Source of the DNA: Mobula hypostoma
Lineage: Eukaryota
Direction: 5' to 3'
Assembly: GCF_963921235.1 (NCBI RefSeq)
Contig: NC_086097.1
Coordinates: 24,306,001 to 24,370,000, forward strand
Length of the DNA stretch: 64,000 bases
The number at the start of each line of letters is the position of its first letter. Position 1 is the stretch's first letter. Of the stretch, positions 1 through 64,000 are shown one piece after another. A program made the translations under genes and the position numbers. A model generated the notes under the pieces. The model made no database searches. It had not been told where the DNA came from and saw nothing but the letters and a program-made list of their open reading frames with translations.

Positions 1-232
1 GTAAGGAGTTTGCACGTTCTCCCCATGACTGCGTGGGTTTCCTCCGTGTGCTCCTGGTTCCTCCCACAGTCCAAAGTTGTATGGTTAGGGCTAAGGTTAG
101 TTGTGGCCTTTGTGGGCTGCTCCCCACCCCCAGCACAATCCTCGGATTGTGTTAGGCATTGACGCAAAATGATGCATTTCACTGTATGTTTTGATCTTTC
201 GCTGTACATGTGACAAATCAAGCTAATAGAAT
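1..232 (+). mobile_element. tRNA-derived SINE fragment (body and 3' part)
   Basis: GGAGTTTGCACGTTCTCCCCATGACTGCGTGGGTTTCCTCC..CTCCCACAGTCCAAAG core also seen at ~47520, ~56410 and ~58560. Confidence 0.6.
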
Positions 233-794
233 CTATTATTAATGCAAGCTGTTACAGGTGTTGTCAGTGCTTCTCCCGACCCAGGTAAAATTAAGGTAAT
301 GTTTTCCAGAGCACAAAAGAATCACCATAACGCTGGAGGCTAAAGGTCCCATGTTTATTTTCTGTTGCCTTCTGTTAAACCAGAGTGTAGCTAGGACAGC
401 TGGCCCCATTTCCCCGGTGAAAGGCAGCATCTGTCCTTCAGTCTGTCTGCTCTGACTTAATGTAAATTGCCATATTGTGGATGTGTTTGCAATGAGATGG
501 GGTGCTGGCTGTGAGCGTGCAGAGAGAGCGCAGTGTTCTTGTGTCAGTGTTAGGTTCACGGAGAGAGAACAAAGTCGATGTGAGGCGTTCAGTTTTATAA
601 TTGCTCCATCTACCTGTGCAGAACAGTCCTGCAGTTATGTACTCAGTGAAAGATGGCCTTAAGATTTTATCTCATTGTAGAAATCCAATAAATGACTTAA
701 CTAATTAATCCCCATGTAAATAATAGCAGGGTAGTTTGTGGTTTTGTAAGCCCAGAGGCAGAGCTGGTGGATGCCTCCCCACAGTACAAGTCAT

Positions 795-945
795 GGGAGG
801 AACCTTAGCAGGTCAAGCCGCATCAGTGGCGTTACAGGCTTTACTGCATCCAAAACGTCAGTTGTCCCCTTCCCTCCAGAAATGCTGCTGAGTACCTCTA
901 GTATTTTGTGTGTGGCTCTAGATTCCAGCTTCTATGGTTTCTTGA
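795..945. mobile_element. Degenerate inverted-pair Penelope pseudo-LTR remnant
   Basis: GGAGGAACCTTAGCAGGTCA... and ...GCTGCTGAGTACCTCTAGTATTTTGTGTG arms match the hammerhead-bearing family described below. Confidence 0.5.
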
Positions 946-1034
946 GTAACCTGGGGATATTTCCACTGATTGAGCCCTGAGCTGTGGGTGGCCCCAAAGC
1001 ATGGGATAATCTTTGAGACAGAGATCATAGCATG

Positions 1035-1645
1035 TCAAAGTCAAAGTAAGTCTACTATCAAAGCATTTATAAGTTACCATATACTACCTTGAGATTCTTT
1101 TGTTTCTTGTACACATTTATAGGAAAATAAAGAAATATAATGGAATTCATGAAAATCTATACATAAACAATGACTAACAAATAACCCAATGTGTAAAAGA
1201 AGACAAATTGTGAAAATAAAAAAATAATAATGCTGAGAACATGAGTTGTAGAGTCCTTGAAAGTGAGTCTGTAGGTTGTGCAATCATTTCAGAGTTATGG
1301 TGAGTGAAGTAATCCACACCAGTTCGGGAGCCTGATGGTTGAGGTATAATAACTATTCCTGAACCTGGTAGTGTAGGACCCACCTCTCCTCTACCTCCTG
1401 CCTATTGTTAGTAGAGAGAGGAGAGCACGCCCTGGATGATGGATGCTGCTTTCTTGTGGCAGTGTTCTATGCACGTGTGCTCAATAGTAGGGAGGGCTTT
1501 GCCTGTGAAGAACTGGGCCTCTTTTTCTGTTGACTTCTTTCTGTCCACCTCTTTCTGTAGACTTTTCTTTTCCAGCGTATTGGTGTTTTCATACCATTCT
1601 GCAATGCAGCCAGTTAGAATAGTCTCTGCTGTGCATACATAGACA
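1035..1645 (-). mobile_element. Rex1/Babar-like LINE 3' fragment
   Basis: (TCAAAG)n tail in reverse orientation; body similar to the Rex1-like 3' regions at 38710-39607 and 41352-41952. Confidence 0.6.
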
Positions 1646-1760
1646 TTAGTCTACAGAAAACCAATATAGTTAGGGTGAGAAAGTGGCCCTGGCTGTGGAA
1701 GGATTGAGATGGATCATTTCACCTCTGTAAAATGTTTACCAATCTCTCAGTGAGACATCA

Positions 1761-1789
1761 CGCTGACGGTGTTCAATTTTTCTTTGCAG
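1761..1789 (+). promoter_or_regulatory. Branch point, polypyrimidine tract and 3' splice acceptor of the neurexin exon
   Basis: CGCTGAC (1761-1767) followed by TTTTTCTTTGCAG ending at 1789. Confidence 0.75.
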
Positions 1790-1971
1790 CTGGTACAACG
1801 TACATATTCGGACGTGGAGGAGGGCTCATAACCTACACTTGGCCAGCTAACGACAGGCCCAGCACAAGGACAGACCGCTTGGCTGTTGGATTCAGCACGT
1901 CAGTGAAGGATGCCATCTTGGTGCGAGTGGACAGTGCTCCTGGTCTGGGCGACTTTCTTCAGCTTCACATA
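1790..1971 (+). CDS. NRXN3: Internal neurexin exon (start of LNS6/laminin-G domain, shared by alpha and beta isoforms), most like neurexin-3
   Basis: Flanked by AG (1788-89) and GTGAGT (1972-77), 182 bp, phase 1 to phase 0. Translates to [73 protein letters not shown] and [14 protein letters not shown] fit NRXN3 better than NRXN1 or NRXN2; paralog call is from memory. Confidence 0.88.
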
Positions 1972-2125
1972 GTGAGTACCTCCCACCTAACGTAACATAC
2001 ATTTGCAAACTATCCATGGCCTCCTCAATCTCATCCTCAACAGAAAAATTAGGTCTGCAGTTTTAAAACGACTTAAACAGTGGGAATGTCAGCTGAAAAA
2101 TCTGCTGGGAACTAGATAGTTCTGT

Positions 2126-2640
2126 TTGACTTTCCATACCTCTTCTCTCCTCTCCTTCTCCCTCCCCCTCCACCTCCCTGTCCAACTCCCCATCCACCTC
2201 CCCTCCCCCTCTACCACCCCCTCTGCCCCTTCCCCCCTACTCCCCCACTTCCCCATTCCCCATCTCCCCCTCTCCCCCTTTCCCTCTCCCCTTCTCACCC
2301 CTCCCTCCATCTCCCTCTCTATCCCCCTCCGTCCCTCTCCCTCCATCTCTCTCTCCTTTTCTCTGAAAATATTTTTCTTTTTCTTTGTGTTATTCTTTCA
2401 CATTTCCTCTTTGTATTTATTTCTGTCGATCTTGCTTACTGTCTACCTTTGTCTTTATTTCCCACTCTCTATTCGTATTCCCTACCTCTCTATTTCTTTC
2501 ATTTTCTCAATTTCTATCTCTCTTTCTTTCCCCCCCTCAATATCTCTTTCTATCTCTCGATCTATCAGTCAAATTTTTTGACTTTCTCTATGTCCCTCTG
2601 CCCCTCACAGTATTTTTCTGATGCTCTCTTTGTGTCTCAC
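2126..2640 (+). repeat. Polypyrimidine low-complexity tract
   Basis: C-rich (2126-2360) grading into CT/T-rich sequence. Confidence 0.9.
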
Positions 2641-4382
2641 GCTGCCTGCCTCTCATTTACTCAGCTGTCTCATTTTCCCTCCCTTGTTAAGACACAGAAT
2701 GAGAGACCATGTTGAAAACTGCGGAGAAATTAGCTCTTGTATTCTTTGCTTCTGCATACATGTCATGTTGATGAATGCAACAGATCTCGTTAAATGACAG
2801 AAAATCTAATTGCAGTGCTTACTTCTTCTGAGGTGTTGGGCCACTGATGCCTGAAGATATCAGGACTTGTGACCCCTCCTCGTCAGAGCAGTGACTTATT
2901 AGCCCAGGTGATTTGCTAGGCCACTGGTACTCAGTTTTCATGGGGAGAAAATCAGTAAAAGAATAATTTATAGTGTGCTCTGTTTAAAGAAACACCTCAA
3001 ATGAAATAACAGTAAGATTTGTTCATTCACTCTCTATCAACTCTTGATGTGACTCAGTTAGAACAGCAACCTCTTTATAGAATGCAGCAAGAGTTTATTA
3101 AATGGTAGAAACATGATTTCTTCTGAATATCTTTAACATTAGGTGAAGGTCCAAGATTCCCTCCAGTAATGAAGGTTGGCAGCTTGTTATCATTCCGTGA
3201 TTACGGAAATCATTGCTTGGATCTATCCATTCATTTCTCTTTGGAAGTTACCCAGGAGAATATTCCGGATGCAAATTATACCGTTTAGGAAAGTAATTGT
3301 TGGCATTTCTTGTGGGATCTTGGTTTGCAGCCATCTTGAGGCTGGTATGGAGCCAGGTGTTCCTGTTTGCAGATTTTTTTCTGGAGACAATCCAGGAAGG
3401 GATCTATAAATTTGCTTAAGAAAACTGTTGAGAAAAAATATTTATTTTTTTGCCTTGGCATGAAAGAATGATTGGCAAGCTATTCTTATGTGTTTGGATA
3501 TTATGAAAGGATTTCCATTTGCTGTTTTTTCATAAAATGGAATTGAAATCTTTTGGAGTTGTGATGGATATTCACTATCCAGTACCCAATAGGTTCATTG
3601 CCAACCTCAGCTTTCTAGCACAGCAGCATGATCTTTCCAAAGGGTCAGAGTTATTTGTGACAAAGTTAAACTTCTAACCAATATTCTTCGCTCAGCTTCA
3701 TGTTGGAAACAAGGCACAGTCTCCAGTGCGTAATGTAAATTGAAAGCAATATAATCAGTCTGAATCTAACAGGACAACTTTGCAAGAAAACAGCACGGTC
3801 TATAGAACACGGGTCGGTCTACAGCAGGGGACTGGCTGAATTATTTAATTCCAGGAAGTTTGCAGGCCAGACGCTGATGTCACTGAGCATATCAAACATG
3901 GTCACAGGTATGATCATTCGATGATTGGGATATTTGTGTAATCAGAGTCAGCCCTCACAACATTAATTTGGGTGTTTGGGATCTCTGTCTCCAGAAGCTT
4001 TTAGACCATCTGTGTAAATTACTTTGTCCTGGCAAAGATATCTGAAAACCATCGCATACAAATAATGTCAACTGGTAGCAACAGTTTAAATGTTAGAAAG
4101 TATTGGGGATTGTTAGGAATGACAAGAAGAATAACAGAAAGATGGGGTCACAAGAAGAACTAGAATTCATTCCTCAATCTGTGGTTTCTGCAATGGACAA
4201 CTCTTTTGTCTGCAAATTATTGGTATGATCTTTTAGCTTGTAAGAGTTGTAAGCTGGAGATAATTTAATGTTTTCTACCACAAATTGTCAATCGATGAAC
4301 CTAATCTTTGTTCTTTGAACGATATTTTAAATTGAATTCTCAGAGTAAAACACCTTAGGTTCGGGAGTAGTCCTCACAAAGC

Positions 4383-4855
4383 ACATAGAAACATAGAAAC
4401 ATAGAAAACCTACAGCACAATACAGGCCCTTCGGCCCACAAAGCTGAGCTGAACATGTCCCTACCTTAGAACCACCTAGACTTTACCCACAGCCCTCGAT
4501 TTTTCTAAGCTCCATGTAGCCATCCAGGAGTCTCTTAAAAACCCTATCTTTTCCGCCTCCACCACCGCCGCCAGCAGCCCATTCCACGCACTCACCATTT
4601 TCTGCGTAAAAAACTTACCCCTGACATCTCCTCTGGACCTACTTCCAAGCGCCTTAAAACTATGCCTTCTGGTGCTAGTTATTTCAGCCCTGGGGAAAAG
4701 CCTCTGACTATCCACATGATCAATGCCTCTCATTTTCTTGTGCATCTCTATCAAATCACCTCTCATCCTCAGTTGCGCCAAGGAGAAAAGGCCCAGTTCA
4801 CTCAACCTATTCTCATAAGGCATGCTCCCCAATCCAGGCAACATCCTTGTAAATC
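4383..4855 (-). mobile_element. CR1 LINE 3' fragment
   Basis: ORF 4476-4844(-) MLPGLGSMPYENRLSELGLFSL..RGDLIE..FFTQ..WNGL; (CATAGAAA)n tail at 4383-4408. Confidence 0.9.
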
Positions 4856-4974
4856 ACATACCTTACCTTGAGTGCATACCAAATTCTCATTTGATATCAT
4901 GCTCGTGCGACATTGCCATTATTGGTGCCTTTGTGGTGAAGGTCCTTATGAAAGATTTCTAGGATCAACTGAAA

Positions 4975-5280
4975 GGACCACAATAGAGAGGGGTCCTTTT
5001 AGAATGGAAATAAGGAGGAATTTCTTTATCCAGACAGTGGTAAATCTGTGGAATTCATTATCACAGGCAGCTATGGAGGCTAAGTCTTTATGTATATTTA
5101 AGGCAGAGGTTGATAGACTCTCGATTAGTCAGAAGGCTATCTGACATGAAGGGATACAGGGAGAAGGCAGGAGATGGGGCTGAGAGGAAAAATGGATCAG
5201 CCATGATGAAATGATAGAGCAGACTCGATGCGCCAAATGGCCTAATTCTGCTCCTATACCTTCTGGTCTTATGATCGTAT
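4975..5280 (+). mobile_element. CR1 LINE 3' end
   Basis: FRMEIRRNFFIQTVVNLWNSL; 3' UTR ..GGCCTAATTCTGCTCCTAT..TGGTCTTATG. Confidence 0.85.
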
Positions 5281-5284
5281 GGAA

Positions 5285-5800
5285 ATGACAGGCGTACGAA
5301 CACCAGTGTACTGGAGGAGGCCAACATGAACAGCATCTCCTCTGCAATAAAATAATACAAACTCTGATGGATAGGTCATGTCATCCGGATGCCTAGCTCA
5401 CATCTCTACAAACAGATCCTTTACTCCCAGTTGAAGGGAAGTCAGTGAGCCTCTGGTGGCAAAGGAAACACTTCAAAGACAGCATTAAAATCAGAACAAA
5501 GAAATTCAACGTTGCATCCAAAAAACTGGGAAGACATTGCACTCAATAGATACACCTGGAAGAAATCTGTTCAAGAGGGAGCGGTGCTACATGACAACAA
5601 CCACCACTGTGCCGCAGAGAACTATCGGTTACTGCAAAAGGAGTGAATGAACGGCTATAAAAACCCAAACGCTAACCACAGCCTCCACCGACTCTTGCCC
5701 ACACTGCACCAGAATATGTGGATCCTGGATCAGCCCCTACAAACTCACCGATAGACAATCCTTCAGGAGAACATCCTACTCAACTCAATTGATTGTACTC
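5285..5800 (+). mobile_element. Degraded RTE-clade LINE 3' fragment
   Basis: Manual translation RTNTSVLEEANMNSI..L*WIGHVIRMP..KQILYSQL..G..GG..HFKD, homologous to the C-terminus of the 21702-22427 ORF. Confidence 0.75.
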
Positions 5801-6137
5801 CTACTGTGTGCTGAAGGTTTTTTCATGGAATTAATGTAATAGGAAATGAAGTATAGATTATTGGAAGTAAACTCAGTATGTTTCTAAATGGGGTCTTCAT
5901 ACCATTTGAATTTTCTGGAAAGGCAAGTTAATTACAAGGCAAACACTTTTCTCCATCTTCTCACCCTGTATTAAGTCCTCTTCTCCCTGTCCATTATTCC
6001 CACTCTCCCCTCATCTATCTTTTCTCTTTTGCTGTCCAACTTTAACCTTCTTTCTCAGCCCTTCAGACTCACCCACCTTCCCTCCTTTCTTTACCTCTCT
6101 CCACATAGTCTTTCACCTGCCCTCCTCTTCTCTCAAC

Positions 6138-6258
6138 ACACATAAAAGTTGCTGGTGAACACAGCAGTCCAGGCAGCATCTGTAGGAAGAGGTACAGTCA
6201 ACGTTTCGGGCCGAGACCCTTCGTCAGGACTAACTGAAAGAAGAGATAGTAAGAGATT
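6138..6258 (-). mobile_element. Short Penelope pseudo-LTR element with hammerhead motif and 15-bp TSD
   Basis: Flanked by TCCTCTTCTCTCAAC at 6123-6137 and 6259-6273; close reverse-complement match to the copy at ~12535-12660. Confidence 0.85.
6195..6232 (-). ncRNA. Minimal type-I hammerhead ribozyme motif
   Basis: Reverse complement reads UAGUC CUGACGA A GGGU CUCG GCCC GAAA CG UU GACUG: intact core, stems I and II, GUU cleavage triplet. Confidence 0.75.
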
Positions 6259-7159
6259 TCCTCTTCTCTCAACTCTCTTCATTTATCCTCCCACACTTCC
6301 CGTCTCACACACCGAGCATGCTGTTGTAATGCATGAATAGTCGACTTACTGTCGACTTCCTGCCAGCTTGAACTAGTCTGGCTATTCTCCTCTGACCTCT
6401 TTCATGAGCAAGATGTCATGCAGAGCTAACTAAATTAATGGCACATAACTAAACTGATACCTTCTTCCTGAACATGGATCACATCCACAGTAGCACAGCG
6501 ATTAGTGCAACACTACTATAGTGTCAGTGATCTGCGTTCAAATCCACCACTGTCTGGAAGGAGTTTGAATATTCTCCCCATGGCCATGTGGGCTTTTACC
6601 TTACATGTCTAATGGCAAGCTTCTGTCCTGAATTTTTATGAAGCCATTGCTAGGATAGTAACCAGGCATGAGTTTACTATCGTTCACTTTGGCCTAGAGT
6701 TTGTGAACCTGTTACATACCTTCTCGTCTGGTATCAACCTTGGAGGGTCTACTTTATCTCACCACTACATGCTCAACCTCCCATCTCACTCTGTTGTGCT
6801 ACAGAGCCAAGAATTCACGATTACCCACCATTAATTACCATCCTCTACTACACTTACGCTTGGAATGATCTGTCTGGTGGAACACCAGAGCAAAAGCTTT
6901 TGACTGTCTCTGTGTACATGTGACAATAGCAAACCATTAAACCCATCTTTCTCCACTTCAACCCCAGCTTCCTGATCTGATACCTGTCAGATATTGTATG
7001 AAGACATCCCTGTGAAGAACTTGGGGCTTTGTTTATAAAGTCTATTTATGAATATTAAGAATATATTGTTATTGTTAATATAAGACATTAATTGGTAATT
7101 ATGTTTGCAGTTGATAAAATTCCACCCTTCCCAGAACATTGTTCATTTGTTATATCCCA

Positions 7160-7466
7160 TGTCGTGTGGAATGGGTGATCATGGTCTTTCCGTGACCGTG
7201 ATTGTTCGTAGTAAATTACCTTCTTCTGGGCAGTGTATTTACAAGATGGGTGACCCCGGCCTTTATCAATACTCTTTGGAGATTGTCTGCCTGGTGTTAG
7301 TTGTCGCATAAGCAGGACTTGTGATAAGCACCGGTTGCTTATTCGATCATCTCCCATGGCTTCACGTGATGCTGATCTGGGGGTGGAGTGGGCTAAGCGT
7401 GTGCTTCACCTGCAGGCTAGTGGAGGGAAGGAGCGCCTTACACCTCCCTTGGTAGAGACGTATCTT
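7160..7466 (-). mobile_element. Non-autonomous short interspersed element, probably RTE-derived
   Basis: Its left end (CATGGTCTTTCCGTGACCGTGATTGTTC) recurs at ~24629-24660; no coding capacity; family assignment is inference. Confidence 0.4.
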
Positions 7467-7676
7467 CACCGCCCAGCATCAGAACATAATGGTACAATTC
7501 TACGTTGCAAACATATGGAGCATCCTTACATCAGCCGTTACAATCTGTTTGGCTCAAAGGTTCATTTATTATCAAAGTATACAACTCTGAAAGTCTTCTT
7601 CTCCAGATAGCCATGAAACCAAGGAACCAAGAAAGGTGCAGCATCCTCTCACAATGTACAAAAGCTACAGCAAACT

Positions 7677-7872
7677 AAGGCAGTGGAGGCCAATTCTCTG
7701 GATGCTTTCAAGAAGGAGCTAGGTAGGTATCTTATGGATAGGGGAATCAAGGGTTATGGGGACAAGGCAGGTACCGGGTATTGATAGTAGATGATCAGCC
7801 ATGATCTCAGAATGGCGGTGCAGGCTCGAAGGGCCGAATGGTCTACTTCTACACCTATTGTCTGTTGTCTAT
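7677..7872 (+). mobile_element. CR1 LINE 3' end
   Basis: GCAGTGGAGGCC..TTCAAGAAGGAGCTAG..CTCGAAGGGCCGAATGG..(TTGTCTA)n tail. Confidence 0.8.
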
Positions 7873-8309
7873 AGGTCAGCAAAAAGGTCATTAGCTGCAT
7901 TCTTCCTTGCAGCTTGACTTGCATTTGTCCAGAACAAAGTAATGGGCAAGAAGAATGGCAGACACTACCCACCCAGCAAACTGCCTTTTCCAAAAGCTCC
8001 CTTCCGGAAAGCGCTATAGGGCTATTAAAACAAAAACTTTGCACCATCTTAAAAAGTTTCTTCCCCAGGCAGTTAATCTGATCAACCGTTCTTGTTAACC
8101 CCCCCCCCCTCTTTTATCTATTACCTCCATCACTGCACTGTACTATAAACACTTCAAACTAGTTTTTATATTTTTATAACACAATGTTACACTGTAAATA
8201 AATGCTGGTATTAACACATATTTTATCCCATATCTGTTCTTCTAATTTTATTTGCATATAAAACTCTAATATATAATGTATTCTCTCTCTCTATTTCAAT
8301 ATATGTATA

Positions 8310-9861
8310 CAGTGGCATGCAAAAGTTTGGGCACCCCTGGTCAAAATTTCTGTTTCTGTGAATAGCCAAGCGAGTAAAAGATGACCTGAATTCCAAAAGG
8401 CATAAGGTTAAAGATGACACCTTTCTTTAATATTTTAAGCAAGATTACTTATTTATTTCCATCTTTTACAGTTTCAAAATAACAAAAAAGGAAAAAGGCC
8501 CAAAACAAAAGTTTGGGCACCCTGCATGGTCAGTACTTAGTAACACCCCCCTTGGCAAGTATCACAGCTTGTGAACACTTTTTGTAGCCAGCTAAGAGTC
8601 TTTCAATTCTTGTTTGGGGGATTTTCGCCCATTCTTCCTTGAAAAAGGCTTCTAGTTCTGTGAGATTCTTGGGCAGTCTTGCATGCACTGCTCTTTTGAG
8701 GTCTATCCACAGATTTTCGATGATGTTTAGGTCGGGGGACTGTGAAGGCCATGGCAAAACCTTCATCTTGCACCTCTTGAGGTAGTCCATTGTGGATTTT
8801 GAGGTGTGTTTAGGATCATTATCCTGTTGTAGAAGCCATCCTCTTTTCATCTTCAGCATTTTTACAGACGGTGTGATGTTTGCTTCCAGAATCTGCTGGT
8901 ATTTAATTGAATTCATTCTTCCCTCTACCAGTCAAATGTTCCCTGTGCCACTGTCTGCAAAACAAACCCAAAGCATGATCGATCCACCCCCATGCTTAAC
9001 AGCTGGAGAAGTGTTCTCTTCATGAAATTCTGCACCTTTTTTTCTCCAAACATACCTTTGCTCATTGTGGCCAAAAAGTTCTATTCTAACTTCATCAGTC
9101 CACAGGACTTGTTTCCAAAATGCATCAGGCTTGTTAAGACGTTCCTTTGCAAACCTCTGACGCTGAATTTTGTGGTGAGGACACAGGAAAGGTTTTCTTC
9201 TGATGACTCTTTCATAAAGGTCATATTTGTGCAGGTGTCGCTGCACAGTAGAACAGTGCACCACTACTCCAGAGTCTGCTAAATCTTCCTGAAGGTCTTT
9301 TACAGTCAAGCGGGGGTTTTGATTTGCCTTTTTAGCAATCCTACGAGCAGTTCTCTCGGAAAGTTTTCTTGGTCTTCCAGACCTCAACTTGACTTCCACT
9401 GTTCCTGTTAACTGCCATTTCTTAATTACATTACGAACTGAGGAAACGGCTACCTGAAAACGCTTTGCTACCTTCTTATAGCCTTCTCCTGCTTTGTAGG
9501 CATCAATTATTTTAATTTTCAGGGCGCTAGGCAGCTGCTTCAGGAGCTCAAGGCTGCTGATTGTTGCGACAAGGTTTGAGGAGTCAGGGTATTTATAAAG
9601 CTTTGAAATTTGCATAACCTGGCCTTTCCTAATGATGATTGTGAATAAGCCATAGCCTTAACAAGCTAATTAAGGTCTGAGACCTTGGTAAAAGTTAAAA
9701 ATTGTACAAAACCAAAATAATACACTAATTTTGCTTAAAGTGTTGAAAAGAATGTTTCATCTTTAACTTTGACTTTTGGAGATCAGTTCATCTTCTACTC
9801 ACTTAACTATTCGCAGTAACAGAAATTTTGACCAGGGGTGCCCAAACTTTGCTTGCCACTG
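8310..9861 (-). mobile_element. Tc1-family (IR/DR type) DNA transposon, near full length
   Basis: TIRs CAGTGGCATGCAAAAGTTTGGGCACCCCTGGTCAAAATTTCTGTT at 8310 and the inverted copy ending at 9861; TA on both flanks; inner direct repeat AAAAGTTTGGGCACCC at ~8507. Confidence 0.95.
8530..9543 (-). pseudogene. Tc1 DD34E transposase with one stop and one frameshift
   Basis: GRPRK linker, LWTDE, QQDNDPKH, WPSQSPDLNIIENLW with 34 residues between the second D and E; ORFs 8932-9615 and 8530-8916 are separated by TGA and a frameshift. Confidence 0.93.
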
Positions 9862-10966
9862 TATATATATGTAATTCTAGATAAATAATTCTTTATTCTT
9901 CATGATTGTTGAATGTAACTATTTTTACTGCATGCCAGACCAACACGCCACAGCAAATTCCTGATACATGTAAGTAAACTTCATCTTTGATCCTATTATC
10001 GAAGGTTTTTGTATCATATAGTAAGAATCCAATCATTTTTGAATGATTGGATCCCTAATAAATCCTGTCCAGAGCTGTCTACAAAATGGAAAGGTACAAT
10101 GAATACATATTGAAAGGAAGCTCCGAGATGATAGCCGGCTGGAGAGTTTTTGTATGGTGATTTTCTTCGGCTTTTGTTTGTGTGCCTCCTGTACATACAA
10201 GATTCAATGCGACATTATTGAACTTGATGTTATCAGTTCACTCACAGCTCACAATGTCAGAATGGATTGTTGAGAGAAGATGACGACATCATAGACACAG
10301 ACAGCAAACAGCAGGGTGCTGATGATCTGTCACTTGTCAGCTTAGCCATTGCTTTCTCCCTTACCCTGCATCCAAATAAGATCTATTTCCTTCTCCTAAG
10401 AAACAGGGATTCCTGCAGCTTTAGGACTGCTGAATGCAGAAACTTGCTGCGTGACACACAGTGCCACTGTTTTGTTTTGTTCTGACCCTATATGCATTCT
10501 GCCTACAAAAGAGTAAACTGCAGTGATACAAACATTCTCTCTTTCATAAGACATAGGAACAGAATTAGGCCACTCAAACCACTGATCTGCTCCACCATTC
10601 AATCATGGCAGATATATTTTCCCTCTCACCTCTGTTCTCCTGCCTTCTCCCTGTAACTTTCTTCACCCTGGCTAATCAAGAGCCTCTCAATCTCCACTTT
10701 AAATATAACTTCAATATAAATATCTCTCTGAGGTTTACCTAATCTAGCAGTGAACCGAGCAGCAGATGCAGATTCAACAGCAATACCCATCACATCCATC
10801 TCCACCTATCCATCCCCCTAATCTAATACCTCCGTGTTATCCTATTAAGTTTATTTTTTATATAATTCTTTATCTTCATAATTATTGAATGTTGTTTTTT
10901 GTTGACTGTCATGCCAACACACCGTTGCGAATTCCTAATATATGTACTGTGTGTATATATAGAGAA

Positions 10967-11467
10967 CACTATAGGAAGGTCGCCTCCCTATGGGAAGGTC
11001 GTGGAAGCATTGGAAAGGGTACAGAGGAGATTTACCAGGACGCTGCCTGGTTGATCAGAGATTAAGGGAGCTAGGGCTTTACTCTTTGGAGAGAAGGAGG
11101 ATGAGAGGAGACATGATAGAGGTATACAAGATAATAAGAGGAAAAGATAGAGTGGAATAGATATAGCCAGCGCCTCTTCCCCAGGGCACCACTGCTCAAT
11201 ACAAGAGGACATGGCTTTAAGGTAAGGGGTGGGAAGTTCAAGGGGGATATTAGAGGAAGGTTTTTTTACTCAGAGAGTGATTGGTGTGTGGAATACACTG
11301 CCTGAGTCAGTGGTGGAGGCAGATACACTCGTGAAGCTTAAGAGACTACTAGACAGGTAGGAATTTAAGGTGGGGGGTTATATGGGAGGCAGGGTTTGAG
11401 GGTCGGCACAACATTGAGGGCCGAAGGGCCTGTAATGTGATGTACTGTTCTATGTTCTATGTTCTAT
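10967..11467 (+). mobile_element. CR1 LINE 3' fragment (same young subfamily as 29379-30284)
   Basis: Near-identical to 29811-30284; (GTTCTAT)n tail. Confidence 0.9.
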
Positions 11468-11740
11468 AAAACTGATCCTTGACTGTCTTGCAGCAACCCG
11501 TCAATGTGCTGATGCCCATGCTGTGAGTCAGAGGGCCGTGAGACAGAATCCTGTAGAACTGAGTGCTATTTTTCAGTTGTAGTGTTAAACCTTCCAGTCC
11601 TTATTCTTGTCTGCACTCTTAACTTTACAGTCACCTCACAATTTACCTTGATATGTTCTTGCATTTTGTTAAGGTCTGTCCGCACTGTACTTTCTCTTTA
11701 GCTGCTGCACTTTATTTTCTACCCATCCTAGCTTTATGGC

Positions 11741-12140
11741 CATAGAACATAGAACATTGCAGCAGAGTGCAGGCCCTTCAGCCCACAATGTTGTGCTGAC
11801 CCTTTAGTCTACTCTTGCACACCTGCATCAATTACTTCTCATCCTCCCTCACTTCAAAAAGCAAAGCCCTAGCTTGTTCATCCTATCTTCAAAAGATATG
11901 CTCTCAAGTCCAGGCAGCATCCTGGTAAATCTCCTCCGCACCCTGTCTAAAGCTTCCACATCCTTCCTATAATGAGGCAACCAGAACTAAACACAACATT
12001 ATAAGTATGGTCTAACCAGAGGTTTATACAGCTGTAACATTACCCCGCAGCTCTTGAACTCAATCCCCAGACTAATGAAGGCCAACACAACACTCGCCTC
12101 CTTCACAGTGCTCTCAATCTGTGTGGTAATTTTGAGGGAT
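11741..12140 (-). mobile_element. CR1 LINE 3' fragment with internal deletion
   Basis: CATAGAACATAGAAC tail; CCAGGCAGCATCCTGGTAAATCTCC..CATCCTTCCTATAATGAGG RT-terminal motif in reverse. Confidence 0.75.
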
Positions 12141-12469
12141 CAAACATGTTTAGACCATGTTTGTGCACTTCCTGGAAGAGAACAAACTCTTTGACCATAA
12201 AGGCATGATAGTCAAGCTAATTCTCGTCATAGAACATAGAACATCACAGCACAATACCAGGCCCTTTGGCCCATGATGTTGTGCCAACCCTTTAACCTGC
12301 CCTTACCTCCCACATAGCTTTCTATTTTTATTTCATCCACGTGTCTCTTCAATATTCACCTGCTTTCACATCCCTCCCTGGGAGGTGCCTGGAAGCAGCT
12401 TATTATCACTCCTTAGACCATGATTGTCAACCTGTATCTTCAGTGTTCCAGTTGCTGCCCTGCCTAAAC

Positions 12470-12873
12470 CTACATTCCCTCCCCCTCCTGTCTTCTCCTA
12501 TCAGTTTGGATCTCCCCCTCCCCCTCCCACTTTCAAATCTCTTACTAACTCTTCCTTTAGTTAGTCCTGACGAAGGGTCTCGGCCTGAAACGTCGACTGT
12601 ACCTCTTCCTAGAGATGCTGCCTGGCCTGCTGCGTTCACCAGCGACTTTGATGTGTGTTGCTCCACCAATCACCTGCCCGCTTGTACTCCTTCCCCTCCC
12701 TACCATCTTATTCTGTATTCTTCCCCCTTCCTTTCCAGTCCTGAGGAAGGGTCTCGGCCCAAAACATCACCCGCTTGTTCCTTTCGATAGATGCTGCCTG
12801 ACCCACTCAGTTCCTTCAGCATTTTGTGTGTACGCCGCTCTGGATTTCCAGCATCTACAGAATCTCTTGTGTT
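12470..12873 (+). mobile_element. Two tandem Penelope pseudo-LTR units, each with a hammerhead motif
   Basis: Pyrimidine-rich leader + CTGACGAAGGGTCTCGGCCTGAAACGTCGAC (12567) and a second leader + CTGAGGAAGGGTCTCGGCCCAAAAC (12741), each followed by the AGATGCTGCCTG..CAGC..TGTGTG tail. Confidence 0.8.
12562..12599 (+). ncRNA. Minimal type-I hammerhead ribozyme motif (core intact, GUC triplet)
   Basis: UAGUC CUGACGA A GGGU CUCG GCCU GAAA CG UC GACUG. Confidence 0.78.
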
Positions 12874-13429
12874 TAAGGCTTTCCAGGAAACCATGTTGCT
12901 CACCAGTGTGCATTTATCTTCCAGTCGAGGTGGCTCTGACAACTTATTATTAAGAAATAAAGCCAGCAGTATGATTTATGTCCAAGTGTAGGACAGACTC
13001 TCAAACAGCCACAGAGGTTCGTTTCAAATCAAAAACAGGTTTAGGATGTAAATTTGCATCGTGCCTGAAGTAGGGAGTCCTCGTATATTGCGCTTAATAA
13101 GAACTTACTCGTATAAGTGACAGGAAGATGTACATTTCCATAGCTGCTATTACAGAAAGCTAACAAAATAACGGTCTGAATGTTTTAGTATGCGGTGTGC
13201 TGTGCTCAAATTTGGGCAATGCTGAAAAGCAAAACAGCAACAGCATGCTTTTGTAGAGCACCATGAACTTGACAAAGTGTTCCCAGTTCCTTCTGAGTAC
13301 TATCAAACCAGAGTGAAACCAAGGAGAAATGAGGGCAGAATATCAAAGGCCCGGTGACAGAGTTAGGTTTGAAGGAGGAAGGAGGTGATTAGATTTGGGG
13401 CCTTACAAGGGTGTGGAATTAGAGGAATG

Positions 13430-13740
13430 GTTCGCTTTATCTGTCACATTTACATCCAAACATCAAGACATACAGTGAAATGTATTATTTCCGTCAATGA
13501 CCGACACAGGCGGAGGATGTGCTGTGGGTAGCTCCGAGGTGTTGCCATGCTTCTGGCACTAACGTAGTACGCCCACAACGTACTGACCTGCGTGTCTTTG
13601 GAATGTAGAAATTGGAGCACCTAGAGGAACCCCGCACAGTCACAGAGATAATGCACAAAATTTCTTAAATACAGGGTCAGAAATTGAACCCTGATCGCTA
13701 GCACTGTAAAGCATTATGCTAACCGCTACACCACCGCACT
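13430..13740 (-). mobile_element. tRNA-derived SINE
   Basis: Reverse complement begins GCGGTGGTGTAGCGGTTAGC (A box) ..CAGGGTTCAATTTC (B-box-like). Confidence 0.7.
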
Positions 13741-13774
13741 CTCCAAGAAACAGGGACACCTCATTGGAATATCA

Positions 13775-13991
13775 TAAACGCCAGAGATTCTGCAGATGCT
13801 GGAAAACTTGAGCAACACACACAAAATGCTGGAGGAACTCAGCAGGCCAGGCTGCATCTGTGGAGGGGAATAAACCGTGGACATTTTGTGCCGAGACCCT
13901 TCATTAGGACACGGCCTGAAACGTCGACTGTGTATTCCCTCCATAGATACTACCTTACCTGCTGAGTTCCTGCAGCATTTTGTATGTTGTT
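13775..13991. mobile_element. Inverted-pair (palindromic) Penelope pseudo-LTR element
   Basis: CACAAAATGCTGGAGGAACTCAGCAGG arm and reverse-complement arm CCTGCTGAGTTCCTGCAGCATTTTGTATG; hammerhead remnants at the centre. Confidence 0.8.
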
Positions 13992-14649
13992 CGAAGGATT
14001 ATCAGGTTGGTGAAGTCCGAAGACTGGGGGAAACATGACCGTGAAGAGATTTGAAAAGCAAGGAGTATTTTTAATTTCTTAATTGCTTCACTAGAAGCCA
14101 ACAGGCACAGAGGAGGTGGGGGAGCCAAACCTATGTGTGAGGGCATGAGCAGCAATGCCGGGCGTAGATATAAAATAGGTTAATAAAATAAGAACATATT
14201 TTCCCATTATCCAGTCACAGAGAATCCGGATGGGACTTGGCCCGAAGAATGCTCTTTGAGAAATGAGAATTCTCATCCCAGGCATCAGCTGTCCTAGATT
14301 CCTCCAGCTTCGCGTGTGAGCTTCGGTAGAAAGTAGGAAGGAAATGTTAGCAGCAGAGGAATCATATTCCCTGGTGCCTGCTAAGCTGGCTGAACTCATT
14401 CAGTGGGTCAGTGGAGGCCTGCAATTGGCCTTTACGTCTTCCACACTTGCTGGGAGAAAGGAGACAATGCTGTGGATAAAGTAATTGAAGAGACTACCCT
14501 TCCCCCGCTACCCATCCTCCTTAAAGCAAACCTACAGATGCAAAACCAGACAGGACGAGCACAGTGTCCTTGGCAATAGTGTAATTCTAGTCTCTGTATC
14601 AATGAATTAAGCTTCATCTGAAAGAGGATACCATCACTTAACCACAGCA

Positions 14650-14766
14650 CATATGCATGTATGAGTGTGGGTGTATTGTGTGTGCCTGCGGGAGAGAGTG
14701 TCTATGCATGAGGGAGTATCAGAATCAGGTTTAATATCACCAGGAGAGTGAGAGTGTGAGAGAGAG

Positions 14767-14801
<35 letters not shown>
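14650..14801. repeat. (TG)n/(AG)n microsatellite, left part
   Basis: Direct reading; continues at 15366-15397 and 17180-17405. Confidence 0.9.
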
Positions 14802-14803
<2 letters not shown>

Positions 14804-15364
14804 GGGTTGCCAACTTTCTCACTCCCAAATAAGGGACAAAAGTAGCAGTCAAATACAGGACATTTGTGTTTACCCCGAGAAAGACTACCATGACCATGAA
14901 GCCTTGCGCGGGCACCTGTGTGCCCGTACGTGATGTGCGCGTACGTGATGTGCGCATACATGATGTGCACATGCGTGTACGTGCCGATTTTTTCCTACAA
15001 ATCGGTTTTGGCTTAATCTTCCTGATTCTGATACACTGTACATACATTATTTCTACTTTATATAGGCTGTGTATTTATCATATCATTCCTACTTTTACTA
15101 TATGTTAGTGTTATTTTAGGTTTTATGTGTTATTGGTATGATTTGGTAGGTTATTTTTTGGGTCTGGGAACGCTCAAACATTTTTCCCATATAAATTAAT
15201 GGAAATTGCTTCTTAGCTTTACGTCATTTCCGCTTACGAACACTTTCATAGGAACGCTCTACCTTAGCGGGGGAAATACAGGACAAGGGCGGTCCTGTAT
15301 GGGACAAACCAATTTAGCCCAATATGCGGGATGTCCCAGCTAATACAGGACAGCTGGCAACCCT

Positions 15365-15365
<1 letters not shown>
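14802..15365. mobile_element. hAT-type non-autonomous transposon (MITE), 564 bp
   Basis: TIRs TAGGGTTGCCA / TGGCAACCCTA; GTGTGTGT on both flanks, consistent with an 8-bp TSD; subterminal ATACAGGACA/GGGACA repeats. Confidence 0.88.
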
Positions 15366-15397
<32 letters not shown>

Positions 15398-15399
15398 CT

Positions 15400-17178
15400 G
15401 TATGACAGACTACGAGACTATGCTCAAAAATTCAGGAACAACTGTCCAATCTCTTACATACGTGACTGGACATCCAGGGCGTTGCTGACTATGCAAGGAA
15501 ATACAGCATCGACTGTAGCAGTGATGCCTCCTTCCCTGACGCTGTGAACAATCTATATGCATGCGTTAAGGCATGCAGCACAACGCCAGGTGGGCGGCCA
15601 CTGTCTGTAACAGCAGCGGACATGAGAAGGGCTCTACAGAGAGTCATCTCCCGGGAGGCGGCTGGGCCAGACAACATCCCTAACTGAGTGCCCAGGAGAT
15701 GTGCATACCAGCTCACTGATGTCTTCACGGACATCTTCAACAGTTCACTCATCCAGGTTGATGTCCCCACTTGCTTCAAATCAGCTTCCGTCATCCCTGT
15801 ACCAAAGAACACTGCACCTTCAGAACTAAATGACTATCACCCAGTGACACTGACACCAATTATCATGATGTGTTTTTAAAGGGCTGGTAATGGTATATAT
15901 CAAAAATCCATTCATGCCACATTGAACACGCACCAATATGCTTGCAGGCAGAACCAACCTACGACGTATGTCATAGCATCGGTCATAGAGCAGTTCCGTC
16001 TGTCCATACATCTGTCACTCACCTGACCCTGACACACCTGGAAAGCGAGGACACTTCTGTCAGAACGCTGTTTCTGGCTTTCCATTCAGCCCTCAACACT
16101 ATTGTCCCACAGACCGTGGTGAGCAAGCTCCCGCTCGGTCTGAATGCACCACTGTGCAACCGGGCGTTGCATTTCCTAATGAACAGACCTCAGGTAGTCA
16201 GGATGCACGACCGCTCCTCCCTCCTCATCATCCTCATTACGGGAGCCTCTGAGGGCTCCGGGCTGAGCCCACTGCTGTACACTCCACTTACATATGACTG
16301 CACGGACAAGCACCCAAAAATCACATCATCAAGTTCGCCGATGACACGACAGAATAATGGTGGCTCATCATCAACAATGATGGAAGATGGAAGAGCTCGA
16401 GGTCTGGTGCCAGGCAAATAACTTCTTCCTCAGTGTTAACAAGACAAAGGAGATGGCTATTGGCTTCTGGAGAACTCGCACTACCCACGCCTCCCTTTAC
16501 ATTGGCACCACAGCAGTGGAAAGTACAAGTAGTTTCAAACTCCTGGGAGTGCACGTCACACACAACCTCTGTTTTCTGAGGAGACTGAAGAGAGCTGGAG
16601 TTTGCACATCCATACTCACGGCATTCTGCAGATGCTCAGTAGAGAGCATCCTTACAAGCTGCATCAGTGCATGGAGAGAAAACTGCACTGTGGCGTTCAG
16701 GAGAGCTCTACAACAGGTAGTCAAAATTGCCTAGCACATCAGTGGCACCAGCCTACCTGCTATCAAGGTGCCAGAAAAGGGCTAGTAATATCATGAAGGA
16801 TCCCACCCACCCTGCTCATGGACTGCTTGTTCCACTCCCATCAAGGAGGAAGCAACGTCGCATCCATGAAGGATCATCTGACTCAAAAACAGTTACTTTC
16901 CCCAAGCAATTAGAAGCAACAACTCCACTCACTCCACCACGACTTTACTATTTCCTGTCAGTCACCTTATGTATCGCCTAGTGTTACGCTATTGACATAC
17001 AGTTAATCTAGGTCTGTCAGCTATATTATGTATTTCTATTTATCGTGTTTTTATTATTATTCTGTTCTTAATCTTATTGTGGGGTTTTTTTGCACTGCAT
17101 CGGATCTAGGGTAACAATTATTTTGTTCTCCTTTACATTTGTGTGCAGCGAATAACATCAAACACTCTTGAACCTTGA
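15400..17178 (+). mobile_element. Rex1/Babar LINE, 5'-truncated, degraded RT
   Basis: [87 protein letters not shown] tail. Confidence 0.9.
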
Positions 17179-17179
17179 C

Positions 17180-17181
17180 TG

Positions 17182-17239
<58 letters not shown>

Positions 17240-17405
17240 GAGTGTGGAAGTGTGTGTACACGTTTGTGTACTCATGAATCTGGGTATGTGTGTGTAGGTT
17301 GTGTGTGCGCATGTGCATATGTGTGTTTGTGTGTATTAGTGTACGTGTGCATGTTTGTGTCTGTGAAAGAAAGAGAATGAGAGTGAGAAGAGTATGTGAG
17401 TGCAA
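17180..17405. repeat. (TG)n microsatellite, degenerate toward the right
   Basis: Direct reading. Confidence 0.9.
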
Positions 17406-17795
17406 ATGTATGGGAAGAGGGATGTTAACAGGGTCATATTATTAACAAAGCTTGACACAAATCCTCTGAGAGCTGTGTATTTCTCTTACTGTCCATCCTT
17501 CTCATTGTTCGGCTTTGAATGTAACAACTCCACCATTGTCAAGCAGTGGATTTGATTCAAGGTAATAGACAGGAATTCACGGGGAAGGTTTGGACCATCT
17601 TATCAACAAGACAGTTATCAAATTATTATCACATCATGAAGCTAGAATGAGACAAAAGCCAGGTTTAAATTGCAGAGAGAAAGGAACATTTATTTCATGC
17701 AGGTGAACTCCCCACCCAGCTTTGCCATTATGAAATCCATGCAGCATCAACATTCTGAGGGTCACCACTGACCAGAAACCCAACCAAACTAGCTA

Positions 17796-18188
17796 CATTA
17801 ATGCTAGAGGAACTCGGCACCTCAGACAGCATCTATGGAGGAAAATGGACAGTCCACGTTTCAGGCTGAGACTGGAAAGGAAGGGGTCAGAAACCAGAAT
17901 AAGAAGATGGGGAAGGGAGAGGATAAGCTTCACATGCCAGCTTGTTCTCCTCCTCTCCCTCTTCCACTTATCACTTCCCAGCTTCTCACTTCGTACCCCC
18001 ATCCCTCACCCATCCACCTTCCCCCTCCCCTCACCATGCTTATGCCTCCTTCTTTTACAGTCCTGATGAAGGGTCTCGGTCCAAAACATTGACTGTTTAT
18101 TCCTGTCCATAGTTGCTGTCTGACTTGCTGAGTTCCTCCAGCATTGTCTGTATTGTTCAAGAGTTCCAGCATCTGCAGAATCTTTTGT
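17796..18188. mobile_element. Inverted-pair Penelope pseudo-LTR element with decayed hammerhead (18058-18095)
   Basis: CAGTCCTGATGAAGGGTCTCGGTCCAAAACATTGACTG; inverted arm at 17800-17930. Confidence 0.8.
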
Positions 18189-18281
18189 CAAGTCAAGTCA
18201 AGTCAAGTCGCTTTTTATTGTCATTTTGACCATGAACTGCTGGTACAGTACACAGTAAAAGCGAAACAACGTTTAAGTATA

Positions 18282-20696
18282 ACATTACAAGTATAACATA
18301 GCAAAGACGAGTGGGAAGCCGGAGGATTGAGAAACTTTTAAAGAGCAACAGAAGATAACTAAAAAGGCAATACACGGAGAAAAAATGAGGTAGGAAGGTA
18401 AACTAGCCAAGAATATAAAGGAGGATAGTAAAAGCTTCTTTAGGTATGTGAAAAGGAAAAAAATAGTTAAGACCAAAACTGAGCCCTTGAAGACAGAAGC
18501 GGATGAATTTATTATGGGGAGCAAGGAAATGGCAGACGAGTTGAATAGGTACTTTGGATCTGTCTTCACTAGGGAAGACCCAAGCAATCTCCCAGATGTA
18601 ATAGTGGCCAAAGGACCTAGGGTAATGGATGAATTGAAGGAAATTTATATTAGGCAGGAAATGGTGTTGGATAGGCTGTTGGGTCTGAAGGCTGATAAGC
18701 TCCCGGGATCTGATGGTCTGCATCCCAGCGTAGTAAGGAGGTGGCTTTAGAAATTGTGGACGCATTGGTAATCATTTTCCAATGTTCTATAGATTCAGGA
18801 TCAGTTCCTGTGGATTGGAGGGTGGCTAATGTTGTCCCTCTCTTCAAGAAGGGAGGAAGAGAGAAAACAGGGAATTATACACCGGTTAGCCTGACGTCGG
18901 TGGTGGGAAACATAGAAAATAGGTGCAGGAGTAGGCCATTCGGCCCTTCGAGCCTGCACCGCCATTTATTATGATCATGGCTGATCATCCAACTCAGAAC
19001 CCCGCCCCAGCCTTCCCTCCATACCCCCTGACCCCCGTAGCCACAAGGGCCATATCTAACTCCCTCTTAAATATAGCCAATGGACTGGCCTCAACAGTTT
19101 CGTGTGGCAGAGAATTCCACAGATTCACCACTCTCTGTGTGAAGAAGTTTTTCCTCATCTCGGTCCTAAAAGGCTTCCCCTCTATCCTCAAACTGTGACC
19201 CCTCATTCTGGACTTCCCCAACATCGGGAACAATCTTCCTGCATCTAGCCTGTCCAATCCTTTTAGGATCTTATACGTTTCAATCAGATCTCCCCTCAAT
19301 CTTCTAAATTCCAACGAGTACAAGCCCAGTTCACCCAGTCTTTCTTCATATGAAAGTCCTGCCATCCCAGGAATCAATCTGGTGAACCTTCTTTGTACTC
19401 CCTCTATGGCAAAGATGTCTTTCCTCAGATTAGGGGACCAAAACTGCACACAATACTCCAAGTGTGGTCTCACCAAGGCCTTGTACAACTGCAGTAGTAC
19501 CTCCCTGCTCCTGTACTCGAATCCTCTCGCTATAAATGCCAGCATACCATTCGCCTTTTTCACCGCCTGCTGTACCTGCATGCCCACTTTCAATGACTGG
19601 TGTATAATGACACCCAGGTCTCGTTGCACCTCCCCTTTTCCTAATCGGCCACCATTCAGATAATAATCTGTTTTCCTATTTTTGCCACCAAAGTGGATAA
19701 CTTCACATTTATCCACATTAAATTGCATCTGCCATGAATTTGCCCACTCACCCAACCTATCCAAGTCACCCTGCATCCTCTTAGCATCCTCCTCACTGCT
19801 AACACTGCCACCCAGCTTCGTGTCATCCGCAAACTTGGAGGTGCTGCATTTAATTCCCTCATCCAAGTCATTAATATATATTGTAAACAACTGGGGTCCC
19901 AGCACTGAGCCTTGCGGTACCCCACTAGTCACCCTGAAAGATGCTGGAGTCAATTATAAAAGATGAAATTACGACACATCTGGATAGCAGTAACAGGATT
20001 GGTCCGAGTCAGCATGGATTTACGAAGGGGAAATCATGCTTGACTAATCTTCTGGAATTTTTTGAGGATGTAACTATGAAAATGGACAAGGGAGAGCCAG
20101 TGGATGTAGTGTACCTGGACTTTCAGAAAGCCTTTGATAAAGTCCCATATAGGAGATTAGTGGGCAAAATTAGGGCACATGGTATTGGGGGCAGAGTACT
20201 GACATGGATTGAAAATTGGCTGGCTGACAGAAAACAAAGAGTAGCGATTAACGGGTCCCTTTCGGAATGGCAGGCGGTGACCAATGGGGTAGCGCAGGGT
20301 TCAGTGCTGGGACCGCAGCTGTTTACAATATATATTAATGATTTAGATGAGGGAATTAAAAGTAACATTAGCAAATTTGCTGATGACACAAAGCTGGGTG
20401 GCAGTGTGAAACGTGAGGAGGATGTTATGAGAATGCAGGGTGACTTGGACAGGTTGGGTGAGTAGGCAGATACATGGCAGAAGCAGTTTAATGTGGATAA
20501 ATATGAGGTTATCCACTTTGGTGGTAAGAACGGGAAGGCAGATTATTATCTAAATGGAGTCAAGTTAGGAAAAGGGGAAGCACAATGAGATCTAGGTGTT
20601 CTTGTGCATCAGTCACTGAAAGCAAGCATGCAAGTACAGCAGGCAGTGAAGAAAGCTAATGGCATGCTGGCCTTCATAACAAGGGGAATTGAGTAT
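18282..20696 (+). mobile_element. CR1 LINE ORF2 fragment (host), interrupted at 18910/19936
   Basis: ORFs 18448-18750, 18741-18910 (VPVDWRVANVVPLFKKG..NYTPVSLTSVVG) and 19941-20465 (QHGFTKGKSCLTNL..YLDFQKAFDKV..QGSVLGP..FADD) are colinear across the insert. Confidence 0.92.
18911..19935 (-). mobile_element. Young CR1 LINE nested antisense inside another CR1
   Basis: Uninterrupted ORF 18994-19953(-) GVPQGSVLGP..FADD..RPHLEYC..LWNSLP; CATAGAAA tail; GAAA repeated at 18907-10 and 19936-39. Confidence 0.95.
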
Positions 20697-20922
20697 TCCA
20701 ATAATACTACCAATAATTCTAATAATACTACCAATCTGCATATCTTTGTGGGAGAAAACCGGGACACCCAGGGGAACCTATGTGGTCACAAGGAGAACGT
20801 GCAAGCTCCACAAAGACAGCACCCGAGGTCAAGAGTGAATCAAAGTCTCTGGCACTACGAGGCATATTCAGATTCAGATTCATGTACTTATCACATGTAT
20901 TTTGAAACATACAGTGAAATGT

Positions 20923-22484
20923 ATGAAGCAACTGTAATAACTACAGGGGAATCTCCTTGTTGAGCATCGTTGGGAAGGTCTTCGCCTACATGGTCCTGAA
21001 CAGACTGCAGAAAATTGCCGAAAGTGTATATCCCGAGTCTCAGTGCGGTTTCAGGTCAGAACGCTCTGCAATCAACATGATCTTCTCCCTTCGACAGCTA
21101 CAAGAGAAATGCAGAGAGCAAAGACAACCACTCTGCGTCGCTTTCATTGACCTCACGAAGGCCTTCGACCTCGTGAGCAGAGATGGCCTGTTCGAAATCC
21201 TCGCCAGGATTGGTTGTCCCCCGAGGCTCCTCAGGATAGTTCAGTCATTCCACACAGACATGAAGGGCGTCATTCAGTTCGATGGCTCTTCTTCAGAGGC
21301 CTTCAACATCCTCAGCGGTGTGAAGCAGGGCTGTGTGCTTGCCCCCACCCCTGTTTGGCATCGTCTTCGCAGTCATGCTGAAGTATGCTTTGGAACATCA
21401 ACTGATGGTGTCTACCTCCACACCAGATCGAACAGGAGGCTGTTAAGTCTGTCCCGGCTGAGGGCAAAAACCAAGGTTCGTGAAGTACTCGTCAGGGACA
21501 CGTTGTTTGCAGATGACGTGGCACTGGCAACACACTCTGAAGAGCAACTACAATGCCTCACGGACAGCTTCTCAAGAGCTTGACCATCAGCCTGAAGAAG
21601 ACCAACGTGTTGGGCCAAGGCATTGAGCACCCCCCGTCATTACCATCAACAACTATGAGCTGGAGGTAGTTCACGAGTTTACATACCTTGGCTCCACCAT
21701 CATGGACAGCCTCTCCCTAGACCCTGAGATCAACAGACGGATCGGACGAGCAGCCTCAACGTTCGCCAGGCTTACAAAGAGAATCTGGGAGAATAGAAAG
21801 CTGACGACGCACACCAAAGCTGCAGTCTACAGGGCCTGTGTCCTCAGTACACTGCTTTACGGCAGCGAGACCTGGTGCCTCTACTCCATACAAGAGCGGC
21901 GTCTCAACGCTTTCCACCTTTGCAACCTGAGACGCATCCTGGACATCACGTGGATTGACCGAGTCGCCAACAATGAGGTCCTGGCCCGCGCCCAGATATC
22001 CAGCCTCTTTACCCTGCTCCAACAATGCTGTCTCCGCTGGCTGGGCCACATACACCGCATGTCAGACGGGAGGATCCCGAAAGACCTACTGTACGGGGAA
22101 CTGGCCTCCGACAAGAGAGTACAAGGGCGGCCCCATCTTCGTTTCAAAGATGTCTGCAAGAGAGACATGAAATCACTGAACATGAACGTCGAGAGGTGGG
22201 AGGATATCACAAGCAATCGCTCTCACTGGAGGCTGGAACTACGCAGAGGTCTAAAAAGAGGAGAAGAGAAGCTGAGGCTTGCTGCTGAAGAAAAGTGCAC
22301 TCGTCGGAAAAACAGCACCAGGACAACACTGGAGAACAGCGCCTTCAAGTGCAGTCGCTGCAGCCGAGACTGTCACTCCCGTGTGGGACTCTACAGCTAC
22401 AACAGACGCTGCTCTGACACAGACTGAAGCAAGACTTTCCAGGCGCAGGTCCATGGTCTCACAAGACTAACGGATGGCACCAGA
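20923..22484 (+). mobile_element. RTE-clade (BovB-like) LINE, 5'-truncated, few frameshifts
   Basis: CNNYRGISLLSIVGK..ESQCGFR..FIDLTKAFD..GVKQGCVLAP..LFADD..LRWLGH..C-terminal CxxC; ACAGTGAA(A/G)TGT TSD at 20911-22 and 22485-96, inside a SINE. Confidence 0.93.
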
Positions 22485-23914
22485 ACAGTGAAGTGTCTCA
22501 TTTGTATTAACAACTAACACAACCTAAGGATGTGCTGGGTGTGGGGTGTGGGGGGGAGCTGAAAGTGTGGACACATATTCAGGGGCCAACATAGAATGCT
22601 CACAATGTTCAGCAGAACAACACAGACATCGACAGCAACAGAACAACCTGCCTGTCGTTTTTCTCCCAACCACCTACCCACTCACACACACAGACAGTCC
22701 AACAACCCCTGCTCCAGGCTTCCAGTGGACAGGCAGACATCGTGCCTGAGATTTCCCCGGTGGACTCTCTGTGAGACCCCAGGCTTCGACCATCATGCCT
22801 TGACTTCCAGAGTTCCAATCAACCTTTGTGCTTTTATCTGCAGTATTGACCCCAGGACCCGCCCTGTACTCCAGGCCTCGAGCTCAGGACTCACTGACCT
22901 GTGTACCGTAGGGGGCAGCGGCTTGACCACCTGCCCCACTGTGCATCCCCAGTTCCTGACGTTCCCAGGTCCACGAGGCACAAGTCAGGAGCATGATGGG
23001 ATACTGTCCACTTCAAAATTCAAAGTACATTTATTATCAAAGTGCGTATGCAGTATTCAACCCTGAAATTTGTCTTCCCGCAGACAGTCATGAAACAAAG
23101 AAAACCATGGAACCAACATCAAATAGCGAACCCCCTCCCCCTGCGTGCAAACGGCAACAAAAAAAAAGACAATCAAAAGCACAGAATATAAGACACAAAA
23201 GGCATATTTCAGTCCAGTTCAGTTGCCCGTATCAGAATCAGGAATAGCTAAGAAGGTAACTCCCACCCCAGGGAAAGTACCTGCTGGATCAGCACCTGTT
23301 GTAAACCACACCCCCCTCAGTCCCTGTATAGTACACAATGACTACCATAGGTATTACTGCACAAAATCTTGCCAAAGCTTCACCACCCAAGCCCACAACC
23401 TCTGCCTCCCTAAATGAGGAGGGTGGCTGTCAGCGAGGTGAGACACCAGCTCTGAATTGCCCTTCAATCATACTCATAAGTATATTGCTGGGTCAGGATT
23501 GAGTACAGTTTGAAGTACTGTCACCACAATCATGCAGCAATTCAGTAATTGTTCTCAAGGGCAATTAGAGATGGGAAATGAATATAGACAGTGCCAGCAA
23601 CATCCATTAGCAGATTAGCTAAACTAACCAAGCACTACAGTGCTCTATTTTGGAGCCTAGTGCTTTGTACATCCTCAGTTGCTTGGAATGAAGACCCCAA
23701 ATCGATATGCTTTGTCAGTGTGCAGAATTTAATCAGTCCGGGTTGAAACACTCTTGAGACCTGATTGGTGCCCTACAACAAGATGGATTTTCATGGTACC
23801 TGTACCTCATTGTACCTGTGCATATGATAGTAAACCTGACTTGACTTGATCACAAAAATTGTCTCTGATCATCTTACTCTAAGCAGGAAAACTGTCCCTT
23901 TAAAATATAGACCG

Positions 23915-24555
23915 TCTGAGGGGTATAGATAGCATAAAAGCAAGCAGGCTTTTCCCACAGAGGTTGGGTGAGACTAGAACTAGAGATCACGGGTTTAGAG
24001 TGAAAGCTGAAGCATTTAATGGGAACCTCTTCACTCAGAGGGTGGTGAGAGTGTGGAATGAGCTGCCAGTGCAAGTGGCAGATATGGGTTTGATAGCAAC
24101 ATCTACAAGGACTTTGGATGGGAGAGATAGGGAGGGTTTTGATCCAGGTGCAGTTTGACGGGGCGAGGCAGAACGATAGTTCAGCATGAACTAGATGGGT
24201 TGAAGGGACTGTTTCTGTGCTGTAGCAACCTGTGATATAATGGTGCCAATGTATTGCCGATCTTGGACATCTAAAGTTAATTTCTATCATTGCAAACTGG
24301 TGCACACACTCTGTGGGGGGAGAGATTTAATAAGAAGTTGAGGGGCAACTTCTTCACCCAGAGTGTGGTCAGAGCGAGCTGTCAGAGGAAGTGATTGAGG
24401 CACTAATAACTTTAACCACACTTAAAAGGTACATGGATAGGGAAGGATGAGAGGGCTTTGGGTCAAACATGGGCAATGGGGTCCAAATTAGATGAAAATC
24501 TTGGTCTGCATGGATCAGTGGGACTGAAGGCCTTGTTATTGTGTACTACGACTCT
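23915..24555 (+). mobile_element. Two degraded CR1 3' ends
   Basis: ETRTRDHGFRVK..LFTQRVVRVWNELP; second TTCTTCACCCAGAGTGTGG end at ~24350. Confidence 0.7.
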
Positions 24556-26351
24556 GTGACCAAAACTCTCCCTATCCTGTATTTACGTCTTGTGACAAAG
24601 GGCATTTTTATCATACGACATGGGAGAGCATGGTCTTCCCATGACCATTTTTGTTCTTGGCAAATTTTTCTACAGGTCTGGTTTGCCATTGCCTTCTTTA
24701 CAAAGACACTGGACAAAGGAGAAACTTATGCTTTTTTGTCTTCTCTGGATTTGAGAAGATTTGTTTGCTTTAAAGGAGTTTATAAGCTAGGTAGGGAGGG
24801 GCGATGTTCTTCAGGAGAAACTAGTTCAGGACACAGTGATATCAGAACCAGGTCATTCAGGAGAAATTAGGAATCACTCATTTAGAGAGAAGAAGAAGGC
24901 AGTGGAAGGGAGAGTATGGACATGGGAGACACAAGTTCTACTATCTGTGTCACTGTGCCATCCCTCTCTCTTTATCCTGTAGTTAAGAAGGTATGGATTC
25001 AGTTGTGAACTTCATACGTGATAGAGTACATAGAACATAGAGTACAGCACTGTCCAGGCCCCTCAATCCAAGATGTTGCACTGACCTTTTATCTACTCTG
25101 AGATCAATCTAACACTTCCGTCCTACATAGCCCTTCACTTCTCTGTCATCCACGTGCCTATCTAAGAGTTTCTTAAGTGTCTCTACCATCACCTCTGGCA
25201 CCGACGCACCCACCAGTCTCTGTGTTAAAAAAACTACCTCTGACATCCCTCCCCCCTCCCATCATTTCCTCCAATCATTTTAAAATTATACCCCCTGGTA
25301 TTAGCCATTTCCACCCTGTAAATGTGCTAGATTTGTTCGAACAAAGTGAGTGAATGAGGGTCAGGTATGTAACTCATTGATCAGAGTAACAGGTTTGATG
25401 AGTTGATGTCTGTTCCTGTCTTCCAACATTCTTAGGAATGATCTGGTTGTGCAACAGCTATTCCGAAACTTCTTGGAGAGAAGGTGCAGTACAACACTTG
25501 TCTTTACCTTTCTGATAAGGAGCTCAATTGCTTGACTAGGCTTCCCAGCTTCCAATATCCATCACATTGAATCATGGGAATGCCATCACCTCCAATGTCT
25601 CCATTGCACCTTAAAAGAATTTCATTGGCTGTGAACTTCTCAGGATCTTTGTGAAATGTAAAACAGATGGCCCCTCATGTCATAGAAGGGTAACTAAAAT
25701 TCATCCTTATGAACTTCAAAAATCACCAGCAAAAAATATTGGATACAAAAAATATCTACTCTTACAGAATTTATGGGAAGAAAAGTAAATTTTGAGTCTT
25801 GGCATTTAGTGTGTGTTGCTCTGGATGCCAGACATCTGCAGAATCTCTTGTGTTTGTTACTAAATACAAAATGTATTATTTTTAAGCTCACATTTCTTGA
25901 CATATGGGCAGCAGACATAGCCCTGCATAACAGAAAATCATGATATGACCAATTTTATAGAAAGACCACCTCCCTAGAACACAGAAGTCATTTCCGTATG
26001 AACTCATTCGATCACGAGAGTGAAACTCTCAGTATTGGAGTGTTTACCTTGTGCATTCTGTTTTTTTTATTAATAAAAAACAAATTTCAGTAGAGGAACT
26101 GAATCAGAATACTTAGTGAATCAGTCGGCCTCTGTGGAGGGAGAGTTTCCTGACCACTTGACTATCTCCATAATTTTCTGATTTTGTGGTGAATAGGTTT
26201 TCACTTAATCTCTTGTGAGTAAGGCTCTTTAGTTGCTTTTCTTTAATTTACGGGTTAAAAACTGTTCATTGCCAGGGTACTTTCAGGTTTGGAGTCAGCA
26301 ATCAAAATCAGATTTATTCTCATTGTCTTATACGTTGTGAAATTCACACAA

Positions 26352-27273
26352 TATGATACAAAGATAGGTGGAGGAGTGGGTAGTGTTGAGGAAACAGAGA
26401 GCCTGCAGAGAGACCTAGATAGTTTAGGGGAATGGGCAAAGAAGTGGCAAATGAAATACAATGTTGGAAAGTGTATGGTCATGCACTTTGGTGGAAGAAA
26501 TAAATGGGAAAACTATTATTTAGATGGGGAGAGAATTCAAAATGCAGAGATGCAAAGGGACTTGGGAATCCTTGTGCAAGATACCCTAAAGGTTAACCTG
26601 TAGGTTGAGTTGGTTGTGAAGAAGGCGAATGCAATGTTGGCATTCATTTCTAGAGGTATAGAATATAAGAGCCGGGATGTATGTTGAAGCTCTATAAGGC
26701 ACTTATGAGACCACACTTGGAGTATTGTGTGCAGTTTTGGGCTTCTTATTTTAGAAAGGATATACTGACATTGGAGAGGGTTCAGAGAAGATTCACCAGA
26801 ATGATTCCAGGAATGAAAGCGTTACCCTATGAGGAATGACTGGCAGCTCTTGTGCTGTATTCCCTAGAGTTCAGGAGAATGAGAGGGGGATTCTCATAGA
26901 AACATTCCGAATGTTAAAAGGCCTGAACAGATTAGATATGGCAAAATTATTTCCCATGGTAGGGGATTCTAGGACAAGAGGGCACAACTTCAGGATTGAA
27001 GGACATTCTTTTAGAATTGAGATGCGGAGAAATTACTTTAGTCAGAGGGTGATAAATCTGTGGAATTTGTTGCCACGACTGGTTATGGAGGCCAAGTCAT
27101 TGGGTGTATTTAAAGCAGAGATCGATAAGTTCTTGATTAGCCAGGGCATCGAAGGGTATGGGGTGAAAACAGGGGAGTGGGGATGACTGGATGAAGTGGA
27201 TCAGCCCTTTATTGAATGACGGAGCAGACTCGATGGGCTGAATGGCCTACTTTTTCTCCTAAATCTTATGGTC
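26352..27273 (+). mobile_element. CR1 LINE 3' fragment
   Basis: DTKIGGGV..LQRDLD..WQMKYNVGKC..; FSQRVINLWNLLP; TCTTATGGTC tail. Confidence 0.9.
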
Positions 27274-27284
27274 TAAAATTTTCT

Positions 27285-27700
27285 CGTATTTGTGGTGTCG
27301 TGAAATTTGTTGTTTTGCAACAACTGTACAAAGCAGATATATAAAATTACTCTAAGTTACAATAATGAATAAATTATGCAAAAGACAAATAACAAAGTAG
27401 TGTCACGGGTTCGTGGACCGTTCAGAAATCTGATGGTAGAGGGGAAGAAGCTGTTCTAAAAATGGTTGATGTGGGTCTTCAAGCTCTGGTATCTCCTCCC
27501 GATATAGTAATGAAAAGAGGGCGTGTTCCCCCTTTCCTCCCCCCTCCTCCCCGGTAGGTGAGGGTCCTTAGTGATGGATGCAGCCTTCCTGAGGCACCAC
27601 CTCCTGTAGATGTCCTCGATGGTGGGGAGGGTGATTCCTGTGATAGAGCTGGTTGAGTCAACCTTCTGTAGCCTCGACAACACAGCGCATGTGTCATACA
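27285..27700 (-). mobile_element. Rex1-like LINE 3' fragment
   Basis: ORF 27456-27710(-) ITGITLPTIEDIY..CLRKAASITKDP..GRRYQSLK. Confidence 0.75.
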
Positions 27701-27780
27701 ACGTGTTCAACGTACATGGCTAAGGAAGAATCTCTAACCTCTTAATCTCAGTAAACTGCAACAAAAATTAGATTATAACA

Positions 27781-28011
27781 GAAACACAAGGAAGTCTGCA
27801 GACCCTGCAAATCCAAAGCAATACACACCAAAATGCTGGAGGAACTCAACAGGTCAGGCTGCACCTATGGAAATGAATAGATAGTCGATGTTTTGGGCTG
27901 AGACCCTTATTCAGGACTGAGAAGGAAGGGTCTCGGCCCAAAATATCACCTGTCTATTCAGTAGATGCTGTCTGACCTGCTGAGTTCCTCCAACATTTAT
28001 TGTGTGTTGTT
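27781..28011. mobile_element. Inverted-pair Penelope pseudo-LTR element
   Basis: AAAATGCTGGAGGAACTCAACAGGTCAGG arm versus CTGACCTGCTGAGTTCCTCCAACATTT arm; decayed hammerheads on both strands. Confidence 0.8.
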
Positions 28012-28944
28012 TTAGGCTATAACTGTCCTTGTTTTTTGGTCGGACTTGGGATCTGGGAGTTGCTAGCAAGTCCAGTGTTGACTCCACATTCCACATGGCA
28101 CCAGAATATCTGGCAGCAGTTGTGGGCTGCCTCCAGCATATCCTTGGGTTTTGTTGGTTGTTAACTTATATGACCCATTTCACTGTATGTTTTGATATAC
28201 ACGTGATAACTAAATTATTCTGAATCTCTTCAATTCTTCAGCTTCTCCTTTTCTTGGCGGGTGAGAGCAGCTCACAATATCTCTCATGGGTAGGCAGAAG
28301 GCATGAAATTATATTGAACGTTGGCCTATAAAATCTACCAATTCTTTTTTTTCCATATATATTCAATTACCACTCTTTCCCACTACTTACAGAAAGCTTT
28401 TAGACACTCACCATGCATGGAAGCAAAATAGTGAAATAAGCCTTTTGTTCTATTCAGTATACCATGGGGAGGCTAACGTTACTTCACAGTATCTCCAACA
28501 ACTCATTAAATCTGATGTATAACTCTCACGAGATGTCTAGCATTCATCCACAATGTTAAAAGGTTTGACATTTCTCTAGCGTTCTTCCGTGTTACTCACT
28601 TCACACAGTCAATAACCAAACTTGCCTTTTATTCCTCAGTTTCAACAGCTGTTTTGTGTAGCACGTTTATCAAGGTCAGATTGCGTGTAGCTCCTCTCTC
28701 ATTCCAGTAAAGGCTTTCTCTTAAGCGGACAATGTAAGGGGCCTGCCTCTGCTCTGCGGCTCAGTAGGAAACCTTCCTGTTGCTGAGTCACAAATACCTG
28801 AGTTCAGGTCTAATTCCAGAGACTTCAGAACAAAGTCGAGGTTGGTGCACGAGCAATGCTGGTTATCAGCAGCCCCATTGCATGGATGGTGCATTGAAGG
28901 GAGGGCCTCTGCACTTCCAGATGGATGTAATCAATAAGCATGTG

Positions 28945-29285
28945 GATTTTGCAGGTGCCCGGAATCCAGATCAACACACACAAAATACTGGAGGAACTCA
29001 GCAGGCGAGACAGCATCTATAGAAAGAATAGATAGTCAATGCTTCAGGCCAAGACCCTTCTTCAGGACTAAGAAGGAAGAGGAAGATTCCAGAATTCCTT
29101 CTTCTCCAGCCCTTGACCTTTCCCACCCACCTGGTTTCACCTTCCAAGTAGCCTCCTTCCCCTCCCCTTCCACTTTTCATTCTGACCTCTTCTGTCCTCC
29201 TTGTCAGTCATGAAGAAGGGTCTCGGCCTGAAACGTCGACTGTGTATTCATTTCCAGGCCCGCTCAGTTCCTCCAGCATTTTTTG
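28945..29285. mobile_element. Inverted-pair Penelope pseudo-LTR element; hammerhead at 29205-29242 with C3>A change
   Basis: CAGTCATGAAGAAGGGTCTCGGCCTGAAACGTCGACTG. Confidence 0.8.
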
Positions 29286-29378
29286 GACATAAATAATGTC
29301 CACTTTGCTGCTAACTGACACAGTGGCACAGCTGGTGAGGCTACAGCCTTGTAGCTCCAGTGACCCAGTCTGATCCTG

Positions 29379-30284
29379 GATGTGGGGGTAGAAGGGTGGG
29401 TTGGCAAGTTTGCAGATGATACAAAGGTTCATGGTGTTACAGATAGTGTAGAGGATTGTCGAAGATCGCAGAGAGACATTGATAGGATGCAGAAGCGGGC
29501 TCAGAAGTGGCAGATGGAGTTCAACCCGGAGAAGTGTGAGGTGGTACACTTTGGAAGGACAAACTCCAAGGCAGAGTACAAAGTAAATGGCAGGATACTT
29601 GGTAGTGTGGAGGAGCAGAGGGACCTGGGGGTACATGTCCACAGATCCCTGAAAGTTGCCTCACAGGTGGATAGGGTAGTTAAGAAAGCTTATGGTGTGT
29701 TAGCTTTCATAAGTCGAGGGATAGAGTTTAAGAGTCGCGATGTAATGATGCAGCTCTATAAAACTCTGGTTAGGCCACACTTGGAGGCCTGTGTCCAGTT
29801 CTGGTCGCCTCACTATAGGAAGGATGTGGAAGCATTGGAAAGGGTACAGAGGAGATTTACCAGGATGCTGCCTGGTTTAGAGAGTATGCATTATGATCCG
29901 AGATTAAGGGAGCTAGTGCTTTACTCTTTGGAGAGAAGGAGAATGAGAGGAGACATGATAAAGGTATACAAGATATTAAGAGGAATAGATAGAGTGGATA
30001 GCCAGCACCTCTTCCCCAGGGCACCACTGCTCAATACAAGAGGACATGGCTTTAACGTAAGGGGTGGGAAGTTCAAGAGGGATATTAGAGGAAGGTTTTT
30101 TTACTCAGAGAGTGGTTGGTGCCTGGGTCAGTGGTGGAGGCAGATACACTAGTGAAGTTTAAGAGACTACTAGACAGGTATATGGAGGAATTTAAGGTGG
30201 GGGGTTATATGGGAGGCAAGGTTTAAGTGTCAGCACAACATTGTGGGCCGAAGGGCCTGTACTGTGCTGTACTGTTCTATGTTC
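29379..30284 (+). mobile_element. Young CR1 LINE fragment inserted into a tRNA-SINE
   Basis: 256-aa ORF 29382-30152 KFADDTKV..RPHLE..; SINE head at 29315-29378 resumes at 30285 (GACATCCGGCACTGTTTGTGTGGAGTTTGC). Confidence 0.9.
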
Positions 30285-31524
30285 TGACATCCGGCACTGT
30301 TTGTGTGGAGTTTGCAGGTTCTCCCTGTGACCTCTTGGGTTTCATTTGTGTGCTCTGGCAGGTTAAGCTGCCACTGTGCATTGCCACTGCTGTATAGGCA
30401 AGTGGTAAAATGTGGGGGATTGATGAGAACATGGGGGAAATAGAATGGGATTAACAAAGGACTTGTGTAAATGAGTGATTGATCGTCAGCATAGAATATA
30501 GAGCAGTGATCAGGCTTATTATCACTGATGTATGTCATAAAATTTGTTTTGAAGCAGTAGTACAGTGCAATACATAAACATTACAGTAAGAATATATAAA
30601 AATTTGATAAAGTGTGCAAAAAGTGAGCAAAGTAGTGAGGTAATGTTCATGGATTTATCGACCATTCAGAAAGCTGATGGTGGAAGGGCAGAAGCTGCTC
30701 CTAAAACATTGAGTGTGCATCTTCAGGCTCCTGTACCTCCCCATTGATAGTAGGAATGAGAACAGTGCCAGTCCTGGATGGTGAGGTTGCTTCATAATTG
30801 ATGCCTTTTGAAAATGTCCTTGAGGTGGGATGATGCTACACAGTACAGGCCCTTCGGCCCACAATGTTGTGCCGACCTTTTAACATGATCAATCTAATCC
30901 TTCCCTTCCACATATCCCATAACCTTCCATACTTCTTCCATCCAAGTGTCTCTTAAATGTTGGAGCAACCACCATCCTGAGTAGTGTGATCCATGCAATT
31001 ACTGTAGCCAAAAGAAAATGAACTCTGACATTTCCCCATAAACTTTCCTCCAAGTACCTTAAAAGGATGCCTGCTGGTATTATCCACTGATGCCCTGGCA
31101 AAAGACCACTGGCTTTCCACTCTGTCTATGCCTCTCATAATCTTACAAATTTCATTATGAATTCAAAAAAGTTGCTCCACATTCCAGCATTTGCAGTCTC
31201 TTGTGTCTCTTCTCTACAAAAGTAGTTCATTGGCTCTAAGTGGTTTTGAGACATTGTGAAGGGCACTTTATAAGTGCAGTTATTTCATTCTTTCTCTGAC
31301 TGCAGTCTCTCTCACGTTTCCCTCACAACATAAGAGGAAAGCCATTTGATGCCTTGTTTTACAGATCACTCAAGATTTCATTGAATGAAGGAGAGACTAG
31401 AGTGGTTTAATGGTCTTCCATGGTCCAACATTCTTAATAAATGATTTTGAAACTGACTGGGTGAGAGTGGGTTAACTTTGAAGCTGTATCCTTGCCAGAT
31501 TCAACCACTACACAACTGAAGGTG

Positions 31525-32090
31525 AAGAGAGACAGACAAACAGACAGACAGACATACAGACCGATAGTTAGGTAGAGAATGAGAGACAGAGATAAAGACA
31601 GGGATGGATAGATAGAGAGAGTCAACAAAGAGAAACAAAGACAGAGAGACAGACTGAAAGAGCGAGAGAGAGAGAGACAGAGAGAGAGAAATCGGTAGAG
31701 GCAAAAGACAGAACCAGAGAGAGAGAGAGAGAGAGAGAGTTTGGCAGATACAAAGACAGAGAGAGAGAGAGAAAGAGAGAGAGAGACAAAGACAGACAGA
31801 CAGGCAGAGAAGGATAGACAGAGAGATTGGTAAATACAAAGACAGAGAGAGAGAGAGAGACAAGGAGACAGGCAGAGGAAGACAGACCGAGAGAGATAGA
31901 CAGACAAGCAGAGAAGGATAGAGAGAGAGATTGGCAGATACAAAGACAGAGAGAGAGGGAGAGAGACACAGAGAGGTAGGCAGAGAGACAGAGAGAAGGA
32001 GAGGCAGAGAAGGACAGAGAGGGAGAGAGAGATTGGCAGAGACAAAGTCAGGGAGAAAAGGACAGACAGACAGAAACAGAGAGAGACCGC
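31525..32090. repeat. Compound (AG)n/(AGAC)n purine-rich repeat with higher-order units
   Basis: GAGAGAGATTGGCAGATACAAAGACAGAGAG unit recurs about 4 times. Confidence 0.9.
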
Positions 32091-32917
32091 TAGGGTGAGA
32101 GTGTACAGTAATATGGTACAACTCGTGGAAAATAAGTTATCATTTCCCTCACCCACAATTCTTCACTATGAAATTTGCCTATAATTATCCATGAATTCCT
32201 TTTTTTGCCCCCAAATATTATTGACAAGTTAGTCTGACTGTGGGGATTGTAAGGACGGAGGGAGGGAGGAACTCCTAATGTTCGCCTGGAGTCAGACCCA
32301 GCATGTTCTGAGACAGCTTGGTGTACACATTCTTTTACATATCACCTTCCACATCATGTCCAGGATATTGTGCCAGTCAATAAGTACTTCGGAGATGTAT
32401 TGTTCAAAGTTCAAAAGCTCAAATTAAATTTATTATCCAAGTACATATGTCACCATATATTATACTGAGATTCATTTTCTTGCAGGCATTTACTGTAGGA
32501 CAGAGAAATACTATAGAAGCAATGAGAAATTATACACCAAGACTGATAATCAATGTACAAAAGACGACAAATGGTGCAGATAAAGAAAATATATAAATAA
32601 ATAACACTGAGAACATGAGCTGCAGAGTCCTTGAAAGTGTCCATAGGTTGTGGAATTAGTTCAGAGCTGAGGTGAGGAACGTTATCCACACTAGTTCAGG
32701 AGCCTGATGGGTGTGGGGTACAATAACAAAGCTGGTGGTGTGGGTCCTATGACTCCTGAACCTAGTTCGTTATGGAGCCTGATTGCCGACTGCTGCTCAG
32801 CAGGTTCTTAGATGCAGGAATGTGAAAATGACCAGAAAGCTTTATTTTTATGATGCTTGTGGAGAGATGAATTTTGACCAAAACACCACAGTTAACCTCG
32901 TTGCTTCTCATTTAGAT

Positions 32918-32980
32918 CATGGGTTCCGAACCTGGAGTCCACGGATCCCTCTGTTACTGGTACTGGTTGGGAAACTCCTG
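32918..32980. mobile_element. Degenerate copy of the 80-bp hAT MITE
   Basis: CATGGGTTCCGAACCTGGAGTCCACGGATCCC..GGTTGGGAAACTCCTG, homologous to 54968-55047. Confidence 0.7.
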
Positions 32981-33697
32981 AGTTAGAGAGTGCCATTGGA
33001 CCCAGCTGAGAGAGGATGAGCTTTAGTTTAGATGAATGATGATATCTCCAACTGCACACCACTTCCTTAATGCAAGGCTGAAGCTTCAATCTAGCATTCA
33101 GTGTTCATCTATCTGGAATGGAATTTGAATCTATAATCTTCTGATCCAGCCACAATACTGTTATCCACTGGGAACTTGAATCCACAGTATATTATTATGC
33201 TCTGTCAATCTTCCTCACCACAACTGACTTTTATCTATACCCATCTCCCTATCTATCTCACTTTCAGATTGTCAGTCTCTCTGTTTAACTGCCTATCTCT
33301 CCACATCCATCAATTTATATCTAACAACCTCCTTCACTAACTAACTTACAGTATCGGGTGATCTATCTCACTGTATCTCCTGCCCTCTCTTACCATCAAT
33401 CAATCTTGCTATCGATCCATCTTAACATTTATCTGCTCCCTTCAGTTTTTATCGGCCTTGCTGCTTATCAATGGGTTGGTCCAGCCATCCATCTCGTCGC
33501 TGTCTATCATGCCATAAATACAGACTAGGCCGGGAGTGCTAAATGTGTAGTTTTGCAGATTGTACCCTGACACAATCAAACGCAAGAAAAATGCTGGTTA
33601 GTGGGATTAGTGCAAGTGTCTCCTTAATGGCCAGCATGGACTAGATGGGTCAAACTACTTACTTCTGGGCTGCAGCTTCTGATAATCCCCTTTCATT

Positions 33698-36096
33698 CAC
33701 TCAGTGGCCACTTTATCAGCGTCCTCTGCTGTTGTATTCCGTCCACTTCAAGGTTCAATGTGTGTGCATTTAAAGATGTTCTTCTGCACACCACTGTTGT
33801 AACTTGTGCTTATTTGAGTTACTGTCACCTTCCTGTCAGCTTGAAACAGTCTGTCCATTCTCCTCTGACCTCCCTCACTAACAAGGTATTCTTTTGTTTT
33901 CCGCACCATTCTCAGTAAAATCCAGAGACCATTGTACCTGAAAATCCCAGGAGATCTGCAGTTCCTGAGATATCCAAACAGTTAACTTCATTAAGAACAC
34001 GTTTTTATGCCTTGAGTTGCTCTAGGTGTACATGTGTAGGAGCAGGTGTATACGTGTACCTAATAAACAAAGAGTACTCAAATAGCAAAATAGTACAACC
34101 GTGTTGACAAAGGAAGTCAAAGCTCATGTAAAATCAAAAGAGAAGGCATACAAGAAAGCAAAAATTAATAGGAAGGTAGAGGATTGGGAAACTTTTAAAA
34201 ACCTACAGAGAGCAACTAAAAGAATCATTAGGAGGGAAAAGATGAAATATGAAAGCAAGGTAGCAAACAATATCAAAGTGGATATTAAAAGCTTTTTTGA
34301 GTATGCAAAGGAAAAAAGAGAGATGAGAGTGGATATAGCACTGCTAGAAAATGAGGCCAGAGAAATAATAACAGGGGACAAGGAGATGGCAGATGAACTA
34401 GATGTGTATCTTGCATCTGTCTTCACTGTGGAAGACACCAGCAGTGTGCCAGATACTGAAGGGTGTGAAGGAAGAGAAGTGGGTGCAGTTACTATTACGA
34501 GGGAGAAATTGCTCAAAAAGCTGAAAGACCTAAGGGTACGTAAGTCACTTGGACCAGATGACCTGCACCCTAGGGTTCTGAAGGAGGTAGCAGTGGAGAT
34601 TGTGGAAGCATTAGCAATAATCTGACATGATGCCAGAGGGCTGGAAAATTGCAAACATCACTCCAATCTTTAAGACAGGAGGAAGGCAGCAGAAAGGAAA
34701 TAATAGACCAGTTAGCCTGACCTCAGTGGTTGGGAAGATGTTGGAGTCAATTGTTAAGGATGACTTGTGGAGTACTTGATGACACAGGACAAGATAGGAC
34801 AAAGTCAGCATGGTTTCCAAAGGAAAATCTTTGAAGAGATTACAAGTAGGTTAGATAAAGGGGATGTGGTGGATGTTGTATATTTGGACTTTGAGAAGGC
34901 CTTTGACAAGGTGTCACATATGAGACTGCTTACCAAGTTAGGAGCCAATGGTGTTACAGGAAAGTTACTAACATGGTTAGAGCATTATCTGATTGGTAAG
35001 AGGCACCAAGTGGGAATAAAAGGATCCCTTTCTAGTTGGCTGCCAGTGACTAGTGGTGTTCCACAGGGTTTGGTGTTGGGACCACTTCTTTTTATACTGT
35101 ACATAAATGATTTAGAAAATGGAATAGATGGCTTTATTGCCAAGTTTGCAGATGATACAAAGATTGGTGGAGAGGCAGGTACTGTTGAGGAAACAGGTAG
35201 ACTGCAGAAGGACTTAGACAGATTAGGATAATGGACAAGAAAGCAGCAAATGAAATACAATGTTGGAAAGTGCATGGTCATGCACTTTGATAGTAGAAAT
35301 AAATGTGCAGACTATTTCCTGAATGGGGAGAAAATCCAAAAATCTGAGATGCAGAGGGGCTTGGGAGTACTTGTGCAGAACACTCTGAAGGTTAACCTGT
35401 AGGTTGAGTCAGTGGTGAGGAAGGCAAATGCAATGTTAGCATTCATTTCAAGAGGTCTAGAATACAAGAGCAGGGGTGTGATGGTGAGGCTTTATAAGGC
35501 ACTGGTGAGGTCTCACCTTGAGTATTGTGATCAGTTTTGGGCCCCCCATCTTAGAAAAGATGTGCTGGCATTGGAGAGAGTCCAGAGGAGGTTCACAAGG
35601 ATGATTCCAGGAATGAAAGTGTGACTATACAAAGAACATTTGATGGCTCTGAGTCTGTCCTCACTGGAATTTAGAAAGATGAGGAAACCTTAGAATCACT
35701 GAAACCTTTTGAATATTGAAAGGCCTAGATAGGGCAGATGTGGAAAGGATGTTTCCCATGGTGGGGGAGTCTAGGTCAAGAAGGCACAGCCTCAGAATAG
35801 AGGAGCGCCCATTTATAACAGAGATGTGGAGAAGTGTTTTTAGCCAGAGGGTGGTGAATTTGTGGAATTTGTTACCACAGAAACTGTGGAGGCCAGATGG
35901 TTGAGTGTATTTAAAGCAGAGATTGATAGGTTCTTGATTGGACACGGCATCAAAGGTTACAGGGTGGGGAATGGTTTGAGGAGGGGAGAAAAGGATCAGC
36001 CATGATTGAATGGCAGAGCAGACTTGATGGGCCAAATGGCCTAATTCTGCTCCTATGTTTTATGGTCTTATGTTTTAATAAAGTGGCCACTGAGTG
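33698..36096. mobile_element. Tc1-derived MITE whose right TIR is split by a CR1 insertion
   Basis: Left TIR CACTCAGTGGCCACTTTAT; right TIR GTGTACCTAATAAA (to 34067) resumes as TAATAAAGTGGCCACTGAGTG (36076-36096). Confidence 0.85.
34068..36075 (+). mobile_element. CR1 LINE (~2 kb, degraded ORF2) with 7-bp TSD
   Basis: ORFs 34101-34625 (KSLGPDDLHPRVLKE) and 34767-35231 (YLDFEKAFDKV..GVPQG..FADD); TAATAAA at 34061-67 and 36076-82. Confidence 0.92.
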
Positions 36097-37147
36097 CATA
36101 TACACCTCTACTACAACCCCTGGTAGCACATTCCAGGTACTCACCACTCTCTGTGTAAAAAAATTGCTCTCTATATCTCTTTTGAAATTACTTGTCATCT
36201 TAAATGGATAAGGAGGAATTTCTTTTGCTGGAGTGTGTGAGTCTGTGAAATTCATTGCCACAGATGTCTGTGGAGGCCAAGTCTTCGGGTATATTTTGGG
36301 CAGAGGTTAATACATTCTTGATTAGTAAGGCGGTCAAAGGTTATGGGGTAAAGATCAGAGAACAAATTCCGCAACATAAATCAATGATATTAAATCTGAT
36401 TCAGATTTTGATTCTGGATTGAATATCAGCTGTGATTGAATGGCAGAGCAGAATTGATGGACTGAATGGCCTAATTCTGCTTGTCAGGCTTACGGTCAAG
36501 ACATGGAGTCCAGCCACCTGCATTAAGCCAAAGCTGCCAAAGCCGCCAAAGCCCTCTGCCCACCTCTCTGAGGTCCTACAGCCTCAGCTGGAACACAGTC
36601 TGAAACTGGTAGGGTCAAGACTGGATCTCCTCTCCACGGTGAATCCCTCTGCCAGCTGCAGGCTTCACCTGTCATTACTTGGTAACTGATCCCAGCCAGT
36701 GGATGGTGGTGATTTACCCTTTGAAATCTATGGCAGCCCTCAGCCATCAGAGCACAGGCATCAGAAGACTTGGTGCCCTGCACCACAAGTAAAACATAGG
36801 GATTGCAACAGTGGCTGGCCACGTCAGCCCACAACCCACACAGTGGACTCCAGTCTTGAGAGAAGTATCTCGAGTGGCGTCATCACCATTCACCCTGCCT
36901 CTCAGTGCTGAGTGGATCACGACCTTCAGGTACAGCGATTACTGCATTTTTTAAAGCCCCCAGGAGTGGGTTGACCGTGTGCTCGGAATCTCCTTCAGAT
37001 TTCAGCCCCAGCCCATCATCCGAATTACTCGCTTGGATTATGTTCAATTTACCCACTCTCCAAGTGGAAATTCCCAGTGGCCTTGGATAATGTTCAATTT
37101 ACCCGGATCCCCAAACAATTTACCCGCTCCCCATGTGGAAATTCGCA

Positions 37148-37702
37148 GTGGCCAAACATCTTAATTCTGATTCCAGTTCGCTTTCCGATATGTCAGTCTA
37201 TGGCCTCTTCCTGTGCCACAATGAAGCTGCCCTCAGGATGGAGGAGCAACACCTTTAATTCCATTTGTGTAGCCTCTAGCTTGATGGCATGAATATTGAC
37301 TTCTCCCTGTATTAAAAAGAAATTCCTTTCACCTCCCCTATCTTTTTTCCCCTACTCTGGCCTCTTAACTTTTCTCACCTGCCTATCACCTCTTTCTGGA
37401 TTGCCTCTTCCTTCCCTTTCTCCTATGGTCCACTCTCCTGTTCTAAGGGGGTCCTTCCTCTCCAGCCCTTTACGTTCCCCCATCACCTGGCTTCACCTAT
37501 CACCACCTCGCTATTCTCCTTCTCTTCCCCCACCTTTTTATTCTGTGGTCTTCCTCCTTCCTTTCCAGTTCTGAAGAAGAGTCTTGGCCCAAAATGTCAA
37601 CTGTTTATTTCTCTCCATAAATTCTGCCTAATCTGCTGAGTCCCTCCAGAATTTTGCATGTGTCACTTTTGATTTCCAGCATCTGCAGAATCTCTTGTGT
37701 TT
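37148..37702 (+). mobile_element. Penelope-like element 3' end: GIY-YIG endonuclease C-terminus plus pseudo-LTR with decayed hammerhead
   Basis: 37148-37306 translates VAKHLNSDSSSLSDMSVYGLFLCHNEAALRMEEQHL*FHLCSL*LDGMNIDFS; then a pyrimidine leader and CAGTTCTGAAGAAGAGTCTTGGCCCAAAATGTCAACTG (37566-37603). Confidence 0.85.
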
Positions 37703-38709
37703 ATGACTCCCCCCACATCCTGTCCAATTTCCTTCCTGCATCCCCAATAGTGCCTAAATGAATTATGATTACAAGGGTGTATCGGTAGGCTATGCTGGGG
37801 GAAGATTGCCATTTGTAAATGTGAATTGAAATGGGATTGCTATTGATAGACTCTTGATAACTAACATGGTAATGATGGGCTGAAGGGCCTGATGGCATGC
37901 TGTAGTGTATGACTTTATAAAAAAGGGTATTTGTAAGTCTTAGACACAGTAACAAAGTAAAGATCTAAGTTGCTCCTTTTTATTATTTGGACAATCAACT
38001 TTATTAAAGTAGTGAGATTTTAGGGTGCATTACCTTCCATTTGGCCAAAATATGAGTTAGTTCAAAATTTAAAAATTTTAAATTCACTATATCTTTTGGT
38101 ATTGGTTTATTATTGTACTGAGATATAATGAAAAGTTTGTCTTGCATACTGTTCGTACATGTCAAATCATGAAACAGTGCATTGAGCTGGAATAAGGTAA
38201 AACATAATGATCACAGCGAGGTAGATTGTGAGACCAAGATTACATTTTGTCAGAAAGGAGGTCTGTATAAGAGTCTGATGACAGAAGCTGGCCTTGAGCC
38301 TGGTGGTACGTGCTTTCAGGCTTTTGTGTCTACTGCCCAATAGGAGAGGGGAGAAGACAGAATGTCTGGTGTGGGTGGGTTTTATGATTATTCTCGCTGA
38401 CTTACTGAGGGAGCAAGTAATATTGAAGGAGTCCATGGAGGGGAGGCGGGTTTCCATGATATGCTGAGCTGTGTCCACAGTCCTCTGCATTTTCTAGCAG
38501 TCACATGTAGAGCAATTGCCTTACCAATTTGTTATGCACCGAAACAGAATGCATAGATAAAATTTGTTTGTTTGTTTGTTTATTGAGATACACCATGGAG
38601 TTGGCTCTTCTGGCCCTTCAAGCCGTGCCACCCAGCAATCCCAATTTAATCCTAGCCTAATCACGGGACAATTTACGATGACCGATCAACCTACTAACTG
38701 GTATATCTT

Positions 38710-39607
38710 CAGAATCGGGTTTATTATCACTGGCATGTGTCATAAAGTTTGTTAACTTACCAGCAGCAGTTCAATCCAAAACATAATATAGAAGAAAGAA
38801 ATAATAATAATAACAATAAATAAATAAGTAAATCAATTACAGTGTATGTATCTTGAATAAATTAAAAATCATGCAAAAAACAGAAATAAGATATAAGTGA
38901 GGTAGTGTTCGAGGGTTCGATGTCCATTTAGGAATCGGTTGGCAGAGGGGAAGAAGCTGTTCCTGAATCGCTGAGTGTGTGCCTTCAGGCTTCTGTACCT
39001 CCTACCTGATGGAAACAGTGAGAAAAGGGCATGCCCTGGGTGCTGGAGGTCCTTAATAATGGACACTGCCTTTCTGAGACACCGCTCCTTGAAGATGTCC
39101 TGGGTACTTTGTAGACTAGTACCCAAGATGGAGCTGACTAAATTTACAACCCTCTGCAGCTTCTTTCGGACCTGTGCAGTAGCCCCCCACCCCCATACCA
39201 GACAGTGATGCAGCCTGTCAGAATGCTCTCCACGGTACATCTATAGAAGTTTTTGAGTGTATTTGTTGACATACCAAATCTCTTCAAACTCCTTATGAAG
39301 TATAGTCACTGTCTTGCCTTCTTTATAATTGCATCGATATGTTGGGACCAGGTTAGATCCTCAGAGATCTTGACACCCAGGAACTTGAAGCTGCTCACTC
39401 TTTCCACTTCTGATCCCACTATGAGAATTGGTATGTGTTCCTTCGTCTTACCCTTCTGGAAGTCCACAATCAGTTCTTTCGTCTTACTGTGGTTGAGTGC
39501 CAGGTTGTTGCTGTGACGCCACTCCACTAGTTGGCATATCTCACTCCTGTACGCCCTCTCATCACCATCTGAGGTTCTACCAACAATGATTGGATTGTCA
39601 GCAAATT
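38710..39607 (-). mobile_element. Rex1/Babar LINE 3' fragment
   Basis: NNLALNHSKTKELIVDF..SFKFLGV..LTWSQH; CLRKAVSIIKD..HPGHALFSLFPSGRRYRSLK. Confidence 0.9.
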
Positions 39608-40289
39608 GTGGGACTGTTTAGACTGTGAGAGGAAACAGGAGCACCCAGAGGAAACCCACATGGTCATGGGGAGAATGTATAAACTCCGTGTTGGCAGCAG
39701 CAGGAATTGAACCTGGGTCACCTGTACTGTAAAGCTTTGTGCTAACCATTATGCTACCATGCCTCCCCAAGTATGGGACTGGTAACAGGAGATGGAGACA
39801 TGGCAAGTTTCTTTTTGGTTTGAACCTCTGCATCTTCTGGAATCAAGCTCAAAAGCAATTCTAAGAAATATTCCTTATTTTGTTTGTGTGGTACCTTTAT
39901 TCCGGCTGGTGGTCTATGGACAGGCAGGTTAATTTTCTCAATGAAGTCTTTACTTAGTCAGGGTTGCCTGCACATCAAACACTTATTGAAGGATATTGGG
40001 CACTGGCACATTAAATCGTCTTCCAATCAATCAAGCGATTAATTCGGCCTCACAACAGGGATATTAATTACCGAGAAACATGAAATTTGCTCTGTGACAA
40101 GGAGGGCTATTTGCATACTGAATTCAGGATGTCTCAATGCTTACCAAGTATTTTTACAGCAAAGTGGGAACATCCAATTTCCGCACAGCAAGGTGTCACA
40201 AGTGGTAATGAGCTGGTGAACAGTTGTTATGAAGATGTTGGTTGAAGCATAAAATATATGGCCAAGGAACCTGTGAAATCTCCCCAATT

Positions 40290-42390
40290 ACCTGCATGTG
40301 GCAAGAAATTCAGAGGATAACAGACTACAAGTCTACCCTGTGCATCAGAGACTCAGACCCCTCGTTCCATGACAGGCTGAATGTCTTTCACACCCAGTTT
40401 GATGCACAGAACAAAGTGCTGGCGAGGAAGGCAACCCTTCCCCCAGGGGGGCAGACATTCTGTCTGGCTGAAGCTGAGGTGAGGAAGACCCTGGTCAGGG
40501 TCAACCCACGCAAAGTACATGCCAGGTTGGGTTCTGAAAAATTGCGCAGCCCAGCTAAATGAGAGGTATATTCAACATCTCTCTGGAACAGTGCATTATC
40601 CCCTTGGTTTTCAAGGTGGCAGCCATCATTCCCGTGCCAAAGAAGGTGGGAGCAATCTGCCTACGTGACTACCGTCCTGTGGCGTTAACATCAGCATTAT
40701 GAAAGGCTTTGAGTGGCTGCTCATGTGGCATATTAAAGCCTTTCTCTGGCTGCACTGAACCTTTTGCAGTTCACCCTTCACTTGAATTGATCCACTGATG
40801 ATGCCATAGTTTCCGCCCTCCACTTTGTCCTGTCCCACCTGGAAAACAGGGTCTCTTATGCCAGGTTGCTGTTTATAGACTTCAGTTCAGTGTTTAACAC
40901 CATCATACTCCAGAAACTGGTGGGGAAGCTGCTGGGTCTCAACGCCTCCCTCCGTAACTGGATCCTGGACTTCTTAACTAAAAGGCCATAGTCAGTTCCT
41001 GTGGGCAGCAATGTCACTTGTCCCATTACGCTGAATGCTGGCGTTCCCCAAGGCTGTGTATTCAGTCCGCCGCTGTTCACACTGCTGGTGCTCTAGGATT
41101 CAGCTCAAACCATATCATCAAGTTTGCAGATGACATGATAGTGATTGGCCTCATCAACAACAATGATGAGACAAGGTACAGAGAGGAAGTAGAACGGCTG
41201 GTGGACTAGAAGGAGAACAACAACCTCAGTCTGAATGTGGAGAAGACCAAGGAAATGAATGTGGACTTTAGGAAGGTGCAGATAAATCATCCCCTCTGCG
41301 CATACAAGGCTCCTCCGTAGAGAGAGTTAAGTGCACCAAGCTCCCGGGAATTCAAAGCTCAAAGTTCAAAGTAAAATTTATTATCAGTGTACATACATGT
41401 CACCACATACAAACCCGAGATTTTTTTTTCCCTGTGGACATACTTAGCAAATCTATCGGACAGTAACTGTAAACTGTAAACATCAGGAATAGTTAACTGT
41501 AAACTGCAAATGCTATAAATATAAATAATGAGCATGAAATAATAATATAACAGCGTCCTTAAGTAAGTGTAGCTATCCCCTTTTGTTGAAGAGCCTGATG
41601 GTTGAGAGGTAATAACTGTTCTTGAATCTGGTGGTAGAAGTCCGGAGACACCAGTACCTTCTACCTGATGGCAGCAGCGAGAAAAGAACTTGGCCTGGGT
41701 GCTGAGAATCTCTGATGATGGGTGGTGCTTTTCTACAGCATGGTTTCTTGTAGACGTGCTTAATGGTTGAGAGGGTTTTACCTGTAACGTACTGCGCCAA
41801 ATCCACTACCTTTCGTAGGATTTTCCATTCAAAGGAATTGGTGTTCCCATACCAGGCCATAATACAGCCAGTCAGCACACCTTCCACCAGACATTTATAG
41901 AAGTTTGCCAAGGTCTTTGATGACATGATGAACCTCTGCAGACTCCTGAGGACTGTGAGAACAGCCGAGAGGATGATTGGCATTGCCTACCATCCATCGG
42001 AACTGTTCACTAGGAGTCCTGTGTACACAGGGCCCTTAGTATTATCATGCATCCTACCCATCCATCCAGCATCCTCTTTGGAACTCGATCAGGCAGGAGA
42101 TTTTGAGGCATAAAAATAAGAATGGTCACGATGGGAAATAGTTTCTTCCCTCAGGCCGTTTGGCTCCTGAACCCTCACCGCATTGCATTCAAAGTGTCAT
42201 TAGATAATTTGTGTTGTACCTTACAATATTTAATTTTTGAATTTCACTTTGTTTACCTATGTATAATTCATTTGTAGATTTAATTCATACTTTCCTGAGC
42301 TATTGTTATTCTGTGTACTGCTGTGCTTTACACCCTGGTCTAGAGAAACATTGTCTTGTTTGGCAGTATAGATGTATTTAGTTAAATGAT
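40290..42390 (+). mobile_element. Rex1/Babar LINE, degraded, with an antisense Rex1-like fragment nested at ~41352-41952
   Basis: ITDYK..DRLNVFH..IIKFADD..LSLNVEKTKEM; nested ORF 41573-41983(-) HPGQVLFSLLPSGRRY..FKNSYY; host resumes at ~41950. Confidence 0.8.
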
Positions 42391-45300
42391 AACAGACTTG
42401 TCTTGATATATACTTTGATAATAAGTTTACTTCAAACTTTGAACCAGCCAGAATGTTCTCCACTGGATATCTACAGAAATTTTGTCAAATTGACTTGACA
42501 TGAAATGTTAACTTTGATTTTTTTCATTGATGTGGCCTGACCTTTTGAGTACTTTCAGCATTTTCTGTTTTGTCTTATTTGGGATCCTCGTTCATTTGCT
42601 GTGGACAGCAGACAGCTCCTTGATGTGATGTCTCAGCCAAGAGTCTGCTTTTGGTACTGTGCATCACACTGTTAGTGCTGCACTGGAGCATGCACTAAAC
42701 ATTTGCAATTGCAGTTTTACAATTTTTGCAACCGTGTGACAACCCTCCTGCCTCAGAGGAAGGAATATCGCCACGGTGCGCAACCACGATGAGTCTCATT
42801 GCCAGCGTTTTCATTCTTAAATCAGGTGCATGTGTCAATCGCAATCTCAAAGTAGAAAATTAATCTCAAGTTAGTATATGGTAAATATTTTGAAAATAAA
42901 TTTACTTTGAACTCTTTGAACATTTATTAACCGTCACTGTTTGCTCTTCAGTTGAAATGCTTTGATCATTCTGAAGGATTAATGTTATTGGTGAAATGTT
43001 CTGAATATAGAATCTCCTGTGAGAGTCCCATTTGTGTTTCACCAGAATCTGGAATGGGATGTCCCTTCATCAACTACCATTGTGAATGTTAATCTTCAAT
43101 GGAGCTTATATTCAAGTTATCAGAACTGCTGCCTTGCTGGTGAAGCCTTGCCTCTTGTCAGTCTGCTTTGGCTGTTTTTAGTTTTAAAATGCTGCATTTT
43201 TCATGTCCTTGCATCTCTGAAATAAGTATAAGTTTGTATGTCCTACCTGTGAGAGCATGGGGTTTCTCATTGAAGTACCAGTTTGTATCGTAATTGGTCA
43301 TTGTAAGTTGTCATGTGATTAGACCAGGGTTAAATGGGTGGGTTGCTGAGTGGTGCTGCTTGTTGGGCCTGAAGGGCCTGTTTCACGCTTTGTCTCTAAA
43401 TAAAATAAATATGAGTGACATATAGGTTGGGAGGTCACATGGCTGCAATTAGGAGGTGCGGGCTTGTTGCACCAATAGGACCTGCTGATACTGTATGCAG
43501 TATTCCTAAATAAATAATCAAACAATGAACAAACAAATAAATAAATCATTTCTGAAAGCAGTTGAGTCAGTCGTTAGCCAGAGTCAGCTCTTTAACCGAG
43601 GGTGGTGAATCTGAGGAATTCATCGCCACAGACAGCTGAGGCGGCTAAGTCGTTGGGCATATTTAAAGCAGAGGTTGATAGGACTGTAGATAAATCACCT
43701 CCACTTTTGAATTGATTTCACAATTTCCTCACTTTCAAGGGCTCTACAAATCACATTCTCATCACTATTTATCTTTATATTTATTTATCTATTTGTTTAT
43801 TTATTATTTGTATTTGCACAGTTTGTCTTCTTTTGCACATTGCTTCTTTGTCAATCTTATTTTGCATTGATTCTTTTGTATTTCTTTGTTCTACTGTAAG
43901 AACCTGAATCTCAGGGTTGACTACAGTGACATTTATATACTGAGATACAAAAAGTACTTTGAGCTTTGAGGCTGTTGACTAATAGAGACATCAAACGTTA
44001 CAGGAGAAGGCAGGGGAATGGGTTTGAGAGGAAGAATGAATCAGCCATGATGGAATGACAGAGTAGACTCGGTGGGCTGAATGGTTTGATTCTTATAGTC
44101 CTATTACAATGGGTCTGGAGTCACATATAGGCCAGATTAGGTAAGGAGACTGGATTTTTTTCCCCCAAAGGATACTGGTGAACCAGGTGATTGCTTTAAA
44201 AATGAGCATACCGCGCAGATGCTGGTAATCTGCAACAATGATTGTAGTTCCATGTCAACACAGACCTACTTTAAGAATTCATGTTTTCCTTTTCCCTCTT
44301 GCAAAAACCAATGGATGAGATTAAACTTGCAGCACAAAGCCTTTCTCCTGAACTTTCCATTTTCCAAAATCCTGATTAAAATAAAAAGCAAGCTCTTCTC
44401 ATTTCAGAGAAGCAGACGGCACTCAGGATGTGGAAATTACATGAAATCATATCTTTTACTTGATGAAGTTTACGATCTCAGTAGAGATATGATTGAGGTT
44501 ACTTATCATTTTATAAGGCTTCGATCGACTGAATTCTAATGCATTATGAACCCTCCAAAGGAAAGTCTTGAAGTCAACTGTAAATAACATTTTGATACAA
44601 GTTTTGATTCAAGAAATCATGGGATGGACTGAGTGAAGATGCTGCTATTGACAAATTTATGAAGGGATGTAATAGATAGTGGGTTGTTGGGAAAGTATCA
44701 GTTAGTATTGGCTATCTATTGAGCTGTGGGAAGATTCAATTCGAGTCTCTTTCTCTTCCCGATAGTGCTAAATTTCTCTGTCTCCCGAGATGGCTGTGGA
44801 GATAGCTTAGGCTTGGCAGCAACCACATCTGTGTGAAACAGAGCATCACCCTGTGGGCACGCGATATAAATGACCCAGCAAATGCTTTCAGACTGGGAAA
44901 GCCATTTTCTTCTGGACACTAGAGAGTCTCAGTCTGTCCCAACTAAGCAGTAATTTTATTCCATTGATATTAGACACTACAACACGGTATAGGCCCTTTG
45001 GCACACAATGTTGTGCAATGCTGAACTACTCCAAGACCAATCCAAGCCCTCCCTCCCACAAAGCCCTCCATTTTTCTGTCATCTATGTCCCTCTCTAAAT
45101 GTTTCTGAAATCTCCTGAATGTATCTGCTTCCACCACTACCCCGGCAGTGCGTTCCACACACTCACCACTCTTTGTATAAGAAACCTACCTCTGACATTC
45201 CCACTACACTTGCCTCCAATCACCTTAAAATTATGACCCCTCATGTGCCAATTGATCTATGCCTCTTATCTTCTTGTACACCTCTGCATCTTGGTAAATC

Positions 45301-45684
45301 TCCTCTGCACTCTCTCTAAAGCTTCCACATGCTTCCTATAATGAGGCAACCAGGAGGACAGCAGAGTTTTAAGAGGCAGCTCATCACCACCTCCTTAAGG
45401 CAACCAAGGACAGGCAATAAATGCTGGTTCAGTCTGCAAAATCCCAATCCCTTGAATCAACATTAAAAATTCCTCTCAAGGTTTTTAGATTCTCCTACTG
45501 ACAGAAGCTTTTCTCAACAGTAGATATAGGGCACCAGAGACCACTCGATATATGTTTCTTATCATCTCATATACCTTTATCAAGTCACTTCTCATCCTCC
45601 TTCACCCAGAGGAGAAAAGCCCTAGCTCATTCAACCTTTCCTCATGAACCATGGTTTCTAATTCAGGCAACATTCTGGTAAACC

Positions 45685-46180
45685 TCCTCTGTGGCTGCAT
45701 CACCATCTGGTATGGAGGCACTACTGCACAGGATCGGAGTGAGTGGCAGAAAGTTTTAAAATTAGTTAGCTCAATCATGGGTACTAGCCTCCGTAGTATC
45801 CAAGACATCTTCAAGGAGCGGTGCCTCAGAAAGGCAGCATCCATCATTACGGACTGCACCCGGGACATGCCCTCTTCTCATTGTTACCAATTTAAAGGAG
45901 GTACAGAAGCCTGAAGGCACAGATTCAGTGATTCAGGAACAGCTTCTTCCCCTCTGCCATCCGATTCCTAATTGGACTTTGAACCCATGAACACGACCTC
46001 ACCACTTCTTCTTTATTTCTGGTTTTGCACTACTTATTTCAACTGAATTATTATATATGTACACTTTCTGTAATTCAGTTTTTATTTCTATATTTATCAT
46101 CTATTGCATTGTACTGCTGCTGCAAAGTTAACACATTTCAAGGCATATGCCAGTTATATTAAACCTGATTCTGAATCTGA
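45685..46180 (+). mobile_element. Rex1-like 3' fragment inside a minus-strand CR1 remnant
   Basis: GCITIWYGG..IMGTSLRSIQDIFKERCLRKAASII; AAACCTGATTCTGAATCTGA tail. Confidence 0.8.
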
Positions 46181-46672
46181 CCCTCTAAAGTTTCCACATC
46201 CTTTCAATGCGGAGACTGGAATTGAACACAGGATTTTGTAATGAGCGGTGATATATTTCTGATTCAGAGTAATGTGTGACTTGGAAGGGGAGTAGGTGCT
46301 GCCCCAAACCTTCTAGTTGGCAGAGGTCGTGCATTTGGAATGAATATTTTTATATTTTGTTTTTCGTGAGTTGCATAATGTCTGAATGGCAGTGGAGGCA
46401 CGAGGGACTGTGAATGCTGTAATCTAGGCTAAATAGCTGGAGGAACTCAGCCAATCAGGCAGCATCTGTGGAGGCAGAGGAACAGCCAACATTTCAGGCT
46501 GAGACCCTGACACGAGACTCTGAACATTGACCCAAGTGATCCCTCTTCGACTACAGATGCTGCCTGCTTCGTTGAGTTTTTCCTACAGTTTGACTTTTTT
46601 TTTGCATATGAACATCAATATCTTGTTTGAGGAATTATCTAAGTTTCATATTATTTATTTGAAGATACTGTA

Positions 46673-47176
46673 CACTCTGTGGCTACTTTATCAGGTCCAG
46701 GTGTGGAACCTGGCATGGCCTTCTGCTGCTCTAAACCATCCACTTCAAGAATCAATGTGTTGTGCATTCAGAGATGCCCTCCTGCCAATCATAGTTGTAA
46801 CACAGGGTTATTAGAGTTACTGTCGCATTCCTGTCAGCTTCCACCAGCCTGGTCATTCACCAGTGACCTCTCTCATTAACAAGACATTTTGGTCCACAGA
46901 ACTGCCACTCACTGGATATTTTTTGTTTTTTTTCCCACCATCCTCTGTAAACTGTAGATCGGCATTTTCAGAGATACTCAAATAATCTTTCTACAGTCAA
47001 GGTCAATTCAATCACATTTCTTCCCCCATTCTGAAGTTTGGTCTGAACAACAACTGAACCTCTTGACCATGTCTGTATGCTTTAATGTGTTGAGTCATTG
47101 TCACATAATTGGCTGATTAGATATTTGCATTAATGAGCAGGTGTACAGGTGTACCTAATATAGTGGCCACTGAGTG
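46673..47176. mobile_element. Tc1-derived MITE, ~500 bp
   Basis: TA-CACTCTGTGGCTACTTTATCAGGT ... GTACCTAATATAGTGGCCACTGAGTG-TA; same family as 33698. Confidence 0.85.
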
Positions 47177-47449
47177 TATTATGTTATAATTGAGCAATCC
47201 TGGAAAAAAAGTCTTTTAGGTTAGGTTTAGCCAATGTCATGGGCACAATCATTGTTCAATCTCTTCAAATTATTTATGGTCTCAGTCAATTATCCTCAAT
47301 TTCATGCTTGTCTAGACATTGCTCAGCAATGTTCTTGTAGGTTCAGTAAACCATTCTTAATCAACATCTGCCAATACTAGTAGTCTTAAAGGAAAAGGGA
47401 ATAGAGAGAGGAACTGGGCTTCGGGAAGGAAAGGTCTGAAAGATATTTC

Positions 47450-48010
47450 TAGCGTAGCAGTTAGCCACGATACTATTACAGCTCAGGGAAGTTCAGAGTT
47501 CAGAGTTAAATTCTGGCGCTGTCAATAAGGAGTTTTTACCCTATCCCCGTGACCGCATGGGCTTCCTCTGAGTGTTCTGGTTTCCCCTCACAGTCCAAAG
47601 ATGTACTGGTTAGGTTAATTGGTCACTGTAAATCGTCCTGTGCTTAGGCTAGTGTTCAATATTTGGTTTGTTCGGGGGCGCAGCTCAGTGGATCAGTTCC
47701 ACATTGTATCCCTAAATAAAATAAAAATATAGATTAGCTTTGTTTGTCACATGCAGTGAAACATAAAACACCCAGTGAAATGTGTCATTTGCGTAAACAA
47801 CCAACACAAGCATCTGGCACCACTGTTCTCATGCCAACATAGTGTGGTCACAGCATACTCACCTTAACCATATGTCTTTGGAATGTGGGAGGATACCAGA
47901 GCACCAAGAGAAACCCACACTGTCAAAGAAAAACACACAAATTCCTTACAGACAGCAGTAGGAATTGTACCTTAATTGTTTATGGTGTACAGTCTTATGC
48001 TCACTGCTGA
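47450..48010. mobile_element. Two adjacent tRNA-SINEs in opposite orientation
   Basis: + copy ~47450-47725 (A-box-like AGCGTAGCAGTTAG; poly-A-like end) and - copy ~47730-48010. Confidence 0.6.
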
Positions 48011-48162
48011 ACAGCCATGTGTCCCTAGATATGAAGGTAAAGAAGCAGGAATCTCTCTCTCTCTATAACCTAGGTACATTCTACGCTGAGGTCTTTGTAA
48101 ACTCACCTAAACGTACTTGAGGCTTGATTAGTCAAGTTCCTTTAAATATCTGAAGAAAGATT

Positions 48163-48787
48163 AACACACACCAAATGCTGGAGGGATTCAGCAGATCTGG
48201 CAACATTTACGGAAAGGAGCAAAGTGACGGCATTTCGGGCTGAGGCCCTCCATCAAGACTGGAAAGGAAGGGGGAAGATGCCAGATTGAAAAAGTGGGTG
48301 GGAGGGGTGAGGAGAAGGAGTACATGCTGACAAATGATAGATTAGGCCACGTGAGGGAAAATGTCGGTGGGTGGGGAGGCTGGATGAAGTGGGAAGCTGG
48401 GAGGTGATAGCCGGAAAAAGAAGGAATCTGATAGGAAAGGAGAGTGGACCATGGGAGAAAGGGAAGGAGAAGGAAGGTATAGACAGGTGAGGAGAAGACT
48501 GGAGGTAGAGGGTGCCAGAATAGAAAATGGAAAAGGGGAGAAGAGGGAGTGGGGAAAAATTACCAAAAGACAGAGAAATTGATGTTCATGCTGTCAGGTT
48601 GGAGGTTACCCAGACAGAGTATGAGGTGTTGCTCTTCCAGCCTAAGAGTGGCCTCATCGTGGTGGGGGGTGTGGGGGAGGTGGAGAGGAATCCGTGGAGC
48701 ACATCCACATATCGGAATGGGACTGGGGATCAGAATTGAAAGGGCTGGCCATCAGGAAATCCTGCTTGTTGTGGACGCAGTGAAGGT
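48163..48787 (-). mobile_element. Penelope-like element 3' end (GIY-YIG C-terminus plus pseudo-LTR)
   Basis: Reverse translation LHCVHNKQDFLMASPFNSDPQSHSDM..HDEATLRLEEQHLILCLGNLQPDSMNINFSVFW*; decayed hammerhead at ~48225-48262. Confidence 0.85.
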
Positions 48788-50335
48788 ACAAAGGAACAAA
48801 GGTAATGAAAGGTTTCCCTGTTGATATAATTCCAAACATAAAGAGCAATGTAACTTCTTTCAGCTTATGGGAGATGTTGTGATTTATTTCCATTAATTAT
48901 AACCCATTCATTTTCAATTTTTAAGCTCCTGCTTACATCATTCACTCTGTGGTAGGAATGTCGCCAGTAAGCCTAACTCATTGTATTGCTGAGTTTAAAA
49001 TTCCACAATATAATCCAGATTGTCAGACATTTCACAGTGGCTTTAAAGACAATCATTTCTCTTCTTTATGGCACTCCTAATAATATCATATGCAATATAG
49101 ACAGTTTTCCCGATCTATCTGTCTGGTGATGGGATCAATTAATAGCAGTGGAAAGGTCATTCCATGAAACAAACGGTTTCTTTCCCCCTTGGGAAATTTA
49201 ACCTGATCTGAACAGAATCTCCAGTGTGCATGGGTAATATGTATCGACTGAAGTTGCTGGTTCAATTTCCCTCTGCTCAAGAGTTTATAACCTCGGTTAT
49301 TTCACTATGGGTGAACTGTAAGCAAGAAAATTTGCACTTCTAAAGTTTAATGCATAAAATTGTTTCAAGTTAGAGACACTCAGAAGTCCAGAGCTCTGTG
49401 AAGCTATAGATAGACAGGTCAAAGACCGAATTCGACGAGTCTGAAGGTTGAGGGAGAGAGTGAGCCAGAGACCGGAGGTTGGAAGCTCAATGTTTGCAAG
49501 TGTGGGAGTCCAGTCCAGAGACAAGAGCTTGGAGGCCTGTTGCCTGCAAGTTTAAGAGTACAGGACCAAGCACCAGAAGTCCAGAGTTGGTCTGTCCTTG
49601 GGTCGGAGTCCTAGATGTGTGAGGGGGTGAGAAGGGTGGGAAAGGGGCTTGCTTTGCTGTTGTTATCCCAGTTTGTCCTGCAGTTGCTGCTGTTTGTGGT
49701 GTTCTGTGGAGTGTACTGTGTTGTGCTCCTGAAGGAGGGTCTCAGATCAAAATGTCAACTGTTCATTCCCCTCTATAGATGCTGCCTGACTTGCTGCAGA
49801 ATCACTTGTCCTTGTGCTGCATTAAGCATTGTGTGCATGCTATATTGGTGCCAGTATGGGCAGCAACTCTTCTGGGCTGCCCCCAGCACATCCTCAGCTG
49901 TGCTAGTTGTTAATGCAAGTGATGCTTTTCACTGTAAATGTGATAATAAATCTGAATCTGAATATGAGAGAATTCAGAGGATGGGAATCTGGAGCAACAC
50001 ACAAAAAGAGGTGGAGGTACTTGGCGGGTCAGGCAACATCTGTGAAGGGAATTAGACGGTTGCCGTTTTGGGTTGAGACCCTTCATCTGGATGGGAAAAA
50101 ATGATGGGAGATAGGCAGAATCAAAATGATCAAGTTTAAGTTCAGTTTACTGTCATTCGACTGTACGCATGTATACCACCAAATGAAGCAATATTCCTCT
50201 GGACCAGGGTTACAACACAGTGCAAGTAACTCACACACACAGCTCAAAGTAATATTACCACAGATAATTTAACAAATAATAGGGTGCATTTACAGCACAA
50301 GTTAAAAAGCAAACAGTATAACTGGCACTTCATTT

Positions 50336-51250
50336 ACTGGCCCCCTCCTTTACTCTCTGTACACCCATGACTGTGTCGCCACCCACAGCTCCAATCTGCT
50401 AATTAAATTTGCTGACGACACTACATTGATTGGCCTTATCTTGAATAATAATTAGGCAGCCTATAGAGAAGAAGTCATCACCCTGGCACAGTGGTGTCAA
50501 GAAAACAACTTCTCCCTCAATGTTGTAAAAACAAAGGAGCTGGTTGAGGACTACAGGAAGAAGTGAGACAGGCTAATCCCTATAGACATCGATGGAATTG
50601 GGGTTGGGAGGTTGAACAGCTTTAAGTTCCTCAGCATACACATCACCGGGGACCTCATGGGGTCTGTACACACCAGCTGTGTGGTGAGGAAGGCACGACA
50701 GCACCTTTTTCACCTCAGACGGTTGAAGAAGTTTCAGTCCCCATATCTTAAGGACTTTTTACAGGGGCACAATTGAGAGCATCCTGACTGGCTGCATCAC
50801 TGCCTGGTATGGGAACTGTACCTCCCTCAATCACAGGACTCTGCAGAGAGTGGTGCAGACAGCTCAGCACATCTGTAGATGTGATCTTCCCTCTATTCAG
50901 GACATTTACAAAGAACGGTGCGTAAAAAAAACCTGAAGGATCATTCGGGACCCGAGTCACCCCAACCACAAACTGTTCCTGCTGGCACCATCTGGGAAAT
51001 GGTACCTCAGCATAAAAGCCAGGACCAACAGGCTCTGGGACAGCTTCTTCCACCAGGCCATCAGACTGATTAATTTGTGCTGATACAATTGTATTTCTAT
51101 GATATATTGACTGTCTTGTTGTACATACTATTTATTACAAATTACTGTGATTGCACATTGCACATTTAGACAGAGACATAACGTAAAGATTTTTACTCTC
51201 CATGTATGTGAAGGATGGAAGGAATGAGGTCAATTCAATTCAATTCAATT
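50336..51250 (+). mobile_element. Rex1/Babar LINE 3' half nested in an antisense Rex1-like element (~50130-51730)
   Basis: PLLYSLYTHDC..LIKFADD..LSLNV.KTKEL..IESILTGCITAWYG; (CAATT)n tail. Confidence 0.85.
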
Positions 51251-52188
51251 CAAATCATAGGTAATGAGAACTAGGGGCAGCTGGGAGTTCAGTAGTCTTA
51301 AGGTTTGGGGAGAGAAGCAGTCTCCCATCTTAATAGTCATCATCCTAATGCTATGGTACCTCCTGTCTGATGGTAGGGGGGGTGGGGTCAAAGAGTTGGT
51401 GTTGAGGGACCAGGTGCCATCATTCATTATGTCTGCTCCCAGAAACTGGGTGCTCCTGTATCTGTTTCTCTCCACAGAGGAGCCGTTTATGGGCAGTAGG
51501 AGTGGTCAGCTTGCACCTTCCTGAAGTCCACAATCGTCTCCTTGGTCTTGTTCACATTGAGGCTCAAGTCATTGTGCTTGCACTATTCTGCCAGCCGCTC
51601 CACCTCCTCTCTGTACGCCGTCTCAGCGTCGTTGTTGATGAGGACAACCACTGATATGTCACCAGCGAACTTGAGGATTCATTTTGAAATGGATCTAGCA
51701 GTGCAGTCATATGTCAGCAGTGTGAAGAGCAGCTGGGAAAGGGCTGAAGCAAGAGCTGGCAGGTGATAGGTGATGGGATCCATTTGAGGTGGTGGGGATT
51801 TTGATAGGCAGATGAAGTAAGTATCTAAAGATACTTCAGAGCAGGGTAAAGGTGACGGGAGGAAGGAAAGGTTATCAATGGTCAATAAAGTGGGTTTGAG
51901 AATGTTCTTAAAGGAGAAGGAAGCAGAACAGAGAATTGGGTTTAGAACACGATACATATAGCACAGGATCAAGGATCAACTTTATTCACCATTGTGTAGA
52001 TTTACGTGTATTAAGAGTTACATATATCCCTCTACTCACTGTTACCACCAGGAAGGAGGTACAGAAGCCTGAAAGCACACACTCATTGATTCAAGAACAG
52101 CTTCTTCCCCTCTGCCATCTGATTTCTGAATAGATATTGAACCACCATCTCAACTGCTTTTTACTTTTATTGTTTTCGTTACTGTATA

Positions 52189-53580
52189 CAGTCTCTATAA
52201 CAAGTATTCATCTTTGGAAGTTTTCATATTTTATTGTTTTATAACATTGAATCACAGCGGATTTAATTTGGATTTTTTGACACTGATCAACAGAGATTAT
52301 TTTGTGTCAAAGTGTATGCAGTTCTCTACAAAGTGATCTAAATTAATTACAAATATAAAACACAAAATAATTGATAGCATAAGTATTCACCCCCTTTAAT
52401 ATGACACACCAAATCATCACTGGTGCAGCCAATTGGTTTTAGAAGTCACAGAATTAATTAAATGGAGATCTGTTTATGGAGACCCGTGTGCAGTCAAGGT
52501 GTTTCAGTTTGACTGTGGAAAAAATACCTGTACCTGGAGGGTTCAACTGCTTGTGAGTCAATATCCTGGCAAAAACTACACCATGAATACAAAAGAACGC
52601 TCCAACTAAGTCCACAAAAAAGTTATTGAAAGGCACAAGTCAGGTGATGGATACAAGAAAATTTCCAAGTTATTAAATATCCCTTGGAGTACAGTTAAGT
52701 CAATCATCAAGAAACGGAAAGAATATGACACAGCTGTAAATCTGCCTAGAGCAGGTCGTCCTCAAAAATTGAGTGACCGTGCAAGAAGGGGACTAGTGAG
52801 GGAGGCCACCAAGAGATTTATGACAACTCTGGAGGAGTTAAAAGCTTCAATAACAGAGAAGGGAGAGACTGCGCATACAACAACTGTTGCCTGGGTGCTT
52901 TACCAGTCGCAGCTTTATGGGAGAGTGGCAAAGAGAAATCCACTGTTGGAAAAAAAATTCAGATGAAATCTCAGCTAGAGTTTGCCATAGGCATGTGGGA
53001 GACTCTGAAGTCAGCTGGAAGAAGGTTCTATGGTCTGATGCTGAGGGAGTGCTTCACTGCAGCAGGCCCTGGAAAGGTAGAAGGTAAAATGAATGCAGCA
53101 AAATACAGGGAAATCCTGGAGGAAAACTTCATGCAGTCTACAAGAGCACTATGACTTGGGTAAGATTTGTTTCCTAGCAAGACAACGACCCCAAGCATAA
53201 AGCCAAAGCTACACAGGAATAAAAACAACATAGTTAATAGCCTGGAGTGGCCAAGTCAGAGTCCAGACCTCAATCTAATTGAGAATTTGTGGCTGGACTT
53301 GAAAGGGGATGTTCACTCATGATCCCCATGCAATCTGACAGATCTTGAGCAGTTTTGTAAAGAAGAATGGGGAAAAATTGGAGTGTCCAGATGTGCAAAG
53401 CTGATAGAGACCGATCCACAGAGACTCAAGGCTGTAATTGATGCCAAAGGTGCATCTATTAAATGCTGACTTGAAGTGGGTGAGTAATTATGCAATCAAT
53501 TATTTTGTCTTTAATAATTGTAATAAATTTTGACCAATTTGTAGAAATTTGGTTTCACTTTGACACAAAAGAGTCTTTTC
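52189..53580 (+). mobile_element. Degraded Tc1 transposon (second family), right end truncated
   Basis: TA-CAGTCTCTATAACAAGTATTCA TIR with inner DR AAGTATTCACCCC (52381); pseudo-ORF 52583-53469 with GRPQKL, WKKVLWSD, QDNDPKH, WPSQSPDLNLIENLW. Confidence 0.9.
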
Positions 53581-54967
53581 TGGAATTCACAGTTTTTTTT
53601 TCTCTATTATCACGTATTACATTGTACTGCTGCCACAAAGGTAACAGACTTCACGACACATGCCGGTGATATTAAACCTGATTCTGATTCTGAATTTGCT
53701 CTGGTGTGTTGGCATGACATGCAACAAGAAATAACAACATTCAACGGTTTCAAAGAATCATATAAAAATTCATTGGCGGTATGCACATGGAGTTAAATAT
53801 GCATAAATACATAAATACCAGCATGTATTTACAATGTAAAGGTACATCGTGGTAGTAGGTCCTTCCTTCCAACTGAAACTGCGCCGCCCAATGATAGCCA
53901 TGTGACCAATCAACATGCTAACTTTGGAGTGGGGGAGGAAACTGGAGCACCCAGAGGAAACTGACAGTGTTATGGGGAGGATGTACAAACTCCTGATAGA
54001 CAATAGTGGACATTGAATCTACTGTAGGTCACCATCACTGTAATAGTGTTATGTTAACCACTACATTTCCGTGCTGCCCTAATACTTTAAAAATGTTTAT
54101 AATGTAAACAGCATTATAAAAAGTGGTTGAAAGTGCATTGTAATGACTGAGGTAATAGATCCAGGGGTGGTGTGGAAGGAGCCTACATCAGAATGGGCCC
54201 TTTGCCATGTGATGTTGTGCTGCCTTTACAGCTCCTCCCTGATCAATCTAACCCCTCCCTCCTAAACAGCCCATGGCCCCCTGTAGAGAGGTAGAAGTCT
54301 GAAGACAGAGAAGCAGGAATCTTCCTTTATAAACCAGGTACAGTATGTTCTACACTTCTTCACTTCAACCTTGGTTGGGTAGCTGATCGAACACGGGTTC
54401 AAGCCATCCCATCAGGAAACCAGGAGCCCCGCTCCTTTGTGACCGAGTAGACTCTGGTTGGCAGGGTTTCCTTGGCCTGACGTCTGTGCCCTGCTACTCA
54501 TGCAGCAGGTGTAGTTTCAGTGCAGCTGTGGCCTTCAGCTGTTAACTCTCATTCTAAGGCTGTTGCTGAAATTTGAAGCCATGTCACGGACATCTCTATT
54601 CACACATGGAGAGCCAGAGAGCCTCAGTCCCGTGTGGGACTCTTTGTTGCATGTAATCCAACCTTGAACATCTAGATTTAGATCTTTTTTTGCATTTAGA
54701 TTCTGAGGTACAGGCCTTTCCGGTCTAATGAGCCCATGCTGCCCAGTTATACCCATGTGACCAATCAACCTCTTTAGGATGTGGGAGGAAACCCACAGGG
54801 TTAAGAGGAGGACATATAAACTTCTTACAGACACCAGCTGAATTGAACCCAGGTCACTGACACCTTGATAGCATTTCACTAACCTCGATGCTACCCTGCC
54901 ACCCTTAACCTCTGTTCTAATTCCTGGACACAAACTGGACTTTGACAAGTAGATCCTTTACCTAAAT

Positions 54968-55047
54968 CAGGGGTTCCCAACCTGGAGTCAACGGACCCCT
55001 TGCTTAATGGTATTTGCCCATGGAATAAAAAGGGTTGGGAACCCCTG
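54968..55047. mobile_element. 80-bp hAT (Charlie-like) MITE
   Basis: Perfect 15-bp TIRs CAGGGGTTCCCAACC / GGTTGGGAACCCCTG; flanks ACCTAAAT and ATCTATAG (5/8 match) resemble the NTCTARAN hAT target. Confidence 0.85.
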
Positions 55048-55527
55048 ATCTATAGTGTGCTTCGTGCTTAGAGTCATCCAGTAGATCGATACAGTGTGGA
55101 AAACATGTCAAATCACCTTTGCCGACCAAGTTACCAAATAGAGCTAGTCCCTTTTGCTCATGTTACGTCCATATCCCTCGATACTCTTGTACCTATGTGA
55201 CACACACATACCATCCCCAGTTCAGGCCATGCTGAACCCTTTAGCTCTGGACTCTTGGACTCACAGATATCGGATCTCCAAGCTTTGGTGCCAGCCTAGG
55301 CTCGCAGACATTGGGCCTCGGACTTCCAGGCATGCTGACCCAGGATTTCAAATTTCGGCCCTCTACCTCTGGGCTCCTGACTTCAGAATTCGACCTTCGA
55401 GCAATAGAAAAGAAGAAAACAGAGATAAAAGTGTTTCTTGTCCACTCTGATCCTAAAACTCTCCTACGATTCACACCGTCAGCTCTCAGAGGGCTGAGGA
55501 TTATATAAACAACGCACCCTCATGATA

Positions 55528-55711
55528 ATACAGGAGATTCTGCAGATGCTGGAGATCCAGAGTAGCACGCACAAAATACTGGAGGAAATCAGCAGGTCAA
55601 GCAGTATCTATGGATGTAGAGAAGTCCTGATGAAGGGTTTCAGACCAAAAGATCATTCCTTTCCATAGATGCTGACTGTCTTGCTGAGCACCTCCAGTTT
55701 TTTGTGTGTTA
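55528..55711. mobile_element. Inverted-pair Penelope pseudo-LTR element
   Basis: Same arms as 13775; AGTCCTGATGAAGGGTTTCAGACC hammerhead remnant at ~55623. Confidence 0.75.
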
Positions 55712-56642
55712 CCTTCATGAGAAATTTTACTAGGAAAATAATTTTGGAATTATTTTATTTTTTTGTAAAACAGTTGCAGCTTTGTTAGTTCACCAAGCAT
55801 AGACAACATAATTTCAGTAAATTTAGAGGAAAATCACATATTAATTATATAATAAAATTTAGTGTTTAAATGTACTATATTTTATGAGTGTTAATTGCTC
55901 AGAATTAAAGGGAGTTATCAAAACTGCACTAGCTTTACAAGAAGAAGTAATTCCAAGATCACTTTCAACTAATGAACCTAAATTCTAATGGAAAATCTAC
56001 TTGACATTGTTGAACGAACCTTACAGAGAAGAGAGAGTGTCAACTGGCATGAAGAATTTTGCAAACACAGGAATGTGTTCAAACAAGAATTTAAATATAG
56101 ATGCTTCATGAAGACGATATAGTGAAGAATGAATATTTAGAAATGCTGGTTTTTTTTATAAATATAAAAGCAAATTTTTTATTTTGTATTGCTTATCTCC
56201 AGCTGGTTTTCTCTGGTCTCCAAGAGGTGTACCTAATAAGTATTGTTCTTATCAGTGTCAGATCCAGACTTGGTACAGTAAAGTGATAAATGGTTATAAC
56301 TTTTTGTCTTTGTATCCATCACTAACTTGCCAAGGTAGTGTAGCAGTTAACGCAAAGCTATTAGAGCTCGGGGCATCGGAAATCAGAGTTCAGTTCCCCT
56401 TTCCTCTGTAATGAGTTTGCACATTCTTCCCATGAGCGTGTAGGTTTTCTCTGGGTGCTCCAGTTTCCTCTCACGGTCCATGGACATACCGGTCAGTAGG
56501 TTAATTAGTCATTGCAAATTGTCCCGTGGTTAGGCTAGTGTGTGGTTGGTGGGAGGTGCAGCTCGTTGGGCCACAAGGTCTTGTTCCATACCGTATCTCT
56601 AAGTGAAAAAACAATGTACTTTTGTCAGAAGGTAAAAGACGG

Positions 56643-56933
56643 GAAATAATAAATCTCGAGAAGAAATCGCATCGAAGATAATCAATGTCGAGGAATATGG
56701 GATAAAGAAATGTGGATGGGCAGGAGAGATTACTTGATGAATAATTAATGTCCAGGATTGAAATATAGAGAATAATAAAAGACAAAGGGAGATTAGGCTG
56801 TGGAAAATAATGAACATCTAAGAATGATTTATAGAGAATAATGAAAGACTCAAGGTGATATAAAGCATAATGAATGTTTAGGTGAGATTACACAGAATAA
56901 TTAATGTCAAGGAGTGATTACATAGAGATTAAT
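56643..56933. repeat. Degenerate ~31-bp minisatellite, about 9 units
   Basis: Units such as GAATAATTAATGTCCAGGATTGAAATATAGA and GAATAATTAATGTCAAGGAGTGATTACATAGA. Confidence 0.65.
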
Positions 56934-57519
56934 TTGCTAGACAGTATGAAAGCAGGTGGTTCTAGTAATTTTGGAAACTGCAGTACTAAAATATTACAAT
57001 GTTATATTTGCTCGGTTTACCAAGAAACAGTTGTATAACAATATTTGCATATGGAACGAAGGGCAGTGCGCTCTCATAATGTGAAATGGGGCAGAGTGCG
57101 CAAGTGCTTCAATAATACAGGCTGATCAAACATGAGATTTTATTGCATGACTCTTGCTTGATGACTTTCTGATATTTGCTGTACCAAAGGAACTGAGACT
57201 GAGACAATCATTCCCATGAGGAGAGTGCACATAGATCATGGTCAATCTGTATCTTCGCGACTTTCCTTTCATGGTTTCATCCTCTAATACTTGTATTCCA
57301 AAAACAAAGATCTATCCCAGTTCTGAATTTTTTATGCCCTCCAGATCTGCCCCAGGCCTTCTGTATCCTTTCATGGAATTAGTGCTTGCTCACTTCACTA
57401 CTGTCTGGCATAGCTCGAATCTTAAGGTAATGCTCCATGTTATCCCCGCCTATTCAGTTCTCCTACCTGTGGGAAAGATATCACAATATGGCCATCTATT
57501 CTGTGTATTTACCTGCAGA

Positions 57520-59070
57520 AAAGGTATTAATAAGCTTGAAAGTGTGCACAGTCGATTAAGAAGAATGCTGCCAGGACTTGAGGAACTCAGTTGTAGGGAA
57601 AGGTCGAACACAATAGGACTTTATTTCCTGGTGTGCAGGAGAATGATTGGAGATCTTCAAAGGTTTCAAAGGTACAATTTAATGTCAGAGAAATGTATAC
57701 AACATACATCCTGAAATGCTTTTTCTTCGCAACCATCTACAAAAACAGAGGAGTGCCCCGAAGGATGAATGACAGTCAAATGTTAGAACCCCAAAGGCCC
57801 CCCAGCTCTCCCCTCCCATGTGTAAGAGACAGCAAGCAACAATCCCCCTCCCCCCACGGTTAAAAAAAAAAGCATCAGCACCCGCCACTGAGCACTCAAG
57901 CGTGAGCAAAGCAACAGTAACGACACAGACTAGCAGTTACCCCAAAGACTATATTGTTCACCCGGCCTTCGACATACCACAGGCTCTCTCTCTCTCCCTA
58001 ATAAGGGAGAAAAACATGTCTCCGTTTCACAGTGAGAGGGGAGACATAACAAACAACTCGGTGGTTTACTATGTTAAAAGTCGGCTATGTCGCTTTTAGC
58101 GTGCTTTGTGCCCAAAGATCACGAGGCTCTGGGAACACAGCCGCAGATATACTGACTCCCCCGACGACACATGGGTCTCCTGTCATGACACCGACACTCA
58201 ATCCGCCCATCTCCAGAGGCCCGAGATCCTAGGATTCCACAGCCGAGTCGAGTACTTAGACTGAGCCCTTGGCGTGCCGAACAACGGCCAGTCCTGAAAC
58301 CCCAAGACCATGTCCTATTCCCGCAAAGAACCGTGGTCAGCGTGTCACTCCAGGTCAGGGACTTCAAAAGAACCCTGAAAGGGAAAAAATAAAGATATTA
58401 AAGATGGAAATAGAGCTGTTTCCGAAGATGCAAGTTGCCGTTTAGCACTCCGCTCCACCTTCAGAGGTATACAAAATTATGAGGGGTGGCATGGTAGCTT
58501 AGTGGTTAGCACAACACTTTACAGCACCAGTGGCCTGGGCTCAATTCCCTCCGCTGTCTGTCGAGAGTTTGTATGTCTGGGTCCTCCGGGTGCTCCAGTT
58601 TCCACCCACAGTCCAAAAATGTATTGGTTGGTAAGTTAATTAGTTGTTGTAAATTGTCCTGTGTTCAGCCTAGGGTTAAATAGGGGGCCGCTAGGTGGCA
58701 CAGCTTGAAGGGCTGGAAGGGCCTACTCCACTGTTCATCTCAGTAGATAGGGTGAAAGCAGGCAAGATTTCCCCCTCATTCTGACTGAGACTGGAACTGG
58801 ACGTCATAGGTTTAGGGTGAAAGGTGGAATACTTAAGAGGAATCTGAGGTGCAGCTTCTTCATTCAAAGGGTGGTGTGAATGTGAAACAAACTGCCAGCA
58901 CAAATGGTAGATGGGGCTTCAAATGTAAACTTAAGAGAGGTTTTGATAGGTGCGTGGATGGGAGAGGTATGGAGGGCTGTGGCCCAAGTTCAGGTAGGTG
59001 GCACTACGCAGAAGACTAGGCCCGCATCGACTAGCTGGGCACAAGGGCCTACTTCCATGTTGTAGTTAAT
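57520..59070 (+). mobile_element. CR1 3' end split by two insertions (~57658-58458 non-coding element; ~58488-58741 SINE)
   Basis: RRMLPGLEELS..RRMIGDL | EVYKIMRG | VDRVKAG..FFIQRVV segments are colinear once the inserts are removed. Confidence 0.75.
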
Positions 59071-60527
59071 GATTCAATGGATGGATCCAAAACTGGACCC
59101 CAATTGAGGAAAAATTACTTTCTATCATTTGTAAAATTGATTTTTTTAGGAATGAATGTACCATCACTGGTACAGCCAGCACTTGTTGTTCAACCCCAAA
59201 TTTTCCTGCAAAGGTGGTGCTGAGCCACCATCTTGAACCACTGCAGTACCTCTAATTGTAGGTACTCCAGGCTGGAGAGGTTCCCAGGACTAAGTCCCAA
59301 GATTTAGCCCCAGTGGCTATGAAGGACCAGCTCTGAATTTTATAATCAGGACAGTTATTAAAATTGGAGGAGCACTTGTAATTGCTTGTGTTCCCATGCA
59401 CATTCTGGCCAGTCCTTGGTTGTAGAGGTCATGGGTTTGTGAATAATCTCAGAAGTTATTGCAGTGCATTTTGTGGATATGAGGGGGAAGCAGCATGGTA
59501 GTGTAGTGGTGATTGTTAGACTATTAAGGCACCATTGACTTGGGTTCAGTTCCACCGGTCTTTGTAAGGAGTCTGTATGGTCTCCCTGTGACCAAGTGTC
59601 CTTGTAGAGATCCAGGAGTTGTGAAAATGAGTCACCCATCAAGGACCTGGTCTCTGAACTCATTCTCACAGCCACAGTATTGTGCGAGCAGTTTGTTACC
59701 AATGGCAACCCGCAGGGACTAGATGATGGAGGACAATAACGATCAGCCAATTCCATCAGGGGCACAAACCTTCCCACCATTGAGGACAAATGGTTGACAG
59801 AGCAGATGGTGACTATCGATGACATCTTCAACAAGTGTAACCTCAAGAAGGCAGCATTCATCATTAAGGACCCTCACCACCCAGGACATGCCCCCTTCTC
59901 ATAACTACCAATAGGGAGGAGGTAGAGGAGTCTGAAGACCAACATTCAAAGGCGCATTTTACTATCACAGTTTGTTTGCAGAATACAACTCTGAAATTTG
60001 TCTTCTCCTGGTAGCCATTGAATTCAGGAAACCATAGAAGTAGTTGAAAGAAAGACATCAATTTCCACACCCCCCTTCACCCGATGAAAAGAAAAAGACT
60101 CAAAAACTCGCAAACCCTAAAACCCCTACCCCTCCCTTACACAAAAACTAACAGATCACCAAAAACTAACTCTTGACAGTTTAGGAATAGGTTGTTCCCC
60201 TCTGGCATCAGATTTCTGAATGATCTGATGAACACTAACTTGCTCTTTTCTGCTCTTTGTATTTTTATATTGTAACTTGCAGTCATTTTTTTTTGCCTTG
60301 CCACAAAACAGATTTCAAGACACATTTCAAAGTTCAAAGTAAACTTATTATCAAGTACATGTATGTCACCATATACCCTGAGATTCATTTTCTTACAGGT
60401 ATTTACAGTTAATACAAGAAATACAATAGATTCAATGAAAGACTTCACCCAACAAGACAGACAAATAACCAATGTGCGAAAGAGAATAAACAGTACAAAT
60501 ACAATAATAAATAAGATAAGCAAGCAA

Positions 60528-60822
60528 CCTGTTAGTCTTGCGAGACCATGGATCTGCACCTGGAAAGTCTTCACTCTCCAGGGCGCAGGCCTGGGCAAGG
60601 TTGTATGGAAGACCAGCAGTTGCCCATGCTGCAAGTCTCCCCTCTCCACCACACCAATGTTGTCCAAGGGAAGGACATTAGGACCCATACAGCTTGGCAC
60701 CAGTGTCGTCACAGAGCAATGTGTGATTAAGTGACTTGCTCAAGGACACGACACGTTGCCTCGGCTGGGGCTCGAACTCACAATCTTCAGTTCGCTAGTC
60801 CAATGCCTTAACCACTTGGCCA
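60528..60822 (-). mobile_element. tRNA-derived SINE with an RTE-derived 3' tail
   Basis: Reverse complement: TGGCCAAGTGG A box, GTTCGAGCC B box, TGTCCTTGAGCAAGTCACTTAA core; tail 38/41 identical to the RTE 3' end at 22431-22471; CAAGCAA repeated at 60521 and 60821. Confidence 0.88.
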
Positions 60823-61089
60823 AGCAATAACTATTGTAAATATCGAGAACATGAGATGAAGTGTCTTTTAAGGTGAGTCATAGGTTTTGGGATCACTTCA
60901 GTGATGGGGCAACTGAAGTTGAGTGAAGGTTGAAGAGCCTGATGGTTGAGGGGTAGTAACTGTTCCTGGACCTGGTGGTGCGAGTCCTGAGGTTCCTGTA
61001 CCTTCTTCATGATCGCAGCAGCAAAGAGAGAGCATGTCCTAGGTGGTGGAAGTCCCTGACAATGTTGTGGCTGTCCTGTGACATATCAA

Positions 61090-62565
61090 CGGCATGTGTC
61101 GTGAAATTTGTTAACATAGCAGCAGCAGTCCAATGCAATATATAACATAGAAGAAGAAGAAGGAAGTAATAATAATAATAAAAAAAAGAAGTAAATCAAT
61201 TACCGTATATATATATTGAATAGATTGAAAACCATGCAAAAACCAGTATAAATATATATTAAAAAGTTAGGTAGTATTCTTGGATTCAATGTCCATTTAG
61301 GAAGTGGATGGCAGAGAGGAAGAAGTTGTTCCTGAATCGCTGAGTGTGTGCCTTCAGGCTTCTGTACCTCCTACCTGATGGTAACAGTGAGAAAAGGGCA
61401 TGCCCTGGGTGCTGGAGGTCCTTAATAATTGACACTGCCTTTCTGAGACACCACTCCTTGAAGGTATCCTTGGCTTACAGTGCACCTTTGCTGATAGAGA
61501 TTGTGGAGGAGATGTTTTTGCCAATATAAACTTACTGGCATCTGCAAGTGAGGAAATCCAGGATCCATTTGCACAGGATGTTGAACCCAAGGTCTTGAAG
61601 CTTATTGAGTAGTTTTGGGTGGCGGGGGGGTGATCGCATTAAATGCCAAACTGTATTCAATGAACAGCATCTTTATATATGCATCTTTGCTGTCCAGATG
61701 TTCCAGGGTTAAGTGAAGAGTCTATGAAATAGCATCTGCTGTGGACCTGTCGTGCTGGTAGGCAAATTGGAGCGGATCCAAGTCACCTGTCAGGCAATAG
61801 TTGATATGTTTCAACACCAACCTCTCAAAGTACTTACCAAAGTGGATGTAAGTGCTACTAGATGATAGTCACTGAGGGTGGTTACCATGTTCTTCTTTGG
61901 CACTGGTTTAAATGAAGCCTGCTTGAAGCAGCTGGGTACCTCAGACTGCCAAAATAAGAGCTTAAAGATATCAGTTAACCCTCCAGCTAGTTGCTCAGCA
62001 TGGGTTTTTATTACTCAGCCTGGTACCCCTTCAGGGCCAGATGCTTTCATGGATTCACCTTCTGGAAGGATGCTCTCACGTTGCCTCAGAGACTATAATC
62101 ACGGTCATCGGGGCCTATGGGAATTCGCAAAGGTGTCTCCATGTGTTGATGATCAAAGTGAACATGAGAGGCATTGAGCTCATCTGGGCGTGAAGCCTTG
62201 CTGTCACCAATGTCACATGGTTTCACTTCATAGGAGGTGATAGTGTCCAAGCCCTGCCACAGCTGTTGAGCATCTTTCAGTGATTCAAGTTTGGCCCGGA
62301 ATTGCCACTCTGCACGTGAGATGGCTTTCCGGAGACCGTAGCTGGATTTCACTTGGTCACCAGGCCTGAGTGCCACTGCTCTGGCCCTCAGCAGATTGCA
62401 GATCTCATGGTTCATCCAGGGTTTCTGGCCGAGGAGGACACTGAATGATATCATGGGGGCACACTCATCCACGACTGTTTTAATAAAGTCCATGACAATC
62501 GTGGTGTGTGCATTCAGATCTTCTGACAAATCCTTGAACACAGTCCAGTCCACCGACTCAAAGCA
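61090..62565 (-). mobile_element. Rex1/Babar LINE fragments (two pieces)
   Basis: ORF 62086-62553(-) DWTVF..FIKTVVDEC..QKPWMN..LWQGL.TITSY..PDELN; 61090-61465 matches 38730-39100. Confidence 0.8.
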
Positions 62566-63589
62566 ACCCCAGTGCCTAGGAAGATCCTTGTCATGTCAGT
62601 GTTAATAAACCTGATTCTGATGCTGACTTTGAATCTGAATGTAGTAAGAGATTAAGATACAGTCGCAGAACTCAAACAGAAGAGATACTATTAAGGACAT
62701 TCTGTTCTTCTCTCAGATTGAGCTGTTCTGGAGGGAAGGTGACAAAATGAAGGAGATTCACATGAAGGATGGTGCGGATGGAGGAAGGGGATGAGTCGAT
62801 AGAGAGTAAGGGTGAGGAGAGAGGGATTCAAATAAGAGGAATGATAACTTCATTTAAGAAAATTCAATGATATCAAAATAACATGTTCAAACTGCTAAAA
62901 TTAATTTTCCAACAGATTACTGAGGCAGCATATACCAGTATAAATTCCATCTCACATTTCTTCTGATTATCTGGTCCAGTGGGTCTGTAATAATCCAGCT
63001 GTATTCGAGTCACTGTTTGGAGTTTACAGAAAACACAAACCAAATGTCTGCAGTAATAACCTCAGCTTTGATCACTGTCAAAATGTTGTCAAGTGACCCT
63101 CCCGAGAGTTTTCCATGGAGCTAATCATCTAGCTATCACTGCGATGCCACTCTCTCTCCCGCCAATGCTTCCGTGACCCAAAGGACCTTCAGATGGTTAC
63201 GAGCAGATGCACTAAAGCATAACCTGTGTGGGTTGTTTTCCTGGAGCAACAGCAAAACTGGGAGCGGGGCTGAGGAAAATGTTAGGGTCAGAATTTGCAG
63301 GGCCACTGAATGCAGAGGTCATAGGCCTCTGGTTAGTTGGGTGATTTCTGGGCAGTTTCAGTGGCCCTCTGTAGCCCTGCTCCACCATGCGGTATTCAAT
63401 GTGTGACTGAAACCCATGACCTACCATTCTTCTATATAGTGAAAAATTCAGTTGACAAAAACCTGTGCACCACAGATTTAAAATTGGAAGTTTGACTCAA
63501 TATCAATTTTCATAGTCATTCTGCACAGAAACAGATGCACCTACTGAGGAAGGGTATCAAAGCTCATAGTGTGATCTTGGCCAGTTGGG

Positions 63590-63800
63590 AAAATGAGCTG
63601 AAAAATGGCAGACAGAATTTAATGCAGACAATTGTGAGATGTTGCGCTTTGGGAGGACAAACCTGGGTAAGACTTGTTCAGTGAATGGTAGCGCTCTGAG
63701 GTGTGCAGTAGAGGAAAGGAACCTGGGAATTCAGATCCATAATTCCTTGTAAGTGCCATCACAGATAGATAGGGTTGTAAAGAGAGTTTTCATCACATTG
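63590..63800 (+). mobile_element. CR1 RT fragment
   Basis: WQTEFNADNCEMLRFGRTN..VNG..EERNLGIQIHNSL. Confidence 0.7.
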
Positions 63801-64000
63801 AATACTGGAGGAACTCAGCAGGTCAGGCAGCATCCAAGGCGAGGAATAAACAGTCCATATTTCAGTCTGAGACCATCCATCATCAGTCCTGATGAAGGAT
63901 CTCAGTCTGAAACGTTGACTGTTTATACTTCTCTATCGATTCCGCCCGACCTGCTGAGTTCCTCCAGCATTTTGTGTGTGTTACTGTGGATTCCCAGAAT
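63801..64000. mobile_element. Inverted-pair Penelope pseudo-LTR element, runs off the window
   Basis: AATACTGGAGGAACTCAGCAGGTCAGG arm versus CCGACCTGCTGAGTTCCTCCAGCATTTTG arm. Confidence 0.8.
63884..63921 (+). ncRNA. Minimal type-I hammerhead ribozyme motif (core intact, GUU triplet)
   Basis: CAGUC CUGAUGA A GGAU CUCA GUCU GAAA CG UU GACUG. Confidence 0.7.

What the first reader, a model, noticed from the sequence alone, without database searches (positions are those of the whole stretch)
6138..63921. Dispersed family of hammerhead-ribozyme-bearing short Penelope-derived elements
Seen: about 15 related short elements (e.g. 6195, 12562, 12736, 13880-13930, 18058, 27880-27950, 29205, 37566, 48230, 49730, 55623, 63884) share CAGTC-CTGANGA-A-GGGT CTCG GCCC-GAAA-CG-TC-GACTG. 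Established: CUGANGA, GAAA and UH form the hammerhead catalytic core, and Penelope-like retroelements carry minimal type-I hammerheads in their pseudo-LTRs with a very short palindromic stem III. Here stem I is CAGUC/GACUG, stem II is GGGU/GCCC with one extra A after A9, and stem III is the palindrome ACGU. Inference: roughly one copy per 4-5 kb would mean a very high-copy, SINE-like ribozyme family in this genome, possibly uncharacterised in this lineage.
Basis: partly seen in the sequence, partly recalled or inferred. Interest (0 to 1): 0.85.

Follow-up and report, generated by a model that had tools for sequence, protein, structure and literature searches.

The report
Penelope retroelement tails with hammerhead motif
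The repeated motif is the known minimal hammerhead ribozyme carried near the 3' end of a Penelope-like jumping gene that has flooded this vertebrate genome; the window holds only short, mostly decayed end-pieces of it, so the catch is right but the kind is already described.

Summary
The motif is far above chance: 4 matches against 0.04 expected.

They are 3'-terminal pieces, 75 to about 615 nt long, of an autonomous Penelope-like element (PLE). Full copies elsewhere in the genome have a 3.5-kb unit with a reverse transcriptase and a GIY-YIG endonuclease, and sit in tandem (pLTR) arrangements. The hammerhead lies about 330 nt after the endonuclease stop codon and 60 nt before the ATG of the next unit.

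The motif shows most of the published traits of PLE "min-hammerheads" (Cervera and De la Pena 2014). The exception is that the commonest young subfamily has G10.1-U11.1 instead of G-C.

Genome-wide there are at least 276,770 relics and 48,376 core-intact 34-mers, with 0 in reversed-pattern controls. In the window only 3 of 20 arms keep a full core.

Twelve of the 20 arms form head-to-head fold-back pairs. There is no SINE head and no tandem retrozyme array. I found no covariation signal, and insertion 5' ends do not gather at the cleavage site.

The kind is known and this is a new member. Earlier notes of this scan on other pieces of this genome reached the same conclusion.

The parts
6129..6388 (-). 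Young-family PLE 3' fragment (3'UTR, hammerhead, short tail). The hammerhead at 6195-6232 is intact, with the canonical G10.1-C11.1 pair and H17 = U.
   Evidence: nhmmer E 1.5e-55, profile positions 110-327. It is 89% identical to the young unit. It passes the strict descriptor and matches the pattern.
12476..12662 (+). Young-family PLE 3' fragment. The hammerhead at 12562-12599 has a complete core but a G10.1-U11.1 pair.
   Evidence: nhmmer E 7.8e-67. It is 90% identical to the young unit. Core 11/11, helix I 4/5, helix II 4/4.
12737..12871 (+). Old-family fragment with the long tail, directly downstream of the young insertion. Its hammerhead is dead (G12 to A, helix III CG to CA).
   Evidence: nhmmer E 2.4e-15, profile positions 225-355; core table.
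13783..13995 (.). Head-to-head inverted pair: minus arm 13783-13910 and plus arm 13907-13995, tails pointing outward. Both hammerheads are decayed or truncated.
17788..18181 (.). Inverted pair with longer arms: minus arm 17788-17872 and plus arm 18053-18181, with CT/GA-rich 3'UTR sequence between them.
   Evidence: The weak miRNA-like Rfam rows at 17869-18015 (far below gathering scores) overlap this CT/GA-rich spacer; whether they reflect the inverted repeat is my inference.
27784..28014 (.). Head-to-head inverted pair: minus arm 27784-27929 and plus arm 27923-28014. G12 is A in both arms.
28941..29285 (.). Head-to-head inverted pair with unequal arms: the minus arm 28941-29082 starts at profile position 210, and the plus arm 29104-29285 starts at position 120.
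37143..37698 (+). Old-family 5'-truncated PLE copy of about 556 nt. It holds the last ~53 codons of the GIY-YIG endonuclease ORF, the 3'UTR, a decayed hammerhead at 37567-37604 and the long tail.
   Evidence: blastn to the endonuclease region of the young unit, 76% over 163 nt; tblastn with the endonuclease protein, E 5e-12; nhmmer.
46432..46508 (-). Short decayed fragment (partial hammerhead plus tail).
   Evidence: nhmmer E 1.5e-10; core 8/11.
48159..48773 (-). Old-family 5'-truncated PLE copy of about 615 nt that reaches the endonuclease C-terminus. Its hammerhead is decayed.
   Evidence: tblastn with the endonuclease protein, E 8e-12; blastn 83% over 87 nt; nhmmer 48159-48260.
49727..49797 (+). 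Short decayed fragment.
   Evidence: nhmmer E 7.6e-10; core 9/11.
49983..50091 (-). Short decayed fragment.
   Evidence: nhmmer E 4.9e-09; core 8/11.
55535..55711 (.). Head-to-head inverted pair: minus arm 55535-55613 and plus arm 55623-55711.
63802..63985 (.). Head-to-head inverted pair. The plus arm hammerhead at 63884-63921 keeps a full core, with an A-U pair in helix II and G-U at 10.1-11.1. The minus arm is decayed. As a whole the pair folds as a hairpin of about 80 bp.
   Evidence: RNA fold gives -96.3 kcal/mol, z = -11.5.

Best explanation
The finding is a set of dead 3'-terminal fragments of a Penelope-like retroelement (PLE) family. Shown: the autonomous element has a 3,515-bp unit with a reverse transcriptase and a GIY-YIG endonuclease, and sits in partial tandems whose repeated ends are the pLTRs. 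The minimal type-I hammerhead lies about 330 nt after the endonuclease stop codon, 60 nt before the ATG of the next unit, and about 70-100 nt from the two alternative 3' ends of insertions. Inferred from the PLE literature: reverse transcription is primed on the nicked target, starts at one of two sites in the 3' 'tail', and usually stops early. That leaves copies that all share the tail and the hammerhead but have variable 5' ends. Also inferred: when the enzyme folds back, or both target strands prime, the result is a head-to-head inverted pair with tails outward. In source elements the hammerhead probably works as the published PLE hammerheads are thought to work. It would be a weak ribozyme, dependent on a dimer or on protein, that cuts after GUC/GUU in multimeric or read-through transcripts. 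In the dispersed copies it is a passenger that decays neutrally, mainly at its four CpG sites. Catalysis itself is not shown here.
For: Motif anatomy is shown. The full element is seen in L025-L028: a 933-935-codon open frame with YIDD. In the three copies translated there (L025-L027), the GIY-YIG domain lies in another frame (Pfam PF01541, E 4e-5, above its cut-off). pLTR hits flank the ORF, there is tandem repetition with a 3,515-bp period, and one single copy has an ~11-bp target duplication and a 101-nt terminal redundancy. The closest named RT relatives are shark proteins at 68-72% identity that carry RVT_1 and other domains. Copy numbers fall from the 3' end toward the 5' end. There are at least 276,770 hammerhead relics, 134,393 first-look candidates for the RT C-terminus and 2,539 for the ORF 5' end. 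Public contigs have a summed word depth of about 1e6 over the hammerhead and tail, against about 1e3 over the ORF start. Two window copies reach the endonuclease ORF. Insertions have two 3' ends about 30-35 nt apart. Profile end positions cluster at 322-334 and 347-356, and contigs diverge at L027 2317-2319 and 2353-2358. This matches the PLE 'tail' signature and the two RT start sites reported for the Anolis element (PMC11167929, passages read). The inverted pairs have tails outward in 6 of 6 window cases. Several of 7 young pairs have zero-loop palindromic junctions. The published min-hammerhead traits are an extra base between 9 and 10.1, a palindromic 15.2-16.2 and helix I of 4-5 bp (PMC4209133, parts 1-2 of 4).
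Against: No hammerhead family of Rfam 15 matches, even at E up to 10. This is expected, because the motif has no helix III hairpin. The predicted minimum-energy fold of the monomer is a rod in which G5-G8 pair with 15.2-17, not the hammerhead fold. The commonest core-intact variant has U at 11.1 (40,838 copies against 7,538 with C), so the usually conserved G10.1-C11.1 pair is a wobble. The test for compensatory change in helix II gave no signal beyond its control, with odds ratios of 2.74 and 2.58. Among 30 copies that hold the ORF 5' end, only 1 starts within 10 nt of the predicted cleavage site, and 23 run on upstream of it. The cleaved RNA is therefore not the usual template. No RNA reads were available to show cleavage (contigs only, kind guessed).
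Confidence: 0.85

Rival explanations
1. The copies are a separate non-autonomous, SINE-like or retrozyme-like short element that amplifies on its own, borrowing the PLE enzyme. They would not be mere truncation products.
For: Nearly all window copies are short, and 12 of 14 loci lack any coding remnant. The hammerhead-plus-tail block is about 1000 times deeper than the ORF start in public contigs. Many profile matches begin right at the 5' edge of the hammerhead. A 2026 preprint argues that animal retrozymes are non-autonomous PLE derivatives (10.64898/2026.07.22.740005; abstract, part 1 of Results and passages read).
Against: The short copies align with the 3' end of the autonomous unit, at about 89-90% identity for the two young window copies. 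Lengths in the window range continuously from 75 to about 615 nt, and two copies run into the endonuclease ORF. Old copies that seem to start at the hammerhead edge in fact share diverged CT-rich 3'UTR sequence upstream of it. There is no tRNA-like head and no tandem array of hammerhead units. About 134,000 first-look candidates hold the RT C-terminus.
Confidence: 0.1
2. The hammerhead-like block is kept in source elements for a non-catalytic reason, and self-cleavage is negligible in vivo. It could be part of the RNA structure that the PLE protein binds to start reverse transcription, part of the endonuclease's DNA target, or part of the promoter or 5'UTR of the next unit.
For: The hammerhead and tail form the only stretch that stays recognisable between young and old subfamilies, while the 3'UTR upstream has drifted. 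Insertion 5' ends show no enrichment at the cleavage site. The dominant subfamily has a wobble at 10.1-11.1. The rod fold is favoured thermodynamically. For the Anolis PLE, ribozyme mutants did not affect insertion in vitro and no RNA-seq reads ended at the site (PMC11167929, passages read). Activity in vitro was low in Cervera and De la Pena 2014 (PMC4209133, part 2).
Against: All 11 invariant core bases, H17, the extra base and the palindrome are kept together in 48,376 copies. The same combination recurs in PLEs of distant animals according to PMC4209133. The Anolis motif did cleave when its protein was present, and C3G/G8C compensation restored the activity (PMC11167929, passages read).
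Confidence: 0.3
3. The motif is a chance resemblance in a CT-rich repeat.
For: Rfam does not call it a hammerhead.
Against: Reversed-pattern controls give 0, against 276,770 and 48,376 matches. The strict descriptor gives 11 hits against 0 in 252 kb. The position in PLE terminal repeats is as published.
Confidence: 0.01

Closest known systems
Minimal hammerheads (min-HHR) in the pLTRs of metazoan Penelope-like elements (Cervera and De la Pena 2014, PMC4209133)
   Same: Type-I topology with an open helix I of 4-5 bp. CUGANGA, GAAA and UH core. One unpaired base between A9 and 10.1. No helix III loop, with a palindromic 15.2-16.2 that implies action as a dimer. Located in the PLE terminal repeat. 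Mostly dispersed single motifs from truncated elements. Pairs close together on opposite strands were also noted there.
   Different: Helix II here is 4 bp with a CUCG loop, whereas 6-8 bp is described for Schistosoma and Drosophila. The most abundant young subfamily has U11.1 (G-U) instead of the 'highly conserved' G10.1-C11.1 pair. The copy number here is at least 276,770 relics, against about 9,000 and 4,000 quoted in that paper for Xenopus and coelacanth. That paper reports high motif variability within a genome, whereas here one motif lineage dominates.
Poseidon PLE of Anolis carolinensis (PAc; PMC11167929)
   Same: An endonuclease-bearing PLE with a pLTR-ORF-pLTR layout. Two adjacent start sites of reverse transcription explain an optional ~30-40-nt 'tail'. 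Both DNA strands are cut and extended, which would give inverted copies. Uncleaved RNA is the main template.
   Different: In PAc the ORF begins inside hammerhead helix II and the cut site is 26 nt after the start codon. Here the cut site is 60 nt before the ATG. The clade of the present element was not determined.
Non-LTR retrozymes of animals (PMC7229834, seen in a search listing only; 10.64898/2026.07.22.740005)
   Same: Type-I hammerheads that act as dimers, related to PLE terminal repeats, in animal genomes.
   Different: Retrozymes are short units in tandem arrays that give circular RNAs. No such array lies in the window, and the copies here are truncated ends of an autonomous element.

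Membership tests
PLE min-hammerhead | Invariant core C3 U4 G5 A6 N7 G8 A9 ... G12 A13 A14, A15.1-U16.1, H17 not G | tested here: met
   Three of 20 window arms keep it in full. Genome-wide there are 48,376 exact 34-mers with the full core and 0 in reversed-pattern controls.
PLE min-hammerhead | One unpaired nucleotide between A9 and G10.1 | tested here: met
   There is an A after CUGANGA in both the young and the old family.
PLE min-hammerhead | G10.1-C11.1 pair closing helix II | tested here: inconclusive
   The pair is G-C in 7,538 exact copies and G-U in 40,838. The dominant young subfamily, including the full-length copies L025 and L027, has the wobble.
PLE min-hammerhead | No helix III loop, with palindromic 15.2-16.2 (acts as a dimer) | tested here: met
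   GAAA-CG-UC, so ACGU is self-complementary and has no loop.
PLE min-hammerhead | Located in the terminal repeat (pLTR) of a PLE | tested here: met
   pLTR hits flank the 933-935-codon ORF in L025-L028. In L027 the hammerhead lies at 2224-2251 and 5744-5771.
PLE min-hammerhead | Compensatory changes in helices between families | tested here: inconclusive
   For helix II pair 10.3-11.3 the counts are wild type 110,830, A only 4,045, T only 3,079 and both 308, giving an odds ratio of 2.74. The non-partner control (2,324 and 219) gives 2.58. There is no signal, but these are neutrally decaying copies of one motif lineage.
PLE min-hammerhead | Self-cleavage after H17 | not testable with these tools
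   Only contigs of guessed kind were served. The minimum-energy fold is not the hammerhead.
Rfam hammerhead families | A match to a curated hammerhead covariance model | tested here: not met
   There is no hammerhead row at gathering scores or at E up to 10 in a window that holds intact copies.
Penelope-like element (endonuclease-bearing) | RT together with a C-terminal GIY-YIG endonuclease | tested here: met
   YIDD is present. RVT_1 scores 22.5 bits, below its cut-off of 29.6. Homologues carry PF00078. GIY-YIG scores 24.2 and 23.6 bits, above its cut-off of 22.6. In the three full copies translated there (L025-L027), RT and endonuclease are in different frames; in the truncated copy L011 they are in one frame.
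Penelope-like element (endonuclease-bearing) | Partial tandem or pLTR structure, and inverted 5'-truncated copies | tested here: met
   Self-comparison gives a 3,515-bp period in L026 and L027. Twenty-three of 30 copies that hold the ORF 5' end continue into an upstream partial unit. Inverted pairs are seen.
Penelope-like element (endonuclease-bearing) | Optional 30-40-nt 3' 'tail' (two start sites of reverse transcription) | tested here: met
   Of 25 arms, 11 end at profile positions 322-334, 9 at 347-356 and 5 earlier. Contigs diverge at two places about 35 nt apart.
SINE | A pol III head (tRNA, 5S or 7SL) and a defined unit length | tested here: not met
   ARAGORN finds 0 tRNA-like genes in the window. 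Lengths range from 75 to about 615 nt with variable 5' ends. 5S and 7SL heads were covered only by the Rfam scan, which gave no hit.
Non-LTR retrozyme | Short hammerhead units in head-to-tail tandem arrays | tested here: not met
   None of the 9 Tandem Repeats Finder rows covers a hammerhead copy. The one direct neighbour pair (12476 and 12737) joins copies of different ages.

The most novel reading that the evidence does not exclude
This genome may hold the largest hammerhead repertoire yet counted. There are at least 277,000 relics and about 48,000 core-intact motifs. Extrapolating 25 arms per 104 kb, which is my own estimate, suggests more than half a million. A still-young PLE appears to drive it, since ORF 5' regions are 99-100% alike. 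Its prevailing ribozyme variant has G10.1-U11.1, and its insertions ignore the ribozyme cut site. If the U11.1 form proved inactive while the element kept spreading, that would show the PLE hammerhead is dispensable for transposition in vivo. The frequent zero-loop fold-back junctions lie 0-28 nt upstream of the motif. They might mark a structure-dependent template switch of the PLE enzyme, and they supply thousands of ~80-bp hairpins to host transcripts.
Probability: 0.15. Interest if true: 0.5.

Novelty: new member of a known kind. Interest (0 to 1): 0.25.

Why it matters
It adds a cartilaginous-fish-type genome to the animals in which Penelope-like elements carry minimal hammerheads. The closest named RT relatives are shark proteins. 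It also shows how extreme the amplification can be.

The natural contrast between a canonical C11.1 form and a five-fold more abundant U11.1 form offers a ready-made test. So does the lack of insertion 5' ends at the cut site. Together they bear on an open question in the PLE literature: whether the ribozyme matters for transposition. Beyond that, the finding is ordinary repeat annotation.

Tried and rejected
- **Rfam scans:** Scans at gathering scores and at E up to 10 gave no hammerhead. The other weak rows are far below gathering scores.
- **First fixed-spacing pattern:** It gave 0 matches because the spacing was wrong.
- **First tblastn for PLE coding remnants:** It found nothing in the window. 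This was misleading, because the 935-residue query lacks the endonuclease, which lies in another frame. Repeating with the endonuclease frame found two remnants.
- **Random sampling of the genome:** I obtained 40 kb instead, so the density estimate rests on 104 kb only.
- **Expression and cleavage in vivo:** No RNA holder was listed. All runs were Logan contigs of guessed kind, and laying them showed no places where molecules begin or end.
- **Dimer folding:** ViennaRNA cofold gave an extended duplex, and the double-hammerhead could not be scored as a nested structure.
- **Covariation by genome-wide pattern counts:** No signal beyond the control.
- **Test for 5' ends at the ribozyme site:** Negative.
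- **Other known folds:** The searches found no tRNA heads and no hammerhead-unit tandem arrays.
- **Not attempted:** The clade of the PLE (Poseidon, Neptune and so on) was not determined. No comparison with Dfam or Repbase was possible with these tools.

Full report
**Observation**

A loose hammerhead pattern gives 4 matches in the window against 0.04 expected. The 27-base core with up to 3 mismatches gives 4 against 0.00.

I aligned nine copies, one from the window and eight from perfect-core matches elsewhere in the same genome. An nhmmer profile built from them finds 20 arms in the window.

Four randomly chosen 10-kb stretches of other chromosomes held 5 more arms. Rfam 15 does not report a hammerhead in the window, at gathering scores or at E up to 10.

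**What the copies are**

The perfect-core copies share about 225 nt of CT-rich sequence upstream of the motif and about 70-100 nt downstream. In several loci the similarity runs more than 1.3 kb further upstream.

That upstream sequence encodes a reverse transcriptase with YIDD and a GIY-YIG domain. Pfam GIY-YIG scores 23.6 and 24.2 bits against a cut-off of 22.6. RVT_1 is below its cut-off in my Pfam copy, but homologues carry it.

Four loci with open frames of 933-935 codons show the whole element:
- The unit is 3,515 bp.
- The profile region lies both before and after the ORF.
- Partial or full tandem copies are present (L026, L027).
- One single copy (L025) has a 101-nt terminal redundancy and an ~11-bp target duplication.

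The hammerhead sits about 330 nt after the endonuclease stop codon. Its predicted cut site is 60 nt before the first ATG of the long ORF. This is the pLTR-ORF-pLTR layout of Penelope-like elements. The closest named RT relatives are shark proteins at 68-72% identity.

**The window copies are end-pieces of that element**

My first tblastn found no coding remnant, but its query lacked the endonuclease, which lies in another frame in the full-length copy L027 from which the query came. With the endonuclease frame as query, two old copies reach the last ~50 codons of the endonuclease. These are 37143-37698(+) and 48159-48773(-).

Copy lengths in the window therefore run from about 75 to about 615 nt. 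Two copies (6129-6388 and 12476-12662) are 89-90% identical to the young unit. The rest are 70-83% identical.

Old copies whose profile match seems to begin at the 5' edge of the hammerhead still share diverged CT-rich 3'UTR sequence upstream. That edge is a conservation boundary, not an element boundary.

ARAGORN finds no tRNA-like head. None of the tandem-repeat rows covers a hammerhead copy.

**Three further PLE hallmarks**

- **Two 3' ends.** Of 25 arms, 11 end at profile positions 322-334, 9 at 347-356 and 5 earlier. Public contigs diverge from the element at two places about 35 nt apart. This fits the optional 30-40-nt 'tail' and the two start sites of reverse transcription shown for the Anolis element (PMC11167929, passages read).
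- **Head-to-head inverted pairs.** Twelve of the 20 window arms form 6 pairs, always with tails outward. Seven young pairs fetched from elsewhere have junctions 0-28 nt upstream of the hammerhead, several as perfect zero-loop palindromes. Those seven were noticed because both arms were close, so their junction positions are a biased sample. One window pair folds as a hairpin of about 80 bp (-96.3 kcal/mol, z = -11.5), which would bury the motif.
- **A 3'-to-5' copy-number gradient.** There are at least 276,770 hammerhead relics, 134,393 first-look candidates for the RT C-terminus and 2,539 for the ORF 5' end. The last two are rough figures from the tool.

**The ribozyme motif**

The motif reads as follows:
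- helix I: (C/U)AGUC/GACUG
- core: CUGA-N-GA
- one extra A
- helix II: GGGU/GCCC with a CUCG loop
- GAAA, then CG, then U and H17

These are the traits Cervera and De la Pena list for PLE min-hammerheads (PMC4209133, parts 1-2 of 4 read). The traits are an unpaired base between 9 and 10.1, a palindromic 15.2-16.2, a short open helix I, no helix III loop, a location in the pLTR and action as a dimer.

A strict descriptor gave 11 hits in 252 kb of held sequence and 0 in the reversed control.

Genome-wide, exact 34-mers with a full core number 7,538 with C11.1 and 40,838 with U11.1, and reversed-pattern controls give 0. A 5:1 excess at one CpG while the other three stay intact cannot be random decay. 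The main young subfamily, including the full-length copies L025 and L027, therefore carries G10.1-U11.1.

In the window only 3 of 20 arms keep a full core, and 9 have G12 changed to A, which is CpG decay.

**Tests of function**

All were negative or inconclusive.
- **Covariation.** For helix II pair 10.3-11.3 the compensated double change is 2.74 times commoner than independence predicts. A non-partner control gives 2.58. The excess is no greater than in the control; mixed copy ages could explain it (my inference).
- **5' ends.** Of 30 copies that hold the ORF 5' end, 23 continue upstream of the predicted cut site by 16 to over 1,310 nt, 7 start 7-109 nt after it, and only 1 lies within 10 nt. 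One of the 30 is the query copy itself and two are neighbours in one array.
- **Folding.** The minimum-energy monomer is a rod that pairs G5-G8 with 15.2-17.
- **RNA evidence.** No RNA reads could be had.

These results agree with the literature. Activity in vitro was low (PMC4209133). In Anolis, cleavage was protein-assisted, ribozyme mutants did not affect insertion, and no reads ended at the site (PMC11167929, passages read).

**Comparison and novelty**

The kind is known. Within the kind, four points stand out:
- the scale, at least 276,770 relics against about 9,000 and 4,000 quoted for Xenopus and coelacanth in 2014
- the youth of the family, with ORF 5' regions 99-100% alike
- the prevalence of the U11.1 variant
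- the many fold-back pairs

No paper in the library holds 'hammerhead ribozyme', 'Penelope-like' and 'shark' together beyond one review (seen in a search listing only). One 2026 preprint sampled a single cartilaginous fish, and I did not open its supplements. Earlier notes of this scan on two other pieces of the same genome reached the same conclusion.

**Verdict**

This is a new member of a known kind, of low to moderate interest.

Noticed in passing
L025:4986-5640, L026:5291-5950, L027:4900-5560 (full-length copies elsewhere in the genome): In the three copies with 935-codon open frames that I translated there (L025-L027), the RT frame ends in a proline-rich tail. The GIY-YIG endonuclease continues in another frame, and the shift lies in a C-rich run. 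In the 5'-truncated copy L011 (8362-9012) RT and endonuclease are in one frame. This could be a real subfamily trait, a homopolymer assembly error or recoding; I did not resolve it.
   Followed up: partly
window 12476-12871: A young PLE fragment ends at 12662, only 74 nt upstream of the hammerhead of an old fragment in the same orientation. This fits PLE insertion into earlier PLE sequence, a self-targeting described for the Drosophila endonuclease in PMC11167929.
   Followed up: no
window 8932-9657 (-): An open frame with Tc1/mariner-type transposase DNA-binding domains (HTH_Tnp_Tc3_2, E 2e-19).
   Followed up: no
window 18994-21583 and 29364-30152: Several open frames match RVT_1 (E down to 4e-24) but do not match the PLE protein. 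They are probably LINE remnants, on both strands around 19-21.6 kb.
   Followed up: no
window 31610-32086 and 17180-17257: A long AG-rich compound microsatellite or minisatellite (periods 4 to 104), and a (TG)n run.
   Followed up: no
L027:1950-2750 laid on public contigs: Runs labelled with three different coded organisms (A, B, I) hold 45-80% of the sampled words of the young pLTR and ORF start. Close relatives of this young family therefore appear to occur in more than one species label.
   Followed up: no
L046, L051, L054, L056, L060 (copies that hold the ORF 5' end): In 5 of 30 copies the sequence directly upstream of the homology break is the reverse complement of PLE sequence (hammerhead, tail or endonuclease region). 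Fold-back junctions therefore also occur on long copies, at various positions.
   Followed up: partly
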